Assembly (NCBI GenBank): GCA_051362555.1
Contig: CM120648.1
Coordinates: 19,960,587 to 20,024,586, forward strand
From: Lingula anatina
Taxonomy: Eukaryota > Animalia > Brachiopoda
Length of the DNA stretch: 64,000 nt
Direction of reading: 5' to 3'
In this document: piece by piece, positions 1 through 64,000 of the stretch
Position numbering within the stretch: position 1 is the stretch's first letter
How the letters are laid out: every line of letters begins with the position of its first letter
Notes under the pieces: model-generated
What the model saw: only the letters and a program-made list of their open reading frames with translations
What the model was told of the DNA's origin: nothing
Databases searched by the model: none
Program-made: the position numbers and the translations under genes

Positions 1-954
1 AACGTCTGACATATGTAATGACTTGAAAACTGCGCTGCACTCCAACGAGACAGATGCGACTAATTGCTCATTCAATTTGGTAGTTGTGCCGCCACCTTTA
101 TTTCTTATTTCAATTTATTAAACCCTTGACCCCAACGGCTCATCAGAATGGAATACAATGACAATATAAAGTCATATCAACGAACTACCACTACAACAAA
201 AACTACTACTGATACAAATAATAATAATAATAATAACAATAATTCATTATACTGACGCTAATCTTAGCTCCGATGCACATTGTAGGTATTTCCCGAAGTT
301 GTTTAATTGTGAGACATTGTTAAGTGATAATAATTTAATTAGTTTGAAGACTGCGAGCTTTTTGACCTTTTAATATATATATATATATATATATGAAGGC
401 AGGGATCTTCTCTTGAAATAGTATTTATTTCAAAACATGTAGGCTTTACACATCACGGTCTCCTCTGCATTCACAGCAGCGAGGCGGTCCGGCTCGCTAA
501 AATTCTCAAGAGACTTGCTTAAATTTGTAAAAATAAATAAATAAATAACTCTCGCTGAGATAAATTACTACTAACAGTATTTTTTTATTCAGGTTAACTA
601 AAGATTATAAAGATGGTGAAGTAGCCATTCCTACGGATCATGTAGAAAGGTGATGACTAAGAAAATATATGGAAAAATTGGTCGTTTATAACTGACCAAT
701 ATCTGGAGAAATAATACAGTTTACATTCAAGTTGTTTTGTGTTCTGACCACCAATATCTGGCATATGCATATTTGTCATATTAAGATTTTTTATGTGTTT
801 TAAAAGGCAATTCGGTGTTAATTAAATTAAGACTAGCCATAAGGAAGTGCACATGGTGCATTTTGTGCGTTTTGGTAGTCATTTTAAGGTATTTTCATTA
901 ATTCCAATCAGATTTCTTTACCGATAGGCCTAAAGTATTCGTATTATGGTTTTC

Positions 955-1968
955 AGAGATCGTTTCATCTTCACCACCCTCCTGCAGATAAAAGCTATGC
1001 TGAAGAATAACATTATTGTTCTTACAAGGTTAGAGCAAAGATTGAAACAGAACAGAAGTCCTGATGTCTCAACTGACGAGTTTGCCATTCCTATGGAGAC
1101 TAGAGAAGATGTGGCAAGGGTTGAAAACATACTTAAAGATAATCATAATGAAATTACTGGTAAGTTGAAAAAATAATAGTGTGATTAAAATTAATGTAGT
1201 GATTGTTGTGCTGAAGCTACATATGGAATAAATAATAAGTTGATTTTTAAAATAGTGGTTATTTGATAAATGATTAATATAACATTTTAATCTGAACACT
1301 TATCATTTGTTGTATGTATAGGGCCTATATATAAATGTGCTTTACTAATTAAGAATATTTTATATTTATTTCAAAGGTCAAACCACCTTGCCACACTGGG
1401 AGGGTTTTCCTCTTAGGAAATGGTACAGTGTAGATAGGATCATGTCTACTATTTTTAAAACTAACAGATTGCATGCCAGTGTAACTGGATTGGGAAGTGC
1501 GGAAAGGTTGCACTAAAAAACCTGGCCTTTACAAAAGCAATGGAATGTTTGCATTTCGTAATGATCAAATAATGTTTGCTTAGATATATTTTTACATATT
1601 AATTGTATTATAATTATCCTGAAGTAAAGTTACAGTTCAAAATGTAAAGGTTGTTTCTTCTGAACAACTTTGCCTTTTTATGCTTTTTAGATATATTCTC
1701 TTAAGGATAAACGCATATCAACCGATTTCTGTCCTTTGATGAGACCATTCCGTTTTGTAACTCCTTTTTGAACCATTTTTGTTTACTGTCCAATTTAGCA
1801 CTGTTAAGATAGGAGGATTAAGTTAAGTTTTTTTATATTTTCATAGATGCAGGTAGATCGAGAGCTACGGAGGCTGAATAAGACATGCATCAAATTGTGG
1901 CTCAAAAATGCGCATGATAGGGATGGCGGCAGAAAATTGAGGGAAATCAAAACAAGGAAAAAAGGAGG
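955..1968 (+). pseudogene. Fragmented DUF4806-like gene relic (transposon accessory-gene type)
   Basis: Exon-like pieces read ...IPMETREDVARVENILKD (ORF 946-1176), then NHLATLGG...NWIG (~1380-1500, frameshifted) and WLKNAHDRDGGRK (~1898-1936), which resembles the DUF4806 C-terminus. Pieces of 1845-2345 recur, with deletions, at 2373-2560. Confidence 0.5.
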
Positions 1969-2580
1969 TAAATAAACACACTGGACAAAAGAAGTGTCAC
2001 CCCCTGCAGAGTAATGAAAGTTATAATGCCTGGGTCTACTTTTAATATGACTATTGAGTATAAAACCGCTGTACTATGGAATTGTATTCTTTTTTTTTTT
2101 TTTGTGAATTTTGATGTTTATAAAATGATACCAGGAGCATATCATTCCAGAGTCATTTATCTCCCCCAAAGTATTGGCTCACTTCTATTGTCCAGTGTGT
2201 GTAGGCCTAAAGAAAAAAAAATTACTGTTAAAGGTGATAACTGTGAAGAGAAATATCAGTTTTACGCATATCTTTTTTATCTGATATAAAATTATTATTT
2301 TTCAGTTACCTTTGTAGATCTACGGTATTTCTTTTGTGCGTCTATATATATAAAAAAAAAAATACTTTAACGGATGCAGGTACATGTAGATCGAGAGCTA
2401 CCGAGGCTGAATAAAACCGCTGTGCTATGGAATTGTATTCTTTTTTTTTTCTTTTGAAGAAGAAATATTAGTTTTACGCATATTTATTTCATATGAAATT
2501 AAATAATCATTTTATTATTTTTCAGTTACCTTTGTACGGTATTTCTTTTGCGCGTCTATAGTTTTGCTATTAAAAAAATA

Positions 2581-2675
2581 CCGGAAGTCGTGTTGCGCAA
2601 AGGATTATGGTCTATATGAATGAGGCGCCATTTTCTTCAACAACCAGGAAGTAACAGGACGGAGATTGTGGGATA
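2581..2675 (+). promoter_or_regulatory. Candidate TATA-less promoter upstream of the NHL exon
   Basis: Cluster of motifs in a CpG-containing patch ~160-250 bp before ATG 2834: ETS-type CCGGAAGT (2581-2588) and CAGGAAGT (2645-2652), a perfect C/EBP palindrome TTGCGCAA (2593-2600) and a YY1-type GCGCCATTTT (2625-2634). Confidence 0.45.
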
Positions 2676-2833
2676 ATGTTGAACATATTTGACAAAGAAA
2701 GAGATATGATCCGACCGACTTGTAGGTATATGGAGCAAGTGTTTATGTTACTGTGATCTCCAAGCTGCAGCACCAGAAGTGAACATAAAGTTTAGCAATC
2801 ACTGACAGAAATATTACAGGATCTACTGTCGGA

Positions 2834-3770
2834 ATGGAAGCCATGTTAGGGCAGTCTAGACGAGGTGTAAATCCAAGATCAGGACAGGTGACAGTACAGA
2901 CACAACCTCCATTAGCTGAACAGGAAACAAATACAACATCAGCTACACATCCTCATGTTTTCTTAGACAAGGCAGAATGTGTGCGTTCCTTCAGGGCTAA
3001 ACTGGAAGATGATAGAGAAAAAACCTTCATATCTGGGTTAGCCATAGATAAGGAACACATGTTTGTTGTGGATAATAATAACAACAGAACAAAAGTATTC
3101 ACACATGAAGGACAATTTAAGTTTGACATTAAAGTAAACAAACCATGGGATGTGGCTGTGTCACAGACTGGTCACCTGTATATAACATCATGGGGTGACA
3201 GATGTGTCCAAGTGTACTCCACCAGAGGTCAGCAGGTGACAACCATGGGTCAGGGTCTACTGGAGTCACCATGGGGTATTACACTGAACAGACAAGGTCA
3301 TGTGATGGTTTGTGACACAGTAAAGAAGTCTATCTTCACATTCAGTGGACAGCTCCTGAACACTATTCCACACAGTATGTGTAGATACCCAATGTACATC
3401 ACAGTGAACAGTGTGAATGATAACATTGTGATATCAGACTGGGGCAGTGACATGTGGAGACACTGTGTACATGTGCTGTCACCTACTGGTGATCATCTGT
3501 ACAAGTATGACGACGGCAGAGAAGGCAGTAAACTGAGTTATCCACGTGGAGTGTGCACAGACAGCTATGGTCACATCTTCATTGCTGACTTTAGTAACCA
3601 CAGGATAGTGGCACTGAGTCCACAGGGACAGTTTATCAGATACATTGTCACTAAGGATGATGGGTTGTGGTATCCCTGGGCAGTAGTCATCAACCCTGCT
3701 ACTGGTCATCTGGTGGTGGGAGAGAGGTTTGGCAATGTTAAGACATTCAAGTATACTGAACTGAAACAAG
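2834..3770 (+). CDS. NHL-repeat beta-propeller exon (TRIM2/3-type NHL, no RING/B-box)
   Basis: NHL repeats PWDVAVSQTGHLYIT, PWGITLNRQGHVMVCD, PMYITVNSVNDNIVISD, PRGVCTDSYGHIFIAD and PWAVVINPATGHLVVGE. Ends at a consensus donor CAAG|GTGAGT (phase 1); the unspliced frame stops at 3778. Confidence 0.9.
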
Positions 3771-4630
3771 GTGAGTAACATGTATTAACTGTGGGTAGAT
3801 ATGATTATTATGTAAAAAAATTGAAAGTTTATTAGTCTTACAATGTTTTTATCCATGAATATGTTTGCCTTTATTTCAATAAAAAAACTTTTAAATTCAG
3901 TGAGCACACAGTTGTGCTTTAGTAAAAATGTATGTAGAGTGGAGACATTTTCTATAGTTGATACTTTACTGTTACTGACAAATTTCCATGAACCCATTAT
4001 AGTGATTAGGATTTTGAATAATGATGAAGACCTCTTTTTAATGGAATTTATAGTATGCTTTATTTGTATTTTTATTAAGTCACAAGAAAAACATCTTACA
4101 TTGTTTAATCCCTGAACTTCTTGTCCATATGTCAGTGAAGAACAACTCAAGTCTCACAACAGAACAGTCCAATTCTTCATATTCTTCATGTTGTAGCTGT
4201 TCATGAAAGCTTAGATATACCTAAATTCTCAAATATATATATATTTATGTACTTTGTCAAGTTTCTTGATGTCTTACCACTTCTATATTCAAAGACATTT
4301 CATCACCAGTTTGTTGTTAACACACACAAATAAATTAAATGTTGAAGTACTTTGGATGATACCTTATTTTCCTGACTTTGTGGATTGTTCTTTGCAAATA
4401 AAACTAGCAGACGACCATTTTTCATGAAATGGAACTACTTTTCACAGGAAGTAATGTATTCATACACAACAGTGACCTTGGGTTTGGAATACAAAAAAAT
4501 AGTACTTGCATTTATACTGTCAAAGCATGCAAATTATAATGAAATATACAAAACTAAACACATTTTTATGTAACACAAAAAGTTAAATGCATTTTTATTT
4601 ATTTATTTATTTATTATCTATCTATTTATT

Positions 4631-4699
<69 letters not shown>

Positions 4700-4823
4700 C
4701 TGGATAAAAACCTTGATGAAATGGTTTTGACCACCTTTTTGGAACTTTTAAACTGCAGGCTGATGGACCCACATATTTATGTCATACACACTAAACGTAG
4801 ATGAGAAAGAATATATCACCATG

Positions 4824-4897
<74 letters not shown>

Positions 4898-7800
4898 GCC
4901 TTATATGTATGCACTACAGGTTCAATTCCAAATGTTATTCTTAAAAACAATTTTATTCTTATAAATAAAAACAATTTCTTAGAATGCTTGAAAGTGAAAA
5001 TTTCTGAGTATGATTTATTTTAAACAGAACAACTTAATGGCTGTTGACACTTCTGGATAGTCCAATTATATAGGCAAAATAAACCATAAAGCATCCTGCT
5101 ACAGGAATAAATAACAAATCATATAAATAAACATCAATGCTGCCATATCATACATAATACAATTTGGAAGTAGAGAGTCAGATCACTCACTGACACTACA
5201 GAATTTGAGTAATTTTTTACTTTCAGGAGTCAAAATTTTCCCGCCTTTTTTGAAAGGGTAATTTTAACTAGTAATGATGTGTTCAACCATATATTATGTA
5301 AATAAATTGTATATGAATTGGTGTTGTTTACGCTGGCGGTACTCATGGTTTTAGTCCCGACCTGTCTCGTACGGCTCCTGCGGCTCCGCCGGATCGTGCA
5401 GCTCCGCAGTAGGGCGCAGTCGGAAATGAGTCACCGTTACCGCTTCTCCTCCTAGACCACCAGGACCTGTGTCCCCATCTCTTGGATTTAGGTCACATAT
5501 AATCTCAACTTGAACACCCTGATTTTTTTGTCTCTGTCAGTGCATTGGCCTGGGCGTGACACTTGTTGAAACGCACCCTTGTCAAAAATTTTGAAAATTC
5601 AAGGCTAACTATCTCCCAAACTAAAGGAATTATGGGAAAATTACTACAGAAGTCTGACCGAAAGTCATATGTGGAGATTCCAAATATGCCCTTGGATTTG
5701 ACTTTTGACCTTTTTTTCAAAGTCAAACAAGCCAAAATTTTCTAAAAATGGAAATTTTCTGCAAAAAAATATTTGTTTCTGCTATTTTTAGGAAACTACA
5801 CAGATCTAAGCTCCCCTGTTATAGTGAGGGGTTACAATTAGGGACTCCTTTCATCTTTGGGAGTTTGGGGTCAATTGGTGCATTTTGACGGGAGAAGCAG
5901 CCATTAGATACTGAAACTGAAAACTTGCTTGTATTCTAGAATGGTCAATGCCAGAGACCTTTTGTTAATCACAAGTTGTAGAACTTGTCAAGTGCAGTAC
6001 TGGAGGTGGTGTCCATTTTTTTGTTTTCGATATGGTTTAAGGTATTGCGCTATATCAAAAATTACAACATTGCAATATTCAGTGGGGAAAATGTTAAATA
6101 TTCCAAAATTAGCAGAGATATGCCCATATTTACTATTTAACTTTCATAGGAAGTCATATACTGGTAATCTAATTGTGACCTTGAAATTGACCTTTGACCT
6201 ACTTTTCATGATGAACTGCACTTTGAAGTTTTCTGATCTTTATATCTCCAAAACTGGCAATAGTTACTTTTGAACTTGAATAGGAAGTTACCGGGTATAA
6301 GTAATCTAACTGTGATCTTTAAATTGACCTTTGACCTACTTTTCACCAAGACTGAACTTTGCAAATTTATTAGCCCTTATATTTCCAAAACTGGCAGAGA
6401 TACACCCATAGTTACTATTGAACTTGAATAGGAAGTTATATACTGGTAATCTAACTGTGACCTTTAAATTGACCTTTGACCTACTTTTCACCATGAATTG
6501 AACTTTGCAAAATTTGGTTCCCTTTAATCTCCACAACTGGCAGAGATAGGTCTATGGTTACTATTTAATTTGGATAAGCAGTCATATACTGGCAATCTAT
6601 ATGTGACCTTGAAATTAACCTTTGACCTACTTTTCATCATGAATTGAACTTTGCAAATTTTGGTTCCCTTTTATCTCCAAAACTGGCAGAGATAGGTCCA
6701 TAGTTACTATTGAACTTGAATAGGAAGTCATATACTGGCAATCTTACTGTGACCTTGAAATTGACCTTTGACCTACTATTTATGATGAACTGCACTTTGC
6801 AAATTTTCTTTCCCTTATATCTCGAAAACTGGCAGAGATAGGTCCAAAGTTACTATTGAACTTGAATTGAAAGTCATATACAGGCAATCTGACTGTGACC
6901 TTGAAATTGACCTTTGACCTACTATTTATGATGAACTGCACTTTGCATGTTTCCTGGCCTTCATATCTCCAATATTGGCAAAGAAATGCCCATAGCTACT
7001 ATTGAACTTAAATAGGAAGTCATATACTGTGACCTTGAAATTGACCTTAGACCTACATTTTTACCACAAACTGAACTCTACATATTTTCTTCCCTTCCTT
7101 CTATCAATCTGCAGGACCTGAAGAATACAAAAACAGCTTTTGTATAAGTAACCAAAGTTTATTCAACATATGACAACAAACACACTAACAGTCATACAAC
7201 TTCAAAATGATATAGACAAAAGTATGCATTTTGTTTTTTCTTTTCTTGATATTTTTTTGCATCAATTTTAGGATTCATGCGTATTGTACACATGACGCAG
7301 AGGTAAATAAAACACTGTGTCTACATGCAAATGTTCAGTGTGTATATGTTGCCAGAGTGTAGCCACTAGCGGCTAACTTCCAGCAACCCTCCGGCTTACC
7401 TCCGGCAACATGCTCTATATGTAGCTTCAGATAAGCTGCTAGCGGCTACCTTGTGGAAACATACAAGGCATGTTGCCAGAATGTAGCCGCTAGTGGCTAG
7501 GTTCCGGGAACCCTGCGTCTTACCTCCGGCAACATGCCCTGTATATAACCGCAGACAAGACGCTAGCAGCTAGCCTGTGGGGATACTATCCAGCAGCATT
7601 TTTATGTTGCTGGAGTACTCCTGCTACACTCCGGGAGTACTTCAGCAACATTTTAAGTTCTGTAAGGGCATGCATTTCTAAGTTTTATAGTAAGCACACA
7701 GCTAGGTGTTAGTAAAAATGTATGAAGAGTGGAGAAACTTTTTATGTATAGACACAGATGTGTCTGTACATATAGCCATCATCTGCGTCTGTCGTCGTCG

Positions 7801-8781
7801 CCGTCGTGCACTTTTACCGATAACACGATAAGTGGAAAACCGTTTTTGCTTTTGGCTTGAAACTTACAAAACTGATGAATATTCATAATCCGCAGGTCAA
7901 GTTCGAAAATCAGCGTGATCGGGTCATTTTTACGGAAGTTACACTGTTTTTTCACTTTTTTCAACATATATGCAACACTGATAACACAATATAAGAAAGA
8001 CAGATAGGCCAATTGTCATTTTACTCCCAGGGGTAGTCAAACTTACTAAAACGCAGGTTGAAATAAAAAATCGGCATAATCGGGCCTTTATTTTAGAAGT
8101 TAAGCTGTTTTTTCACATTTCCTCAGATTCAATTCTTAGGCATGTTAACAGTCTCATTTTAATGTGTTTGTTTGATATTTCCTGCATCTTTACAACATTG
8201 TTAGTTGATTATGTAAGAATGATGGTAAACTTGTTATCGTGTATTGTGTAATAAAGTGTCAGAAATGGAAATAAACTCATATCATTGCAGTTTGTGAGAT
8301 TCAATCATCCACTTTGTTCAGAATCTCAGAATGGAGGACATTGGACATTTAACACTGTTCTATTGATATTTTTCCCATCTCATCTTTGGCATTTTTAAGA
8401 AGTTCCATGAGCCTGCAGACCTTTGCTAGTCACGTTTTCTGAATGTTCATGTTACTAATATTCTATTATTAAAAATTGATGGTCATTATGCTGTTAAACA
8501 TTATGTAATGTTGAATCAAAATAGAAGAAAACACATTTTTTTGGTGCTGCTGCCATGATGACCATTATGGGAAAACTGTGTCACTTTTAACTGTCAAACC
8601 TTTAAAAAAGAAACACTGGACTAAAATGCAGAATGAGTTGGAAAAGCAGTCTAATTGGCTTCTTTTTGTGGAAGTTATACATTTGAGTGAAATATTCATT
8701 ATCTTTTTGGCATATTCATTGTGGGACTCGGAGCTCCTGTTACTGTCTTCAAACTTACAGGAAAGAAACATGGGTCAAAAA

Positions 8782-8867
<86 letters not shown>

Positions 8868-11800
8868 CAAAGATTAAAAGTTTGAATAGCAGCTTCATTG
8901 GAATTACATTTACCTCAGGCTCTGCCAAGGAGGTTATATTTTCACCCCTGTTTGTCTGTCATCAACATAACTCAAAAAGTTATGGACTGATTTTGCTGAA
9001 ATTTTCAGGAACTGTCAGAATTGGGCCTAATAGGACAATGATTAGTTTTTAGTGGTGGTCTTTGTCAATAATCAATCAATAATCAATAATAATCAACAAT
9101 TGCTGCCTTGGCAGAGGTCTGCACTCTCGGTGGTTTTCTAGTTTTGTTATGTTTTCCTTTACAATTTTTTCTCAAAAACTTGCATTTGTGACTTTTAACT
9201 CTCATCCGCTCAATGCTCTGCACATTTTCTGTATTTCCACATAAGCAATTGTATTGTTTTCTATGTCTTTAAACATTATGTAATATTATTTTATGCACTG
9301 TCATCATTTTTCAAATATTGAGACTTTCATCATGTGACTTTGGTCTCTCATGGTCCTGAAACTGTAATCTTATTGAAGGGGTGGATTGAGACCATCTTCT
9401 GGGTCTTCCGGAAGACAGCCAGGTTATTAAGCTGATATTAACTGGTATCTATTTTTTTCTGTTGGAAGACCATCAATATGGAGGATGGATCAACATAGAT
9501 ACTTTGGAATACTGTCAGAAAATATCTCAGGGTCCACTCCTGTTATTGACCATGTTACCTGTTGTGCATGATTAAAATTCAGTGTTGACTGACAAGTATT
9601 ATTATATACATATATATAAGCATTATTTTTTATTGCATCAAAATTGACAAAATTACCTTTTTTGCATCTTTATTTTCTGTTTTTTGTCTGTACATTTGAC
9701 AGCTTTGCTGCCTTGTTTACTGTTAGTGACCAATTTCCATTGAACCCATAAGAATTATTAGTGAGAATGAGGCACCTGCCCATCAGGCAAGTACAATATG
9801 TCTGTACATCTATTGCCCTGCTCCAAATGTACTTGGTCTGCTCCAAATTTTAAAAAAATGGGTGTTTATAAAATGTATTCTGAACAGTCTATAGGCAGAT
9901 TCAGTACAATGGCGTATGTATTTGTAGGTTGATTAGTTATTAACTAAAGAAAAAAAATTCATGTAATAATCTTAATAGTTATATACATAATACATGTATG
10001 ATGATACATTTCATCACAATATGATGCAAGCACCATCAAATGGAAACAAAAATAAACTTGTTATTAAACCAACTCAACAAATGTTTGGGCCAAGCAGATA
10101 TTTAGCATTGTACAATATACATGTACATGCTGATTGCCATTTCAAGTCTAAATTAAACAAACATCAATGTCGCCTACAAAACTGATACAACTGCACCAAA
10201 TATCTCTTGATATATGAAATACTTGTTGAAATGATGTTTTCAATAGAACTTATTTTTTATTTTATTTTTTTATTTAATCATAAGAAAAACATTCTAAAAT
10301 GTTGAGTCCCATTTCTTAGTATTATCATGATGCTTCACATATTATATATATCAAGGCTGTTGCAATGTTTTTTTAACTAGTAAACAAAATCTCTTACATT
10401 GCTACAACACATCATCTACTTGCTACAATTTTTACATCTGATGGTTTTTAGAAGTTACTGTCCCTGTGATTCATCAGCTAATATTGTTTTTATCTCAAGG
10501 TCAAACAGGCCAAAATCTCCTAAAAATGGGGGTTTAAAAAATATATATATTTGTGCCAATTTTTAGAAACTACACCGACCTAAGTGGGGGATTACATTTT
10601 GGGACTTCATCTTCGGGAGTTTGGGGTCAATCGTGCATTTTCACAGGAGAGGCAGCCGTTAGATGCCAAAGCTGAAAACTCTCTATTAAACCGGAACCCT
10701 TAATACAAGAGACCTCTTGTTTTTTGCATTACGTAGAGCTTGTCAAGCTCAATTAATACTGGGGTTGGAATCCATTTTTTTTGTTTGTTTTTGATATGTA
10801 GGTTAGGAGTTGTGCTATATAAAAAAGTACATTTCGATATTCAGTAGTGAAGCAAAATGTGAAATACTCAAAAACTGGCAGAGATACACCCATGGTTACT
10901 ATTGACCTTGAATAAGAAGTCACATACTGGCAGCCAAACTGTGACCTTGAAATTGACCTTTGACCTACTTTTTCATCTTAAACTAAGTCTTGAAAATTTT
11001 TTGCCTCTTTTATCTGCAAAAATGGCAGAGATACACTTATAGTTACTATTGACCTTGAATAGGAAGTCATATACTGGCAATCTTACTCTACGCTGCTTTG
11101 TAATCTGGAACATAGTCGATCTTACACGTCAGACTTTGTGTGCAAATCGACTTTGTGATTTATGAAAAATGTCTGTATACTTCACTTTGTTCTTCAGCAG
11201 TGATTCAGTATCCAGATTACACACCCTTTTTATCTATCTATCTATTTTACTCGAAGTTTGTTTTACCCTGATATAAATAAGGCACCATAGTATTTTTGGG
11301 AATTTCTCAATTCAATTCAAAAATTTAATTAAGCTGCGATTTATCGACTTTTGTCATCGTGAAAATGTGAGATTTTACATAACACACTGTTACTCTCAAG
11401 CACATATGCAGGCATCCACCTCTTTAGATTTTCTCTCGCTTCCTCTCTGCTATCACTTCACAATAAATATAACGTCTGCAGACATCATCGTTCACCTTAT
11501 CCATGAGTCCTTTTGTCAATCTGAAGCATAACATATGTATTACCAGGTGAGTTTAATGAACGGCTTCGCCGATTGTGTGAAAGTGGTAAGATTCCAGTAT
11601 ACCGACAGCGAGTAGCTATTGTTGGACCTTACGGTGTGGGGAAGACTTATCTCGCCAAGCGCCTCATCCATGAGGAATATATCAAAGAAGAAGATGCAAA
11701 TACAACTGGCGTGAATATATACCGCCATAGGTGTGTTGTCCATAAAGCTGGCCGATCCTGTTGGATCAGAGGAAAAGGTAAGCAGAATATAGGAAAACGT

Positions 11801-14800
11801 TTGACACATATGGAATATGTTTATAAAGAATACAAAGAACAGAAGATAAGACATTTTCAATTTTACCACATAATTCACAATAAGGAATTATACATACGTG
11901 TACGTGTGGGTGTCGAAATGTGTCCTTCCCTATCTTAGTATGGTAGACGAGGGGCTGAGTGAAATAGTACCTAAATAAGTGGTGCCTTTGTATTGTTATC
12001 AATCAATTAACATACATGACACTTTACAATCTACTCCTACAGCCCATTGATTATTTTTTAACTGGGTACAAACACTATAATTTCATTCTTTGTAAAAACA
12101 CCATGCTTTATTCTACTCAATATTGAATTGAATTTTTCAACGGTGTAGCCTGATACGTACACTCAGAAAGGGTACATTTAGATACAACGCTTGATCTACC
12201 TGTATGATCCTTCCAACTATTCTCAGATGATCCAAAAGACCAGTTTGCACAAAACATGGCAATTGGAGTACAGAATTCAGATACGTTTTGTGAGCCGGAC
12301 TTAACAGTATTGGACCAAACGCCACTAGAGGAATCCCCACCAGATTCAGAAGAGAATATTAATAACATGCTGACAAATAGAGGTATTGTACATGATTGTC
12401 TCGAATAGTTCATCTTGGTGCAATTTAAACAGATATTTGTAGTTATTCTTCTTTTTTGCCAAGAGATTCCACCTTCTATGTGTTTTTCTTTGGCCATTCC
12501 ACATATATGTGCCTTGAAAACATTTTTGTTTACTTCAAGGTTGATTCTTTTTCTGTTAGAATGTTGTTTGATATTATTCTTCTCTTTATTCTACAGCTGC
12601 TTCCCCTGATGACAGTGAATCACCTGCCTCTCCTGACAAAGCAGCAGGTAAGTAGTTCACATGTAGTAAAACAAAATTCTCGTGTATTGCTCAGAATGTT
12701 CGAGAGTTTTTCTTAGCTTGTTGATAAGGTATGTGAGTTTCTATCTTCTTATTTTCATCATACTGGGACTTTGAACTCACATGGGCATGAAGCCTGGTGG
12801 TAATCAAATTTTCTTAATGTCCATGTTTTTAATAGAAGATAATTAAAATTTTGTGGTATTTATACAGTTGACCATTATGTTATATTGCATCAAAAACCTA
12901 CTTTGTGCACTATCACCATAACGTTATAAAAAGAAAACTGTTACCTATTTTATATTTACAAAAAATGATTCTTAGGATTGACAAACAGCTTAAATTAGAA
13001 AAACCAGCTCTTTTGAATTATCCTTTTTATCGAATTATGCATTTTTTGTGAAATTTTTATTTATCTCATTCTGGTGTGAGCTTGAACTCTCATGGGCCTG
13101 AAGCCTTATGCTTTTACTTACATCGTTATATACTGTTGTGCATAATTAAATTTTGGGGTTGACTGTGCAGTTAAGCATTGTATTACATTAGAACTGACAG
13201 CCTCCTATTTTGTGCATTATTATTTTCTGCTTTTTTAAAATTGTGACTTAGATATTTCATGGGCCTGAATACCGTTGCTAGTCACATTTGGGTGACAAGC
13301 CTCTAATCTTCCATTGGGTAACTACTAGCTAAATTCAGAGCTATAAGGTCACTTGCCTAAATTAAGTTTCAAGTGGCAATAAAATGAGATCATATAAAAC
13401 ACACATGTTGAGATTCCCTGTAAACTCCCATAGGTTAAGTTTTCTGCCAGATAACAGTGTCCATAATAGGGAAGCAGTGATAATTATGCAGATAAATGTT
13501 GTTTAATTTTGCAAATTAGTTTTCAAAAAATTATTTTGTATAATGCCAACATTAATGCTAGTTTTAAAAGCAGCTTTACTGAAATGTTTTGTTTTTAATT
13601 TTTTTCAAACACTGAGGGTTTCAACTCAATTTTTAACTCCCCTCCACCTGAAGCTCTGCACATTTTCTGTTTTCCCACAAAAGCAGTTGTATTGGTATTT
13701 ATGTATTTCAGCATTATGTAACATTATATTATTCTATGCACTGCTTTCATATGTCAAATATTGTGATTTTCATTACTAGTATGTGAATTTGAACTTTCGT
13801 GGTCCTGAAACTGTAATCTTATCATAGGGGCAGATTGGGATCGTCCTCAAGGTTTTCAGGCAGACGGTCAGATTTTAAAGTTTACATTGACGGGTATCTA
13901 ATTTTTTTGTTGGAAGACCATCTAAAATGGAGGGTGGATTAACAAAGATATTTTAAAATACTGTCAGAAAATACATTTGGATCCGCTCCTGTTATTGACC
14001 ATGTTACCTGTTGTGCATGACTTAAATTCAGTGTCGATTGACCGTGCTATTACAAGTATTATTTATTATTGCATCAAAATGAGAAATTAACCTATTTTTT
14101 GCATCTTTATTTATTTATTTATTCATTTATTTTGTCTGTAGACTCGTCTTTCAAGAAATACATGCCTTCAAGAAATCGACGAAAACTGGAAGTGCATGTT
14201 TTTTGCACTGTTTTTCCTGTCATGCCCATCATAAACACTGTGTTGTCAAGTAAAAGGAAGCGTCTGATACAAAGTATCAAATGCGGCATTGACGTGCTTG
14301 CTTGCGATGTGTTCAGTACACTTTGTTTACACTGACAAGTCGAGGTCAGAAATGCACAATGTTTTTCTATGTAATTACGCAGTTTCAGTTTTGATTAGTG
14401 AATTTTCTTTTATCTGCATGGTCATTTTCCGAACATTTGAATAAGCCACGAAATATTTCTCATCGGAAAATCACCCAGCAGCTTTCCAAGTACAAGCGAG
14501 TGACGTCATGATGCACTTCCGGTTTTCGTCAAGATCTTGAAGGGATTAGCGTTATGGTTTGCTGCACATTTGAAGCGTTCTGTCTCAAAATGTACTTGAC
14601 TGCTTGGATTGAAATTTACAGAACTTATTCTTCACATGATATCACACATATGTGCTTAATTTGAGAGCTTTAGCTGTTATATATTTTCTACAGTGCCCAT
14701 TCAAAATTGAAAAAGAGCTATTTTCCGTCAATTTTTCTTGAAGGGCAGGTCTACATTTGACAGATTTGCTGTCTTGTTTTATCTGGGTACAAACACGACA

Positions 14801-15763
14801 ATTTAATTTTCTGTAAAATAAGTCTTCTTTATATGACTGAGGATTATTTTTCTTTTTGCCAAGGGATTCCACCTTCTATGTGTTTTTTGTTGGCCATTAT
14901 ACCTTATGTGCCTTGAAGACTGGGCACTTGATACCAATTATACTTGATCTTATTAGACGCATTTTCGATGTAATTTATTTATTTTTATACAATATTTATA
15001 GACCAATATCCCAAAGTTATATGTTAAAATTTTGTAAAGAAATTCCTTTATCTTAGCCACATTTTTGTTTACTTTAAGATTGAGTAATTTTCTGCTAGAA
15101 TGGTGTTTGATATTCTTCTTCTCTTTATTCTACAGCCGCTCCACCTGCCTCTCCTGACAGAGCAGCAGGTAAGTAGTGCACATGTAGTAAAACAAGATTC
15201 CGTCTTTTGCTCATAATCTGCAAGAGTTGTTCTTAGCTTGTCGATTAAGTATGTGAGTTCCTGCATTCTTATTTTCATCAAACTGTATTAATAATGTTAT
15301 ATTAAAATTGACTATACCTTACAATTTTAATTGATTTTAATGAATGTTAAAACATTCAGTATTTATCACCCAGTTATGTTTTGAGCTTACTCACTTGTAT
15401 TCAACAGAGAGGATACATTTTTAAGAAAAAAATGTTTTTTTTTTTGGAAATTGCCGATAAACCTTCAGAAACAGATGAAAGCTTCTAATTTATTTGATAA
15501 CTGTTTCACAAAGTTAATTGACACTAAATACATTCAAATTTTGTCAATGATTACAATACTTTTTTATGCTAAAAAGTTTTATTTTAACCGCACTGTTTAT
15601 TGTACAGTTCTTTTCAAAGGTGAAAGTGGATCTCATACCTCTGGGGAAGAAAACATGAGTAGTATAAGAATGTTGACGATATGTCGATGTATGAACAGTC
15701 CCTGACAAATGAAATAAATTAGATTGAAAGCATGTCTATAAAGATTAAGGTCTAGTCTCTCAC

Positions 15764-15794
<31 letters not shown>

Positions 15795-18700
15795 TTGAAG
15801 AAGGCACATCAGCTGAAAACTCAATTGGGCGCTTGATACCAATTATACTTATTACATGCATTTTCAATCTAATTTATTTATTTTTATACAATATTTATAC
15901 AATATACTGCGGGATTAATACGATGATTTGGATAAATATGCACGCATTGCAATACATAACAATATGCATTATGCTAAAATCATTTAGTTTGGACATAGCT
16001 TATTGTATTCATCGCAGTGGCAGAAAGGAACCATCTAGATGATATTGACAAGGAGCTATTGGAAAAAATTGAGAAAATTGCCCGAGGGGAAGATGTGGAG
16101 CCAGAGAAACAGGTCACAATTTGGGATTTTGCAGGACAGGATGTCTACTACACCACGCACCAAACATTCCTCTCAGAGCGGATCATCTACTTGTTGGTAT
16201 TCCGACTTGACCAGGACCTCGATGATAAAATCCGTGTATACAGGGGAGAGAAGACGCTGAAAGGTATTGTTGAGCTTTATATCTTTACATGTATAAGCTA
16301 CTCAGGGCCCTGATGTAAATAATGGCCTATCAACTGTGTGTAATTTCTTTATTAAAAGATCCACATTTTTAAATCTCTCTATTGCTCTTAATATATATAT
16401 ATATATATAACATTGAGATTTTAGTAGCGTTAATTTTAAATGGTTCCGATGAGTGTTTTGGATTTTAATATTCTAGTGATTTTAAGGATTTTAGTTATAT
16501 TTACCATTGTAAGCCGCCCAATAAGAAACATTATTATTATTATTATTATTATTATATTATTGGCGCTATTTTTTAGCAATGCTGAGGAGAAAACACTGAT
16601 TAATATTCATCTTTGCATTAACATCAAGGCTTTGTATGTATTTTTCAGAGTTTATTATGTTTTGGTTAAACTCAATCCATATGCACACTATTGGAAAATT
16701 GAGGGAAGAAGACAAAAATGCCATGCCATACGTCTTGATTATTGGAACTCATAAGGACATGTTATGCCCACAGGTGAAAACGCTTTTCTTATCACAATTA
16801 TTCAATTACTACCATACTTATTGTACCACCAGCGTAGGCGCTGGCGGTACACATGGTTTTAGTCCCGACCCGTATGTTCCGCCGGTTCCGTCGGCTCCTG
16901 CGGCTCCGCCGCCAAGTCACCGTTACCGCTTCTCCTCCTAGACGGTAAGGGCCTCCATACCCATCTCTTCGATTTAGGTCACCTATAATCTCAACATGTC
17001 CACGTAAAATTTGGGCTTTGTCGGTATTGGGGTCTAGGTGTGGCACTTATTGCAATGCACCCTTGTCCAAAAATGGCAAAATTAAATGCATATTATCTCC
17101 CCTACGGAAGGAATTATGGGAAAAATTTCTACAGACAGCTTTCCAAAAGTCATATGTGTAGATTTCAAATATGCCCTTGGATTTGACCTTTAGAGTTTCG
17201 AGTTACGCTGTATCCAAAAGTAAATATTGGTAGTGAAAGCAAAATGTGCAGTACGGTAATGGATAATAAATTTTGAACTCCGGAAAAATAAAACATAAGG
17301 CTTGGCAAAGCAGACAACTTGTGGTCAAAATTGATATTCTTTCATCAAATTTGAACATCTGGAACTTCAGAGCACCTCCCATTTCAAGAATTTTGACCAA
17401 AATGATGTTTTCTTTATTTAAATTAATCTTTTCTGTAGGAAATTTATGGCACATTATGGTAACTCAAAAATTTTAACATTTAGTCCCTTCCCAGATAGCA
17501 ATGAGCGGTCGGGCCGACGTCGGCATTGGTCGGCACGGTCGCTGTCGGCAGTCGTTGTCGGGCCGACGTCGGGCCACTACTAGTGACCCGACGTCGGGCC
17601 GACGACTGCTTCACACCGTCGGCCCGACGTCGGTATAACGGTGGCTCATCAGCTGTGCGTCGGGCCACTACTGGTGACCCGACGTCGGGCCGACGACTGC
17701 TTCACGCCGTCGGCCCGACGTCGGTATAACGGTGGCTCACCAGCTGTGCTCGATTTGCACTAAGCGGCCAATTTCAAATCGAGGTCACCCACACTAAGCG
17801 GCCATAGATCGTTGCAAGTGCACTTGACGGTTATTTCATATTTTCCGTATTTTGCACCAAATTGTTAGGTAAGTATTTACTTTAAAGTGTTTATGTTTTT
17901 CGTACTATAGGTGGAGATTTATTTGTTGTAGATGAATTAACGAAAACAAGCAAATCTGTCAATAATTTGTTAGTCGTAGCTGCAGGCAGTTGGCGCGCTG
18001 CATGCCACCTTTGAACCAACGTCGGGGCGACGTTGGGTTTCCGGCGGCCAAAAAGATTTTCCCGCTCAAATTCTTTTATGCTTTGAAAGACATTTCAATT
18101 ACCACATTTCATGTATAGACAATTTATAAATGTGAATGAGCAACGTTCTAGTACTTTTTTTTTGTACTTAGGAGTATATATTGTTTATATTTTCTCTAGT
18201 TGAATTTGAAATGCTTATATAATAGGGGTATATAGCAAGGCTGCATGATACTAACATGTAAACTTATAATGTCAGCATGGGTTTAACAATGGATAAACCT
18301 TATGGCATACATTCCAAACTGAGTTTAGCATTAAGGGGTATAATGTCCACTCAGATTTTCACAGGTTTTCTGTTCAAAAATGGACCTCAGTAGGCTAACC
18401 TAAAATATCCAGAGGTGGTTCTTTTAGGAAGGGGGGGGGGGGCAAGTTTAAATTGAATTTTTTTCAAGATGTTTAGTCAAATACCCACAGGGTATGATAT
18501 AATAATGTTTCTTTTTTGGTTTAGGCTCATAATTAGACAAGGCATTTTGTGCACATTACAAAGCCACACTTAATATGTATCTCATATTTCTCTTATAGTC
18601 TTCCATCATGCATTACTACCTATTTGTCGCCTGTGTTGAGCAGTCAATCCTCACAAGAAAATACACTTGAAAGGTATGTGTGTATATAGTTAAAGTGCTT

Positions 18701-21700
18701 CAGTGTGTCATTGCCATGGTAAGATGCAGTAGTTTAACTTATATCATCACTATCAATGGATTAAGTAGTAAACAACTAAGAAATTAATTTAGCCTACTTC
18801 TTGCCTGCGACTCTCTTCTGGAATTTAGTACATTATTCTTCTTAAAATACATGTAAGTGACAGGGATGGGGGTAGGAGGAGGAGGCTGGAGAAGAAGAAG
18901 GGTAATATATTTAGCAGAGTAACCACTTCCCTGGAAAATAATTACATTATTTCGTCTACATTTCAAAGTATACATTAACAACTTCATTTTTAAACGCAAC
19001 ATTACGAATAAGCGCGGGTGGATTGGATGCGAACTAGGAAATAAGTCATTAGAAGACAACTGAAACCAACGGTTCAATAATACGATAGAGAAACATGGAT
19101 TGTTGATTCGTTGCGGCCAAAATGGAGCGTACAAAACTAACCTGTCTGTCCCTGACCTCATAAAGTTTAGAACATTTCACATCGCAAATAGAAAAAATAA
19201 TAGTTAGAGAAACGTGGATCAGTATCATGCTAGATTCCTTAAGCTTGGTTTCAGTTGTCTTCTTAGCCGTTTTTTATTTTGCATATCAGTGAAATAACAT
19301 ATGATATTAACGGTGAATTTTGTATGTTTTATTAGATTAAGTGTGAGTTTTTAAATTTTTTTCTATTCTCTTCACAGAGAGAGAAGCAGCCCAGGCGCCG
19401 CAGCAGAGTTCCTCAGATGAATCTTAGTCATCATCATCATTCCTCTTCGTCCCGTGTGGGAATTAAGGCCACAGTCACTTCTTTCCAGCGTAGTGTCGTA
19501 GTCAAAGATATGCTGCAAATCTTGCGACTCACAGAGCGTCATCTATTTGATATGATGTTAACAATGCCATCAAATGTACGTCGGGGAAACGAGGCAGAAA
19601 TTAAAAGACAGAATTAGACACCACCGCTGCCCTTTAAACAACAAAAACCTCTTCGTGCCTGTGGGACAACACAACACTCAGCTAAAGACATCACGTCACC
19701 GTCTTAAAAGGAAACGACACTAGGCAAAGACGGATCGTCGTACAGAAATGTATTAGAACACTAAACACCCTGAATAATGGACTCAGTAGGGACAATAGTT
19801 TCTTAAATGAATATTGATTTTTTATATGTTACGTTTAGCGTTTAGGACGCTTTTGCAGCATCGCGTGCCTTTAACACATCATCGACGCCACATACCCCAG
19901 GAGTTTTTCTTCACCATTTTTTAAATGTCTCTGAAGAAGGCCTAGGGACCGAAAGCTTGGATTATATATGACATCTGTAAAGTAGATCTTTAGAGATGCA
20001 TCAGTAATAATATTTATTTTCAATAACTAATTGAATTATCGTTATTAACTCACTCAGATTTATAAAGATGTTTCTTCACAAAACATGATTCACGTTGTTA
20101 TTATTATTATCTTTTAGGCCAACGGGACTTTTTCACTTCAGTGAGAGGGTTATTACGAAGAAACGCCGCTGCTACCCTATTGCCAACGTTCGCCAATTGA
20201 GTCATAGCTGGCTGACCATGGAGAGTCCATAATAACATTGGCTAATTAAAGAACGGCATTATTTGCATAACGGTGGTAAAACGATGGTTAACTACGTTGG
20301 CGCGAAGTTGGCAAGAAGGTGGCACCGTTGGCATAACAGCGGCTAACCGCCGATAGTAATAGCTCATAACGACATTGGCCCAACGTTGGCGCGACGTCGG
20401 CAAAAGGTCGGCATTATAGTGGCTGACTGCCGGTTATCGATAATAACGTTGGCGCGACGTCGGCAAAAGGTCGGCATAACAGCGGCTAACCGCCGATAGT
20501 AATATAGCTCATAACGACGTTGGCCCGACGTTGGCGCGAAGTTGACAAATTGTCGGCATGACAGCGGCTGACCGCCGTTTATCCATAATGACGTCGGCCC
20601 AGCGTCGGTGCGACGTTGGCAAAAAGGTGGCAGACCACCGGTGGGCCAACGGCGGGCCGCCGGACACGCCGACTTAGAACCGACGTCGTCTGCCAACGTT
20701 GGCCCGACGGAGGCAAAGTCGTCGGGCCGACGTTGGCGCGACCACTCTTTGCTATCTGGGTTATATCTCCAAAACTGGCAGAGATAGGTCCATAGTTTCT
20801 ATTGAAGTTGAATAGGAAGTCATATACTGGCAATCTACATGTGACCTTAAAATTGACCTTTGACCTACTTTTCACCATGAACTGAACTTTGCAAATTTTG
20901 ATTCCCTTTTATCTCCAAAACTGGCAGAGATAGGTCCATAGTTTCTATTGAACTTGAATAGGAAGTCATATACTGGCAATCTAAGAGTGACCTTAAAATT
21001 GACCTTTGAACTACTTTTCACCATGAACTGAACTTTGCAAATTTTGCTTCCCTTTTATCTCCAAAGTTACGCTGTATCAAAAAGTACATATTGGTGGTGA
21101 AAGCAAAATGTGCAGTACAGTAATGGATAATAAATTTTGAACTCCGGAAAAATAAAACATAAGGTTTGGCAAAGCAGACAACTTGTGGTCAAAAATGACA
21201 TTATTTCATCAAATTTGAACCTCTGGAACTTCAGAGCACCTCCCATTTCAAGAATTTTGACCAAAATGACCTTTTCTTTATTTTAATTAATTTTTTCTGT
21301 AGGAAATTTATGGCACATTATGGTTACTCCAAAATTATACCATTTAGTCCCTTATATCTCCAAAACTGGCAGAGATAGGTCCATAGTCTCTATTGAACTT
21401 GAATAGGAAGTCATATACTGGCAATCTAAATGTGACCTTAAAATTGACCTTTGACCTACTTTTCACCATGAACTGAATTTTGCATATTTTGCTTCCCCTT
21501 TATCTCCAAAACTGGCAGAGATAGGTCCATAGTTACTATTGAAGTTGAATAGGAAGTCATATACTGGCAATCTACATGTGACCTTAAAATTGACCTTTGA
21601 CCTACTTTTCATCATGAACTGAACTTTGCAAATTTTGCTTCCCTTTTATCTCCAAAACTGGCAGAGATAGGTCCATAGTTACTATTGAAGTTGAATAGGA

Positions 21701-24700
21701 AGTCATATACTGGCAATCTAAATGTGACCTTAAAATTGACCTTAAAATTGACCTTTAACCTACTTTTCACCATGAACTGAACTTTGCAAATTTTGCTTTC
21801 CTTTTATCTCCAAAACTGGCAGAGATAGGTCCCTAGTTTCTATTGAACTTGAATAGGAAGTCATATACTGGCAATCTACATGTGACCTTAAAATTGACCT
21901 TTGACCTACTTTTCATCATGAACTGAACTTTGCAAATTTTGCTTCCCTTTTATCTCCAAAACTGGCAGAGATAGGTCCATAGTCTCTATTGAAGTTGAAT
22001 AGGAAGGCATATACTGGCAATCTAAGAGTGACCTTAAAATTGACCTTTGACATACTTTTCACCATGAACTGAATTTTGCATATTTTGCTTCCCCTTTATC
22101 TCCAAAACTGGCAGAGATAGGTCCATAGTTACTATTGAACGTGAAAGGAAGTCATATACTGGCAATCTAAGTGTGACCTTTAAATTGACCTTTGACCTAC
22201 TTATTATCAAGAACTGAACTCTGCTAATTTCTTTCTCTTTTAACTCCAAATCTGGCAGAGATAGGCGAATAGTTACTATTGAAGGAAGTCATATACTGGC
22301 AATTTACTGTGACCTTGGAATTGACCTTTGACCTACCTTACGATGAACTTAACTTTGATTGTACCATTTTTAGTTATATATATATTTTTTGCATATTTTG
22401 AAAATTCTTGTTGATTGCATTTTTACAGCTTGTTAAGCACAAGACTGGTGGCTGTGTTCCTTATTTTGTGTATGTGGGGGTCTATACGAATGCGCTTGCT
22501 CCAGCTGGTGGTACAATATTCAGAGGCGATATCGCCTCTCTGATCCTCTAGTTCTATGTATAATTTGTATCCCTTCAACCATATCACGATTCCTGACGAG
22601 TGACTTAATTATTTAGAAACTTTTCACTATGTGACTATTTGTGGATGGCATGATTTAATGTTGGGGGAAAAGGGTGTCCCTTGCCCACTGTACTCCATCC
22701 TAATTTTATAGGTTCATTGCAGCACACCCATTTTTCAACTTGAACGAAGTGGACTATATCATATACACATATATACATGTACATACACACACCCTGGTAG
22801 ATGTTTTCTTTCGCTCTGACACTTAAGCATTATTATATAGTAGTGAAAAACTACAAAAGAATCTTAACATCTTTTCATTCATAGGGCGAGGTTGAAAAGA
22901 TTTTTGATAAACTCAAGAAGTGTCTCGATGACAAGCAGGTACTCAAGGACCACGTCTATCGATATTTTGCCATAAGCAACTTGGCCGAAGACGATGAGGA
23001 GTTTGCTGAAATAAAAAGAGCGATCGAAGATTTGTGCGGTTATAGCAGCGACAGTGAGGCTACCGTTCAACATCTTCCAGTGAGTTGGATTAAATTGGAA
23101 ATGAATTTGGCAAAGAAGAGTGAAGAAACACCCATCATAAGTATTGAAAAATTGATGGAAATGGCGCAAAGGGTAGGACTCCCTGATGGAGAATTACAAG
23201 AAAAATTCATTCCTTACCATCACCGTCAAGGCGACATCCTACACTTTAAAATTGATGGACTGGAAAGTGTCGTCATAATAGATCCACTTTGGTTAGCAGT
23301 TGTGTTTTCTGCCATCATGACCCCGGCCAGCATTCACTCTGGATGCAGTCGCGGCCATGTCCTGAAAGATGAGCTTGAAAGAGGAGTCCTAAAAGAGGAG
23401 GTATTTGATGAGTATCTAAAAGAATTCAAGATGGCCGAAAAAAAGACTGAAATCATTCGACTTATGCTGCATTTCGACTTGATGTTAGAAATATCCCAAT
23501 CAGTTGAAAACCCTCTGCCTGGACATGGAAAAAGAAGATTCCTCGTACCCAGTATGCTGGTATCAAATAACAGTGCGAATGAGACAAATCCGCAGAAATA
23601 TTTGCTTATCGCATTCCCTCATATTCTGTTTCCTACTGGGTTATTTCATCGTCTGACCATCCGTCTTCTAAGGAAGTATAAAGCTCAGCAATATAAAAAT
23701 AACATCCCAGTTGTCGGGTTTGACAGCGCCTCCTTCCGCCTGGCTGATAAACAGTCGGTGCTGCATCTCGCCATTGAAAATAAGGCCATGAAGTTGTTTA
23801 TAACTAATGCCACTGGACTCCCTCCAAAGACTCACGTGTATTCAGAAGCAAGAAAAACAGTTGAAAACGAGTTGACAGTCCTTCGGGATACATACTGCCC
23901 CAGGATGCATTTTGGCTACAGCATCAGGTTAACAAATGACGGACCCAATATTCCAATAAATGCACATGATGTCCAAACAGCCGATTCCATATGTGCGTAT
24001 GTAGAGAACTCTGAAGTGTCGGTAGATTTAAGGCCATATCGCGTTTGGTTTTCTGGTAAGCAGTTTGAAATATCACGTAGTGTTGTTGTGAATAGACATT
24101 AGGCCCTATGCTATTTTAACATAGAACATGCATTCCGTGTTAATTGGTTCACAGATCTTAACATTTTAAAAGATCCCTGATTACACAGCATGTAATATCT
24201 GAAACCAGATACCATTAGAAAATTTAGGTTTGATTAGTTTTAATTTTCAAAATAATTTATCGGGAAAAATATATTAAGGATATTTCTGTTTTGTACATAT
24301 ATTTTTGAAAATATTGATTTTTTACACAAACACTAATGACATACAATGTTAGTTATTTCTTATGAATACTCAATTGTATATGCAATAGACTAAAAAATGC
24401 TCAATTAGAAATTAATGGGAAAATTTATATTAATCTACCCTTCTTAACCCTCAAGTGACCGAGTGGGGTCATTTACGACCCCAGCCATATGATTTAAAGT
24501 GCCATCTCTTTATTTTTTATTCAAATTTTCTTTCCTTGCATGAGTTTGTCAGTCTACTAATCCTACACACTTTCCCAGTTTTTTGTAGGGATCAACCAAT
24601 TAGTGTGGCGTATACATCAAAAACTCTTGTGGGGTCATTTATGACCCCAAAGAGAACCATTGGTTTTTACATATTAGTTTTTAAATTTTATTCAAATGTT

Positions 24701-27700
24701 TTGCCCAAGCAACACTGACAGGAAAATGTCACATGCATGTGTTTCATGCAACCAGCCAGTGTGCCCAAAACATAGGCACAAATAAGTGGTTTGTGAAGAT
24801 TGTGCTTGAAGTGTTACTAATAGTGCATCGCTGAATCTAATTTCAGTAGCTTTGTTGGAACTTGTTCTCATAACTGGATCTCTCATTTTGACGGTTACAA
24901 TTTTCGGGTATTTCTGAAATCTAAATAATTCTGTCGATATCATATTATACATATATTAACAAATTGTTTGTGTGGATTTTTTTTTATACACAGCTGTGGT
25001 AGTAACATACATGTAGGTTGATTGAATGTGTTCTGAGTAGTATGACTTCCTTACCAGCATTAGGGTATTCCCTACTCAGCAAGTCAGCTAATTATTCTTA
25101 TTGAAGTTAGCAGGATGCTATCTCAACATAAATCAAAATATTTTTTCTCAAAGTAATTTTGTAATGTACTTTTTTCATTTAGTGTGGCAAATAAAAAGAG
25201 AAATATTTCTGCAAGTGGAAACTGACAATGACTGTCTAAATACCGGTGTAATGTTGTTCTTAAAATCTGTGCTTGGTTATTTCATGCAATAAAAGTATTA
25301 TTACCAAATACTTATTACATTAGATCATTATAAAATACTTGTCTTAAATCCTGGGAGTAGTATGGGTGTGATAAAGCCTCAACAGCCTTTTATAATAAGG
25401 ATCCCTGTACAGAGCACAATGGGGTCATAGATGACCCCACTTGGTCATTTCAGTCAGTAAAATAGCTTGGTCTCTTGAGGGTTAAATGAACTATGTACTT
25501 GTTTGTAACATTTTTATTAGAAACAAAAGGCAAGATATCGTATTCAGATTTTACTCAAACATGTTATGAATTAGCAACCTGTGATAACAAGTCATTAGAA
25601 ACATGTCAGTGAAAAATAAAACCAAAATTAACAATCATTTCGGAATGACACTTGGATTTTGAAAGGAAAAGTATGGCGTATGATAGGACATAAAATATTT
25701 TGATGGGGCCCTAGAGGCCAAGTGCCAATATATAATATATATTAGGCCAATCTTACCATTTTAGCAGCCCCAGACAATCAAGACCGTCATGCAGCCAAGT
25801 GTCCTGAAAACGAGGCAAGTTATGAGCTTTTAAATACGTTTGTGTCTAAGTACTGCGCAGCAAACACAGAACGTTATTATAACGTTACCATATCATATGT
25901 CCAAAAACATTTTGGTAACATTATAGTAACGTTCTGTGTTTGCTGACCATTATCCTCACTTGCACAAGTTTTAGTAAGACCATGAAATTAAATGTACTCG
26001 TATATACACAATCATAAGAAAAATTGGATACACTTAGGCATAAATGCACACTTTTCACTCTGTTACACTTGCTATACGACCTCCGATATTTTATATATGA
26101 TAAATATATGATAAATTTATATGATAAATTTCACATAAAGACAGTGTATGTGTGCGTTTCAGTACAAGAACGATTCCGAACCGAGAGGTCGTGCACTCAT
26201 TATCAACAACAAGACATTTTCCGTGGACTGGCTTCCAGAACGTGATGGTACCGAGGTAGATGTTGTTGCCTTGAGGAAACTATTCCGTTACCTCCATTAT
26301 GAGACAGACGTTATCAGTAACCTGACTGCAAATGTGAGTACATTAATAAGATCATGGTGTGTTTGTAATAAAACGAACATCGTAAAAGCCAAATGGCTTT
26401 TAGGTTTCAAAGACTAACATACATTTTGGTGATATCTAAATATATTTATCAGTGACACAAAGATGATACAATTGATACTTGAACCTTTTGGTTCAAAACA
26501 GGTGTTGTCAAACAAACTTTTCGGTCACATTTTATTATGTTTATCTATTTCACTGCAATATATTTTTCTACTAAAATGAAGCTTTTCACTCGTTTCTGTT
26601 CATTGCATGTATTTGTATTTATATGAGAGATGTATGGTACACTGTATAGTTATACAACATTGGTCAAAAAGGTTGCCCCACCCCTATTTACATGTACTTT
26701 TATTTACAAATGATCACCTTACAGCTGTAAATTGTTAGAAATAGTGCTTTTTATTACGGATACCATGTCTAACGTGATTAATGGTTTTAAAAATACAAAA
26801 TAGTGGTGAAAATATACATATTTTATACCATTTAGTAAAATTTATAAGAGGTACCCCCTCAAATCGACTGTTTCACTGTGACTTCTACAGATGTAAATGT
26901 CTATAAAATTGAAAAGACGCCATCAAATGTCACCAAATTCACACACAATTAGCATTAGGGTATGCTCGTTAAAGGTCACATGCCTAACAGCGTGTGTCTA
27001 CCGGGTACTGCAATTATCTCCTGTAGATGGCGCGACAAGCCTTCAACACGGGTTACAATTCTGTTTTGTGGGATATTGTCCCATTCTTCTTAAACAAGTT
27101 GGGGGAGTTGGTCCACGTTTTTATGGGGTTGGTTTTCCTTTGCATTGCACACTCCAATTCATGTCACAGTTGATTAGTAAGTTTAATATCAGGGCTCAAA
27201 GATGGTGGTTCCATCCTTAGACCATTGTGTTTCTTTAACAAACACTTGCCAGGCTAGAGGTGTGAGCAAGTGTGCAGTCATGATAAAGCCTGAAGTAAAC
27301 CCCAAAGTCAGTTCTTGAAGATGGAATGAGATATCAGCTGAGAATGCTATGTTCAGTGATCCCACAGGCACCTGAACATGGCCATCCATCACTGGAAGGA
27401 AGTCGATTTTGATGCAGAATCAAATTATTTCTTGTATCCCATCGATGGTCAAACAGAGTCCATAGACATGTTTAAAAATGCCTCTCGGAAGGGTGTGTGT
27501 AGGGTAATATCGCCTGAGGTGTTAGATCAATCCGCATATGGAGAACATTCCAAGCCCATGGGAATAATACATTGTTCCTTTTGGAACAAAACGTAACAGG
27601 GGTATTTTAATGTAACATTCTCAACAGAAATCTCACTCCATTTGCAAGAGATGACTTCAGGGATGCTACTGGCTTTGTTATGACAACGCACTTGCTCACA

Positions 27701-30700
27701 GCTCTCATCTGGCAAACGATTTGTTGCAGAAAGACAGGGCTCTGAGGATGGGACAACCATCTTTGAGTCCTGATTATATCCTACTGAGCACCTGCGACAT
27801 AAATTGGAATGTGCATTGCAGAGGAGAACCAATTCCTAAATAATCTTGACCAATTCCACCACGCTCTTTAGGCGGAATGGGACAATATCCCACATAACAG
27901 AATTGTTGCCCATGTTGAAGGCTTGTTGCGCCATCTACAGGAGATAATTGCAGTACGCGGTAGACGCACACGCTGTTAGCACATGATCTTTAACGAGCGC
28001 ACCCTAATGCTAATTGTGTGTGAATTTGGTGACATTTGATGGCGTCTTTTCAATTTTATAGACATTTCTTTACATCTGTAGAAATCACAATGAAACAGTC
28101 GAATTGAGGGGTACCTCTTATAAATTTAACTAAATGGTATAAAATGTGTATATTTTCACCACTATTTTGGATTTTTTAAACCATGAATCATGTTAGACAC
28201 GGTATCCGTAATAAAAATCACAATTTCTAACAGTTCACAGCTGTGAGGTGATCATTTGTAAATAAAAGTACATGGAAATGGGGGTGGGACAACCTTTTTG
28301 ACCAATGTTGTATACAAACAGACATGGCGTACAATCTACAAATATACCACCATATGTCCGTCCTCGGTGGCTACTACCTTTCACATTCTCTGTTAGCGTC
28401 AAGTATGAATTGATGCTGCCATTTTGCTTTACGATGTCGTTGATAACCCAATTCCGTACGTACCACGTCTATGCAGTCATTGCATGCTATTTCGTTTGAA
28501 GTACACTATGTTTTTATGTCACTTCTTCTTTTATTTTAATGTGTAAAGGAAATGAAGGAAGAAATAGCACAAGAAAGTCAAAGAGACGATCACAAGATCT
28601 ACGATTCTTTCATCTTGTTTCTACTGAGCCATGGTACCGAGGGTGCTGTTTATGGAACGGATGGCTATCCTTTACCCTTCAAATATATCAAAGCCATTTT
28701 GAATAACAGGAACTGTCTTGGCCTGTCGGGCAAACCGAAAATGATATTTATTCAGGCTTGCCAGGGAAGTAAGTTATGGAATGTATTACACAAGCTTGAA
28801 TACCTGCGATGAAAATAACATGCAAAATTATTAAACAAATGTATTGAGATATTAAACTGTATTAACAGTCTGTCTCCTTAAAATTATATTCAGCCACACG
28901 AAACGAATGACGCTTAGTATTATGTAATTGTTTAATTAGTTAATACTGATATCAATTCTAACTTATATGTAAACATATAATCCACATAAGGGTGTATGGG
29001 GTGTTTCATTATTTTTCCATATTCACCCAGAGAGATGGGACAGTGGGACACTCCTGGACGGACAAACAGTTCAACAACCACAGCAAGCACCACCTGCAGC
29101 AAACCTTGGTGATGAGGTACCCGATGCGCCACACGAGATTCCAAAGCCATCCAATGATCCGACTATGTCCGATTTTCTCGAGGTCCATGCGACGTCACCA
29201 GGTACTTTAACCGTGTTTCTTTGTATGCCATTTTACTTAGGCCTTACAAATGTGTTTTTCATCAGAAAAAAAAAATCAAAATGATAAGGTGCACGTGGTG
29301 ATGCTGGGATTATGGCATTTTGCCTCAGGTAGAAGATGGTGTGCATTTTGTGGTCTATCGACATATTGTGGAGAACTGTATTATACGTGTATACTTTAAA
29401 ATGCTCACTACATTACTGCACCAGTAAATACTGAAAATGGTGCATGTATTTTTATACAGTATCAAATAAAATATATGTGCCAAATTTAATTAAAATTTAC
29501 GTACATTTTTGCCATAATGCTTTTAAAAATGCTTTCAAGATCACTATGAAAAACGAAAGTGTGTCGAGATGTTACCTAATTGTATTTGGGAAGCTGTCAG
29601 ACGATTTCTTTCGAAAAAAGACTTTGTAGCTTATGCAAATGTTGAGAAAAAAACATGCCGATTATGGAAAATTCAATTATCAAAATTTAAACTACGTAAT
29701 TCGACAGATTTTAATTTAATTTAATTTAAAAATCGCTATCGTGTATTTCTGACATTGAATTCTCAGTGTGCACAAAATGTAGGCATCGAAGGCATTCATG
29801 AATGTCGACACGTTTGATTCTTTGAATCAGACGCTTCATGTTACTTGATAGCGCAGAGGCATGCCAGGGAAAACAGAGGAAGAAAAACAAGTTCTGGTTT
29901 TTCTTGATTGAAGGCTTCGATTTGTTGAAGGGCAATTCTGTATAGCCTGGTTTCCAAAGATCGTGTGGCAGGCATATCAGCAAAACAAAATGCATCGCCA
30001 AGGACCGGAATGCCATGGCAAAATGTTTTAAGTTTACTTTGTTATTTTGATACAAATAAGCTTCCGGTTGACATAGATTTGACTGGTCTCCAACTTTCCA
30101 TGCTGCACTGTGCCTGACCGAAAAAAAAAAAGCCTTAAAATGAGTAGTGATTCAGTGTTCCAATGATGCCTGCGATGGCTAGAAACGTGACCCGTATTAT
30201 TGGCCTTTTGGAGATCATTTCAGGTCGGTTCACTGTAACACTATCGGCAAATATACTTTACTAATAGTTCCTCGATCTATGCGATTTATGAAATTTGCTT
30301 TTCCGCACTCTCAGTGAGACTAAGTACTGTTATATTAACAAAATAAAAATAAACAGTACCGTTGCATCTACGAGTAAATAATACGTTAAGGCTTCAGTAT
30401 TTTCTGTTTCAGATTACGTATCTTGGCGACACACGGGAAAGGGAACATGGTTTGTTCAATCCATTGTCGATACATTTTATCGTGAAGCACACAAATATGA
30501 CGTTTTACAAATGTTGGTGAATGTAAGTACTGAAATAACATGAACTACATTATTTTACATTGAAAGTGTGTTAAATTCATTAGAACACCAATCAAATATA
30601 AAACATAGCTGCCAGAAGAAGTGACATGTCGTAAGAGGTGACTTATGTAAATACAGTCCAACATGCACAGACTTTTTAAGAACCAGCGAAATGCTCTTCT

Positions 30701-33476
30701 GTTTATTTTGACAGTTTAATCAGAACTGTTCACTTTATGTAATATTTTATTTCACCAGGTCAATCACGCGATCTCTCAAAAGCAAACAACAATGGGCAAT
30801 AAACAGGCACCAGAGATAGTTACCAGCTTACGAAAGAAAGTTTTCTTCAACATAACTCCAGGTAAGCAAAAAGAATCACATCTTCCCGAGGTGTATTCGG
30901 CCGAATAATAAAGACCCGAGATCAAAAGTAAGCAAAAACAACAAACCTGGAACGTGTTAAGGTACAAACAATGCTGCCAGTCCTGCTGAAGATCTCATCC
31001 TTTTATCAAATGTCTCAAATCTCCCACCCAGTTGCAGACCCCACCTACAAAATTGTTTCCCAACTTCAATAAATCATTCCCAACTAAAGCTGGAACTTCA
31101 AGGTTATGATCTTCATAAGGTTATTTTTCTCATCAATGTTATTTCTATGTGTTTCCACCTAAATTGCACCACAACTCCTAGCATTCACGCACCTCACAGT
31201 CATTTATCAGTATATACTTACTCCTCCTGAAGTGATTTGGGATTACATTGAATCAGGTTATCCTTTGGGCGGATTGCTGGCACAATTTAATCTCCTTCTT
31301 ACAGATTTCAAATATTCAGTGTTACATGTTATCCCTACATCTGATCTTCACAAAACTCTTGTAATTTACGATCTTTTTTTTATCCCAACCTGGTCTCGGT
31401 TGATTCTAACATTCCAAGAGAGTTCTCTGTGGCACTTCATTGATGCTGTTATCGCACATGTCCAACATTTTGTTCGTGGTGCTCTTTTAGGTATATCTTA
31501 TATTCAAGATGTTTTCCACATTTTACCGATTATCAACTGCGTCCATCCCTTAAAGGCCCAGTGGGTCACCTGTGACCCACACGTTTGACACGTCACGACC
31601 CACACCACACAAAATGAATCCACTTCATTTTACCATTTCCTATTCCTTATGTACTAGTTTATCCTTGTTGACCAATTAGAAACTAGATCATTATCCTTCA
31701 CTTCACTCAAATATGTCTGCCTCCATAAGAAGGAGTTAATGCTATTGTCTAGTGGGTTTTTATGTGTCTTTATTGTCATCTCAAGGTAAATAATAATTTC
31801 AATATTCTGCCTTTTCATTATAAATACAATAGTCTTAAACCACACAGAAATGTTTTATACAGTTGTTAGCTACGCTTCCAGGATTAAATTTATTTTTTCA
31901 TGTTGTTATTGTAATAAAAAGAGGTTTGTGATATCTTGAAACTTAGTCATTTGTTTACCTCTAAAGCCCAGTGGGTCACCGGTGGAACATAACCAAAAAC
32001 TAGGTCAATGTTGCCCAAAACATTTTTTTCAACATTTATTGATAAATATGCTTATTACAACCCTATTACCTAGGCATTAAACTTTTCATGCAAGAAAAAC
32101 ATGTCCTGGAGTGATCTGTTTTATTATGAGAAATGTTTGCCAATAGGTGCAAGTTGTTCGTGCCAGATTTTTTAATCTATGAGTAAAGCTATGCAATGGA
32201 TTATATTGGAGAGATTTCATGATTCGGCCATGTCCCGTATACTAGATGATATCTGTTTCATTGGACCTCAAAATTCCAAGAAGTGTCAGGTTGATTTTTC
32301 TTGTGTTATGCACATGGATAAACGTTTCCATTAACGCAGTAAAAACCTTTACTCTGACCACTTGTTTAACGTAAACAACCTTTACTCTGACCACTTTTGT
32401 TTATTTTATCTCATCGAAATAGATTCAATACAAATGAAACCTTGGATAGGCTTTTAGGGTTTAATCTGAAATAAAATTTCAGGCATCGGTCAAACGTGTC
32501 TAATTTGGTTCAGTTTTGTTGTGGGATCTGGTTGATTGGGCGAGTAATGACCCACCCACTTATTGTCCATGTGGTTCAAGTATGGTGATTTTGATGATCA
32601 AGGCAACTGCTTACTCCCTTGTTTCATAAAGTTATCTGCTATTCCAGGTTCTCTGTTCGAACCAGTAATCTCATTGTACAACCTTAAATTACTCCTAATG
32701 TGCCCCCTAGTCATGCGATTCCCAGATTATAACTTACTTTGATGTGTTTAGGATCTTATTATTTTTTTACTATTAAAAATGATAATTTTCAGTCATATGC
32801 ACTTTACCTCATTTGCCTTTGAGCAAAAACAGAGCTGTGTTGTGCTAATGATCATTTGGCTACATAAAACAGCAATTTAGATAATTGTGTTTATGTAGAG
32901 AATGTCTACATCAGTGAGATTTAAGTCATCCAGCTTTTTAGCTGCTTGATATTTACCCGCATTGTTACGTAGTGCAGTTTAAGCAGCTACACTGGAAGAT
33001 TACTTGCTTCACTATTTCATTTTTATTTGGACACATTCCACCTTCCCGCATCACCCGCCTTAGTCCTTTTGTTTTTCTCTATTTTTTTTCTTTTTTCACT
33101 AACCAGAGTCTCTATTTCTGCGCCAATAACTATAACTTTGTACATATAACCCTCACTGGGGTAGCGCTAACACTCGCCAGTTTAGCCAAATGCTAAAACT
33201 TGCTGAAATTGGCTAAAGAAAAAGGGCTTGATTTGACTTGTTGTAGTCAAATTATAACCATTTTGATAACAGTTTGACAAAAAAGTGGTGATTTGCCTAA
33301 GAGAAAAAAAAATAGCTAGCGCTACCCTAGCCTCACCTGCCTTTGTCGCCATCGATGCTGATGCCATGTACTTTAACTCTGAGTGGAAAACCATATACAC
33401 TTCTGTCTTTAAAGCTGCAGAACCAACGAAAAAAAAGGCCCAGCTGGCTTGATCAAATTATTCTTTCAAAACTGAT

Positions 33477-33511
<35 letters not shown>

Positions 33512-36500
33512 TGTTTTAAGAGATAATAACTCTTCGTTTTGGCAAAATAAATGAATTTTCCTGGAGTAAACAACACTTTTCCCATACTTACCAATGGTTA
33601 ATGAATCCATTTTTACATTCAAAGTCCCTGTTTTTTTTCTAAAAAGTTTGTTTTTTTGTTAAAATCTCTTAAAAGATTATAACAGAGTACAGCTATCAAT
33701 GGAAGTCACGTGATCTGAAGACAAGCTCAGATATCAGAATAATAGCTTTAACTGCTGTTTTTGTGGTAAAACAGAATATATTATATTTCTATGAGTTGTT
33801 CACAATGTATTTATTGTGAAATAAAGATATCATACAAAGAGTTATTATCCCTTTAACTATATGCAATACAGCTAACACATTTCAAGGAAAACTGATAAGT
33901 GTACCTAAAGCACAGATCAAATGACTAAAATGCAGGTTGAGCTTCAAACTTTTGGGTTTGATAGACCTATCATAAATGATGTGCATGGGGACTTTGGATT
34001 TTAAAAGTGGACCTGGGGAATTGGGCTGTGCCCGGGAGGAGGGATAAATAAATATTTCTACATTTTAATTTCTGCTATCTTCTCCTATACAATTAGAGGG
34101 ATTGCATTTCAATGTTGATAGTCAACCAAACATCAGGGATGCATGTGCAGGGGAAAATAGGATTTTCAATACACTTGGGGGTTGGGCTGTCCCTGAGGGT
34201 GGTTTATACTAATTTTTTTTCACATTATAATTTTTGATATTTATCCCAGACAATAGCAGTGAGGAAGTTGACATATTTATGTATTGAATCTGTTTTTTTT
34301 TTTTTTTCTTTTTTTTTTGATCAGGAGAAATATAGTTCTATCAATTGATTTGACAATTCTTTTTCAATACTTTGCTATAGGAGACAGAGATGACGGTATG
34401 TCTCAAGAAGAAAGAATTTTAAAATTACCTGCACCACCCCAGACCAGGCACTCTGCCTCACAAGGCAGGGAGGAGATCAGAACAGATGATCTCAGAGATA
34501 CATACCTGAGGAAATTCTCCATCACTCCAGAAGGTGGACATGTGCATCTGAAGGAAGTTGGAGTATTCCTGTTAGTGCCTCCAGGAGCTCTGGCTGAAAC
34601 TACAGAAATGTTCATTGGTATAAGTTGGAGAGAAGAAGACATGCCACCGCTGCCACCGTGTCAGACTAGAGCAAGTCCAGTTGTTGTCTGCGGACCACAT
34701 GGCCTGACATTCAGAAAACCAGTGTACCTGTCATTTTATCACTGCATATCAGGCACACGTCAAAGAAAGATGGGAAAGATCTGTCCTGAAAATCTGACAC
34801 AGAGTTCAAGAATGGACAATCCATTTTACGTATGGCATTCAGTAACTCACTTAAATGACCCTTGTAAGTGGAAAGTATTGAGCAGTGATTCTGCTGTGTT
34901 GACAAACACCAAATGTGTCTTAACCGTGAACCAGTTCTGCAAACACAGTTTGTCATGTGACAGTAAGCGTCTTTCTGCCTTGGTGTTTGGGTCATTTCAG
35001 CCTCGACATGTCTCCTTGCTGAAACTGATGGTGTGCTGTGTCAATGACACCAGAGATGAGGTAGAGGTGAGAATTAACATATAAGTGGTTTTCATTTTTG
35101 AGTGTTTATGACTATTCCTGACATATTGGCATAATATCCGTGCTGTGGATGATTGCAAATAACTGAGGTAAAGTTGTAATTGGTCACTGCATTAAGTTCC
35201 TTTGTTAATTTTCATTCTTTTGAATAATAATGTGCATTGTATTTCAGTTGGCTATTTGCATGACATAACCCAATAAATCATTTTGTCATCATGTCTGTTG
35301 CATTTGTTTGTGGATATCATTTTTTGATACCCCTAAAATGCATGTGTGTTGCTATTGAAGGGTAAATACTATTTGTTTGAATGTTGTAGAATGTGACAAC
35401 TAAAGCTAAGGAATCTCTCCAAATGGAGATGTTAGATCTGGAAAAGAAGTTTCAATTCTTAACTTGTGAGTACAGTGAGAGTAAAGAAAAGGAGTCCTAT
35501 GATGTCAGCCTATCGTTGGACAGGTTTGAGACAAAGTGGAACATGCATGAAGATTGTCCTAGAAAGGTTGGTATTAATGAGTTATATTTTTCAATATTGT
35601 GCAACAAAGATGTGTACACTATAATATGCAGGCCATTTTATGCACTGAAAAAGGTGGGCTTTTATTGCTTATATTTTACAAAGATATTGTGTAACAAAGA
35701 TATCCCATATAGGCGTAAAGGGCCTGTAGTGTGATGATTTTGGCAGATTAGTGTGAAAATATCAAAATTAGTTTCTTAGATAATGATAGAGAGAGCTATA
35801 ATAATAGATAATGATAAAGAGAGAGTGATAGTAAATAAGTCTAAAAAAGACCCTTTTGCGTTTTAGGTGATAAAGTATGTGAAATTGCTGAAAAATGAAA
35901 CAGAACATGTAATATATACCCTGAGGCCTAAAATGACAGAGGGACTTGATGTGTTTGATTGCAAGATACACATAAAGCAGGAAGTATCTGAGGATCAGGA
36001 AGAGGATATCAAAGTGCTGACATCCACTGTGTTTGACATCCACTGGATGTTACCAGTAAGTATAGACAGGGAATTGGGTTACTATGAAGTGAGGAGACAT
36101 TATCTTATGTTCAGTGTGATATTGTCTTTGTATGATATCATAGTAAGTAAAACATTATATTGTTGTTGCATCTATTGGCAATAATCAACCCCAAGCTTCA
36201 GCATAGTAACTATAACATTATACTTTTGTTGCATCTATTGGCGAGGTCCAACCCAGAGCTTCAGCATCATTCAGGACCTAGATTAGTAATGACTAAAATG
36301 CAATGTCTGTAACTGTCTTGTTTCTTGTCCACACATTTAAAGGGCCAAGAGCTCTCCGTATGAAATCAATATTGCACAATAAATACATTGTAACTGCTCA
36401 TACAAATATAATATCATTCCATTTTACCACAAAAACGGCAGCTATAACAATAAATCTGAAATCTGTGCTTGCCATCTGACCATTTGACCTCCATAATAGA

Positions 36501-37270
36501 CCGGTGGCTTAGGGCAAAAAAATGGGCAAATCGTTACACGGCAGATACAATCACCAAATTGTGCATGTGGGTACATTTTGACATACTAAATCAAATTAGA
36601 GCCATAGCCCACGGGAAAAAAAAATACCGTTTTGCCAAAAAATCCAAAATGACCGCAAATTTGTGAAATTCTGTAGAAATGTATACAAGTACATACCTAT
36701 GTTGATTTTTATCAAATTAAGTATTTTCTCAATGTTTTTCACACCCTTATTACCCATATAAGGTATATGTGTCAGATGACAAACGAGTGTCCTTGGACTT
36801 TTTGATATATCCAAGATGGCCGCCTTATGGCATAGGAATACTAAAAACATGTACAAAGGTTTTCAACTAATACCAACTAGGAAGAAGCATTTCCCTCTAT
36901 CTATTAAATTGTGTTTCTGAGTGCCTTATTACACAAATAATATATTTGTGGTGAGTAACTAACCTTTATTCTCAGGCATTTCGAGAAAAATCCAAGATGG
37001 CCGCCATATCAAAGTGATACTAGTATACACATAGGGCTTCTTTTGTCATGGAGATATAATATTAATTGATAACTTAGGTTTGTTTCTGAGTATTTTCCTC
37101 ATCTTTTTAATCCACTAATAAATAAGTGTTGAGAATGTTATGTGTATCCTTTTTGAAAACAAAACAAAACAAAACGGCTGCTATTGGCCATTGAAGGTGG
37201 GGATCAGTTAATACCTGCGAGAGATAGGCTTCCATATAAAATGAAGCTAAATTCAGTTGTTTTTCTGTTG

Positions 37271-37325
<55 letters not shown>

Positions 37326-39764
37326 CCCATGATACATATGATAGGTAATTAATGTCCATATATTTGATCATTTTGGGGAAATCCAAGATGGATTGGATTT
37401 TATAGGCACTTCTAAGGCAAATGAGGGTAATTATGATATTTGTCAAAATAATTAGGGGTACACACTTGTTACCCACCAGATATATATCTCAATGTCACAT
37501 TTTGGTATTTTTAATGTGTGAATTTCAACTGCAAACAGCCTGAAGCCATTTACTAACTAAGAATTCTGAATGCCTATATACAAAGAGAAACATAGAAATA
37601 TTATTATAATTGCTGGTTTTTATGTTGATCATCATAGTCACCGCCAATTGACTGAAGACTAATGATGCCAATATATTTATATATTATTATTATTTGTTCT
37701 TACAGCACCTGTTTAAAACATCCAGAGAAACCTCTGACTTGGGCGAGTCCAGCCTTATGGATGGCAAGTCCATTGTTAAGAATATACAGAAGAAAAGGAA
37801 ATACAGCGATGACGATGATGATGATGATGATGATGACAGCAGTTACCATCATGGCAACCCTTCAACATCAAAACAAATCAAGTTGACACCAAGCAATACA
37901 TCCCCTGCTAAAAGAAAAAATGCTACATCAACTAAAAAATGGAAGACTTCAGATGATGAAGATGTACGTTCCTTTGAGCTACATGTATTCCTAGGGACTT
38001 TTCTCAAAATAATTAAAGATTTCCTTAAAACATTTTTTCACAATCTGATGATTTCATATTTTACGAATGAAATCGGTGGGTTCCATGAATATTGAGAACC
38101 TATAATTTGTGCACTTCTATCACCGACAATATTCAAGGAAAGCTGTGTTAGCTATTTTATTCTCTAATAAAGAATAATATTGCACCGAACTATGTACATC
38201 AGTATTTTCTGCTTTTTGTCTGTTCGTTTGACAGTTTTGCAGAATTGTTTGTATTTAACTTGTGTTCTTCTTCTTTTTTCTGTATTTATTATTGTTTATT
38301 ATTAATACCATTATTTCAGGACCAACTAAGATGGGGGCCAGTCTCTGGCCAGGAACGGGAGAAGCAAGGTGACGCCAACTACCAAACAAGTGGCAATTTA
38401 GTTCACGAATCCCCACCTTTACCAGTCACTGCCCACCGCCTGGAGGAACAACGTGGCGTCCACTTTCAAACAAGGAGGAAATCGGGCCATGACCCTGTGG
38501 CTACTGGGGATCAAGACCAGGGTGTCCCCAGAACAATGGAAAACCAAGCTCTTAACCCGGCCCATGGGGATAATCAGTTAGAAAGGTTACCTGCGGCAGT
38601 GACACATGAGATTGCTGGAGTTCTAAGACAGATCCCTGCTAATTCAGGCAACACAAATGTTACCCTCAATTTGCAACTGGTTAACCAATATTATAACTCA
38701 GAAAAGGCATCAATGACACACATGAAAGAGAACGATGTGTCAACATCTTTTCACAAACATATTCCTCCACGTTTGAAAAAACAACTGAATGAGACACTTT
38801 CTCAAGATGATGTATGGGACCAAGTAAAGAAGATGCATGGCATTTCAGATGAAGCCCCACGTCCTCCCGATATTGTGGCTTCTTTGTTGTCTCAAGTTAA
38901 GGGTTCTATTGCATCTTTCATCAGTGTGTTGTTAAAGTTAAAAGAACGCCACAGAGAAGGACAGCAAGACATTCCACAAAATTTGATTGATGAAGTCAAG
39001 GTAACTGACAATTTGGTCAAATGAAAGAATTAGTTTTTTTTTTCAAATTTTACACGCAAGCATACAGAATGATATCATGTTTTGGCTTCAGAGATTTTAT
39101 ATTTTGCAAACATCTGTAGTATTTGTTAAGATGCTCCTCAGCAAATCTATATCTTCAAAATCCAAGTGAAATATCATTAGAAGGTATAAAAAGGAAAACT
39201 TAATCTACATGTTGCATATTATATTTTTTATATATTTTTAAACAATTAAAAAAATTTAAAAATGCAAATATCTGCTTGCTTCCAGCAGGGTGCTCTTTCA
39301 AAATTGAAGTTTATGATAAGGTGTAAAAATGCACTTGTCTACACAGACTACTTACTTGGCTTCTTATATTTCTTTCCTAGGATGGGCTTAAGGGTGAAAT
39401 GGAGTATAAGAAACTAAAACAGAATAAGATCCACTTTTCTGAAGAACTTTATATTGATATTGGAAGTATTTTAGATTACTGTAATCAAGATGACATGGTA
39501 CCAGATGAAGAGATTACAGTGCTTAAAAATACTGCCAAGGAAAATCCACGAGATGCCTGTAGAAAGTTGTTTGAAAGACTAATTGCAAGTAACCCTGAAA
39601 AACAACCAATCAAATATTTAAAAGATGTCCTCAGAAAGTGCCAACATTGGCATCTGGCAGATGAACTAGAAGTTAGCCACCAGGATGTAGAGGATGAATT
39701 ACAGAAATATGAAGTTGGAGGTGATCGGGCTACTTGTGAAGAGCCATCAGCGATAGGAATTTAA
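2834..39764 (+). CDS. Multi-exon gene: NHL - Roc - COR - caspase - ZU5 - UPA - death-like domain - CARD protein (~2,060 aa)
   Basis: Predicted exons: 2834-3770, 11547-11777, 12227-12382, 12597-12647, 15136-15168, 15620-15658 or 15661 (weak), 16018-16263, 16649-16773, 22885-24055, 25765-25814, 26163-26333, 28549-28768, 29031-29201, 30413-30522, 30759-30861, 34381-35066, 35390-35566, 35867-36055, 37706-37963, 38320-39000, 39381-39764. All introns are GT-AG except one GC-AG. Phases match at every junction and no internal stop was seen. Confidence 0.7.
4827..4894. repeat. (TA)n microsatellite; others at ~8784-8863, ~40536-40594 and ~56772-56850; (ATT)n at ~4620-4697 and ~37275-37325
   Basis: Directly visible simple repeats. 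Confidence 0.95.
5331..7085 (+). mobile_element. Partial Helentron-like non-autonomous element with ~141-bp tandem array (6100-7085); another partial copy at ~10490-11085
   Basis: Its start CGCTGGCGGTAC.CATGGTTTTAGTCCCGACC matches 16839 onward. Unit TATCTCCAAAACTGGCAGAGATAGGTCC...GTGACCTTGAAATTGACCTTTGACCTAC is repeated about 7 times. Confidence 0.7.
7741..9720 (+). repeat. Deleted copy of the ~2.9-kb repeat family found at 41640-48990 (another part at ~12760-14120)
   Basis: Shares the TGTA.AGACACAGATGTGTCTGTACA hairpin, the (GTC)n head and long downstream blocks with 42978-45898. Confidence 0.8.
8910..9142 (+). mobile_element. Short Helentron-type (HINE/DINE-like) element
   Basis: 5' CTCTGCCAAGGAGGTTAT...TGTTTGTCTGTC, 3' inverted CTTGGCAGAGG followed by a short hairpin and a CTAGTT end, inserted in a T-rich site. 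Confidence 0.6.
11547..11777 (+). CDS. Roc GTPase exon with P-loop (G1) and switch I (G2)
   Basis: Acceptor TACCAG| (phase 1). Reads RVAIVGPYGVGKTYLAKRL (GxxxxGKT) and NTTGVNI (Roco STxG-like). Donor AAAG|GTAAGC. Confidence 0.85.
12227..15661 (+). CDS. Low-complexity insert exons inside the Roc domain (12227-12382, 12597-12647, 15136-15168, 15620-~15661)
   Basis: Symmetric phase 1-1 exons of 156, 51, 33 and 39/42 nt with AG acceptors and GT donors. They encode D/E/S/P-rich peptides (AASPDDSESPASPDKAA; AAPPASPDRAA). The last exon has a weak donor. Confidence 0.6.
14165..14543. mobile_element. MITE with ~33-bp imperfect TIRs
   Basis: CCTTCAAGAAATCGACGAAAACTGGAAGTGCAT at the left end pairs with ATGCACTTCCGGTTTTCGTCAAGATCTTGAAGG at the right end. 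Confidence 0.65.
16018..16773 (+). CDS. Roc G3 and G4 exons (16018-16263, 16649-16773)
   Basis: [29 protein letters not shown] is the canonical Roco G3/switch II signature; FWLNSI and VLIIGTHKD (G4) follow. Splice sites are canonical. Confidence 0.92.
17200..17465. repeat. ~265-bp segment repeated at ~21065-21329, possible MITE
   Basis: Two near-identical copies. The first has GAGTTAC...GTAACTC ends. Confidence 0.55.
17490..20760. mobile_element. Non-autonomous CACTA/EnSpm-like DNA transposon
   Basis: TIR CCCAGATAGCAA / TTGCTATCTGGG and 2-bp TSD TT (empty site TAGTCCCTTATATCTCC seen at ~21345). Subterminal arrays of CCGACGTCGG-type palindromes at both ends. Confidence 0.85.
22885..24055 (+). 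CDS. Roc G5 and COR domain exon
   Basis: FAISN (G5), LPVSWIKLE, HHRQGDILHF, VIIDPLWL, FLVPSML and FPTGLFHRL are typical COR blocks. Acceptor CATAG|, donor TCTG|GTAAG. Confidence 0.9.
24448..25481 (+). mobile_element. Internally deleted piggyBac-type element
   Basis: TTAA TSDs at both ends and TIR CCCTCAAG(T/A)GACC. Retains a transposase C-terminal Cys-rich relic CPSNTDRKMSHACVSCNQPVCPKH...CEDC (~24700-24810). Confidence 0.85.
25765..30861 (+). CDS. Caspase (peptidase C14A) p20/p10 exons (25765-25814, 26163-26333, 28549-28768, 29031-29201, 30413-30522, 30759-30861)
   Basis: YKNDSEPRGRALIINN, ERDGT, catalytic LSHG, GKPKMIFIQACQG, linker DEVPDA, PTMSDFL, YVSWRHTGKGTWFVQ and KQAPEIVTSLRKKVFF. 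Confidence 0.93.
26655..28310. mobile_element. Tc1/mariner-derived foldback element with ~700-bp inverted arms
   Basis: TA flanks and ends CAACATTGGTCAAAAAGGTTG / CAACCTTTTTGACCAATGTTG. Both arms carry a decayed SPDLNPIEHLW-like transposase motif (minus strand ~27155-27200, plus strand ~27765-27810). Confidence 0.8.
31230..32700 (+). pseudogene. Old Ngaro/DIRS-type RT relic in the caspase-ZU5 intron
   Basis: IDAVIAHVQHFVRGALLGISYIQDVFHILPI..VHP resembles IDDA...GALLAKxDIxxAFRxLPVHP. After an interruption come KCLPIGASCSCQIF (~32130) and ILDDICFIG (~32240). Confidence 0.55.
34381..36055 (+). CDS. ZU5 and UPA-like exons (34381-35066, 35390-35566, 35867-36055)
   Basis: ITPEGGHVHLKEVGVFLLVPPGAL...SPVVVCGPHGLTFRKPVYLSFYHC matches ZU5. 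KRLSALVFG...LKLMVCCVNDT resembles the start of the UNC5/PIDD/ankyrin UPA domain. Confidence 0.85.
37706..39000 (+). CDS. Acidic/basic linker exon (37706-37963) and linker plus death-like domain exon (38320-39000)
   Basis: KKRKYS-D10 and PAKRK motifs, then HIPPRLKKQLNETLSQDDVWDQVKKMHGIS...SIASFISVLLKL, a divergent death-domain-like helical pattern. Phase-0 GT-AG junctions. Confidence 0.65.
39381..39764 (+). CDS. Terminal exon encoding a CARD-like death-fold domain
   Basis: KLKQNKIHFSEELYIDIGSILDYCNQDDMVPDEE...PRDACRKLFERL...YLKDVLRKCQHWHLADELE follows the CARD pattern. Acceptor TTCCTAG|, stop TAA at 39762-39764, AATAAA at 39932. Confidence 0.75.
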   Translation, partial: DGLKGEMEYKKLKQNKIHFSEELYIDIGSILDYCNQDDMVPDEEITVLKNTAKENPRDACRKLFERLIASNPEKQPIKYLKDVLRKCQHWHLADELEVSHQDVEDELQKYEVGGDRATCEEPSAIGI

Positions 39765-40149
39765 GCTCCCCCACACCTGTTACAGGTGAAAACCCTATTT
39801 GACCACTTAAAACTACATGTGTACAGTGTTTGACAGTATGATTTTTATGCTGTTTGGGTCACTGTTGACTAGGAACCTATGGTGTTTTTCCACCATATTA
39901 CTTGCATGCTTTAGATATTGTTATCACATAAAATAAAGTGACTTTCTATTTCTAGTGATATTGAACAAACCTGCCGAAAATCTACAATGGCACAGTCCAT
40001 GATGCAATATAGATATTTCCCACATTTTTTACTAAGAGCATTATTTGTGCTGTGATACTCATCTGTACTAAAACACATAATGCCATGTGTAGAGGTGTCC
40101 TCAAAGAAGTATCTGCTGCTGTTTACCATCATCAGAGCCAGTGTAGACA

Positions 40150-40531
40150 TTCCAGTACTTGTAAATATTTAGCTGAAAACAATGACACATACTTAATTAG
40201 GACAATCTAATAGTTGTAAAGTACTTGTATATATTTAGCTGAAAATAATGACATATATTAAACAAGACAATCTAGTAGTTGTAAAGTACTTGTATATATT
40301 TAGCTGAAAATAATGACATATATTAAACAAGACAATCTAATAGTTGTAAAGTACTTGTATATATTTAGCTGAAAATAATGACATATATTAAACAAGACAA
40401 TCTAAATGTTGTAAAGTACTTGTATATATTTAGCTGAAAATAATGACATATATTATACAAGACAATCTAGTAATTCTAAAGTACTTGTATTTATTTAGCT
40501 GAAAATAATGTCATATACTTAATTAAGACAA

Positions 40532-40599
<68 letters not shown>

Positions 40600-41090
40600 C
40601 ACACTAACAATACTTAATTGCTACACTAGTTCTTGTAAATATTGAATTGAAAATATTCAAAATAATTAAGATGCCCTAGCACTTTTATAGTAGTTGTAAA
40701 TATTGATTTGAAACTACAAACAATACTTTATTAAGACACATTGGTAATTATTAAATACTTGTAAATATTGAATTGAAATTACAGACAATGCTTGATTAAG
40801 ACAGTGCTCTAGTACTTGTTAAGTAGTTGTAAAAATTGACTAAATACTGACAATACGAGATGAACAATATAATACTTGTAAATATTGATTTGAAAATATT
40901 GACAATACTTAAGGCTCTCTAGTAATTGCAAAATACTTTTAAATACATGACTGAAAATACTGATACCACTTAACTGAGAGCCTCCAGTAAATATTTAGCT
41001 GAAAATACCAACAATACTTAAATAAGACACCCCTGTAAAGTACTTGTAAAATACCAGTAAATTTGGATCAAAAATACTGACAACAGATAG
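40150..41090. repeat. 65-bp minisatellite, conserved to ~40535 and then degenerate
   Basis: GACAATCTA recurs at 40201, 40266, 40331, 40396 and 40461 (period 65). Confidence 0.9.
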
Positions 41091-41639
41091 TTAAATGTAC
41101 ATCTCTCTAAATAACTGATTTAATCTGGGTAAATAGTCCAGTTATTACATTAATCACCTTAACATTCATATCTTTTGACATGCATGTTAATTTCAATAAA
41201 TAAATTACACACCAGTGTTTGTCTTGTTTTCCTTTTTATGGACAGACAATGTCTGCTCTTTAGTGTTGCCTTTGCTGCACTTTCTTCATGTACATTATAA
41301 ATACACGGGGAATTCAAAGTTCCTTCAGATATTAGTGCAGATTGGATTTAACCACAGTGAAAATAATTTTGAGCTGTTTGTTAATTATCTGCCAAGCAAT
41401 GAAGTATCACAACAGCAAGGTCAATTTGTAAACAACGAACTAAAAAACTGACAATACTGTATACTTAATGAAATGAATATCCATATTTCAAAAACTTATA
41501 TTTGTGGGTTATCATTTTACATGACCTCCCCACAAATAAATATATGAAAAATTTCATCACATTCATCATGTAAAATCTTTGATCTTGTGGTATGTTCATT
41601 TCAGTACTAATAAAAAAAGAAGTTGGAAAAAATCTGCTG

Positions 41640-44600
41640 TTTTTATGTACAGACACAGATGTGTCTGTACATATAGCCATCATCTGCGTCTGTCGTTGCC
41701 GTCGTTGCCGTCGTCGCCGTGCACTTTTACCGATAACACGATAAGTGGAATACTGTTTTTTCTTTTGGCTTGAAACTTACAGAACTGATGAATATTCATA
41801 ATACGCAGGTCAAGTTCGAAAATCAGCATGATCCGGTCACTTTTAGGGAATTTATGCTGTTTTTTCACTTTTTTCAGCATATATGCAGCCCCGATAACAC
41901 AATAAGTGGAAAATCATTTTACCTTTTGGCTTGAAACTTACAGAACTGATGAATATTCATAATACGCAAGTTAAGTTCGAAAATCAGTGTGATTGAGTCA
42001 TTTTTAGTGAATTTAGGCTGTTTTTATGTACAGACACAGATGTGTCTGTACATATAGCCGTCACCTGCGTCTGTCGTCGCCGTTGCCGTTGGCGTGCACT
42101 TTTACCGATAACACGATAAGTGGAAAACGGTTTTACCTTTTGGCTTGAAACTTACAGAACTGATGAATATTCATAATACGCAGGTCAAGTTCGAAAATCA
42201 GCATGATTGGGTCATTTTTAGGGAATTTATGCTGTTTTTTCACTTTTTTCAGCATATATGCAACCCCGATAACATGATAAGTGGAAAACCATTTTACCTT
42301 TTGGCTTGAAACTTACAGAACTAATGAATATTCATAATATGCAGGTGAAGTTCGAAAATCAGCATGCTTGGGTCATTTTAAGGGAATTTATGCTGTTTTT
42401 TCACTTTTTTCAGCATATATGCAACACTGATAACACAATATAAGAAAAACAGATAGGCCAATTGTCATTATACTCACAGGAGTAGTCAAACTAACTAAAA
42501 CGCAGGTTGAGTTCGAAAATCAGCATAATCGGGCCTTTATTTTAGAAGTTATGCTGTTTTTTCACATTTCCTCAGATTCAATTCTTAGGCATGTTAACAG
42601 TCTCATTATTTAAATAATAAGATAAGTAAAAGTGTTTGTTTGATATTTCCTGCATCTTTACAACATTGTTAATTGATTGTGTAAAAATGATGGTAAACTT
42701 TTTATCGTGTATTGTGTAATAAAGTGTCAAAAATGGAAATAAACTCATATCATTGCAGTTTGTCAGATTCAATCATCCACTATGTTCAGAATTTCAGAAT
42801 GGAGGAAATTGGACATTTAACACTGTTCTATTGATATTTTTCCCATTTCATCAATTTTCTTAGTTGGTCATATAAAAATGGCAACAAACTGTTTATTTTG
42901 TTTTATGTTAAAAAAAGTGTTAAAAATGGAAGTAAACACATTTCAGAACAGTGCTGTCTTGTTTACATTTTGGCATTTTTATGTACAGACACAGATGTGT
43001 CTGTACATATAGCCATCATCTGCGTCTGTCGTCGCCGTCGCCGTGCACTTTTACCGATAACAGGATAAGTGGAAAACCATTTTGCCTTTTGATTTGAAAC
43101 TTGCAGAACTGATGAATATTCATAATATGCAGGTCAAGTTCGAAAATCGGCATGATTGGGCCATTTTTGGGGAATTTATGCTGTTTTTTCACTTTTTCAG
43201 CATATATGCAGCACCGATAACACAGTAAGTGGAAAACCATTTTACCTTTTGGCTTGAAACTTACAGAACTGATGAAAATTCTTAATGCGCAGGTCAAGTT
43301 CGAAAATCAGCATGATTGGGCCATTTTTAGGGAATTTATGCTGTTTTTTCACTTTTCAATATAAATGCAACACTGATAACACAATATAAGAAAAACGGAT
43401 TGGCCAATTGGCATATATTCACAGGAGTGGTCAATCTTACTAAAATGCAGGTTGAGTTCGAAAATCAGCATAATCGGGCCATTATTTTAGAAGTTATACT
43501 GTTTTTTCACATTTCCTCAGATTCAATTATTAGGCATGTTAACAGTCTCATTATTGAACTAATTAGATGCGTAAAAGTGTTTGTTTGATATTTCCTGCAT
43601 CTTTACAACATTTTTAGTTGATTATGTAAAAAAACATGGTAAACTTGTTATCATGTATTGTGTAATAAAGTGTCAAAAATGGAAATAAACTCATATCATT
43701 GCAGTTTGTCAGATTCAATCATCCACTATGTTCAGAATCTCAGAATGGAGGAAATTGGACATTTAACACTGTTCTATTGATACTTTTCCCATCTCATCAA
43801 TTTTCTTAGTTGGTCATATAAAAATGGCAGTAAAATGTTTATTTTGTTTTATGTTAAAAAAGTGTTAAAAATGGAAATAAACCCATTTCAGAACAGTGCT
43901 GTCTTGTTTACATTTTGGCATTTTCAAGATGTGACTTTGAAGTTCCATGGGCCTGAGGACCTTTGCTTGTCATGTTTTCTGAATGTCCATGTTACTAATA
44001 TTTTATTAATAACATTTGATGGTTATTATGCTGTTAAACATTATGTAACGTTGCATCAAAATTTGAAGAAACCCCTATTTAGGGCACTGCTCCTATGATG
44101 ACCATTTAAGGGAAAACATGTCACTTGCTGTTCTCAAACTTACAAGAAAGAAACATGGGTCTAACATACAGCCTCAGTAGGCAATGCAGTCTGTTTGGTA
44201 AATTTTTCTGGCAATTTAACAGTTTTTTGTGAAAATTTAATTTTTCACTTATTGACATTTTCAAGGTGCGACTTAGAACCTCCACGGGCTTGAAGACCCT
44301 TGCTAGTCACATTTTCTGAAAATCCATGACACGTATATTTTATCATTTAAAATTGATGGTCATTATGCTGTCAAGCATTATGTAATGTTGCATCAATATA
44401 GAAGAAAACACAATATTTGGTGCTGCTGCCATGATGACCATTATGGGAAAACGGTGTTACTTATTACTGTCAAACTTTCAAAAAAGAAACACAGGACTAA
44501 AATGCAGCCCGAGTTGGAAAAGCAGTCTAATTGGCTTCTTTTTCTGGAAGTTATACACTTAGTGAAATATTCATTATCTTTTTGGCATATTCATTGTGGG

Positions 44601-47600
44601 ACTCAGAGCTCCCATGGACATGAAGCCTAATGGTAATCAAATTGTCTACATGTCCATGCTATTTATAGTCAATAATCAAAAATTAGTGATAATTATTCTA
44701 TAATTTATTATGTAATGTTACATCAAAATTGACAATAATCTTTTTGCACTGCTACTGCAAACATTATGAAAAGAAAACTGTGTTACTTATTATTATATTT
44801 AACTTATTAGTACGATTTTTAGGATTGGCATGCAGTTCAAATTAGAAAGCCAGGTCAATTGGGTCATCATTTTTATTAAATTTATGCATTTTTTGTGAAA
44901 TTTTTTATTTTTCTCATTCTGGCACTTTCTAATTGAAAACTTGAACTCTGATGGGCCTGGAGCCTTATGCTTTTACTTTCATCAGCGTTACCTGTTGTGC
45001 ATAATTAAAATTTTATGTTGACTGTGCAGTTAAACATAATGTATTATTGCATCAGAATTGGGCAGTCTCCTGTTTTTGTGCATTATTGTTTTCTGCTTTT
45101 CTTAAGGTGTGACTTATGGGCCTGAAGACCTTTGATAGACAAATTTGTGTGGTCAGTCTGTTAATTCCCCTTGGGTATTCACAAGGCTAATTTCAGTGCT
45201 ATAAACTCATTTACCTAATTAAGTAGCCATTAATTGAAATTTCATAAAGCACACTTGTTGATATTTCCCTGTTAAGCTCTCTGCTAGATAACATAGTGTC
45301 CATATTAAGGAAGCAGTGAATAACAGCTTCATTAGAATTATATTTTTGTTGTTTCTATTTAATTTTTTCTCCAACTCTGGCATTTTTAAGATGTGATTTT
45401 TAACTCCCATCCACCTGAGGCTGTGCACATTTTCAGTATTTCCACATAAGCAGCTGTATTGGTATTTATGTCTTTAAACACAATGTAATATTATTTTATG
45501 CACTGTCATCATTTTTCATATATAGGGACTTTCATCATGTGAATTTTAACTCTCATGGTCCTGACATTGTAATCTTATTGAAAGGGTGGATTAAGACCAT
45601 CTTCTGGGTCTCCTGGAAGACAGTCAGATTTTACAGTTTATATTAACGGGTTTCTGTTGGAAGACTATCAAAATGGAGGATGGATCAACAAAGATACTTT
45701 GGAATATTGTCAGAAAATATCTCTGAATCTGCTCCTGTTATTGACCATGTTACCTGTTGTGCATGATTAAAAATCAGTGTTGACTGACTGTTCTATTATA
45801 AGCATTTATTATTGCATCAAAATTGATATAATGACCTATTTTGCATCTTTTTTTTCTGTTTTTTGTCTGTACATTTGACAGCTTTGCTGCCTTGTTTTAA
45901 TTTTTTTTCAGCATATATGCAGCACCGATAACACAATAAATGGAAAACCATTCAACCTTTTGGCTTGAAATTTACAGAACTGATGAATATTCATAATACA
46001 CAAGTCGAGTTCGAAAATCAGCAGGATCGGGCCACTTTTATGGAAGTTAAGCTGTTTTTATGTACAGACACAGATGTGTCTGTACATAGCTTGAGTATGA
46101 AAATCAGCATAATTGGGCCATTATTTTAGAAGTTATGCTTTTTTTATACATTTCCTCAGATTCAATTCTTAGGCATGTTAATAGTCTCATTATTGAACTA
46201 ATAAGATACGTAAGTGTGTTTGTTTGACATTTCCTGCATCTTTACAACATTGTCAGTTGATTATGTAAAAATGATGGTAAATTTGTTATTGTGTATTGTG
46301 TAATGAAGTGTCAAAAATGGAAATAAACACATATAATTGCAGTTTGTCAGATTCAATCATCCACTATGTTTAGAATCTCAGAATTGGACATTTTACACTG
46401 TTCTATTGATATTTTTCCCATCTTATCAATTTTCTTAGTTGGTCATATAAAAATGGCAGTAAACTGTTAATTTTGTTTTATGTTCAAAAAGTGTTAAAAA
46501 TGGAAATAAACCCATTTCAGAAAAGTGCTGTCTTGTTTACATTTTGGCATTTTCAAGATGTGACTTTGAAGTTCCATGGTCCTGAAGACCTTTGCTAGTC
46601 ACATTTTCTGAATATCCATGATACTAATATTTTATGATTAAAAATTGATGGTCATTATGCTGTTAAACATTATGTAATATTGCATCAAAATTTGAAGAAA
46701 CCCCTATTTTGGGCACTGCTCCCATGATGACCATTTAAGGAAAATCATGTCACTCACTGTTCTCAAACTTACAGGAAAGAAACATGGGACTAAAATATAG
46801 CTTCAGTAGGCAATGCAGTCTGTTTTGTAAATATTTCTGGCAATTAAATAGTTTTTTGTGAAAATAAAATTTTTCACATATTGGCATTTTCAAGGTGTGA
46901 CTTAGAACCTCCACAGGCTTGAATACCCATGCTAGTCACATTTTCTGAAAATCCATGATACATATATTTTATTATTAAAAAATTAATGGTCATCATGCTG
47001 TTAAGCTTTATGTAATGTTGCATCAAAATAGAAGAAAAGACAATTTTTGGTGCTGCTGCCATGATGACCATTATGGGAATACCTTGTTACTTATGACTGT
47101 CAAACTTTCAAAAAAGAAACACAGGACTAAAATGCAGCCTAAGTTGGAAAAGCAGTCTGTTTAGCTTCTTTTTCTGGAAGTTATACATTTTAGTGAAATA
47201 ATTATTATTATGTATTTGGCATACTCATTGTGGGACTCGCGGCTCCCATTGACATGAAGCTGAATGGTAATCAACTTTTCTACATGTCCATGCTATTTAT
47301 AGTCAATATTCAAAAATTGGTAATAATTATTCTGTAATTTTTTATGAAGTGTTACATCAAAATTAACTAAAATCTTTTTGCACTGCTACTGCAAACAATA
47401 TGAATAGAAAACTTATTATTATTTTTAACTTACAAGTATGATTTTTAGGATTGGCATGAACTTCAAATAAGATAGCCAGCTCAATTGTGTTATCATTTTT
47501 ATTAAATTCATGAATTTTTTGTGAAATTTTTATTTTTCTCATTCTGTCACTTTCTAAATGTACTCTTGAACTACGATGGGCCTGGAGCCTTATGCTTTTA

Positions 47601-48990
47601 CTTTCATCAGTGTTACCTGTTGTGCATAATTAAAATTTGATGTTGACTGTAAAGTTAAACATATTGTGTTGTTGCATCAGAGTTGGCAGTCTCCTGTTTT
47701 ATTTTGTGCATTATTTTTTTCTGCTTTTCTTAAGGTGTGACTTATGGGCCTGAAGACCTTGGATAGACAAATTTGTGTGGTCAGTCTGTAAATTCCCTTT
47801 GGGTATTCACTAGGCTAATTTCAGTGCTATAAACTCATTTGCCTAATTAAGCAATTAAATTAGGCCATTAAATGAAATTTCATAAAGCACCCTTGTTGAT
47901 ATTTCCCTGTAAACTCCCAAAGGTTAAGCTCTCTGCCAGATAACATATCGTCCATAATAAGGAAGCAATGAATAGCAGCTTCATTGGAATTATATATATT
48001 TTTTTCTTTTTAATTTTTTCTCCAACACTGGCATTTTTAAGATGTGATTTTTAACTCCCATCCACAGGGCCGTAGCCTCCAGGGGGGCTAGGGGGCAGCT
48101 GCCCCCCATGGGATTTGAGGTGCAAAAAAATAATAATAATAATAATAATAATAATCAAAAAGGTAAAAAAATAATTGCAAAGTTGATGTAAATTCTTTGA
48201 GAAAATGCACTCATGGCCACTAGACAATCATTCAACAATCTGTTTACAAAGTTGTACTGTTTTTAGCAAACTCAGTTCATGCCAATGCACCAGAATGCAG
48301 TATTATACATACAGTTTTTAAAAATGTTCCACACCGTGGGAGGGGGACAATCCCTCCCACACCCTTCCCCCTTGGGGGGCTTCGCCCCCTCGTGTCCGCT
48401 TACTGCCCCCCTGGCATTTTGCTCAGGCTACGCCCTGATCCACCTGACCTGAGGCTCTGCACATTTTCAGTATTTCCACATAAGCAGTTGTATTGGTATT
48501 TATGTCTTTAAACATGCTGCAATATTATTTCATGCACTGTCATCTTTTTTCATATATTGGGACTTTCATCATGTGAATTTTAACTCTCATGGTCCTGAAA
48601 CTGTAATCTTATTGAAGGGCTGGATTGAGACCATCTTCTGGGTCTCCTGGAAGACAGTCAAAATTTAAAGTTTATATTGACCGGTTTCTGTTGGAAGAAC
48701 ATCAAAATGGAGGATGGATCAACAAGGATTCTTTGGAATACTGTCAGAAAATATCTCTGGATCTGCATCTGTTAGTGTCCATGTTACCTGTTGTGCATGA
48801 TTATAAATTAGCGTTGACTGACTGTGCTATAATAAGCATACATTATTGCATCAAAATTGACAAAATGACATATTTTGCATCTTTTATTTTTCTGTTTTTT
48901 GCCTGTACATTTGAAAGCTTTGCTGCCTTGTTTATATCCTTCCATGAACAGCTATCATTTTTACGTACAGATGTGTCTGTACATATTGCC
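41640..48990 (+). repeat. Complex tandem array of Helentron-headed ~2.9-kb units with ~140-bp subrepeats (continues at 54773-54990)
   Basis: Head TGTACAGACACAGATGTGTCTGTACA, usually followed by (GTC)n, at ~41646, 42026, 42982 and 46060, with a variant at ~48963. Long units ~42978-45898 and ~46057-48935 are colinear. Confidence 0.85.
48065..48437. mobile_element. MITE inserted in the repeat array
   Basis: Ends CAGGGCCGTAGCC / GGCTACGCCCTG with ATCCA duplicated on both sides. The empty site CCCATCCACCTGAGG is present in the sister unit at ~45406. Confidence 0.75.
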
Positions 48991-49053
48991 ATCACCTGTG
49001 TCTGTTGTTGCCGTCGCCGTGTATTTTCAGTGTAAATACGATAAGTGGAAGAC

Positions 49054-49109
<56 letters not shown>

Positions 49110-49543
49110 CGTTTATTCACTCAAAGAAAAAAAAAAAGAAAATATACATATATAATGAAATATTTAAACAGATAATCAAAGATTGAATGCATGTAAAACA
49201 ATGCTGATGATAATTACGGTAGTTAAATACTAATAGATAAATAAAAAGAGCGTAAATATATAGAAATACTTTCACTCACTCATCCATCCATGCATACTAC
49301 GCGTGAGCTACGTATCGGCAACTATAACATATTTAATGAAATGTTTAGACAGGTAATCAAAGATTAAATGCATATAATACTGATGGTAATTACGGTAATT
49401 AAATACTGATAAATAAAAAAGAACATAAATATATAGACATACTTTCACTCACTCATCCATCCATACATACATGTACTACACGTATACATGCTTGTTGTGA
49501 ACTACATAACGGCAACTATAGCGTACTAGAGGTGAAAATTTTA

Positions 49544-52500
49544 TCACGTTATGGTAGGAATGCGTTTCCATTTTGTATTAAACCTATCTTCTTTTCCTGT
49601 CTTTATAGCAATGTATTTTTCTATTTTTTTCTTCTGGCTAAGAAAATGCAGAAACAGTTCAAAATCATAGACTGATGGATTTTCTGAATTTTTGTTTATG
49701 AATTGTTTAGCCACAATAATACAGAAATTTAAAGCTTTTACGCGCTGGTCGCTTGACAGACACCCGTACATTATAGTTTTTTCATTTTTTCTGAAGTGTA
49801 TGGTATTATTCGGAATGTTCCACCAGTTTTCAAATGCAATCCAAAAATTTCTTGCGCGTACACATTCCACAAAACGATGTATTATTGTTTCTTTCATATG
49901 GCAGTTAGTACATCCTGGGCTAGTAACTATTTTCATTTTGAACAGTGTAGAATTTGTGTACAGCACATTGTGAATTATTCTGTATTGCATTACTTGTAGT
50001 TGAGTTTCTTTGACAGACTCAAATGGTATTAAGAAAACTCTGCCAATCATTTTCACTTATGCCTGATTTGATAAGATGCAAACTTGCTGTGGGTAGATTT
50101 ATTACATTTCTTTCTATTAGCTTATCGTAAATGGTTTTTGTAGAGGCAAGAGTCCATACTATCTCATCTGAGTCTGTGTTGTCAACTGTTTCTGCATTTT
50201 CCCGAAGTTTACGTAACCATGATATCGGAATTGATTTTTTTACTTTTTCGTATTCTAGAAAATTCGGCAGCTTAATATCGAAGTTGTGTTGATTTATTAT
50301 TTCTACTAATGATATAAATTCACCATTAATATTTATGATATCTTGAATATAATTTACTCCGGCTTTTGACCAATGCCTTAGATATATTGACTTTTTATTT
50401 ACAAGTATGAATCTATTATTCCATATTATCTGTTTCTTTATATCGGAGGCATTATTAGGGTCTGTTTGTATTAAATCACTCCATGCATCTAGCATGGCTA
50501 CGTAATAAGGTGGCATGTCCGAAATGTTAATATTCTTAAGTTCATAATTACAACTGAAAATGAGTTTTCCTCCCACATTTCTTAAATATTTCAGTATGTT
50601 TATAACCCACGGATCATCGTTGTCAGCTAACATTATGCGCTTAACCATTGAGGCCTTCAGAGACCGCACGTGCGATGGCACATGTGTCAAATTTAAACCA
50701 CCTTTACTCTTTGGGGCTATTAATGTATTCTGCTTTAATTTTGGTTTTTTATCATTCCATAGAAATTTTTTGAATAAAGCATCTATCCTCAAAATAATAT
50801 CATTTGGGGTCTCAAGAACTGTATTAGCATAAACCAGTTTAGCCAGACCCAATGTTTTCAGTATTTGTATCTTTCCAATCCATGTGAGGTCTCTGCTGGA
50901 CCAAAGGTTAAGCAGCTTTTCAATTTGATCAACTTTTCTATCGAAGTCTAGAAACCTACAGCTTTCGTAATCATAAGAGAAATGAATTCCGAGAGCTTTT
51001 ATTGGTCTATCTGGCCATAGCAACCCGAGGGGCTTTTCGTTGTTGAATCTATTACTTCCAAGCCACAGGGCTTCGGACTTGCTCAAGTTTAGTTCTAAAC
51101 CAGAAATTTGTTTGAATTCAGATATTAATTTCAATGCGTTTTTAGCGGACCTAACATCATTTAGAAATAGCGTTGTATCGTCGGCATATTGGCATAATTT
51201 GTGTTCATGACGATCAATAGTGATTCCCCGTATGGATGGATCTGCGCGTATTGCGCAGGCTAGTATTTCTACGGCCAGCACGAATAGAGGGCCGGACAGT
51301 GGGCACCCTTGTCTTACACCTCTTGTAATTGAAAAGAATCGCGAGGAATATCCGTTGTTTGTAATACAACTGGAAGCATTGGCGTACATAATGTCAAACC
51401 ACTGAATGAAGTCAGGGCCAAAGTTAAATATTTTTAGGCATTTTTTTATAAATTCCCATTCAATGCAATCGAACGCTTTTTTAAAATCTAAGAAAATCGC
51501 CATCCCTTCTTTATTTTGCCTTTTTGTTGAGTACATAAGATCCCAGATGAGTCTTATATTTTCACCGATATATCTTTTTTTAACGTACCCGGTTTGGTTT
51601 TTGTTGATAATGGTTGGTAAAGTCGTTTCCATTCGTTTTGCAAGTGCTTTTGCGGCTATTTTGTAGCTTACGCTTAGCAAAGAAATAGGTCGCCAGTTTT
51701 CCAAACGGTGTCTATCCTTGTCTTTTTTGGGAATTAGTGTTATTATGCCCTGTCGTTGGCTAATATTTAACTGACCAGTTTCAAAAGCAAAATTTAAACA
51801 GTCTGCAATTTCCTCTCCTAATTCTTCCCAGAATTTCATGTAAAATTCTGCGGAGAGCCCATCAACACCCGGGGTTTTATTCTTCTTTTTTGTAAGTTCT
51901 TTGAGTGCGTTTTTGCACTCGTTAATGGTTAGCTTTCCTTCACATGCGATTTTTAGGTCGTTTGGAATTTGGGGTATGTTTTGTACATTGAAAAATTTGT
52001 TTGAGATTCTCTCGTTAATGGTAGTGTTCTGTGAGGTGTACAAATTTTCATAAAACTTTTCCTGTTCTTGTAGAATATCTTTATCATTAGTTACTGTTAG
52101 TGTATCACTAATTTCCAGTTTTGTAATTGTATTTCTGACTCGATTCCGTTTTTCCAAGTTGATAAAGTAATTTGTATTGCGTTCGCCCTTTTCGTACCAT
52201 CTCACTTTACTACGCATTATTGCACCTTCAGTTTTAGCTTCTAAGATTAAATCATGTTCAGTCTTAAGTTTTTCTAATTCTTTAGCTTTTTCTTTATTAA
52301 ATTGATTGTCTATCTCGGCCTGTAGCACGTTGATTTTTTTCCAAATGTCTCTTTCATTTTCTCTATGTTGTTTAGATTTTTGCTTTGAAAATTTTATTGA
52401 AAACTGCCGTATTTCCATTGTTATCATATCAAATGCTAAACCACGGTCCTCTAAGTAATTGTATCTGTTTTTTGCTTCATTAATTACATTTTTCATTTCG

Positions 52501-53305
52501 TTAATATATATTTCGTCTCCTAGTAAAGTATTATTGTGTTTCCAAAACCCTCGCCCTCTAACTGTCACATCTTTTGTCTTTAAAACCAAAGATATTGCAT
52601 CATGATCAGTGTAAGGTGCGTACAGTATCTCCGCCTTTTCTATAAAACAATTTTCTATAAGTTCGTTAGATGTTATCCAGTAGTCTAGTCTGCAGGAGAT
52701 GTTTGATTCGGAGTTTTTCCATGTGTATCTTCTTTCTGCACCATGGAACTTTCTCCATGTGTCATTTAAATGATATTTTTCCATAATAGTTTGTATTTCA
52801 TGTATAACTTTATCTTTAATGTGTGTGGACAGTCCACCATGTTTATCTATAGCTTGGACAATGTGCAGTTGAAGTCACCCCCTATAATTACATAATCAGA
52901 TTCATATTTAGCTAGTTCTTTATAGAGAAATCTATAAAATTCAACTTGTTCATTTATTTGATTTGGGGCATATATATTACACATAAGAAAAGTGCTCGTA
53001 CCAATTTTAATTTTCACGCCTAGAAGACGACCATCCGGGTCTGTAACTGTGTCTATAATGTCATATTCTATGTTATTTTTAAATAAAATCATCACCCCTT
53101 TGCTATGCCCAGTACCATGATTATACCAAACCTTTCCACCCCACTGAGCGCGCCATAATTTTTCGACTTTCTGCGAGCTGTAGGTTTCTTGTAGGAGGAA
53201 AACATTTTCAGGCCTTTTATGTAACCACCTAAATACTCCCTTTCTTTTCTTAAAATTATTTAGCCCCCGGACATTTAAGGATAATATACTAAAATCAAAA
53301 CTCAT
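49544..53305 (-). pseudogene. LINE ORF2 (APE endonuclease, RT, Cys/His motif) broken by two frameshifts
   Basis: SLNVRGL, LQETY, NIYAPN, GGDFN (52847-53305); RLDYW, TDH, PGVDGL, WRPISLL, GVRQGCPLS, YADD (50019-52784); CTNC...ETIIHRFVEC (49544-50056). Frame breaks near 52850 and 50050. Confidence 0.92.
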
Positions 53306-53645
53306 AATAGCATTTTAATGAATTGACAGACATAACGTTTTCGTTGATATATATGTATGTACGACAATGAGCCTCACCATTCTTTTCATCGCTTAACATA
53401 CAGACATGTACCACGTGCACACTTTTACTTTCGCACACAATCTCAGTCCAAGAAGTTATAATGCTCAGTCTTACGCACGGCCATTATGCACTTACTCACC
53501 TCATTTAAACACAAACATACACTCACACAATATACTACATATAAGAAAACGCACATGGGAGAGCGTTCAGTTTTGTGCAACAATTGGTTTTATGTGCAAA
53601 ATTAAAGCAAGAGGAAAATGGAAAAAGGAGGAATAAAGTTCAAGC

Positions 53646-54476
53646 TCAAGCGTTTCTTATCTTTAAATTAATATCATCGTGCAGGTCAAATTTCACCCTT
53701 TTTGTGCTGTCTTTCGGCCGACCATAGACTGACCCATTAAAGTACCATGCTTGATCAATTTCAGGGTGGTTAACGAGGCGCTGGATAAGTTGTGCGTTCT
53801 TTTTTGTGACGTCATCTGCCAGTCTCAAGTTTTGCCTCGAGGTTTTCATTGCCCTTCTGCACCTCATGATTTTGGCTTTTGTCTCCGTGTTATTCACTCG
53901 TAAAATTATAGGTCTCGGTTGTTGTGTTTTTGCCCCAGGTATACGATGTACTGCTAGAATGTCATCATCCCGGAGTGTTATCTGTGCTACTTCCTTCAAT
54001 GTGTCGCGTACGACGGACTTGGTGTTCTCCTTTGTCTCTTCCTTTATCCCGTAAATTTTAATATTGTTCTTACGTGAATACTGTTCATTGTAGTTTGATC
54101 GTTTGTCCGCCTCAAGACTCAGTTTTGTGAGATCTTTTATCTCCTCTTTCAATTTAAGTAAATCTTTGTCTTTCCTTGCAATGTTTTCTGTAAGGTTTTT
54201 ATTTTCAAATTCCAGGAAGTCTAATTTCTCTCGCATATTGTTGATTTGTGAACCCATTTCTTTTTTCATTTCTTTTAACATTTCTGTAACTAAGGTGGTT
54301 ACTAGTTCTTTCAGTTCGTCTTTGTTTATCATGTCTTTCATATAAGATTTTATTTCTTCTAGTTCCGCTAAGATAATGCTACTATTTTCTTCAGCACTTG
54401 TATTGGAGACTTCGCTGTGCGTACGTTTGGGTGTAGGCTCACCCTTTTTAGTGTTTTTTGTGTGTTTGGATGACAT
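53646..54476 (-). CDS. LINE ORF1 (coiled coil plus RRM/CTD, L1 ORF1p-like)
   Basis: Intact 276-aa ORF with heptad-rich region, EQYSRKNNIKIYGIKE, HRIPG...PRPIILR and DDVTKKN. Confidence 0.9.
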   Translation of the reverse strand: MSSKHTKNTKKGEPTPKRTHSEVSNTSAEENSSIILAELEEIKSYMKDMINKDELKELVTTLVTEMLKEMKKEMGSQINNMREKLDFLEFENKNLTENIARKDKDLLKLKEEIKDLTKLSLEADKRSNYNEQYSRKNNIKIYGIKEETKENTKSVVRDTLKEVAQITLRDDDILAVHRIPGAKTQQPRPIILRVNNTETKAKIMRCRRAMKTSRQNLRLADDVTKKNAQLIQRLVNHPEIDQAWYFNGSVYGRPKDSTKRVKFDLHDDINLKIRNA

Positions 54477-55490
54477 GCTGAAAGGTTGACAGCACTGCGT
54501 GAAATTTAATGTAGTCAGTATGTATCATCCACTATGCGACGTTCGCGCAGACTATGTCTATGTGATAAGGTTAAAAAATATCAGTGATTCACCTTATTTG
54601 TACTTTCTCCACCCGATCAGCTCGTTCACGGATGTACACTTGTTCAGTATGTATCACATCAGACGTTGGGTTCACTTGTCTATGTCAAGAAAGACCAATT
54701 TATGTCCCGTGTCCTAGAGTTCGTGTCAACCTCTACGCCATCTTGTCTCCCCGCTCCGTGGAAGACAGTTTTACTTTATGGCTTTATGTTTAGAGCTGAT
54801 GAATATTCAAAAAACACAGGTCAAGTTCAAACATCAGCATGAACGGACCTTTATTGTAGAAGTTAAGCTGTTTTTTCACTTTTCAGAATATATGCAACAC
54901 TGTAAACACATTTCAAGGAAAACTGATAGGCCTGTCATGAAACTCACAGGAGTAATCAATCTTACAAAAACGCAGGTCAAGTTCGGTCAGTACGTCAATA
55001 CAAGCGTGCGAGGCAAGTGTGAAGCAAAAGGAAATTACTTTCGCCCTGCGTAGCATTCTCTTCATAAGTGGTGAGTGCGTGCCAGGTATGCAGGTAGCGA
55101 GACAAACTCGAGAAATGAGTACATCGCACCTTGAAATAGAGGCTGTCCGGGTTCTCAACGAGAAGACCCAGGTTCCCCGTGATTTTACGAGATCTGCTTT
55201 GAGGTGGGGTTAAAATATGGAGACCACAAGGAAGTAGAGCAGCGATTTCTTTACTTGAAAAATAGCTGAACTTACACATTTTTGGAGCTACAGGCTTGTT
55301 CTTTTTTCACTTTATAAAGAAAAAGTATTGATATTATTGATACGTACAACTGACATGTTGAATTTGCCAAGCTAAGAGCCGATGACGCTTGCAAAGCAAA
55401 ATTCGCCCGGAGGACGTACTACGCAGCAAAGGTCGCGTTAAACAGGCTACATCACCAGATACTTGCTTGTAGTACAGGAAAATGACATTA

Positions 55491-56037
55491 GAGCGCATTC
55501 TCAACGAATTAAGCCAGGCTTTACAAAGCCGGTGACCTAAAAATGGTGGACGTACATGAAAGAAAAACCGCCTAATCTTTTAATAGTCTCTCCGCCTCTC
55601 ACACGCCTCCCCACACGTCGTCCCTGCGGGGTACAGTAATTAAATCTCGGCTCCGAACATTAATATTTCCGTGAATATCTCTGGTGATATTATCTACGTA
55701 GATAGTCGATTCATTGTTGCTCTACGGGTCAAATTATTCCTTTTTCGTCTCTGTTTTCAAAGATAATAGAACAGAAGAGCTTTTTTCCTTCGATCGCCTT
55801 CAGCCGCCATGATTTCTTCACCACGAGTTTAACTGATGAGCATGTGCACTTAATATTTCTCAGGTAGCTTCCGCATGGCGAACGGAGACGCGATTTAATT
55901 ACTGTACCCCGCAAGGACGACGTGTGGGGAGGCGGAGAGACTATTAAAAGATTAGGCGGTTTTTTGTTTCATGTACGTCCGCCATTTTTAGGTCACCGGC
56001 TTTGTAAAGCCTGGCTTAATTCGTTGAGAATGCGCTC
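55491..56037. mobile_element. MITE with ~165-bp TIRs
   Basis: GAGCGCATTCTCAACGAATTAAGCCAGG... is the near-perfect reverse complement of ...CCTGGCTTAATTCGTTGAGAATGCGCTC. TA on both flanks. Confidence 0.85.
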
Positions 56038-56768
56038 TATAAGTTACCATGCCCGTTGATACGCATGCCTTTTAGATGAAAGTGGCTAAGATTGAATGAG
56101 AATCGGACGGATGATGCCCCGGCAGCTTCCAATTGTTCATGTGGCCAATGTGTTCATTTTTGATTGTTCTTCATTGACTGGTCATTTCATGAGATCCGTT
56201 TGAACAACAAAAGCTTTATAACTACAACTAATTTTTCTTTATAAATGTTTTACTATTAAACTTTATTTATAAAGAAGTAAAAAAAATCATTTGACATTTC
56301 ATTTACTGATGGATGGCATATCAGAACATTAGACTTGCCTGCATCTTTGTTTTAATTTCACTAAATTTATAGTAACTAATTCAAAAGGATCTAGTTTGAT
56401 CATAAAGTTTATTTTCTTCATATAATTACTTGTGAAAATGATGCTATAGAAACTAATGGATAGCATTCACAAAATGTAAGTTTCATTGTGATCAGATCCG
56501 ACTTAAATGACAGGAAAGATGACAAAATAAAGTATTAAAATGGACAACATATAAGTTGAAATTTTCACAAAATCATTGCATTTTATTGACAGTTATACAC
56601 AAATGCAACAAATAAACACGACAAGCGAATTTGTATTTGTGATCTGAGTAAATGATATGAAAAACAGGTGTCATATAGTTATTAAAAAAGTCACTACAGT
56701 AACATAAGAATGATACTAGCAAGAAAAATAATTTTCTTCATTAAATCACTAGTGCAGTACAATTCATA

Positions 56769-56854
<86 letters not shown>

Positions 56855-58293
56855 CAAATATTTCATTTTAAAGTAATAAAGAAAATGCCTGATACTGTAA
56901 GTGACACCCAGACAAAAATACCACCTGTTGACTCCTGATATAATTAAGTAAACAACATAATAACTAAGGACATAAGAGATTAATATACACTGAACAATCT
57001 TCAACATCTGATTATCCTGACCACATGACTCTCACAGTTCTTGCCTGGTCCAATAACATGTGCTGTGTCTTTCATGCTCTAAAATAAATAAAAAATAACT
57101 CAGTTTTCTGAAATATACATCATCATGTGATAAACGTTGTTGTAAAATACCAACTATAATTTCTATTTTACTCGCAATTATCATAACTGACCACCCGGCA
57201 TGGAATGTTACAAATGCAACTGAACATTGTGTATGCTTAATAGGTGTGGAAGGTTCACCAGTATTTCATAATCAGGTACACGTTATATGATTGGAGATAG
57301 GAATGGTACAAGCAAATTTGTCTGATATACATGTAGTTACCGTAAAAGACTATTAATCACAAGTACTAGGGCTGTATTACATAAATAAACCATGGTGTCC
57401 TGTAAACTACACAAAAAACTTACTTATTAATATGCCCCTCGACCGTTGATGATACAGTCTATACGGTGATGCCATGGAGCCAGTGACGTGCTGGGTGCGA
57501 GTTGTCTGCAGTTGGTCTATTTCTTTCTACAAAATACTGCGACCTGATATGTACTTAAAACATGTCGGCACTTAGTCCTTTTAATCTAATCAAGCCCAAC
57601 TTCTCTTTCTTCACTTCACTTCTCTCGCCAGTCGTGTCCGTCATCCATGGTCATTTTCCTGTTTTTTTCGCTTAACTTTAACTGCAATGCACCCTACGAC
57701 ACAACATTAGCAATTCGCCATTGCGTTGCTCTATCTCAAATTACATGACAACGCCAAATTTTACTCAGTGCAATCCTATAAGTATAACATAGACTTGTGC
57801 CCGACCGCGAGAGAAGTTTTAATGGCAGATTTTAACCCCACCTCTCGTGAAATCTCGCTCCAAGACAGATCTCGTTTGACGTCATCTGCTGCGCAGATGT
57901 TCAAAATAGGCTATCCCGGACATTCCCTATTAGCGTCCCTGCTTCATACATGGACCCTGCGACTCGCAAGGCAGACTTGCGCCTCCACTGAACCCAAAAT
58001 TCGCAGGGGCCGTACGATCCTAAAATTCGTGCGTACGGTTGTGACCAAGGCTTCAGTAAGGGGGAGGGAGAGGGATCCAAGCTGCCGCTGGTTCAAAGTC
58101 ACCTTACTCCTGAGTAAGCAAATGAATTTTACAGAGGTGAATACAGAAGCAGGTCGAGTTATATAATCAATACTGTATATACGGTATATACCAAAAATAG
58201 ACGCTCTTATATACAATGAATTTACACATGAAAGGACACACGTTTCATTACAACACGTGTCATTTATTTCATCTACTTCAATTTGCGATCTAA

Positions 58294-58650
58294 CCCAGAT
58301 AGCATGTCGCTGGTGGGCCGACGTGGGGCCACCGACTCCAACTACGTCGGCCCACCAGCTACTGTCGCCGGAGGGACTACATTGGCCTGACCGCCCGTCC
58401 AACATTGGCCCACCAGCTACTGTCGCCGGAGGGACTACATTGGCCTGACCGCCCGTCCAACATTGGTCCACCAGCTACTGTCATCGGAGGGACTACATTG
58501 GCCTGACCGCCCGTCCAACATTGGCCCACCAGCTACTGTCGCCGGAGGGACTACATTGGCCTGACCGCCCGTCCAACATTGGCCCACCAGCTACTGTCGC
58601 CGGAGGGACTACATTGGCCTGACCGCCCGTCCAACATTGGCCCACCATTG
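58294..58650 (+). mobile_element. Left end of a CCCAGATAGCA-type CACTA-like element with five 58-bp tandem repeats
   Basis: Same terminal 11-mer as 17490. Unit CCCACCAGCTACTGTCGCCGGAGGGACTACATTGGCCTGACCGCCCGTCCAACATTGG, period 58 (58351, 58409, 58467...). No right TIR found. Confidence 0.7.
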
Positions 58651-58774
58651 GCAGTTAGAGCCTGGCAGCCGTTAAAGCTGGACAGCGTGTAAGGGCGCTC
58701 GAGCCCATTTTGCTTCAATTAAAATCGGCTTAAGCATAAGCGTCGAAGATTTTTTTGTTCTTTTATCCCTGACA

Positions 58775-59884
58775 ATGGCTGAAGAATTCCAGTCTTGGGT
58801 GAAGGCTAACGAGCTCTCGGAAGACACGGTAGATATCTTAAAGGATGCAGGATTCTTCTCACTCAGGAGTTGCAAGAAACTCACAGAGCCACTCATTCAA
58901 AGACATTTCAGTAAATCTCTACCGCTGGCTCAGATCCTCCTTCTCCAAGATGCGGTGCTTACCCTACAACAAGAACATAGTTCTCAGCTACAGAACAACC
59001 AGAGTCCAGCTACGTCTAACAGTGTGTCTGCTGCAACCTCTACTCCCGAAACTGGAGACAAGAAAACCCAAGACGAGGCCCCAGCCATCTTGCCAGGGAC
59101 ATCCGGGACCCCTAATATGGCGGCTCCCAGCGCGCAAACTGAAACAGGAAACACCGGGGACCTCGATTACACCAGGTTATCCCAACTACTAGACATTGGG
59201 AACGGGAATGGGAATCAACCCAACAGAGTTCATCAGAGAAAGCACGACGGTAAGGGGATATTTGATCCTTTTTCAACTTCTGATAGACAAAGAAAACTTA
59301 ACAAGCATCGCGACATACGTAGCTATGTAATGTTTGCAGACAAATTTGAAGCGAAAAGTGACACACCAGTCCGTATTGGCGATTTACAGCTTTCCCTCTC
59401 CGACAGAAAACTTCCCCTGGAGCGCATTTCCCCACTGCAATACACAGAAGCGTCGATGAAAATATTAAGGGAAATGGTGGCCGACGACGGCGCGGACATT
59501 CAAACAGTCATGGACTACACCAGCTACGTGACAAAAGTGGCATGCATGGGACAATCTTTTAATTGGCAATCAGTCTTACGCTTCGACGCAGAGTATAGGA
59601 AATCTCAGAGCGAGATGGGATTTCCATGGGGAACCGACAGCCCCTTTCTCATGCAGGTGTTGTTAAAACCGAATTCAACCCAACCAACAGCCAGAGGGAA
59701 ACAAACAAAATTGGACACAGCGACGGGTCGACCCATTTGTATGAAATTTAACGGTCGCCAGGGCTGCTCTTTCCCGAACTGCCGTTATGCTCACGTGCGT
59801 GTAGCCTGTTCCAGTACTACTCATGGGGAATACACGCACAAGCAGCAAGGGACCAGTGCCACAGCAAGAAATCCTTCGCATTGA
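58775..59884 (+). CDS. Gag-like ORF of a Ngaro/DIRS retrotransposon
   Basis: 369-aa ORF with WQSVLRFDAEYR and a C-terminal CCCH finger CMKFNGRQGCSFPNCRYAH. Confidence 0.85.
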   Translation: MAEEFQSWVKANELSEDTVDILKDAGFFSLRSCKKLTEPLIQRHFSKSLPLAQILLLQDAVLTLQQEHSSQLQNNQSPATSNSVSAATSTPETGDKKTQDEAPAILPGTSGTPNMAAPSAQTETGNTGDLDYTRLSQLLDIGNGNGNQPNRVHQRKHDGKGIFDPFSTSDRQRKLNKHRDIRSYVMFADKFEAKSDTPVRIGDLQLSLSDRKLPLERISPLQYTEASMKILREMVADDGADIQTVMDYTSYVTKVACMGQSFNWQSVLRFDAEYRKSQSEMGFPWGTDSPFLMQVLLKPNSTQPTARGKQTKLDTATGRPICMKFNGRQGCSFPNCRYAHVRVACSSTTHGEYTHKQQGTSATARNPSH

Positions 59885-61516
59885 CAAACGCACACCGCAA
59901 AAGAATCTCCGCTGCACAAAAACATTGAAAAATGGGAAAAGGAACTACAAGGAGATACAGACTATGATTTAATAATTAATGGTATTCGGGAGGGCTTCCG
60001 AATTGTCGACGATTTGGTCCTGGATCGCATCACGAGAACTGAAGTAGAAAACAGTAGATCCGCCACTTGCGAAGCTTTCAAGCATAAAGTTGAGACTCAA
60101 ATAAAAACAGAAATGGAGGAGGGTCACTATATTGAACCAGAACTCCAGCCTACGATTATTAGTGCAATTTCCGCAGTGCCAAAACCAGACGGCGGCATCC
60201 GTCTTATTCATGATTACAGCAGACCTGAAGGGGCAGCAGTAAACGATTACGCAACAAAACAAACATTTCGATACGAGACTATACGGTCGGCACTGGATAA
60301 GATTAAACCAGGATACTTTCTCAGCAAAGTTGACCTCCACTCAGCTTATAGAACTGTCGCGTTACACCCTTCCCAGTTAACCCTTACTGGGCTTAAATGG
60401 AACTTTGCTGGTTCAACTGAGCCAAGGACGTTAGTGGACACGAGACTCCCATTCGGGGCCCGCAAAAGCCCCGAAATTTTCCACCGGTTAACACAAGCGG
60501 TAAACCGGATGATGGAGAAACGAGGCTTCCACGTCGTAGTTTATTTAGATGACTTTTTGGTTATAGGAGAGACATTTGAACGATGCACGCAGGCTTATAG
60601 CACATTAATCAGTCTTTTAAGACTCCTGGGTTTTCGCATCAACTGGAAAAAAGTCTGTGACCCAACGACTCGCCTAACGTTTCTAGGCATCGTCATAGAT
60701 ACTGTTGAAGGTGTACTCTCTTTAGAGGAACAAAAAGTTCGCGACTTACTCCGCTTGATCCAAACATTTCAAAGCCGCGTGCGCGCCAGCAGACGTCAGC
60801 TTGAATCCCTGGCCGGGAAGTTAGTCTGGGCATCGAACGTCATCCCATGGGGTAGAACACACGTGCGAAATATATTTAACTCCATAGCTTCACTGAAAAG
60901 AGCCAGTCATAAGTGCAAGCTAAACCCATTACGTAAAGACCTCCTTTGGTGGAGCAAGTGGCTCATCACGGGAAACAATACAAAACTAATATGGGACGCG
61001 CGACCGATTCAACAGGTGTATACCGACTCCAGCATCACAGCAGGTGGAGCGTTCTACTGCGAAGATTGGTTTTACACTAACTGGATACAGGACGCTCCTC
61101 ACCAGTTAGGGGGTGAACACATTAATGTTAAGGAATTAGCATCCATCGTCCTGGCTGCGTACAGGTGGTCCCCGCTATGGAAGGCACAACGCGTCATTGT
61201 TTACACTGATAGTGAAGTGGCAATGAACATTTTAAACAAAGGGGCTTCGCCCAACACCGCCTGCAACAACCTTCTTAAGGAATTATCTCTTCTGGCGCTG
61301 AAATATGACTTTTCAATTTATGCGATCCATATAGCCGGGGAAAAAAATAAAATGGCCGATTCCGTGTCACGAATGCATGAGCCAGAACATTGCTCTCTTT
61401 TTCTCGAATTAGTCCATCACTGGTATTTAAGCTTACACAGACAGCCACCAGTGTATTTTCTGCAAGACCATATGACAAATTCCTCTTTTTCTTTTCTTTA
61501 TCCCAGGCTCCGATAG
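59885..61516 (+). CDS. RT / RNase H ORF of the Ngaro/DIRS retrotransposon
   Basis: AVPKPDGGIRLIHDYS, KVDLHSAYR, LPFGARKSP, YLDDF, YTDSS, HINVKEL, YTDS, NKMADSVSR. The frame is open directly from the gag stop. Confidence 0.93.
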   Translation, partial: QTHTAKESPLHKNIEKWEKELQGDTDYDLIINGIREGFRIVDDLVLDRITRTEVENSRSATCEAFKHKVETQIKTEMEEGHYIEPELQPTIISAISAVPKPDGGIRLIHDYSRPEGAAVNDYATKQTFRYETIRSALDKIKPGYFLSKVDLHSAYRTVALHPSQLTLTGLKWNFAGSTEPRTLVDTRLPFGARKSPEIFHRLTQAVNRMMEKRGFHVVVYLDDFLVIGETFERCTQAYSTLISLLRLLGFRINWKKVCDPTTRLTFLGIVIDTVEGVLSLEEQKVRDLLRLIQTFQSRVRASRRQLESLAGKLVWASNVIPWGRTHVRNIFNSIASLKRASHKCKLNPLRKDLLWWSKWLITGNNTKLIWDARPIQQVYTDSSITAGGAFYCEDWFYTNWIQDAPHQLGGEHINVKELASIVLAAYRWSPLWKAQRVIVYTDSEVAMNILNKGASPNTACNNLLKELSLLALKYDFSIYAIHIAGEKNKMADSVSRMHEPEHCSLFLELVHHWYLSLHRQPPVYFLQDHMTNSSFSFLYPRLR

Positions 61517-62456
61517 ACTGAGACAACAACTAGATAATGAAGTTAACTTCTGGAGAGCTCAACTTTTCTCGGCCTCTACTAAATCAACTTATAGATCACA
61601 TCTAAGAGCTTATATCAAGTTCTGTGAGGAAATTAACTGTAAACCGATTCCTATATCCCCCACCAACATCTGCAGATACGCCGCTTACCGGGCACGATCG
61701 TGCGCTTTCTCATCTCTTGTCCGGATCATCCACACGGATTTCGGACTTCCTAACCCTCTGTGTTCGTGGGAACTGAAGACGACCCTGGGTGGTATTAAGA
61801 GACACAAAGGGGATCCGGGCTCCCAGAAAGCACCCATCCTACCACCACAGCTTTTAAGCCTACACTCATTCCTCAACCTGAACGATTTAGAACAAGCACA
61901 GACGTGGGCAGCTTGTCTGATCGCTTTCTTTGGAATGCTCAGAGTTAGCAATATTACGGCCCGGTCTCAGACAGATACCGGCCTATCTATATGTCGCCGC
62001 GACTTGACATTTACAAAACGAGGATGCACCCTAAGAGTAACCAAATCGAAAAACAACCAGTACGGCCAGAGAACCCATATCGTTACACTCCCCTTTCGTC
62101 ACGGCAGCCCTTTATGCCCCACAACAGCGCTGACAAATTTTCTGAAGATGTCCATGGACGTCCCGGAATCTGCGCCGCTCCTTGCCACTTCTTACAACGG
62201 AGAGACCACTCACCTCACATCGGCAGGCTTTCGTCAAAAACTTGCGCGGTCACTTCGAGGGATCGGACTTTCCACCGCGACGTACAATACTCACAGTCTC
62301 CGCAGGGGAGGAGCTACGTGGCTTCTTTCTTTCGGTACTCCTTAAGCGATGGTGAAAGCCATGGGAGACTGGTCTAGTGACGCGGTATTCCAATACATCA
62401 AACCCTCGGCGGATATGAAATACGATGTAATGGTGGGAGCGCTGAAGAAAGTTTGA
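61507..62456 (+). pseudogene. Tyrosine recombinase of the retrotransposon, one premature stop (62343-62345)
   Basis: STKSTYRSHLRAYIKFC, FFGMLRVSN (R), KSKNNQY (K), HSLRRGGA (HxxR), then after TAA comes GDWSSDAVFQY (W, Y). Confidence 0.9.
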
Positions 62457-62744
62457 ACTTGTAGTTAAATTATGAAAAAACTTTAAGTAGTGGACTGGAA
62501 ATTAAAAACCTGTGACTGCCCCCAAAGACGAAGCCCACTGTTATATGTCTGGATGGCAGTTTTTTAAGTGCAATTACGTCTATTTTCATTTTCACTCACC
62601 TACTCATACTCTGGGTTAGGAATTTTGAACAGCTGCAATGGGGAATACCCGCTTTAAGGGTCTGCCGCTAGACGGCGTGGGGGTGAAAGCAGTCCTTCTT
62701 AAATCTCGCAGAATCTCGCTCACGGCTTTACACCAGAGTTTAAC

Positions 62745-63943
62745 ATGGAGCGTGTGCACGCGTCGCTGACAGTGAACCAACTCAAACGCAATTTACTTGA
62801 ATGTGGTGCCATAACATCTGGATGAAAATGTGAATTGACTGAAAGGTATGTGTTTTCTTTTCATTTAGTGCTTGAAAAACAAGAATGCTAACTATTTTCC
62901 TTGAAAAAAATCGAACATTAGTCGAGGTGTGTGTGTCAAATCTGACATGTTATGTACATGTAGACTACTGTAGGTACGAGTAGGCCTACGCTCATATTTT
63001 GTTTTAGTAGCACGAAAGACGAAGATTTTTTATACTTAGTAAATGTACTTATTTTTTTTTTTCTTTATAAGGTTACCCAAAGAAGGCCCATATATTGGGG
63101 GCAAAGCCTGAAACTGTCGATTTCAGGACCCCAGGACAGCCAACTTCAAGAGCAGGATAAAATGATTACTTCAGGAATCTTACCCGTCACTTCACATCAG
63201 CGGCAAAGATTGATGTAGCCACCAGTTATGCCTACCCTAAAGCCGACTTACAGGCGGCTGTGATGGACAACAACTATTGCCAAGTGCCATGAAAACAATA
63301 ATGCATGGATAGAGGGAATGATGTAAGTGAAAACAGAGGTCTAATATTAAGAATCAGGCCCAAATATGAGAAAGAATTATCAAACTAGGTGATGTGTGAC
63401 ATCATAGAAATATAAAATTGTATCTTAACTATTTAATGCTGTAACCATCTACCATGCTTTAATGGGATATGACTATTTCAGGTTGAGGAACAAACAGCGA
63501 AGGACACTGAGCATAGCAAGTTACAACAAGGAAAGAGCGCAATCTGACACAAGGAGAGACAATGGCGGATCACTGCTTCCAGATTTGGAGAGATAATGTC
63601 AGCTACAGAGAAGAAGTATATGAACAAACTGTATGAATAATTGTTGTGTCCAAAACCATTGCAGACACATGACAGTTGGACCCGGACCCGATTTCCCCTT
63701 TTTGGAATGTGTATCTCGTGCACGAATCTGGGCCTAAAGAAAACCCGCGAATACTATACTAAGTTAGAAGGCCAAATGTTCATTACAAATCGCCCATTCT
63801 GCTATTTTGCTGTGTTTACATTCAAAGATCTGTTTGTGGGGTTGATTCATTCTGACGCTGGATATTTTTCTACATGTATTTTGCCCAGGATAACTTTTTT
63901 TAATGAAAAACACTATAGAAAGTATGTGTCAACCAGTTTATAG
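62745..63943 (+). pseudogene. Decayed SAP domain plus YqaJ/lambda-exonuclease-like gene (transposon-associated)
   Basis: LTVNQLKRNLLECGAITSG*KCELTER|gtatgt (SAP, 62745-62845), WRITASRFGE (~63563-63592) and YYTKLEGQMFITNRPFCYFAVFT (YqaJ YYxQxQGQM motif). Confidence 0.7.
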
Positions 63944-64000
63944 AAAGTACCCCTGTATGAGATGGTTTTAGCTGCAATCATAATTTTGAAGTGCAATTTT

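What the first reader, a model, noticed from the sequence alone, without database searches (positions are those of the whole stretch)
2834..39764. Single-chain Roco-caspase: NHL - Roc - COR - caspase - ZU5/UPA - DD - CARD
Seen in the sequence: about 21 phase-compatible exons form one stop-free ~2,060-aa frame carrying all of these motif sets in order. Established: Roco proteins (LRRK1/2, DAPK1, MFHAS1) use a Roc-COR nucleotide-dependent monomer/dimer cycle and usually carry a kinase or death domain; initiator caspases are activated by dimerisation; ZU5-UPA-DD is the PIDD/UNC5/ankyrin module; NHL propellers bind RNA or protein. Inference: this is an all-in-one sensor-switch-protease, where a propeller sensor and GTPase dimer switch gate an in-cis caspase sitting where LRRK2 has its kinase, and the death folds are C-terminal instead of forming an N-terminal prodomain. 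I do not recognise this architecture from any characterised protein.
Basis: partly seen in the sequence, partly recalled or inferred. Interest (0 to 1): 0.95.

Follow-up and report, generated by a model that had tools for sequence, protein, structure and literature searches.

The report
Shuffled Roco-caspase sensor of a brachiopod
Twenty exons of a gene, likely from the brachiopod Lingula, join into one stop-free 2,049-residue frame carrying a propeller domain whose binding face varies between gene copies, a LRRK2-type GTP switch, a caspase protease with intact catalytic residues and a ZU5-UPA-CARD tail; it likely works as a self-contained immune sensor that would switch on its own protease by pairing up.

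Summary
The gene is real. 20 exons (not ~21) give a 2,049-aa frame: NHL, Roc, COR, caspase, ZU5, UPA, a helical domain and a CARD. The 'DD' label failed every test I ran. RNA reads support 11 of the 12 junctions laid, including COR-caspase (5 reads) and caspase-ZU5 (6 reads; a minority, most reads there come from relatives that end after the caspase). No single molecule spans the chain.

Each module has a close Lingula relative in a different combination, and all three module borders are phase-1 introns, so this is a recent exon-shuffled member of a mix-and-match Roco family. The NHL top face is hypervariable (35 of 60 sites versus 2 of 44 bottom-loop sites), as expected of a pathogen sensor. 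The caspase groups with caspase-Y.

Roc-COR-caspase is already in print for bacteria, and a ROC-prodomain caspase for Owenia. I also found it in amphioxus and an anemone, on separate branches. This scan noted Roco-caspase-like genes before on other DNA. The NHL front and the ZU5-UPA-CARD tail on this core were not found in print. Verdict: new variant of a known kind; mechanism inferred.

The parts
2834..3770 (+). Exon 1: start Met, 44-aa leader and six-blade NHL propeller (aa 1-312), derived from the Lingula TRIM2/3-like NHL family; phase-1 donor
   Evidence: Pfam NHL; TRIM2/3 NHL structures E 2.5e-32; RefSeq P0010, P0011 and P0012 share the same start; about 50-68% identity to TRIM-NHL proteins
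11547..11777 (+). Exon 2: Roc G1 (GPYGVGKT, K345) and putative G2 (T366)
   Evidence: Pfam Roc; junction shared with P0010
12227..12382 (+). Exon 3: low-complexity insert inside Roc (phase 1-1)
   Evidence: tblastn of P0010, 94%
12597..12647 (+). Exon 4: Ala/Pro/Ser-rich insert (phase 1-1)
   Evidence: P0010 and P0001
15136..15168 (+). Exon 5: shorter duplicate of exon 4 (phase 1-1)
   Evidence: self-blastn 12520-12765 versus 15059-15285, 81%; junction peptides match P0010
16018..16263 (+). Exon 6: Roc G3 (WDFAGQ, D506)
   Evidence: Pfam Roc E 2e-8
16649..16773 (+). Exon 7: Roc G4 (GTHKD)
22885..24055 (+). Exon 8: end of Roc and the whole COR (aa 594-983); phase-1 donor = module border
   Evidence: Pfam COR-A E 2e-21; 322/390 identical to P0001; 5 reads join it to exon 9 (table 5c)
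25765..25814 (+). Exon 9: 17-aa COR-caspase linker with a GC donor
   Evidence: 35 reads across the GC-AG intron
26163..26333 (+). Exon 10: caspase p20 start (R1027)
   Evidence: Pfam C14; 18 junction reads to exon 11
28549..28768 (+). Exon 11: catalytic H1085 (SHG) and C1128 (QACQG)
   Evidence: Pfam C14 E 5e-19; reads
29031..29201 (+). Exon 12: inter-subunit linker with candidate cleavage Asp1162
   Evidence: reads on both junctions; alignment; the site itself is inferred
30413..30522 (+). Exon 13: caspase p10 (SWR 1191-1193)
   Evidence: Pfam C14; reads
30759..30861 (+). Exon 14: end of p10; phase-1 donor = module border
   Evidence: 120 reads from exon 13 and 6 reads onward to exon 15
34381..35066 (+). 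Exon 15: ZU5 and start of UPA; QF/C at 1443-1445 is a candidate self-cleavage site
   Evidence: Pfam ZU5; 218/229 identical to P0006; site placed by analogy with PMC3210808
35390..35566 (+). Exon 16: UPA
   Evidence: Atlas structure match; reads
35867..36055 (+). Exon 17: end of UPA
   Evidence: P0006 and P0008; 4 junction reads from exon 16
37706..37963 (+). Exon 18: acidic/basic low-complexity linker (phase 0-0; least certain exon, can be skipped without a frame change)
   Evidence: low read cover; 3 variant reads to exon 19; no listed read from exon 17; no homologue
38320..39000 (+).
   Evidence: 155/227 identical to P0008; death-domain tests negative or inconclusive
39381..39764 (+). Exon 20: CARD-type death fold, acidic tail and stop
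   Evidence: 14 junction reads

Best explanation
The gene encodes one NHL-Roc-COR-caspase-ZU5-UPA-helical-CARD reading frame, likely assembled recently by exon shuffling, and it likely acts as a self-contained cytosolic immune sensor whose own caspase would be switched on when ligand binding and the Roc-COR nucleotide cycle bring two chains together. Shown: the frame, the domain order, intact catalytic and GTP-binding motifs, spliced reads across the COR-caspase and caspase-ZU5 borders, phase-1 module borders, and concentration of paralogue differences on the NHL top face. Inferred steps: (1) the variable NHL face binds a non-self ligand (RNA or protein); (2) clustering favours the COR-mediated dimer, which in the bacterial Roco model is the GDP or nucleotide-free state; (3) dimerisation activates the caspase-Y-type domain by induced proximity and it cuts its linker near Asp1162; (4) the ZU5-UPA-CARD tail is a second output, freed by self-cleavage at Phe1444/Cys1445 as in PIDD1/NLRP1/CARD8 or by the caspase at Asp1263, and recruits CARD caspases or an adaptor to amplify cell death or inflammation.
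For: Frame and motifs. Reads on 11 of 12 junctions laid; 7 of 7 unlaid junctions in RefSeq models. NHL top-face sites vary at 35 of 60 positions against 2 of 44 bottom-loop and 30 of 160 other positions among four paralogues, Fisher p 5e-9 for top versus bottom; against P0010 the NHL is 227/268 identical while the adjoining Roc is 277/281. The top face is defined as the b-c and d-a loops and is the ligand face in Brat (PMC4015489). The caspase falls in a 20-row clade (SH-aLRT 98) with XP_013405490 and XP_013416922, which PMC11463336 names Casp.Y3 and Casp.Y5; that paper proposes caspase-Y acts in immunity and lists no APAF-1 for Lingula. The same Roc-COR clade carries HEPN or caspase effectors at the same border. 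Roc-COR plus caspase recurs on separate branches (10 changes for 12 rows; one clade rejected, p-AU 1.8e-9). Precedents for Roco immune receptors: bacteria (PMC8195603) and brown algae (PMC3341825, abstract).
Against: No read or contig spans more than one junction, and COR-caspase (run X4) and caspase-ZU5 (runs X5, X6) were seen in different runs; X4 shows 0 reads for the caspase-ZU5 joint. That joint has 6 reads, against 46 reads in X6 that leave exon 14 for a short stop-containing exon. Most reads are only 90-99% alike, so they may come from paralogues or other individuals. Low sense-strand cover in intron 14 in X6 (depth 1-9) would fit a read-through form that stops 15 codons after exon 14. 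In the bacterial model GTP binding gives monomers (PMC5714945, abstract), so the direction of the switch is not obvious. The QF/C site lacks the His or Ser-Phe-Ser of known sites, and I could not align it to a solved ZU5. No function has been tested, and no dN/dS could be computed.
Confidence: 0.5

Rival explanations
1. The working product is NHL-Roc-COR-caspase. The ZU5-UPA-CARD exons are a recently landed downstream cassette that is spliced on only in a minor isoform or in some haplotypes.
For: 6 joint reads against 46 caspase-terminal reads in X6 and none in X4; sense cover in intron 14 and a stop 15 codons after the donor; the ZU5 exon is 95% identical to one that follows a different Roc-COR in RefSeq.
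Against: The alternative terminal exon has no match in the window with up to 3 mismatches, and most exon-14 reads in X5 and X6 carry three substitutions (35 of 38 and 66 of 67 at 30790), so they are likely from other loci. The joint is canonical GT-AG and in frame, with 6 distinct read starts in two runs. All six tail exons stay open.
Confidence: 0.2
2. Activation is NLRP1/CARD8-like: the chain is pre-cut at the end of ZU5, and the front part (NHL-Roc-COR-caspase) is a tripwire whose cleavage or degradation frees UPA-CARD as the real signal; the GTPase is a scaffold or brake.
For: ZU5-UPA fold with a CARD at the C-terminus. The F-[C/S] pair is kept in 4 of 4 copies. Cys can act as the nucleophile, and Gln at the -1 position was tolerated in CARD8 and Nup98 (PMC3210808). 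Relatives carry the tail without any caspase (P0006, P0007, P0008, P0011).
Against: The structure matches are to UNC5-type ZU5-UPA, where the CARD8 Phe corresponds to a Leu. The site is placed by analogy only. This reading does not explain why a catalytically intact caspase sits in the chain.
Confidence: 0.15
3. The chain is a short-lived, near-neutral by-product of frequent phase-1 shuffling in a repeat-rich family, and its domains are not functionally coupled.
For: Modules have different closest relatives; this exact combination is absent from the RefSeq proteins found; the introns are rich in repeats; the caspase-ZU5 joint is seen in 2 of 3 runs.
Against: 2049 open codons with every catalytic motif intact; spliced expression; repeated Roc-COR-caspase fusions in at least four phyla.
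Confidence: 0.12
4. It is a non-immune regulator in which the NHL domain binds host mRNA, as in TRIM-NHL proteins, and links it to developmental cell death.
For: The NHL derives from TRIM2/3-like genes, and NHL top faces bind RNA in Brat.
Against: A fixed host ligand would predict a conserved top face; here it is the most variable part.
Confidence: 0.03

Closest known systems
Prokaryotic LRR-AP-GTPase(Roc)-COR-effector counter-invader proteins, including COR+CASPASE (PMC8195603, section 15 and supplements)
   Same: Variable repeat sensor at the front, Roc-COR in the middle, and a swappable effector (caspase among at least 24) directly after COR.
   Different: Here the sensor is an NHL propeller, the caspase is a metazoan caspase-Y type (the bacterial example seen is labelled CHAT), the gene has 20 exons, and a ZU5-UPA-CARD tail follows the caspase.
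Owenia fusiformis ROC-prodomain caspase CAH1787638.1 in the caspase-Y group (PMC11463336); its supplement also tags a Mytilus californianus protein as ROC
   Same: Roc domain in front of a caspase-Y-type caspase in a lophotrochozoan.
   Different: The passages read treat it as a species-specific oddity, do not mention COR or ZU5 (0 hits in the main text) and list no ROC caspase for Lingula among the rows seen. No NHL or C-terminal tail is described.
NLRP1 / CARD8 (FIIND = ZU5-UPA, then CARD) and PIDD1 (LRR-ZU5-ZU5-UPA-DD) (PMC3210808)
   Same: ZU5-UPA followed by a C-terminal death-fold domain behind a sensor.
   Different: Roc-COR GTPase instead of NACHT or none; caspase in the same chain; QF/C instead of SF/S or HF/S; an extra ~300-aa linker and helical domain; self-cleavage untested.
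LRR-ROCO candidate immune receptors of brown algae (PMC3341825, abstract only) and Trichoplax ROCOs with CARD or death domains (PMC4104024, passages)
   Same: Expanded Roco family with a diversifying sensor domain and exon shuffling.
   Different: In algae single LRR exons are shuffled; here whole domain modules are swapped and the sensor diversifies by substitutions on one face. No caspase is mentioned in what I read of either paper.
Lingula RefSeq relatives: LOC106159696 (NHL-Roc, partial), LOC106168600 (NHL-Roc-COR, other clade), LOC106167140 / LOC106171421 / LOC106175244 (Roc-COR-caspase), LOC106157231 / LOC106163288 (Roc-COR-ZU5-UPA), LOC106168738 (Roc-COR-HEPN), LOC106159462 (NHL...CARD-like)
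   Same: The same modules and the same module borders.
   Different: None of those found has all modules in one chain; all are named 'uncharacterized', and some may be truncated models.

Membership tests
Roco proteins | Roc GTPase domain with G1, G3 and G4 motifs | tested here: met
   Pfam Roc on exons 2 and 6; GPYGVGKT, DFAG, THKD
Roco proteins | COR directly after Roc in the same chain | tested here: met
Roco proteins | Nucleotide-dependent monomer-dimer cycle | not testable with these tools
   Known for a bacterial Roco (PMC5714945, abstract)
Metazoan caspases (C14A) | His-Cys dyad and Asp-specificity residues (Arg, Gln, Ser-Trp-Arg) | tested here: met
   R1027, H1085, Q1126, C1128, S1191-W-R1193 align with other caspases; the roles of these residues are recalled knowledge
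Caspase-Y group (PMC11463336) | Catalytic domain groups with named caspase-Y sequences | tested here: met
   Quick tree: 20-row clade SH-aLRT 98 and 11-row subclade 91, holding Casp.Y3, Casp.Y5 and the Lingula PARP-caspase; no named caspase-2 reference was included
Caspase-Y group (PMC11463336) | N-terminal CARD prodomain | tested here: not met
   The N-terminus is NHL-Roc-COR and the CARD is C-terminal; the paper itself places PARP- and ROC-prodomain exceptions in this group
PIDD1/UNC5/ankyrin ZU5-UPA-DD module | ZU5 followed by UPA | tested here: met
   Pfam ZU5; Atlas TM 0.78 over P0006 630-948, aligned part named UPA
PIDD1/UNC5/ankyrin ZU5-UPA-DD module | Death domain after UPA | tested here: inconclusive
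   No Pfam Death hit; hhalign at shuffle level; AlphaFold from 3 sequences (pLDDT 71, pTM 0.47) gave best Z 5.5 to histone folds, too shallow to exclude a degenerate DD
FIIND/PIDD autoproteolytic sensors | x-Phe-Ser autoproteolysis site at the end of ZU5 | tested here: inconclusive
   QFC here; QFC, KFC and QFS in relatives; no direct alignment to a solved site
CARD | Six-helix death fold closest to CARDs | tested here: met
   Top rows are CARDs, Z 9.0 / rmsd 2.4 / 79 aligned, on the 85%-identical P0008 model; hhalign 85% CARD versus 75% DD; Pfam CARD_2 below cut-off
TRIM-NHL proteins | RING, B-box and coiled coil before the NHL | tested here: not met
   The NHL follows a 44-aa leader, with the same start in three RefSeq models; no read test of upstream exons
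NLR/STAND receptors | NACHT or NB-ARC ATPase | tested here: not met
   The P-loop scores best as Roc; NACHT and NB-ARC are below cut-off

The most novel reading that the evidence does not exclude
Lingula builds a combinatorial innate-receptor repertoire on a Roco GTPase instead of a STAND ATPase: hypervariable NHL sensors are shuffled onto two Roc-COR clades and onto caspase-Y, HEPN or ZU5-UPA-CARD outputs, with combinations differing between individuals. This chain is its fullest form, a one-polypeptide inflammasome/PIDDosome in which the GTP cycle directly gates a caspase and a self-cleaved UPA-CARD amplifies the signal, in an animal with no reported APAF-1 or caspase-2.
Probability: 0.3. 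Interest if true: 0.85.

Novelty: new variant of a known kind. Interest (0 to 1): 0.62.

Why it matters
If the caspase reports the dimer state of Roc-COR, the protein is a natural read-out for an open question in the LRRK2/Roco field: which nucleotide and oligomer state is the active one. It would also give caspase-Y a concrete activation platform in an animal for which PMC11463336 lists neither APAF-1 nor caspase-2. It would add NHL propellers to the short list of diversifying pathogen-sensor scaffolds, and show animals re-inventing, several times, the sensor-Roc-COR-caspase design catalogued in bacteria.

Tried and rejected
No genome is held for this window, so paralogues could not be counted at DNA level and no dN/dS was run. 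Two early exon sets broke the frame: four donor or acceptor positions were misplaced, and a candidate exon at 18599-18673 was rejected because homologues join exon 7 directly to exon 8. The run search listed no indexed RNA holder, only 9 same-species raw-read runs; I laid 6 of the 9. In one search, 40 of 55 joint rows were hidden by repeats. The caspase-terminal exon seen in reads was not found in the window. Death-domain tests for aa ~1833-1922 gave nothing: Pfam, Atlas features, hmmsearch and hhalign with 28 death-domain rows from Roco-type hits, AlphaFold with Foldseek and VIA. The AlphaFold model of P0008 was poor overall (mean pLDDT 37) and Foldseek gave no E<=0.001 match; only its CARD region was usable. 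PDB sequence searches did not reach PIDD1, NLRP1 or CARD8. A single origin of Roc-COR-caspase was rejected on the Roc-COR tree (P0080 left out as a long branch; groups defined by architecture, but the test was run after the first tree was seen); gains and losses cannot be separated without a root, and some database models may be truncated. The 150 representatives were ranked by likeness to P0002 and are not a census. PMC7836458 and PMC2575513 had 0 hits for the Roc, COR and ZU5 terms. Earlier-findings look-ups by sequence and by place gave nothing.

Full report
1. What is in the sequence. Splicing 20 exons between 2834 and 39764 gives 6150 nt and a 2049-aa protein without internal stops; 18 introns are GT-AG and one (after exon 9) is GC-AG. 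The GTPase motifs (GPYGVGKT 339, DFAG 506, THKD 585) and caspase residues (R1027, H1085, Q1126, C1128, SWR 1191) are intact. UPA is supported through P0006, 87% identical over aa 1257-1609, whose Atlas model matches UNC5-like ZU5-UPA with TM 0.78. The last domain is a CARD-like death fold (top structural rows are CARDs, Z 9.0, rmsd 2.4, 79 aligned; hhalign 85%). The closest proteins to every module are Lingula anatina RefSeq models, so the source is likely Lingula; none is identical.

2. Is it one transcript? I laid 6 of the 9 listed same-species RNA runs on exons 8-20. Of 12 junctions covered, 11 have reads. In one search: COR-linker 5 (X4, table 5c, with one other letter at the joint), the GC-AG intron 35, then 18, 15 (plus 14 of a variant form), 29 and 33 within the caspase. 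In one search: exon 13-14 120, caspase-ZU5 6 (X5 2, X6 4, X4 0; side up to 69), exon 15-16 24 (plus 8 variant), exon 16-17 4, exon 18-19 3 (variant, five other letters between), exon 19-20 14. Exon 17-18 has none listed; exon 18 is phase 0-0, so the frame holds with or without it. Against the single chain: no molecule spans two junctions; reads are mostly 90-99% alike and so mix paralogues and individuals; 46 X6 reads leave exon 14 for a short exon with a stop; and X6 has low sense cover in intron 14. That short exon is not in the window, and most exon-14 reads in X5 and X6 carry three substitutions, so I read them as other loci. I put the probability that the full chain is made at about 0.75.

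3. A mix-and-match family. Each module's best match is a different protein: NHL and Roc P0010 (227/268, 277/281), COR exon P0001 (322/390), caspase P0059 (120/258), ZU5 exon P0006 (218/229), CARD exon P0008 (108/127). RefSeq holds NHL on this Roc (P0010), NHL on a distant Roc-COR clade (P0012), that distant clade with ZU5-UPA and no caspase (P0006, P0007; COR region 25% identical to ours), our clade with HEPN (P0001, P0003, P0005) or with a different caspase (P0002), and NHL with the helical-CARD end (P0011). The three module borders (NHL|Roc, COR|linker, caspase|ZU5) are all phase-1 introns, and similarity to relatives breaks at the same positions. I infer recent exon shuffling of phase-compatible cassettes. 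The NHL itself resembles the 3' end of the expanded Lingula TRIM2/3-like genes. Caveat: some RefSeq models may be partial.

4. The NHL looks like a diversifying sensor. Among four copies that share the leader, 35 of 60 top-face positions vary (23 with three or more states), against 2 of 44 bottom-loop and 30 of 160 remaining positions (p 5e-9 for top versus bottom; first pass). Top and bottom follow the loop definition in PMC4015489 (passages), where the top face binds the ligand. I chose the positions by repeat geometry after seeing pairwise alignments, without a structure. Lingula TRIM-NHL proteins show the same trend more weakly (mean entropy 1.7 versus 0.65 bits, p 0.04).

5. Relatives elsewhere. 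A HMMER search with P0002 (best 150 listed, of 9305 at E<=0.001) gave Roc-COR followed by a caspase in Lingula (P0002, P0057, P0059), Owenia (P0060, with a Bcl-2 domain in front), Branchiostoma floridae (P0072), Exaiptasia (P0077; its cluster member P0203 has HEPN in front) and two unnamed ENA proteins (P0066, P0103). It also gave caspase in front of Roc-COR in a bivalve (P0085) and in amphioxus (P0159). On a Roc-COR tree of 53 rows the 12 caspase-bearing rows need 10 changes, at least 7 forced by well-supported branches. One clade for the 10 with a C-terminal caspase is rejected (p-AU 1.8e-9), and so is pairing our protein with P0002 (p-AU 2e-6) (P0080 left out). The fusion has therefore been gained or lost repeatedly. 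In a quick caspase tree of 136 rows our domain lies in a clade (SH-aLRT 98) with proteins that PMC11463336 names Casp.Y3 and Casp.Y5, the Lingula PARP-caspase and an Owenia Roco-caspase.

6. How it likely works. Shown: architecture, intact motifs, spliced borders, variable NHL face. Inferred: ligand binding by NHL clusters the protein; COR dimerises (the GDP or empty state in the bacterial Roco, PMC5714945, abstract); the attached caspase is activated by proximity (general knowledge of initiator caspases, recalled) and cuts its linker near D1162; the tail is freed by ZU5 self-cleavage at F1444/C1445 or by the caspase at D1263 and recruits CARD partners. The self-cleavage site is placed by analogy: PMC3210808 (passages and section 7) puts it just before the last ZU5 strand, allows Ser, Thr or Cys as nucleophile and found Gln tolerated at -1, but I could not align it directly, and the closest folds are UNC5-type. 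I give the whole mechanism 0.5. Rivals: tail only a minor add-on 0.2; NLRP1-like tripwire 0.15; transient by-product 0.12; non-immune RNA regulator 0.03.

7. What is known. PMC8195603 (passages, section 15, and a supplement search with file 13 not searched and file 4 cut) describes bacterial LRR-AP-GTPase-COR proteins with caspase among at least 24 effectors, and flags Lingula as a polydomain outlier. PMC11463336 (passages, section 5 part 1, supplement searches) notes one Owenia ROC-prodomain caspase in caspase-Y and tags a Mytilus protein ROC in its supplement. PMC3341825 (abstract) and PMC4104024 (passages) cover algal and Trichoplax Roco expansions; PMC9334734 (passages) reports Roco-TIR proteins in Aplysia. 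Seven searches found no paper on NHL-Roco proteins, on caspase followed by ZU5-UPA-CARD, or on this Lingula family; the library lacks most subscription papers, including a Lingula immunome survey I only recall. Earlier notes of this scan report Roco-caspase-like and self-cleaving Roco genes on other DNA; I used them as leads only.

8. Verdict. A real, expressed gene and a new variant of a known kind: the sensor-Roc-COR-caspase plan is catalogued, while the NHL sensor with a hypervariable face, the ZU5-UPA-CARD tail in the same chain and the cassette family around it were not found in print. Interest 0.62; the boldest open reading has probability 0.3 and would merit 0.85.

Noticed in passing
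window 49547-54524 (- strand): LINE-type retrotransposon: a 292-aa upstream ORF, an endonuclease piece, a 951-aa RT ORF and a zf-RVT piece in separate frames.
   Followed up: partly
window 58676-62345 (+ strand): Second retroelement in a GC-richer block: ORFs of 402, 543 (RVT_1 plus weak RVT_3) and 289 aa, preceded by a 58-bp tandem array. Class not determined.
   Followed up: partly
window 19562-19720 (intron 7): Weak GIY-YIG hit (E 0.004); by recall this fits a Penelope-like element remnant. The rejected candidate exon at 18599-18673 lies nearby.
   Followed up: no
window 26651-28314 (intron 10): Long inverted repeat (706-bp arms, 85% identical), likely a non-autonomous DNA transposon inside the caspase region.
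   Followed up: no
window 6098-7096 and 20764-22357: Arrays of a 146-bp satellite in introns 1 and 7; shared repeats in the module-flanking introns could promote shuffling, untested.
   Followed up: no
P0129 (XP_013415815.1, Lingula): A caspase of the same clade fused in front of a RIG-I-like helicase: the same caspase cassette on another sensor. PMC8998645 may cover it (search listing only).
   Followed up: partly
P0060 (CAH1786849.1, Owenia) and P0203 (XP_020902336.1, Exaiptasia): Bcl-2-Roc-COR-caspase and HEPN-Roc-COR-caspase architectures. PMC11463336 lists CAH1786849.1 with an empty prodomain cell.
   Followed up: partly
P0002 and P0057 (Lingula): Their caspase site reads SACQS instead of QACxG, which may mean altered or lost activity, unlike the window's gene.
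   Followed up: no
P0004 C-terminus (LOC106170498): Roc-COR of the same clade followed by an Asn/His-rich tail with VQVG, which by recall resembles a RHIM; this would be a further output cassette.
   Followed up: no
window 37706-37963 (exon 18): Basic clusters flanking a poly-Asp run look like nuclear localisation signals (recalled pattern); the RefSeq relatives have a different, Gln-rich linker here.
   Followed up: no

Follow-up and report, generated by a model that had tools for sequence, protein, structure and literature searches.

Which state of Roco proteins signals, GTP-bound or GDP-bound, monomer or dimer, is a standing question in research on the Parkinson protein LRRK2. A natural Roc-COR-caspase, if activated by dimerisation, would allow the Roco signalling state to be followed with a fluorescent-peptide assay. 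The window analyzed here, 64,000 nucleotides of contig CM120648.1 of the brachiopod Lingula anatina, raises the question of whether an intact caspase is encoded directly behind COR and whether the GTPase could control it.

We assembled a 20-exon model on the + strand with one reading frame, zero internal stops and compatible splice phases (Table); all residue numbers are those of this model. A small candidate exon near 15620 was omitted for want of a convincing in-phase donor. The core of the gene order was confirmed: an NHL propeller, a Roc GTPase and COR, followed after a linker of 19 residues by a caspase. The gene is spliced and expressed. The NHL exon was identical at 268 of 310 residues to a RefSeq NHL-Roc fragment (P0008) and at 262 of 307 to P0059, and the Roc region, including both micro-exons, was identical to P0008 at 277 of 281. 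Roc immediately precedes COR in the same chain, as indicated by the Pfam Roc and COR-A matches and by the RNA joint between the Roc-G4 and COR exons. All five nucleotide-binding motifs of Roco proteins, G1 to G5, were located; we assume that the roles given to them by the Roc consensus hold here. A Pfam scan of 16 exon stretches gave no match to an LRR or a kinase. On domain content the gene falls outside Roco groups 1–3 (LRR-RocCOR, LRR-RocCOR-kinase and kinase-RocCOR-DD; groups as given in PMC6337361).

Table. Exons and candidate functional elements of the Roc-COR-caspase gene (positions in the window)
Feature	Position	Strand	Evidence and details
First exon, with start codon; NHL-repeat beta-propeller as candidate sensor	2834..3770	+	Pfam NHL E 1.4e-22; phase-1 donor
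Roc exon with G1 (GPYGVGKT) and G2 (NTTGV)	11547..11777	+	Pfam Roc E 4.4e-6
Exon of acidic insertion within Roc	12227..12382	+	Match to P0008
51-nt micro-exon, Roc insertion	12597..12647	+	Comparison with P0008
33-nt micro-exon, Roc insertion	15136..15168	+	Comparison with P0008
Roc exon with G3 (WDFAGQ)	16018..16263	+	Pfam Roc E 1.7e-8; joint to next exon, 164 RNA reads
Roc exon with G4 (GTHKD)	16649..16773	+	RNA joint to COR exon
Roc end (G5-like FAISN), COR-A and COR-B	22885..24055	+	Pfam COR-A E 1.8e-21; phase-1 donor
COR-to-caspase linker exon, 50 nt	25765..25814	+	RNA joints on both sides; GC-AG intron follows (GC donor); in P0006 and P0203
Caspase p20 exon 1 (p20a)	26163..26333	+	Pfam C14 E 7.5e-10; S1 Arg1027 (ERDGT, 26241-26243)
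Caspase p20 exon 2 (p20b)	28549..28768	+	Pfam C14 E 5.7e-17; His1085 (LSHG, 28630-28632), Gln1126 and Cys1128 (QACQG, 28753-28761)
Intersubunit linker and p10 start	29031..29201	+	Asp1140 (TLLD|G) and Asp1162 (EVPD|A, 29123-29125) as candidate cut sites; disordered in model
Caspase p10 exon (p10a)	30413..30522	+	Pfam C14 E 8e-6; S1 Arg1193 (SWR, 30427-30429)
Last p10 exon (p10b), dimer strand beta-6 (EIVTS)	30759..30861	+	Alignment with caspase-3; phase-1 donor
ZU5 exon	34381..35066	+	Pfam ZU5 E 1.3e-19; phase-1 acceptor; putative link to caspase
Exon pair (35390-35566, 35867-36055) resembling UPA in position only	35390..36055	+	Conserved in two paralogs, P0040 and P0042
Low-complexity exon (37706-37963) and exon with terminal helical domain (38320-39000)	37706..39000	+	155/207 identical to P0042
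Last exon, CARD-like, with stop codon	39381..39764	+	Pfam CARD_2 E 2.5e-5, 24.7 bits (cut-off 28.2)

Expression was followed in stranded raw-read RNA runs labelled Lingula anatina, which come from individuals other than the sequenced one and contain reads that also stem from near-identical paralogs or alleles, most of them 90-99% alike. In three runs, 108 reads crossed the joint from Roc-G4 to COR, and a further 48 showed it in a shifted register. From COR to the linker exon (24055-25765) there were 14 reads in X6 and 5 in X4, with one synonymous substitution; these 19 listed reads are fewer than at the adjoining joints. The linker exon was joined to p20a (25814-26163) by 84 reads, p20a to p20b by 59, p20b to the intersubunit-linker exon by 47 plus variant forms, the latter exon to p10a by 105, and p10a to p10b by 120. 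The Roc-COR-linker-caspase chain is therefore a single spliced transcript, as the sequence-only reading had required of the caspase exons behind COR, and the reads across the fusion junctions rule out an annotation artefact. RefSeq entries agree. In P0006 (XP_013381226.2) the linker exon is the same and the caspase is identical at 249 of 258 residues, P0203 also shares the linker exon, and P0008 and P0006/P0203 are allelic fragments that back the model. The fusion exists as several copies or alleles, each with all key residues.

Every catalytic and specificity residue that had been pointed out earlier, namely the His of SHG, the Cys of QACQG and the Arg, Gln and Arg of the S1 pocket, was in frame and aligned with its counterpart in the solved structures of caspase-2 and caspase-3. 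Pfam called Peptidase_C14 on three separate exons. The domain contains the His-Cys dyad (SHG, QACxG) and the S1 residues of C14A caspases (Arg1027, Gln1126 and Arg1193), together with a p20 and a p10 portion separated by a linker that carries Asp1140 and Asp1162. A model of the 96%-identical allele P0006 had a pLDDT of 88 and a Foldseek TM of about 0.9 to solved caspases; its COR-caspase tether (residues 322-330) was of low confidence. These data support the presence of an intact, predicted Asp-specific caspase directly behind COR in one transcript.

The pentapeptide QACQG had been described as being of the caspase-8/10 type. This holds for the pentapeptide alone, and the rest of the domain argues against a caspase-8 identity: the best PDB match of the p20b exon was caspase-2 (E 5e-17; 64 bits versus 55 for caspase-8), no DED was matched by Pfam in the exon stretches scanned, and in the tree the domain grouped with caspase-Y relatives. 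It fell in a 12-row clade (SH-aLRT 97) that included Owenia CAH1786849.1 and the Lingula CARD and PARP caspases. The name caspase-Y comes from PMC11463336, since our quick tree had no labelled reference caspase-2, -8 or -9 rows. The phylogeny places the caspase with its lophotrochozoan CARD-caspase (caspase-Y) relatives. The N-terminal CARD pro-domain typical of caspase-Y is absent, and NHL-Roc-COR occupies that position. Lingula members of the same clade are fused to a RIG-I-like helicase, PARP or CARD.

Because Roc-COR is spliced directly onto a catalytically intact caspase, the switch likely activates the protease by pairing two copies. Roc-COR has been proposed as a dimerising device for its output domain (PMC4104024). 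CtRoco dimerises via COR-B (PMC6337361, PMC11052575), with the C-terminus of COR-B as the dimer element (PMC11052575), and is a dimer when GDP-bound or empty and a monomer with GTP (PMC5714945); DAPK1 is inhibited by GTP (PMC6337361). By analogy, pairing of the catalytic domains through COR is a reasonable mechanism. Our preferred model, to which we assign a little less than an even chance, is that the caspase is activated when Roc-COR dimerises under control of its nucleotide, likely with GDP bound or the site empty, and that the protein is likely a one-piece immune or stress death switch. The NHL propeller would sense a ligand or perturbation and Roc-COR would cycle between monomer and dimer. 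By analogy with CtRoco and DAPK1, the protease would be kept inactive by GTP and switched on when GTP is hydrolysed or lost. Two caspase domains would meet once Roc-COR has paired, and the activated dimer would cut its own linker at EVPD|A and/or TLLD|G, with p20 and p10 remaining together. The active caspase would then cut Asp-site substrates such as effector caspases or gasdermin. The window COR is only distantly related to Roco proteins with a known cycle. A prediction with two copies of the COR (exon residues 58-390, alignment not used) scored 0.00 against a mark of 0.32, an outcome that weighs neither for nor against pairing.

As had been estimated (roughly 20 residues), the linker between COR and caspase is short: 19 residues separate the COR-terminal Trp981 (24046-24048) from the first caspase residue, Tyr1001 (26163), most of them encoded by the 50-nt exon. 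Among seven relatives in which both profiles reached their ends, the linker ranged from 17 to 85 residues. This range rules out a short linker as a conserved constraint, and a fixed COR-caspase geometry is therefore absent. The proposed auto-cleavage site DEVPD|A is present in the sequence at Asp1162, but it has a competitor, as TLLD|G at Asp1140 is the candidate that aligns with the caspase-3 cut site IETD|S.

The latter alignment is also consistent with a protease that dimerises by itself in an effector-like manner. In such a protein Roc-COR would serve as scaffold, localisation module or allosteric clamp. Linker cleavage, by the caspase itself or by one upstream, would activate the protease after the clamp has opened, which GTP binding rather than hydrolysis might trigger. 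GTP opens CtRoco into an elongated monomer (PMC11052575). The caspase may pair without COR because its beta-6 strand, EIVTS, has Ile-Val in common with caspase-3 CIVSM, at the Ile265-Val266 positions. The caspase-3 motif converts caspase-9 to a constitutive dimer, and dimerisation by itself only partially activates caspase-9 (PMC1088972). The whole domain also scored equally well against caspase-3 (about 132 bits) and caspase-9 (about 130 bits) in the PDB. However, the positions flanking Ile-Val are polar (Glu, Thr and Ser), the strand is highly variable among Roc-COR-caspases (QTEST, SFNNQ and WHESS), and the nearest relatives are CARD-bearing, initiator-type caspases. We consider this explanation possible but clearly below an even chance.

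The earlier proposal also extended the chain through ZU5, UPA, a death domain (DD) and CARD, which makes p10-ZU5-UPA-DD-CARD a putative product of linker cleavage. Its ZU5 was recovered by Pfam and its last exon is CARD-like, although below the cut-off. UPA and the death domain had no Pfam match on the tail exons, and the tail did not match a death-domain profile built from Roco proteins. A single-sequence model of the tail paralog P0042 had a pLDDT of 37, with PDB sequence matches only at E 0.33. Within the tail, the ZU5 exon was joined to the next exon by 31 reads in three of the four runs, and the 39000-39382 joint occurred in all four. The ZU5 exon is identical at 218 of 229 residues to P0040, in which a distant Roc-COR precedes ZU5. 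The tail exons are phase-compatible and collinear with paralogs, and the window contains neither a second Roc-COR nor a P0040-type pre-ZU5 exon; no other candidate upstream exon for ZU5 was found between 30861 and 34381. The caspase-to-ZU5 joint (30861-34381) is absent among the RNA joints listed, despite 120 reads at the preceding joint, and 21 of 21 X4 reads at 34393 carried the paralog-like base. RefSeq P0006 and P0203, as well as all eight other Roc-COR-caspases found, end at or just behind the caspase. Read-through of the last p10 exon stops at 30908 and would give a 1273-aa short form, and P0203 ends with exactly this peptide; the terminal exon of P0006 was not found downstream of the caspase in the window (best score 17). 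We judge it slightly more probable than the reverse that the ZU5-CARD tail is spliced onto the caspase, in which case it would add a death-fold docking arm.

Such an arm, in the manner of the PIDDosome or UNC5, or a separate adaptor could instead activate the caspase through higher-order assembly, with Roc-COR in a secondary role. The phase-compatible ZU5 exon, the CARD-like last exon and the paralog frames (NHL-RocCOR in P0059, RocCOR-ZU5 in P0040 and P0041) would fit this arrangement, as would the report that PIDD was not found in lophotrochozoans (PMC11463336). The missing joint, the paralog-like base, the chains that end at the caspase and the lack of profile matches for UPA and DD make it improbable.

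The modules of the gene are 85-95% identical to different paralogs, and neighbouring modules are about 30% alike. Close paralogs have its NHL, ZU5 or Roc-COR in common and combine them with different modules, such as HEPN or a distant Roc-COR. A crossover signal near 23790 was detected inside the COR exon against the HEPN paralog P0001 (max-chi 62; 0 of 500 permutations as high). As judged by these identities, the gene is a young mosaic whose symmetric phase-1 cassettes shuffle easily. COR also precedes non-protease tails (HEPN, death domain and ZU5).

Its youth, crossover and cassettes would suit a gene that arose recently by exon shuffling and is nearly neutral, transcribed and with an intact protease but with GTPase and caspase uncoupled. 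We consider this very unlikely, as several copies or alleles keep all key residues and the fusion has been remade elsewhere. The Roc-COR-caspase order was found in Lingula and in three other phyla, represented by Owenia (annelid), Branchiostoma (amphioxus) and Exaiptasia (sea anemone), as well as in two ENA proteins. His and Cys were kept in all nine tabulated proteins (the window gene, P0006, P0002, P0007, P0045, P0046, P0052, P0058 and P0064). A single clade for their caspases was rejected (AU p 2e-59) and the COR tree required at least 4 changes of the Roc-COR-caspase label, which rules out a single origin; a second fusion, with a different caspase, arose inside the same COR clade (AU p 0.002). 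This repeated origin suggests a useful geometry. Three matches had the caspase in front of Roc-COR instead, and in one of them (P0072) the catalytic residues are dead.

The lineage is reported to be without APAF-1 and PIDD (PMC11463336), and the gene may offer it a route to initiator-caspase activation in invertebrate immunity. More speculatively, and at well below an even chance, such proteins might be one-chain apoptosomes: GTP-gated, NLR-like invertebrate receptors with Roc-COR in the place of the STAND ATPase and a built-in initiator caspase that fires on GTP hydrolysis or depletion. Their diversity in Lingula would then come from an exchange among paralogs, both of sensors (NHL, HEPN, Bcl-2-like) and of effectors (caspase, HEPN, ZU5-CARD, trypsin-like), as in bacterial Roco defence, and the caspase would provide a read-out of the disputed Roco cycle.

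The PIDDosome consists of PIDD1, RAIDD and caspase-2, and the UNC5 module of ZU5, UPA and DD. The Lingula gene resembles them in that its caspase-2/Y-like protease has a ZU5 and a CARD-like domain nearby; it differs in lacking an LRR, in its putative tail link and in a UPA and DD without profile support. With LRRK2, DAPK1 and CtRoco it shares the Roc-COR tandem and G1-G5, and in LRRK2 (kinase) and DAPK1 (death domain) the output likewise follows straight after COR; in Lingula, which has neither kinase nor LRR, the output is a protease.

Precedents for such a protease are a single ROC-caspase in Owenia and, in bacteria, both the Roco-caspase systems and a Roc-COR-CHAT protease that is active on gasdermin. 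In the Owenia fusiformis protein (CAH1786849.1, P0046) an intact QACQG caspase of the same clade likewise follows Roc-COR directly, but the protein has a Bcl-2 domain in front instead of NHL, an 85-residue linker and a COR about 27% identical. Horkan et al. 2024 (PMC11463336) placed its ROC pro-domain caspase in caspase-Y as a single, species-specific case and considered gene-prediction error possible for such fusions; their table lists Lingula XP_013381226.2 with nothing entered as pro-domain. In contrast to the Owenia case as described there, the Lingula fusion junctions are backed by RNA reads. The Runella protease of Johnson et al. (bioRxiv 10.1101/2021.06.07.447441), also of the caspase clan and behind Roc-COR, is catalytically active in a death pathway and cleaves gasdermin, but it is bacterial, of CHAT type and cuts after Leu, and nucleotide control is not addressed in the cited text, where 'GTP' is absent. 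Kaur et al. 2021 (PMC8195603) describe bacterial AP-GTPase (Roco) conflict systems in which the effector behind COR varies and can be a caspase. These systems share with Lingula the order of repeat sensor, Roc, COR and variable effector, and many paralogs with differing effectors per genome. The Lingula gene is an animal, intron-rich version with NHL instead of LRR and a caspase of the predicted true Asp-specific type with an intersubunit linker. The bacterial design of a Roco with a swappable effector thus occurs in an animal, with read evidence against a prediction artefact, and Lingula appears to shuffle it through phase-1 introns and a crossover in COR-B.

The plus-strand gene assembled from 20 exons (2834-39764) into a single 2049-residue frame with no internal stop. 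Its introns are GT-AG in 18 cases and GC-AG in one, the latter lying 3′ of the 50-nt linker exon (25765-25814). Exon-by-exon Pfam searches identified NHL, Roc (two exons), COR-A, Peptidase_C14 (three exons) and ZU5, together with a sub-threshold CARD_2 match. The top protein matches were Lingula anatina RefSeq models throughout. P0008, an NHL-Roc fragment, was identical to the window gene at 268 of 310 and 277 of 281 residues, and the COR-caspase models P0006 (XP_013381226.2) and P0203 were identical at 307 and 305 of 318 residues (249 of 258 in the caspase). Judged by sequence, these three models are near-identical fragments of the window gene or of its nearest copies, and thus the older annotation splits this gene into pieces.

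RNA reads were taken from six of the nine raw-read runs listed under the same species label, with 6-26% of each run read. Two comparisons were carried out, one with runs X1, X4, X7 and X8 and the other with the stranded runs X4, X5 and X6. The sequence-only reading would have been refuted had the caspase exons been absent from transcripts; the Roc-COR joint, the COR-linker joint and all caspase-exon joints were seen. On the sense strand in X4-X6, 164 reads joined Roc motifs G3 and G4, and 108 joined G4 to COR, with 48 more in a shifted register. For the four caspase exons (p20a, p20b, p10a and p10b), the same runs gave 84 reads for linker-p20a, 59 for p20a-p20b, 105 for linker-p10a and 120 for p10a-p10b, and the joint from p20b to the intersubunit-linker exon had 47 reads plus variant forms with 26 and 14. 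Among the joints listed, COR-linker had 14 reads in X6 and 5 in X4, with one synonymous change. Because the reads came from other individuals (mostly 90-99% alike, with P0006-like alleles at 25775 and 25789), they prove the exon chain for this member of the gene family without confirming every letter of this haplotype. The NHL-Roc joints lay outside both compared stretches, and linkage of NHL to Roc rests on P0008. We conclude that the window gene is real, expressed and, by its sequence, catalytically complete.

The catalytic and Asp-specificity residues were all found as first read (Arg1027, His1085, Gln1126, Cys1128 and Arg1193); aligned to solved structures of caspase-2 and caspase-3, they fall in the catalytic and S1 columns. 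The COR-caspase linker, put at about 20 residues, was counted at 19 from the COR-terminal Trp to the first caspase residue. The QACQG pentapeptide is present, but the caspase-8/10 type holds for this pentapeptide alone: the motif is no proof of identity, and the p20b exon scores higher on caspase-2 (64 bits) than on caspase-8 (55 bits) in a PDB sequence comparison. Over the whole domain the scores were 132 bits for caspase-3, 130 for caspase-9 and 123 for caspase-8. In an AlphaFold model of allele P0006 (86-row alignment; mean pLDDT 88, pTM 0.62), only the tether between COR and caspase, the intersubunit linker and the C-terminus were of low confidence, and the caspase part matched solved caspases with a TM of ~0.9. 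The proposed self-cleavage site DEVPD|A is reasonable, since P0006 and P0203 both retain EVPD|A and the CARD caspase P0074 has a similar ERPD|A about as far from p10, but it has a competitor. TLLD|G occupies the same alignment position as IETD|S of caspase-3 but reads TLLD|R in P0006. The three residues right behind QACQG (29031-29038) are highly variable (KRW in the window, KIL in P0006 and NKL in P0203) and the next Asp is constant; two more forms of this triplet occur in the RNA reads.

The sequence-only reading had also placed ZU5, UPA, DD and CARD behind p10. ZU5 is identified by Pfam, and joints within the tail were observed (31 reads from ZU5 to the next exon and 29 at the last joint). 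However, the caspase-ZU5 joint (30861-34381) was absent among the joints listed in both comparisons, where joints with only 19-28 reads were listed, and UPA and DD are guesses made from position. P0203 ends by read-through of donor 30861, exactly as the window would to give 1273 residues, and the terminal exon of P0006 is not present in the window. Matching phase-1 sites, the lack of any other upstream exon and collinearity with paralogs speak for linkage, and in this family RefSeq models frequently stop by reading through a genuine donor (P0059 and P0040, paralogs with NHL-RocCOR and RocCOR-ZU5). We lean slightly towards a tail spliced onto the caspase transcript. That this tail drives assembly of the caspase is improbable.

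Repeats and mobile elements in the window
Feature	Position	Strand	Location	Basis
146-bp satellite array	20764-22357		intron
146-bp satellite array	6098-7029		intron
MITE-like element, long inverted arms	~26760-28280		p20a-p20b intron	by eye
LINE-like element	50019-54524	-	downstream of gene	RVT_1 E 8e-36
DIRS-like element	58676-62345	+	downstream of gene	RVT_1 E 6e-18; weak RNase H and integrase N-terminal matches

The satellite array at 21-22 kb had strand-biased RNA depth of 800-1200 in X4-X6, far above that of the exons, which probably comes from copies elsewhere.

The gene is a mosaic. It is 85% identical to P0059 in NHL and 95% identical to P0040 in ZU5, with Roc and COR at ~30% in both cases. 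The COR exon matches that of the HEPN-tailed paralog P0001 at 274 of 302 positions until ~23790 and at 48 of 88 thereafter (max-chi 62; 0 of 500 permutations as high). Behind this break P0001 is nearer another HEPN paralog (71%) and the window is nearer another caspase paralog (73%); P0001 may be the recombinant. The window and P0002, another Lingula Roc-COR-caspase, are 77% identical in COR, yet their caspases were rejected as sisters (AU p 0.002). The cassettes are symmetric, since phase 1 is shared by the NHL, COR and caspase-end donors and by the ZU5 acceptor. Among the effectors that Lingula proteins carry after COR are caspase, HEPN_DZIP3, ZU5 and a trypsin-like domain. The last follows a distant-type Roc-COR in P0096 (XP_013401761.1) and, judged by eye, carries trypsin-like His, Asp and Ser motifs; this region had no Pfam match. 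That the window protein is an uncoupled product of such shuffling is very improbable.

Both Roc/COR and caspase were matched in 12 of 188 stored proteins, a lower bound drawn from the best 150 of 9305 matches. COR comes first in nine (four from Lingula, two from ENA and one each from Owenia, Branchiostoma and Exaiptasia) and caspase first in three. COR-caspase linkers are 17-85 residues long. All nine tabulated Roc-COR-caspase rows, the window among them, retain His and Cys (P0090 was omitted as truncated). A single origin of these caspases was rejected (AU p 2e-59), and the caspase label on the COR tree required seven changes, at least four by starred branches, in quick trees that gave long-branch warnings and left out P0194 and partial domains. 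In P0002 and P0007, also a Lingula Roc-COR-caspase, the S1 Gln is replaced by Ser (SACQS) with the other catalytic residues intact, and cleavage specificity is possibly altered. P0072 (Potamilus KAK3578651.1) is a caspase-Roc-COR-death domain protein with Tyr in place of His and Asn in place of Cys; it is a candidate pseudo-caspase decoy. Owenia P0046 (CAH1786849.1) and Lingula P0045 (XP_013407220.1) read as Bcl-2-Roc-COR-caspase (Bcl-2 E 5e-23 and 0.003, respectively); their CORs group weakly (SH-aLRT 86), and this may be an old lophotrochozoan gene. For the Owenia protein, the text examined in PMC11463336 mentions no domain other than ROC.

Two trees, one of 114 domains and one of 30, put the window caspase in a 12-row clade (SH-aLRT 94 and 97). 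Its companions there are Lingula CARD caspases, a PARP-caspase, the Owenia ROC caspase and a caspase joined to a RIG-I-like helicase. Text passages and supplement rows of PMC11463336 place these relatives in caspase-Y. In that supplement, a fragment of another record, listed just before XP_013381226.2, runs past the caspase end; a different exon follows, and after it the linker and caspase begin a second time, so the caspase cassette is found in other contexts too. In the gene models P0116 and P0200 (Lingula XP_013415815.1 and XP_013415812.1), a caspase of this clade with intact catalytic residues stands ahead of a RIG-I/MDA5-like helicase, in the usual CARD position, possibly making a one-chain RNA-sensing caspase.

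COR dimerisation had been proposed to bring two catalytic domains together. In the published work, CtRoco dimerises without nucleotide or with GDP and is monomeric when GTP is bound (PMC5714945), the C-terminal segment of COR-B forms the dimer and unfolds upon GTP binding (PMC11052575), and DAPK1 is inhibited by GTP, with a GTP-sensor role possible for Roco proteins (PMC6337361). By analogy, Roc-COR would serve the window caspase as a CARD platform serves related caspases, and the active form would be the GDP-bound or empty dimer, a model that we favor tentatively. In the main rival, though rather unlikely, the caspase would dimerise by itself and be controlled allosterically; this rival draws on the dimer strand EIVTS, which has Ile-Val in common with CIVSM of caspase-3 (PMC1088972). 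We infer an immune role from the company that the gene's modules keep. Lingula has a gasdermin gene (PMC8742441, passages available), whose product is a candidate substrate only.

The Roc-COR-caspase fusion has been glimpsed in print, and the design is known. In the passages available, PMC11463336 describes a single annelid caspase whose pro-domain is ROC, grants that such fusions may be gene-prediction errors, and lists XP_013381226.2 without a pro-domain. Literature searches, with subscription journals mostly outside their reach, turned up nothing on Roc-COR-caspases as an animal family, on how they work, or on the swapping of effectors in Lingula. New within the reach of these searches are the support from transcripts, the repeated origin in several phyla, the swapping of modules and the prospect of assaying the Roco cycle directly. 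As for known systems, the parts of the sources consulted describe Roco-TIR proteins in Aplysia (PMC9334734), at least 24 effector types, caspases among them, in bacterial Roc-COR proteins (PMC8195603), and an active Roc-COR-CHAT protease as the gasdermin protease of Runella (bioRxiv 10.1101/2021.06.07.447441).
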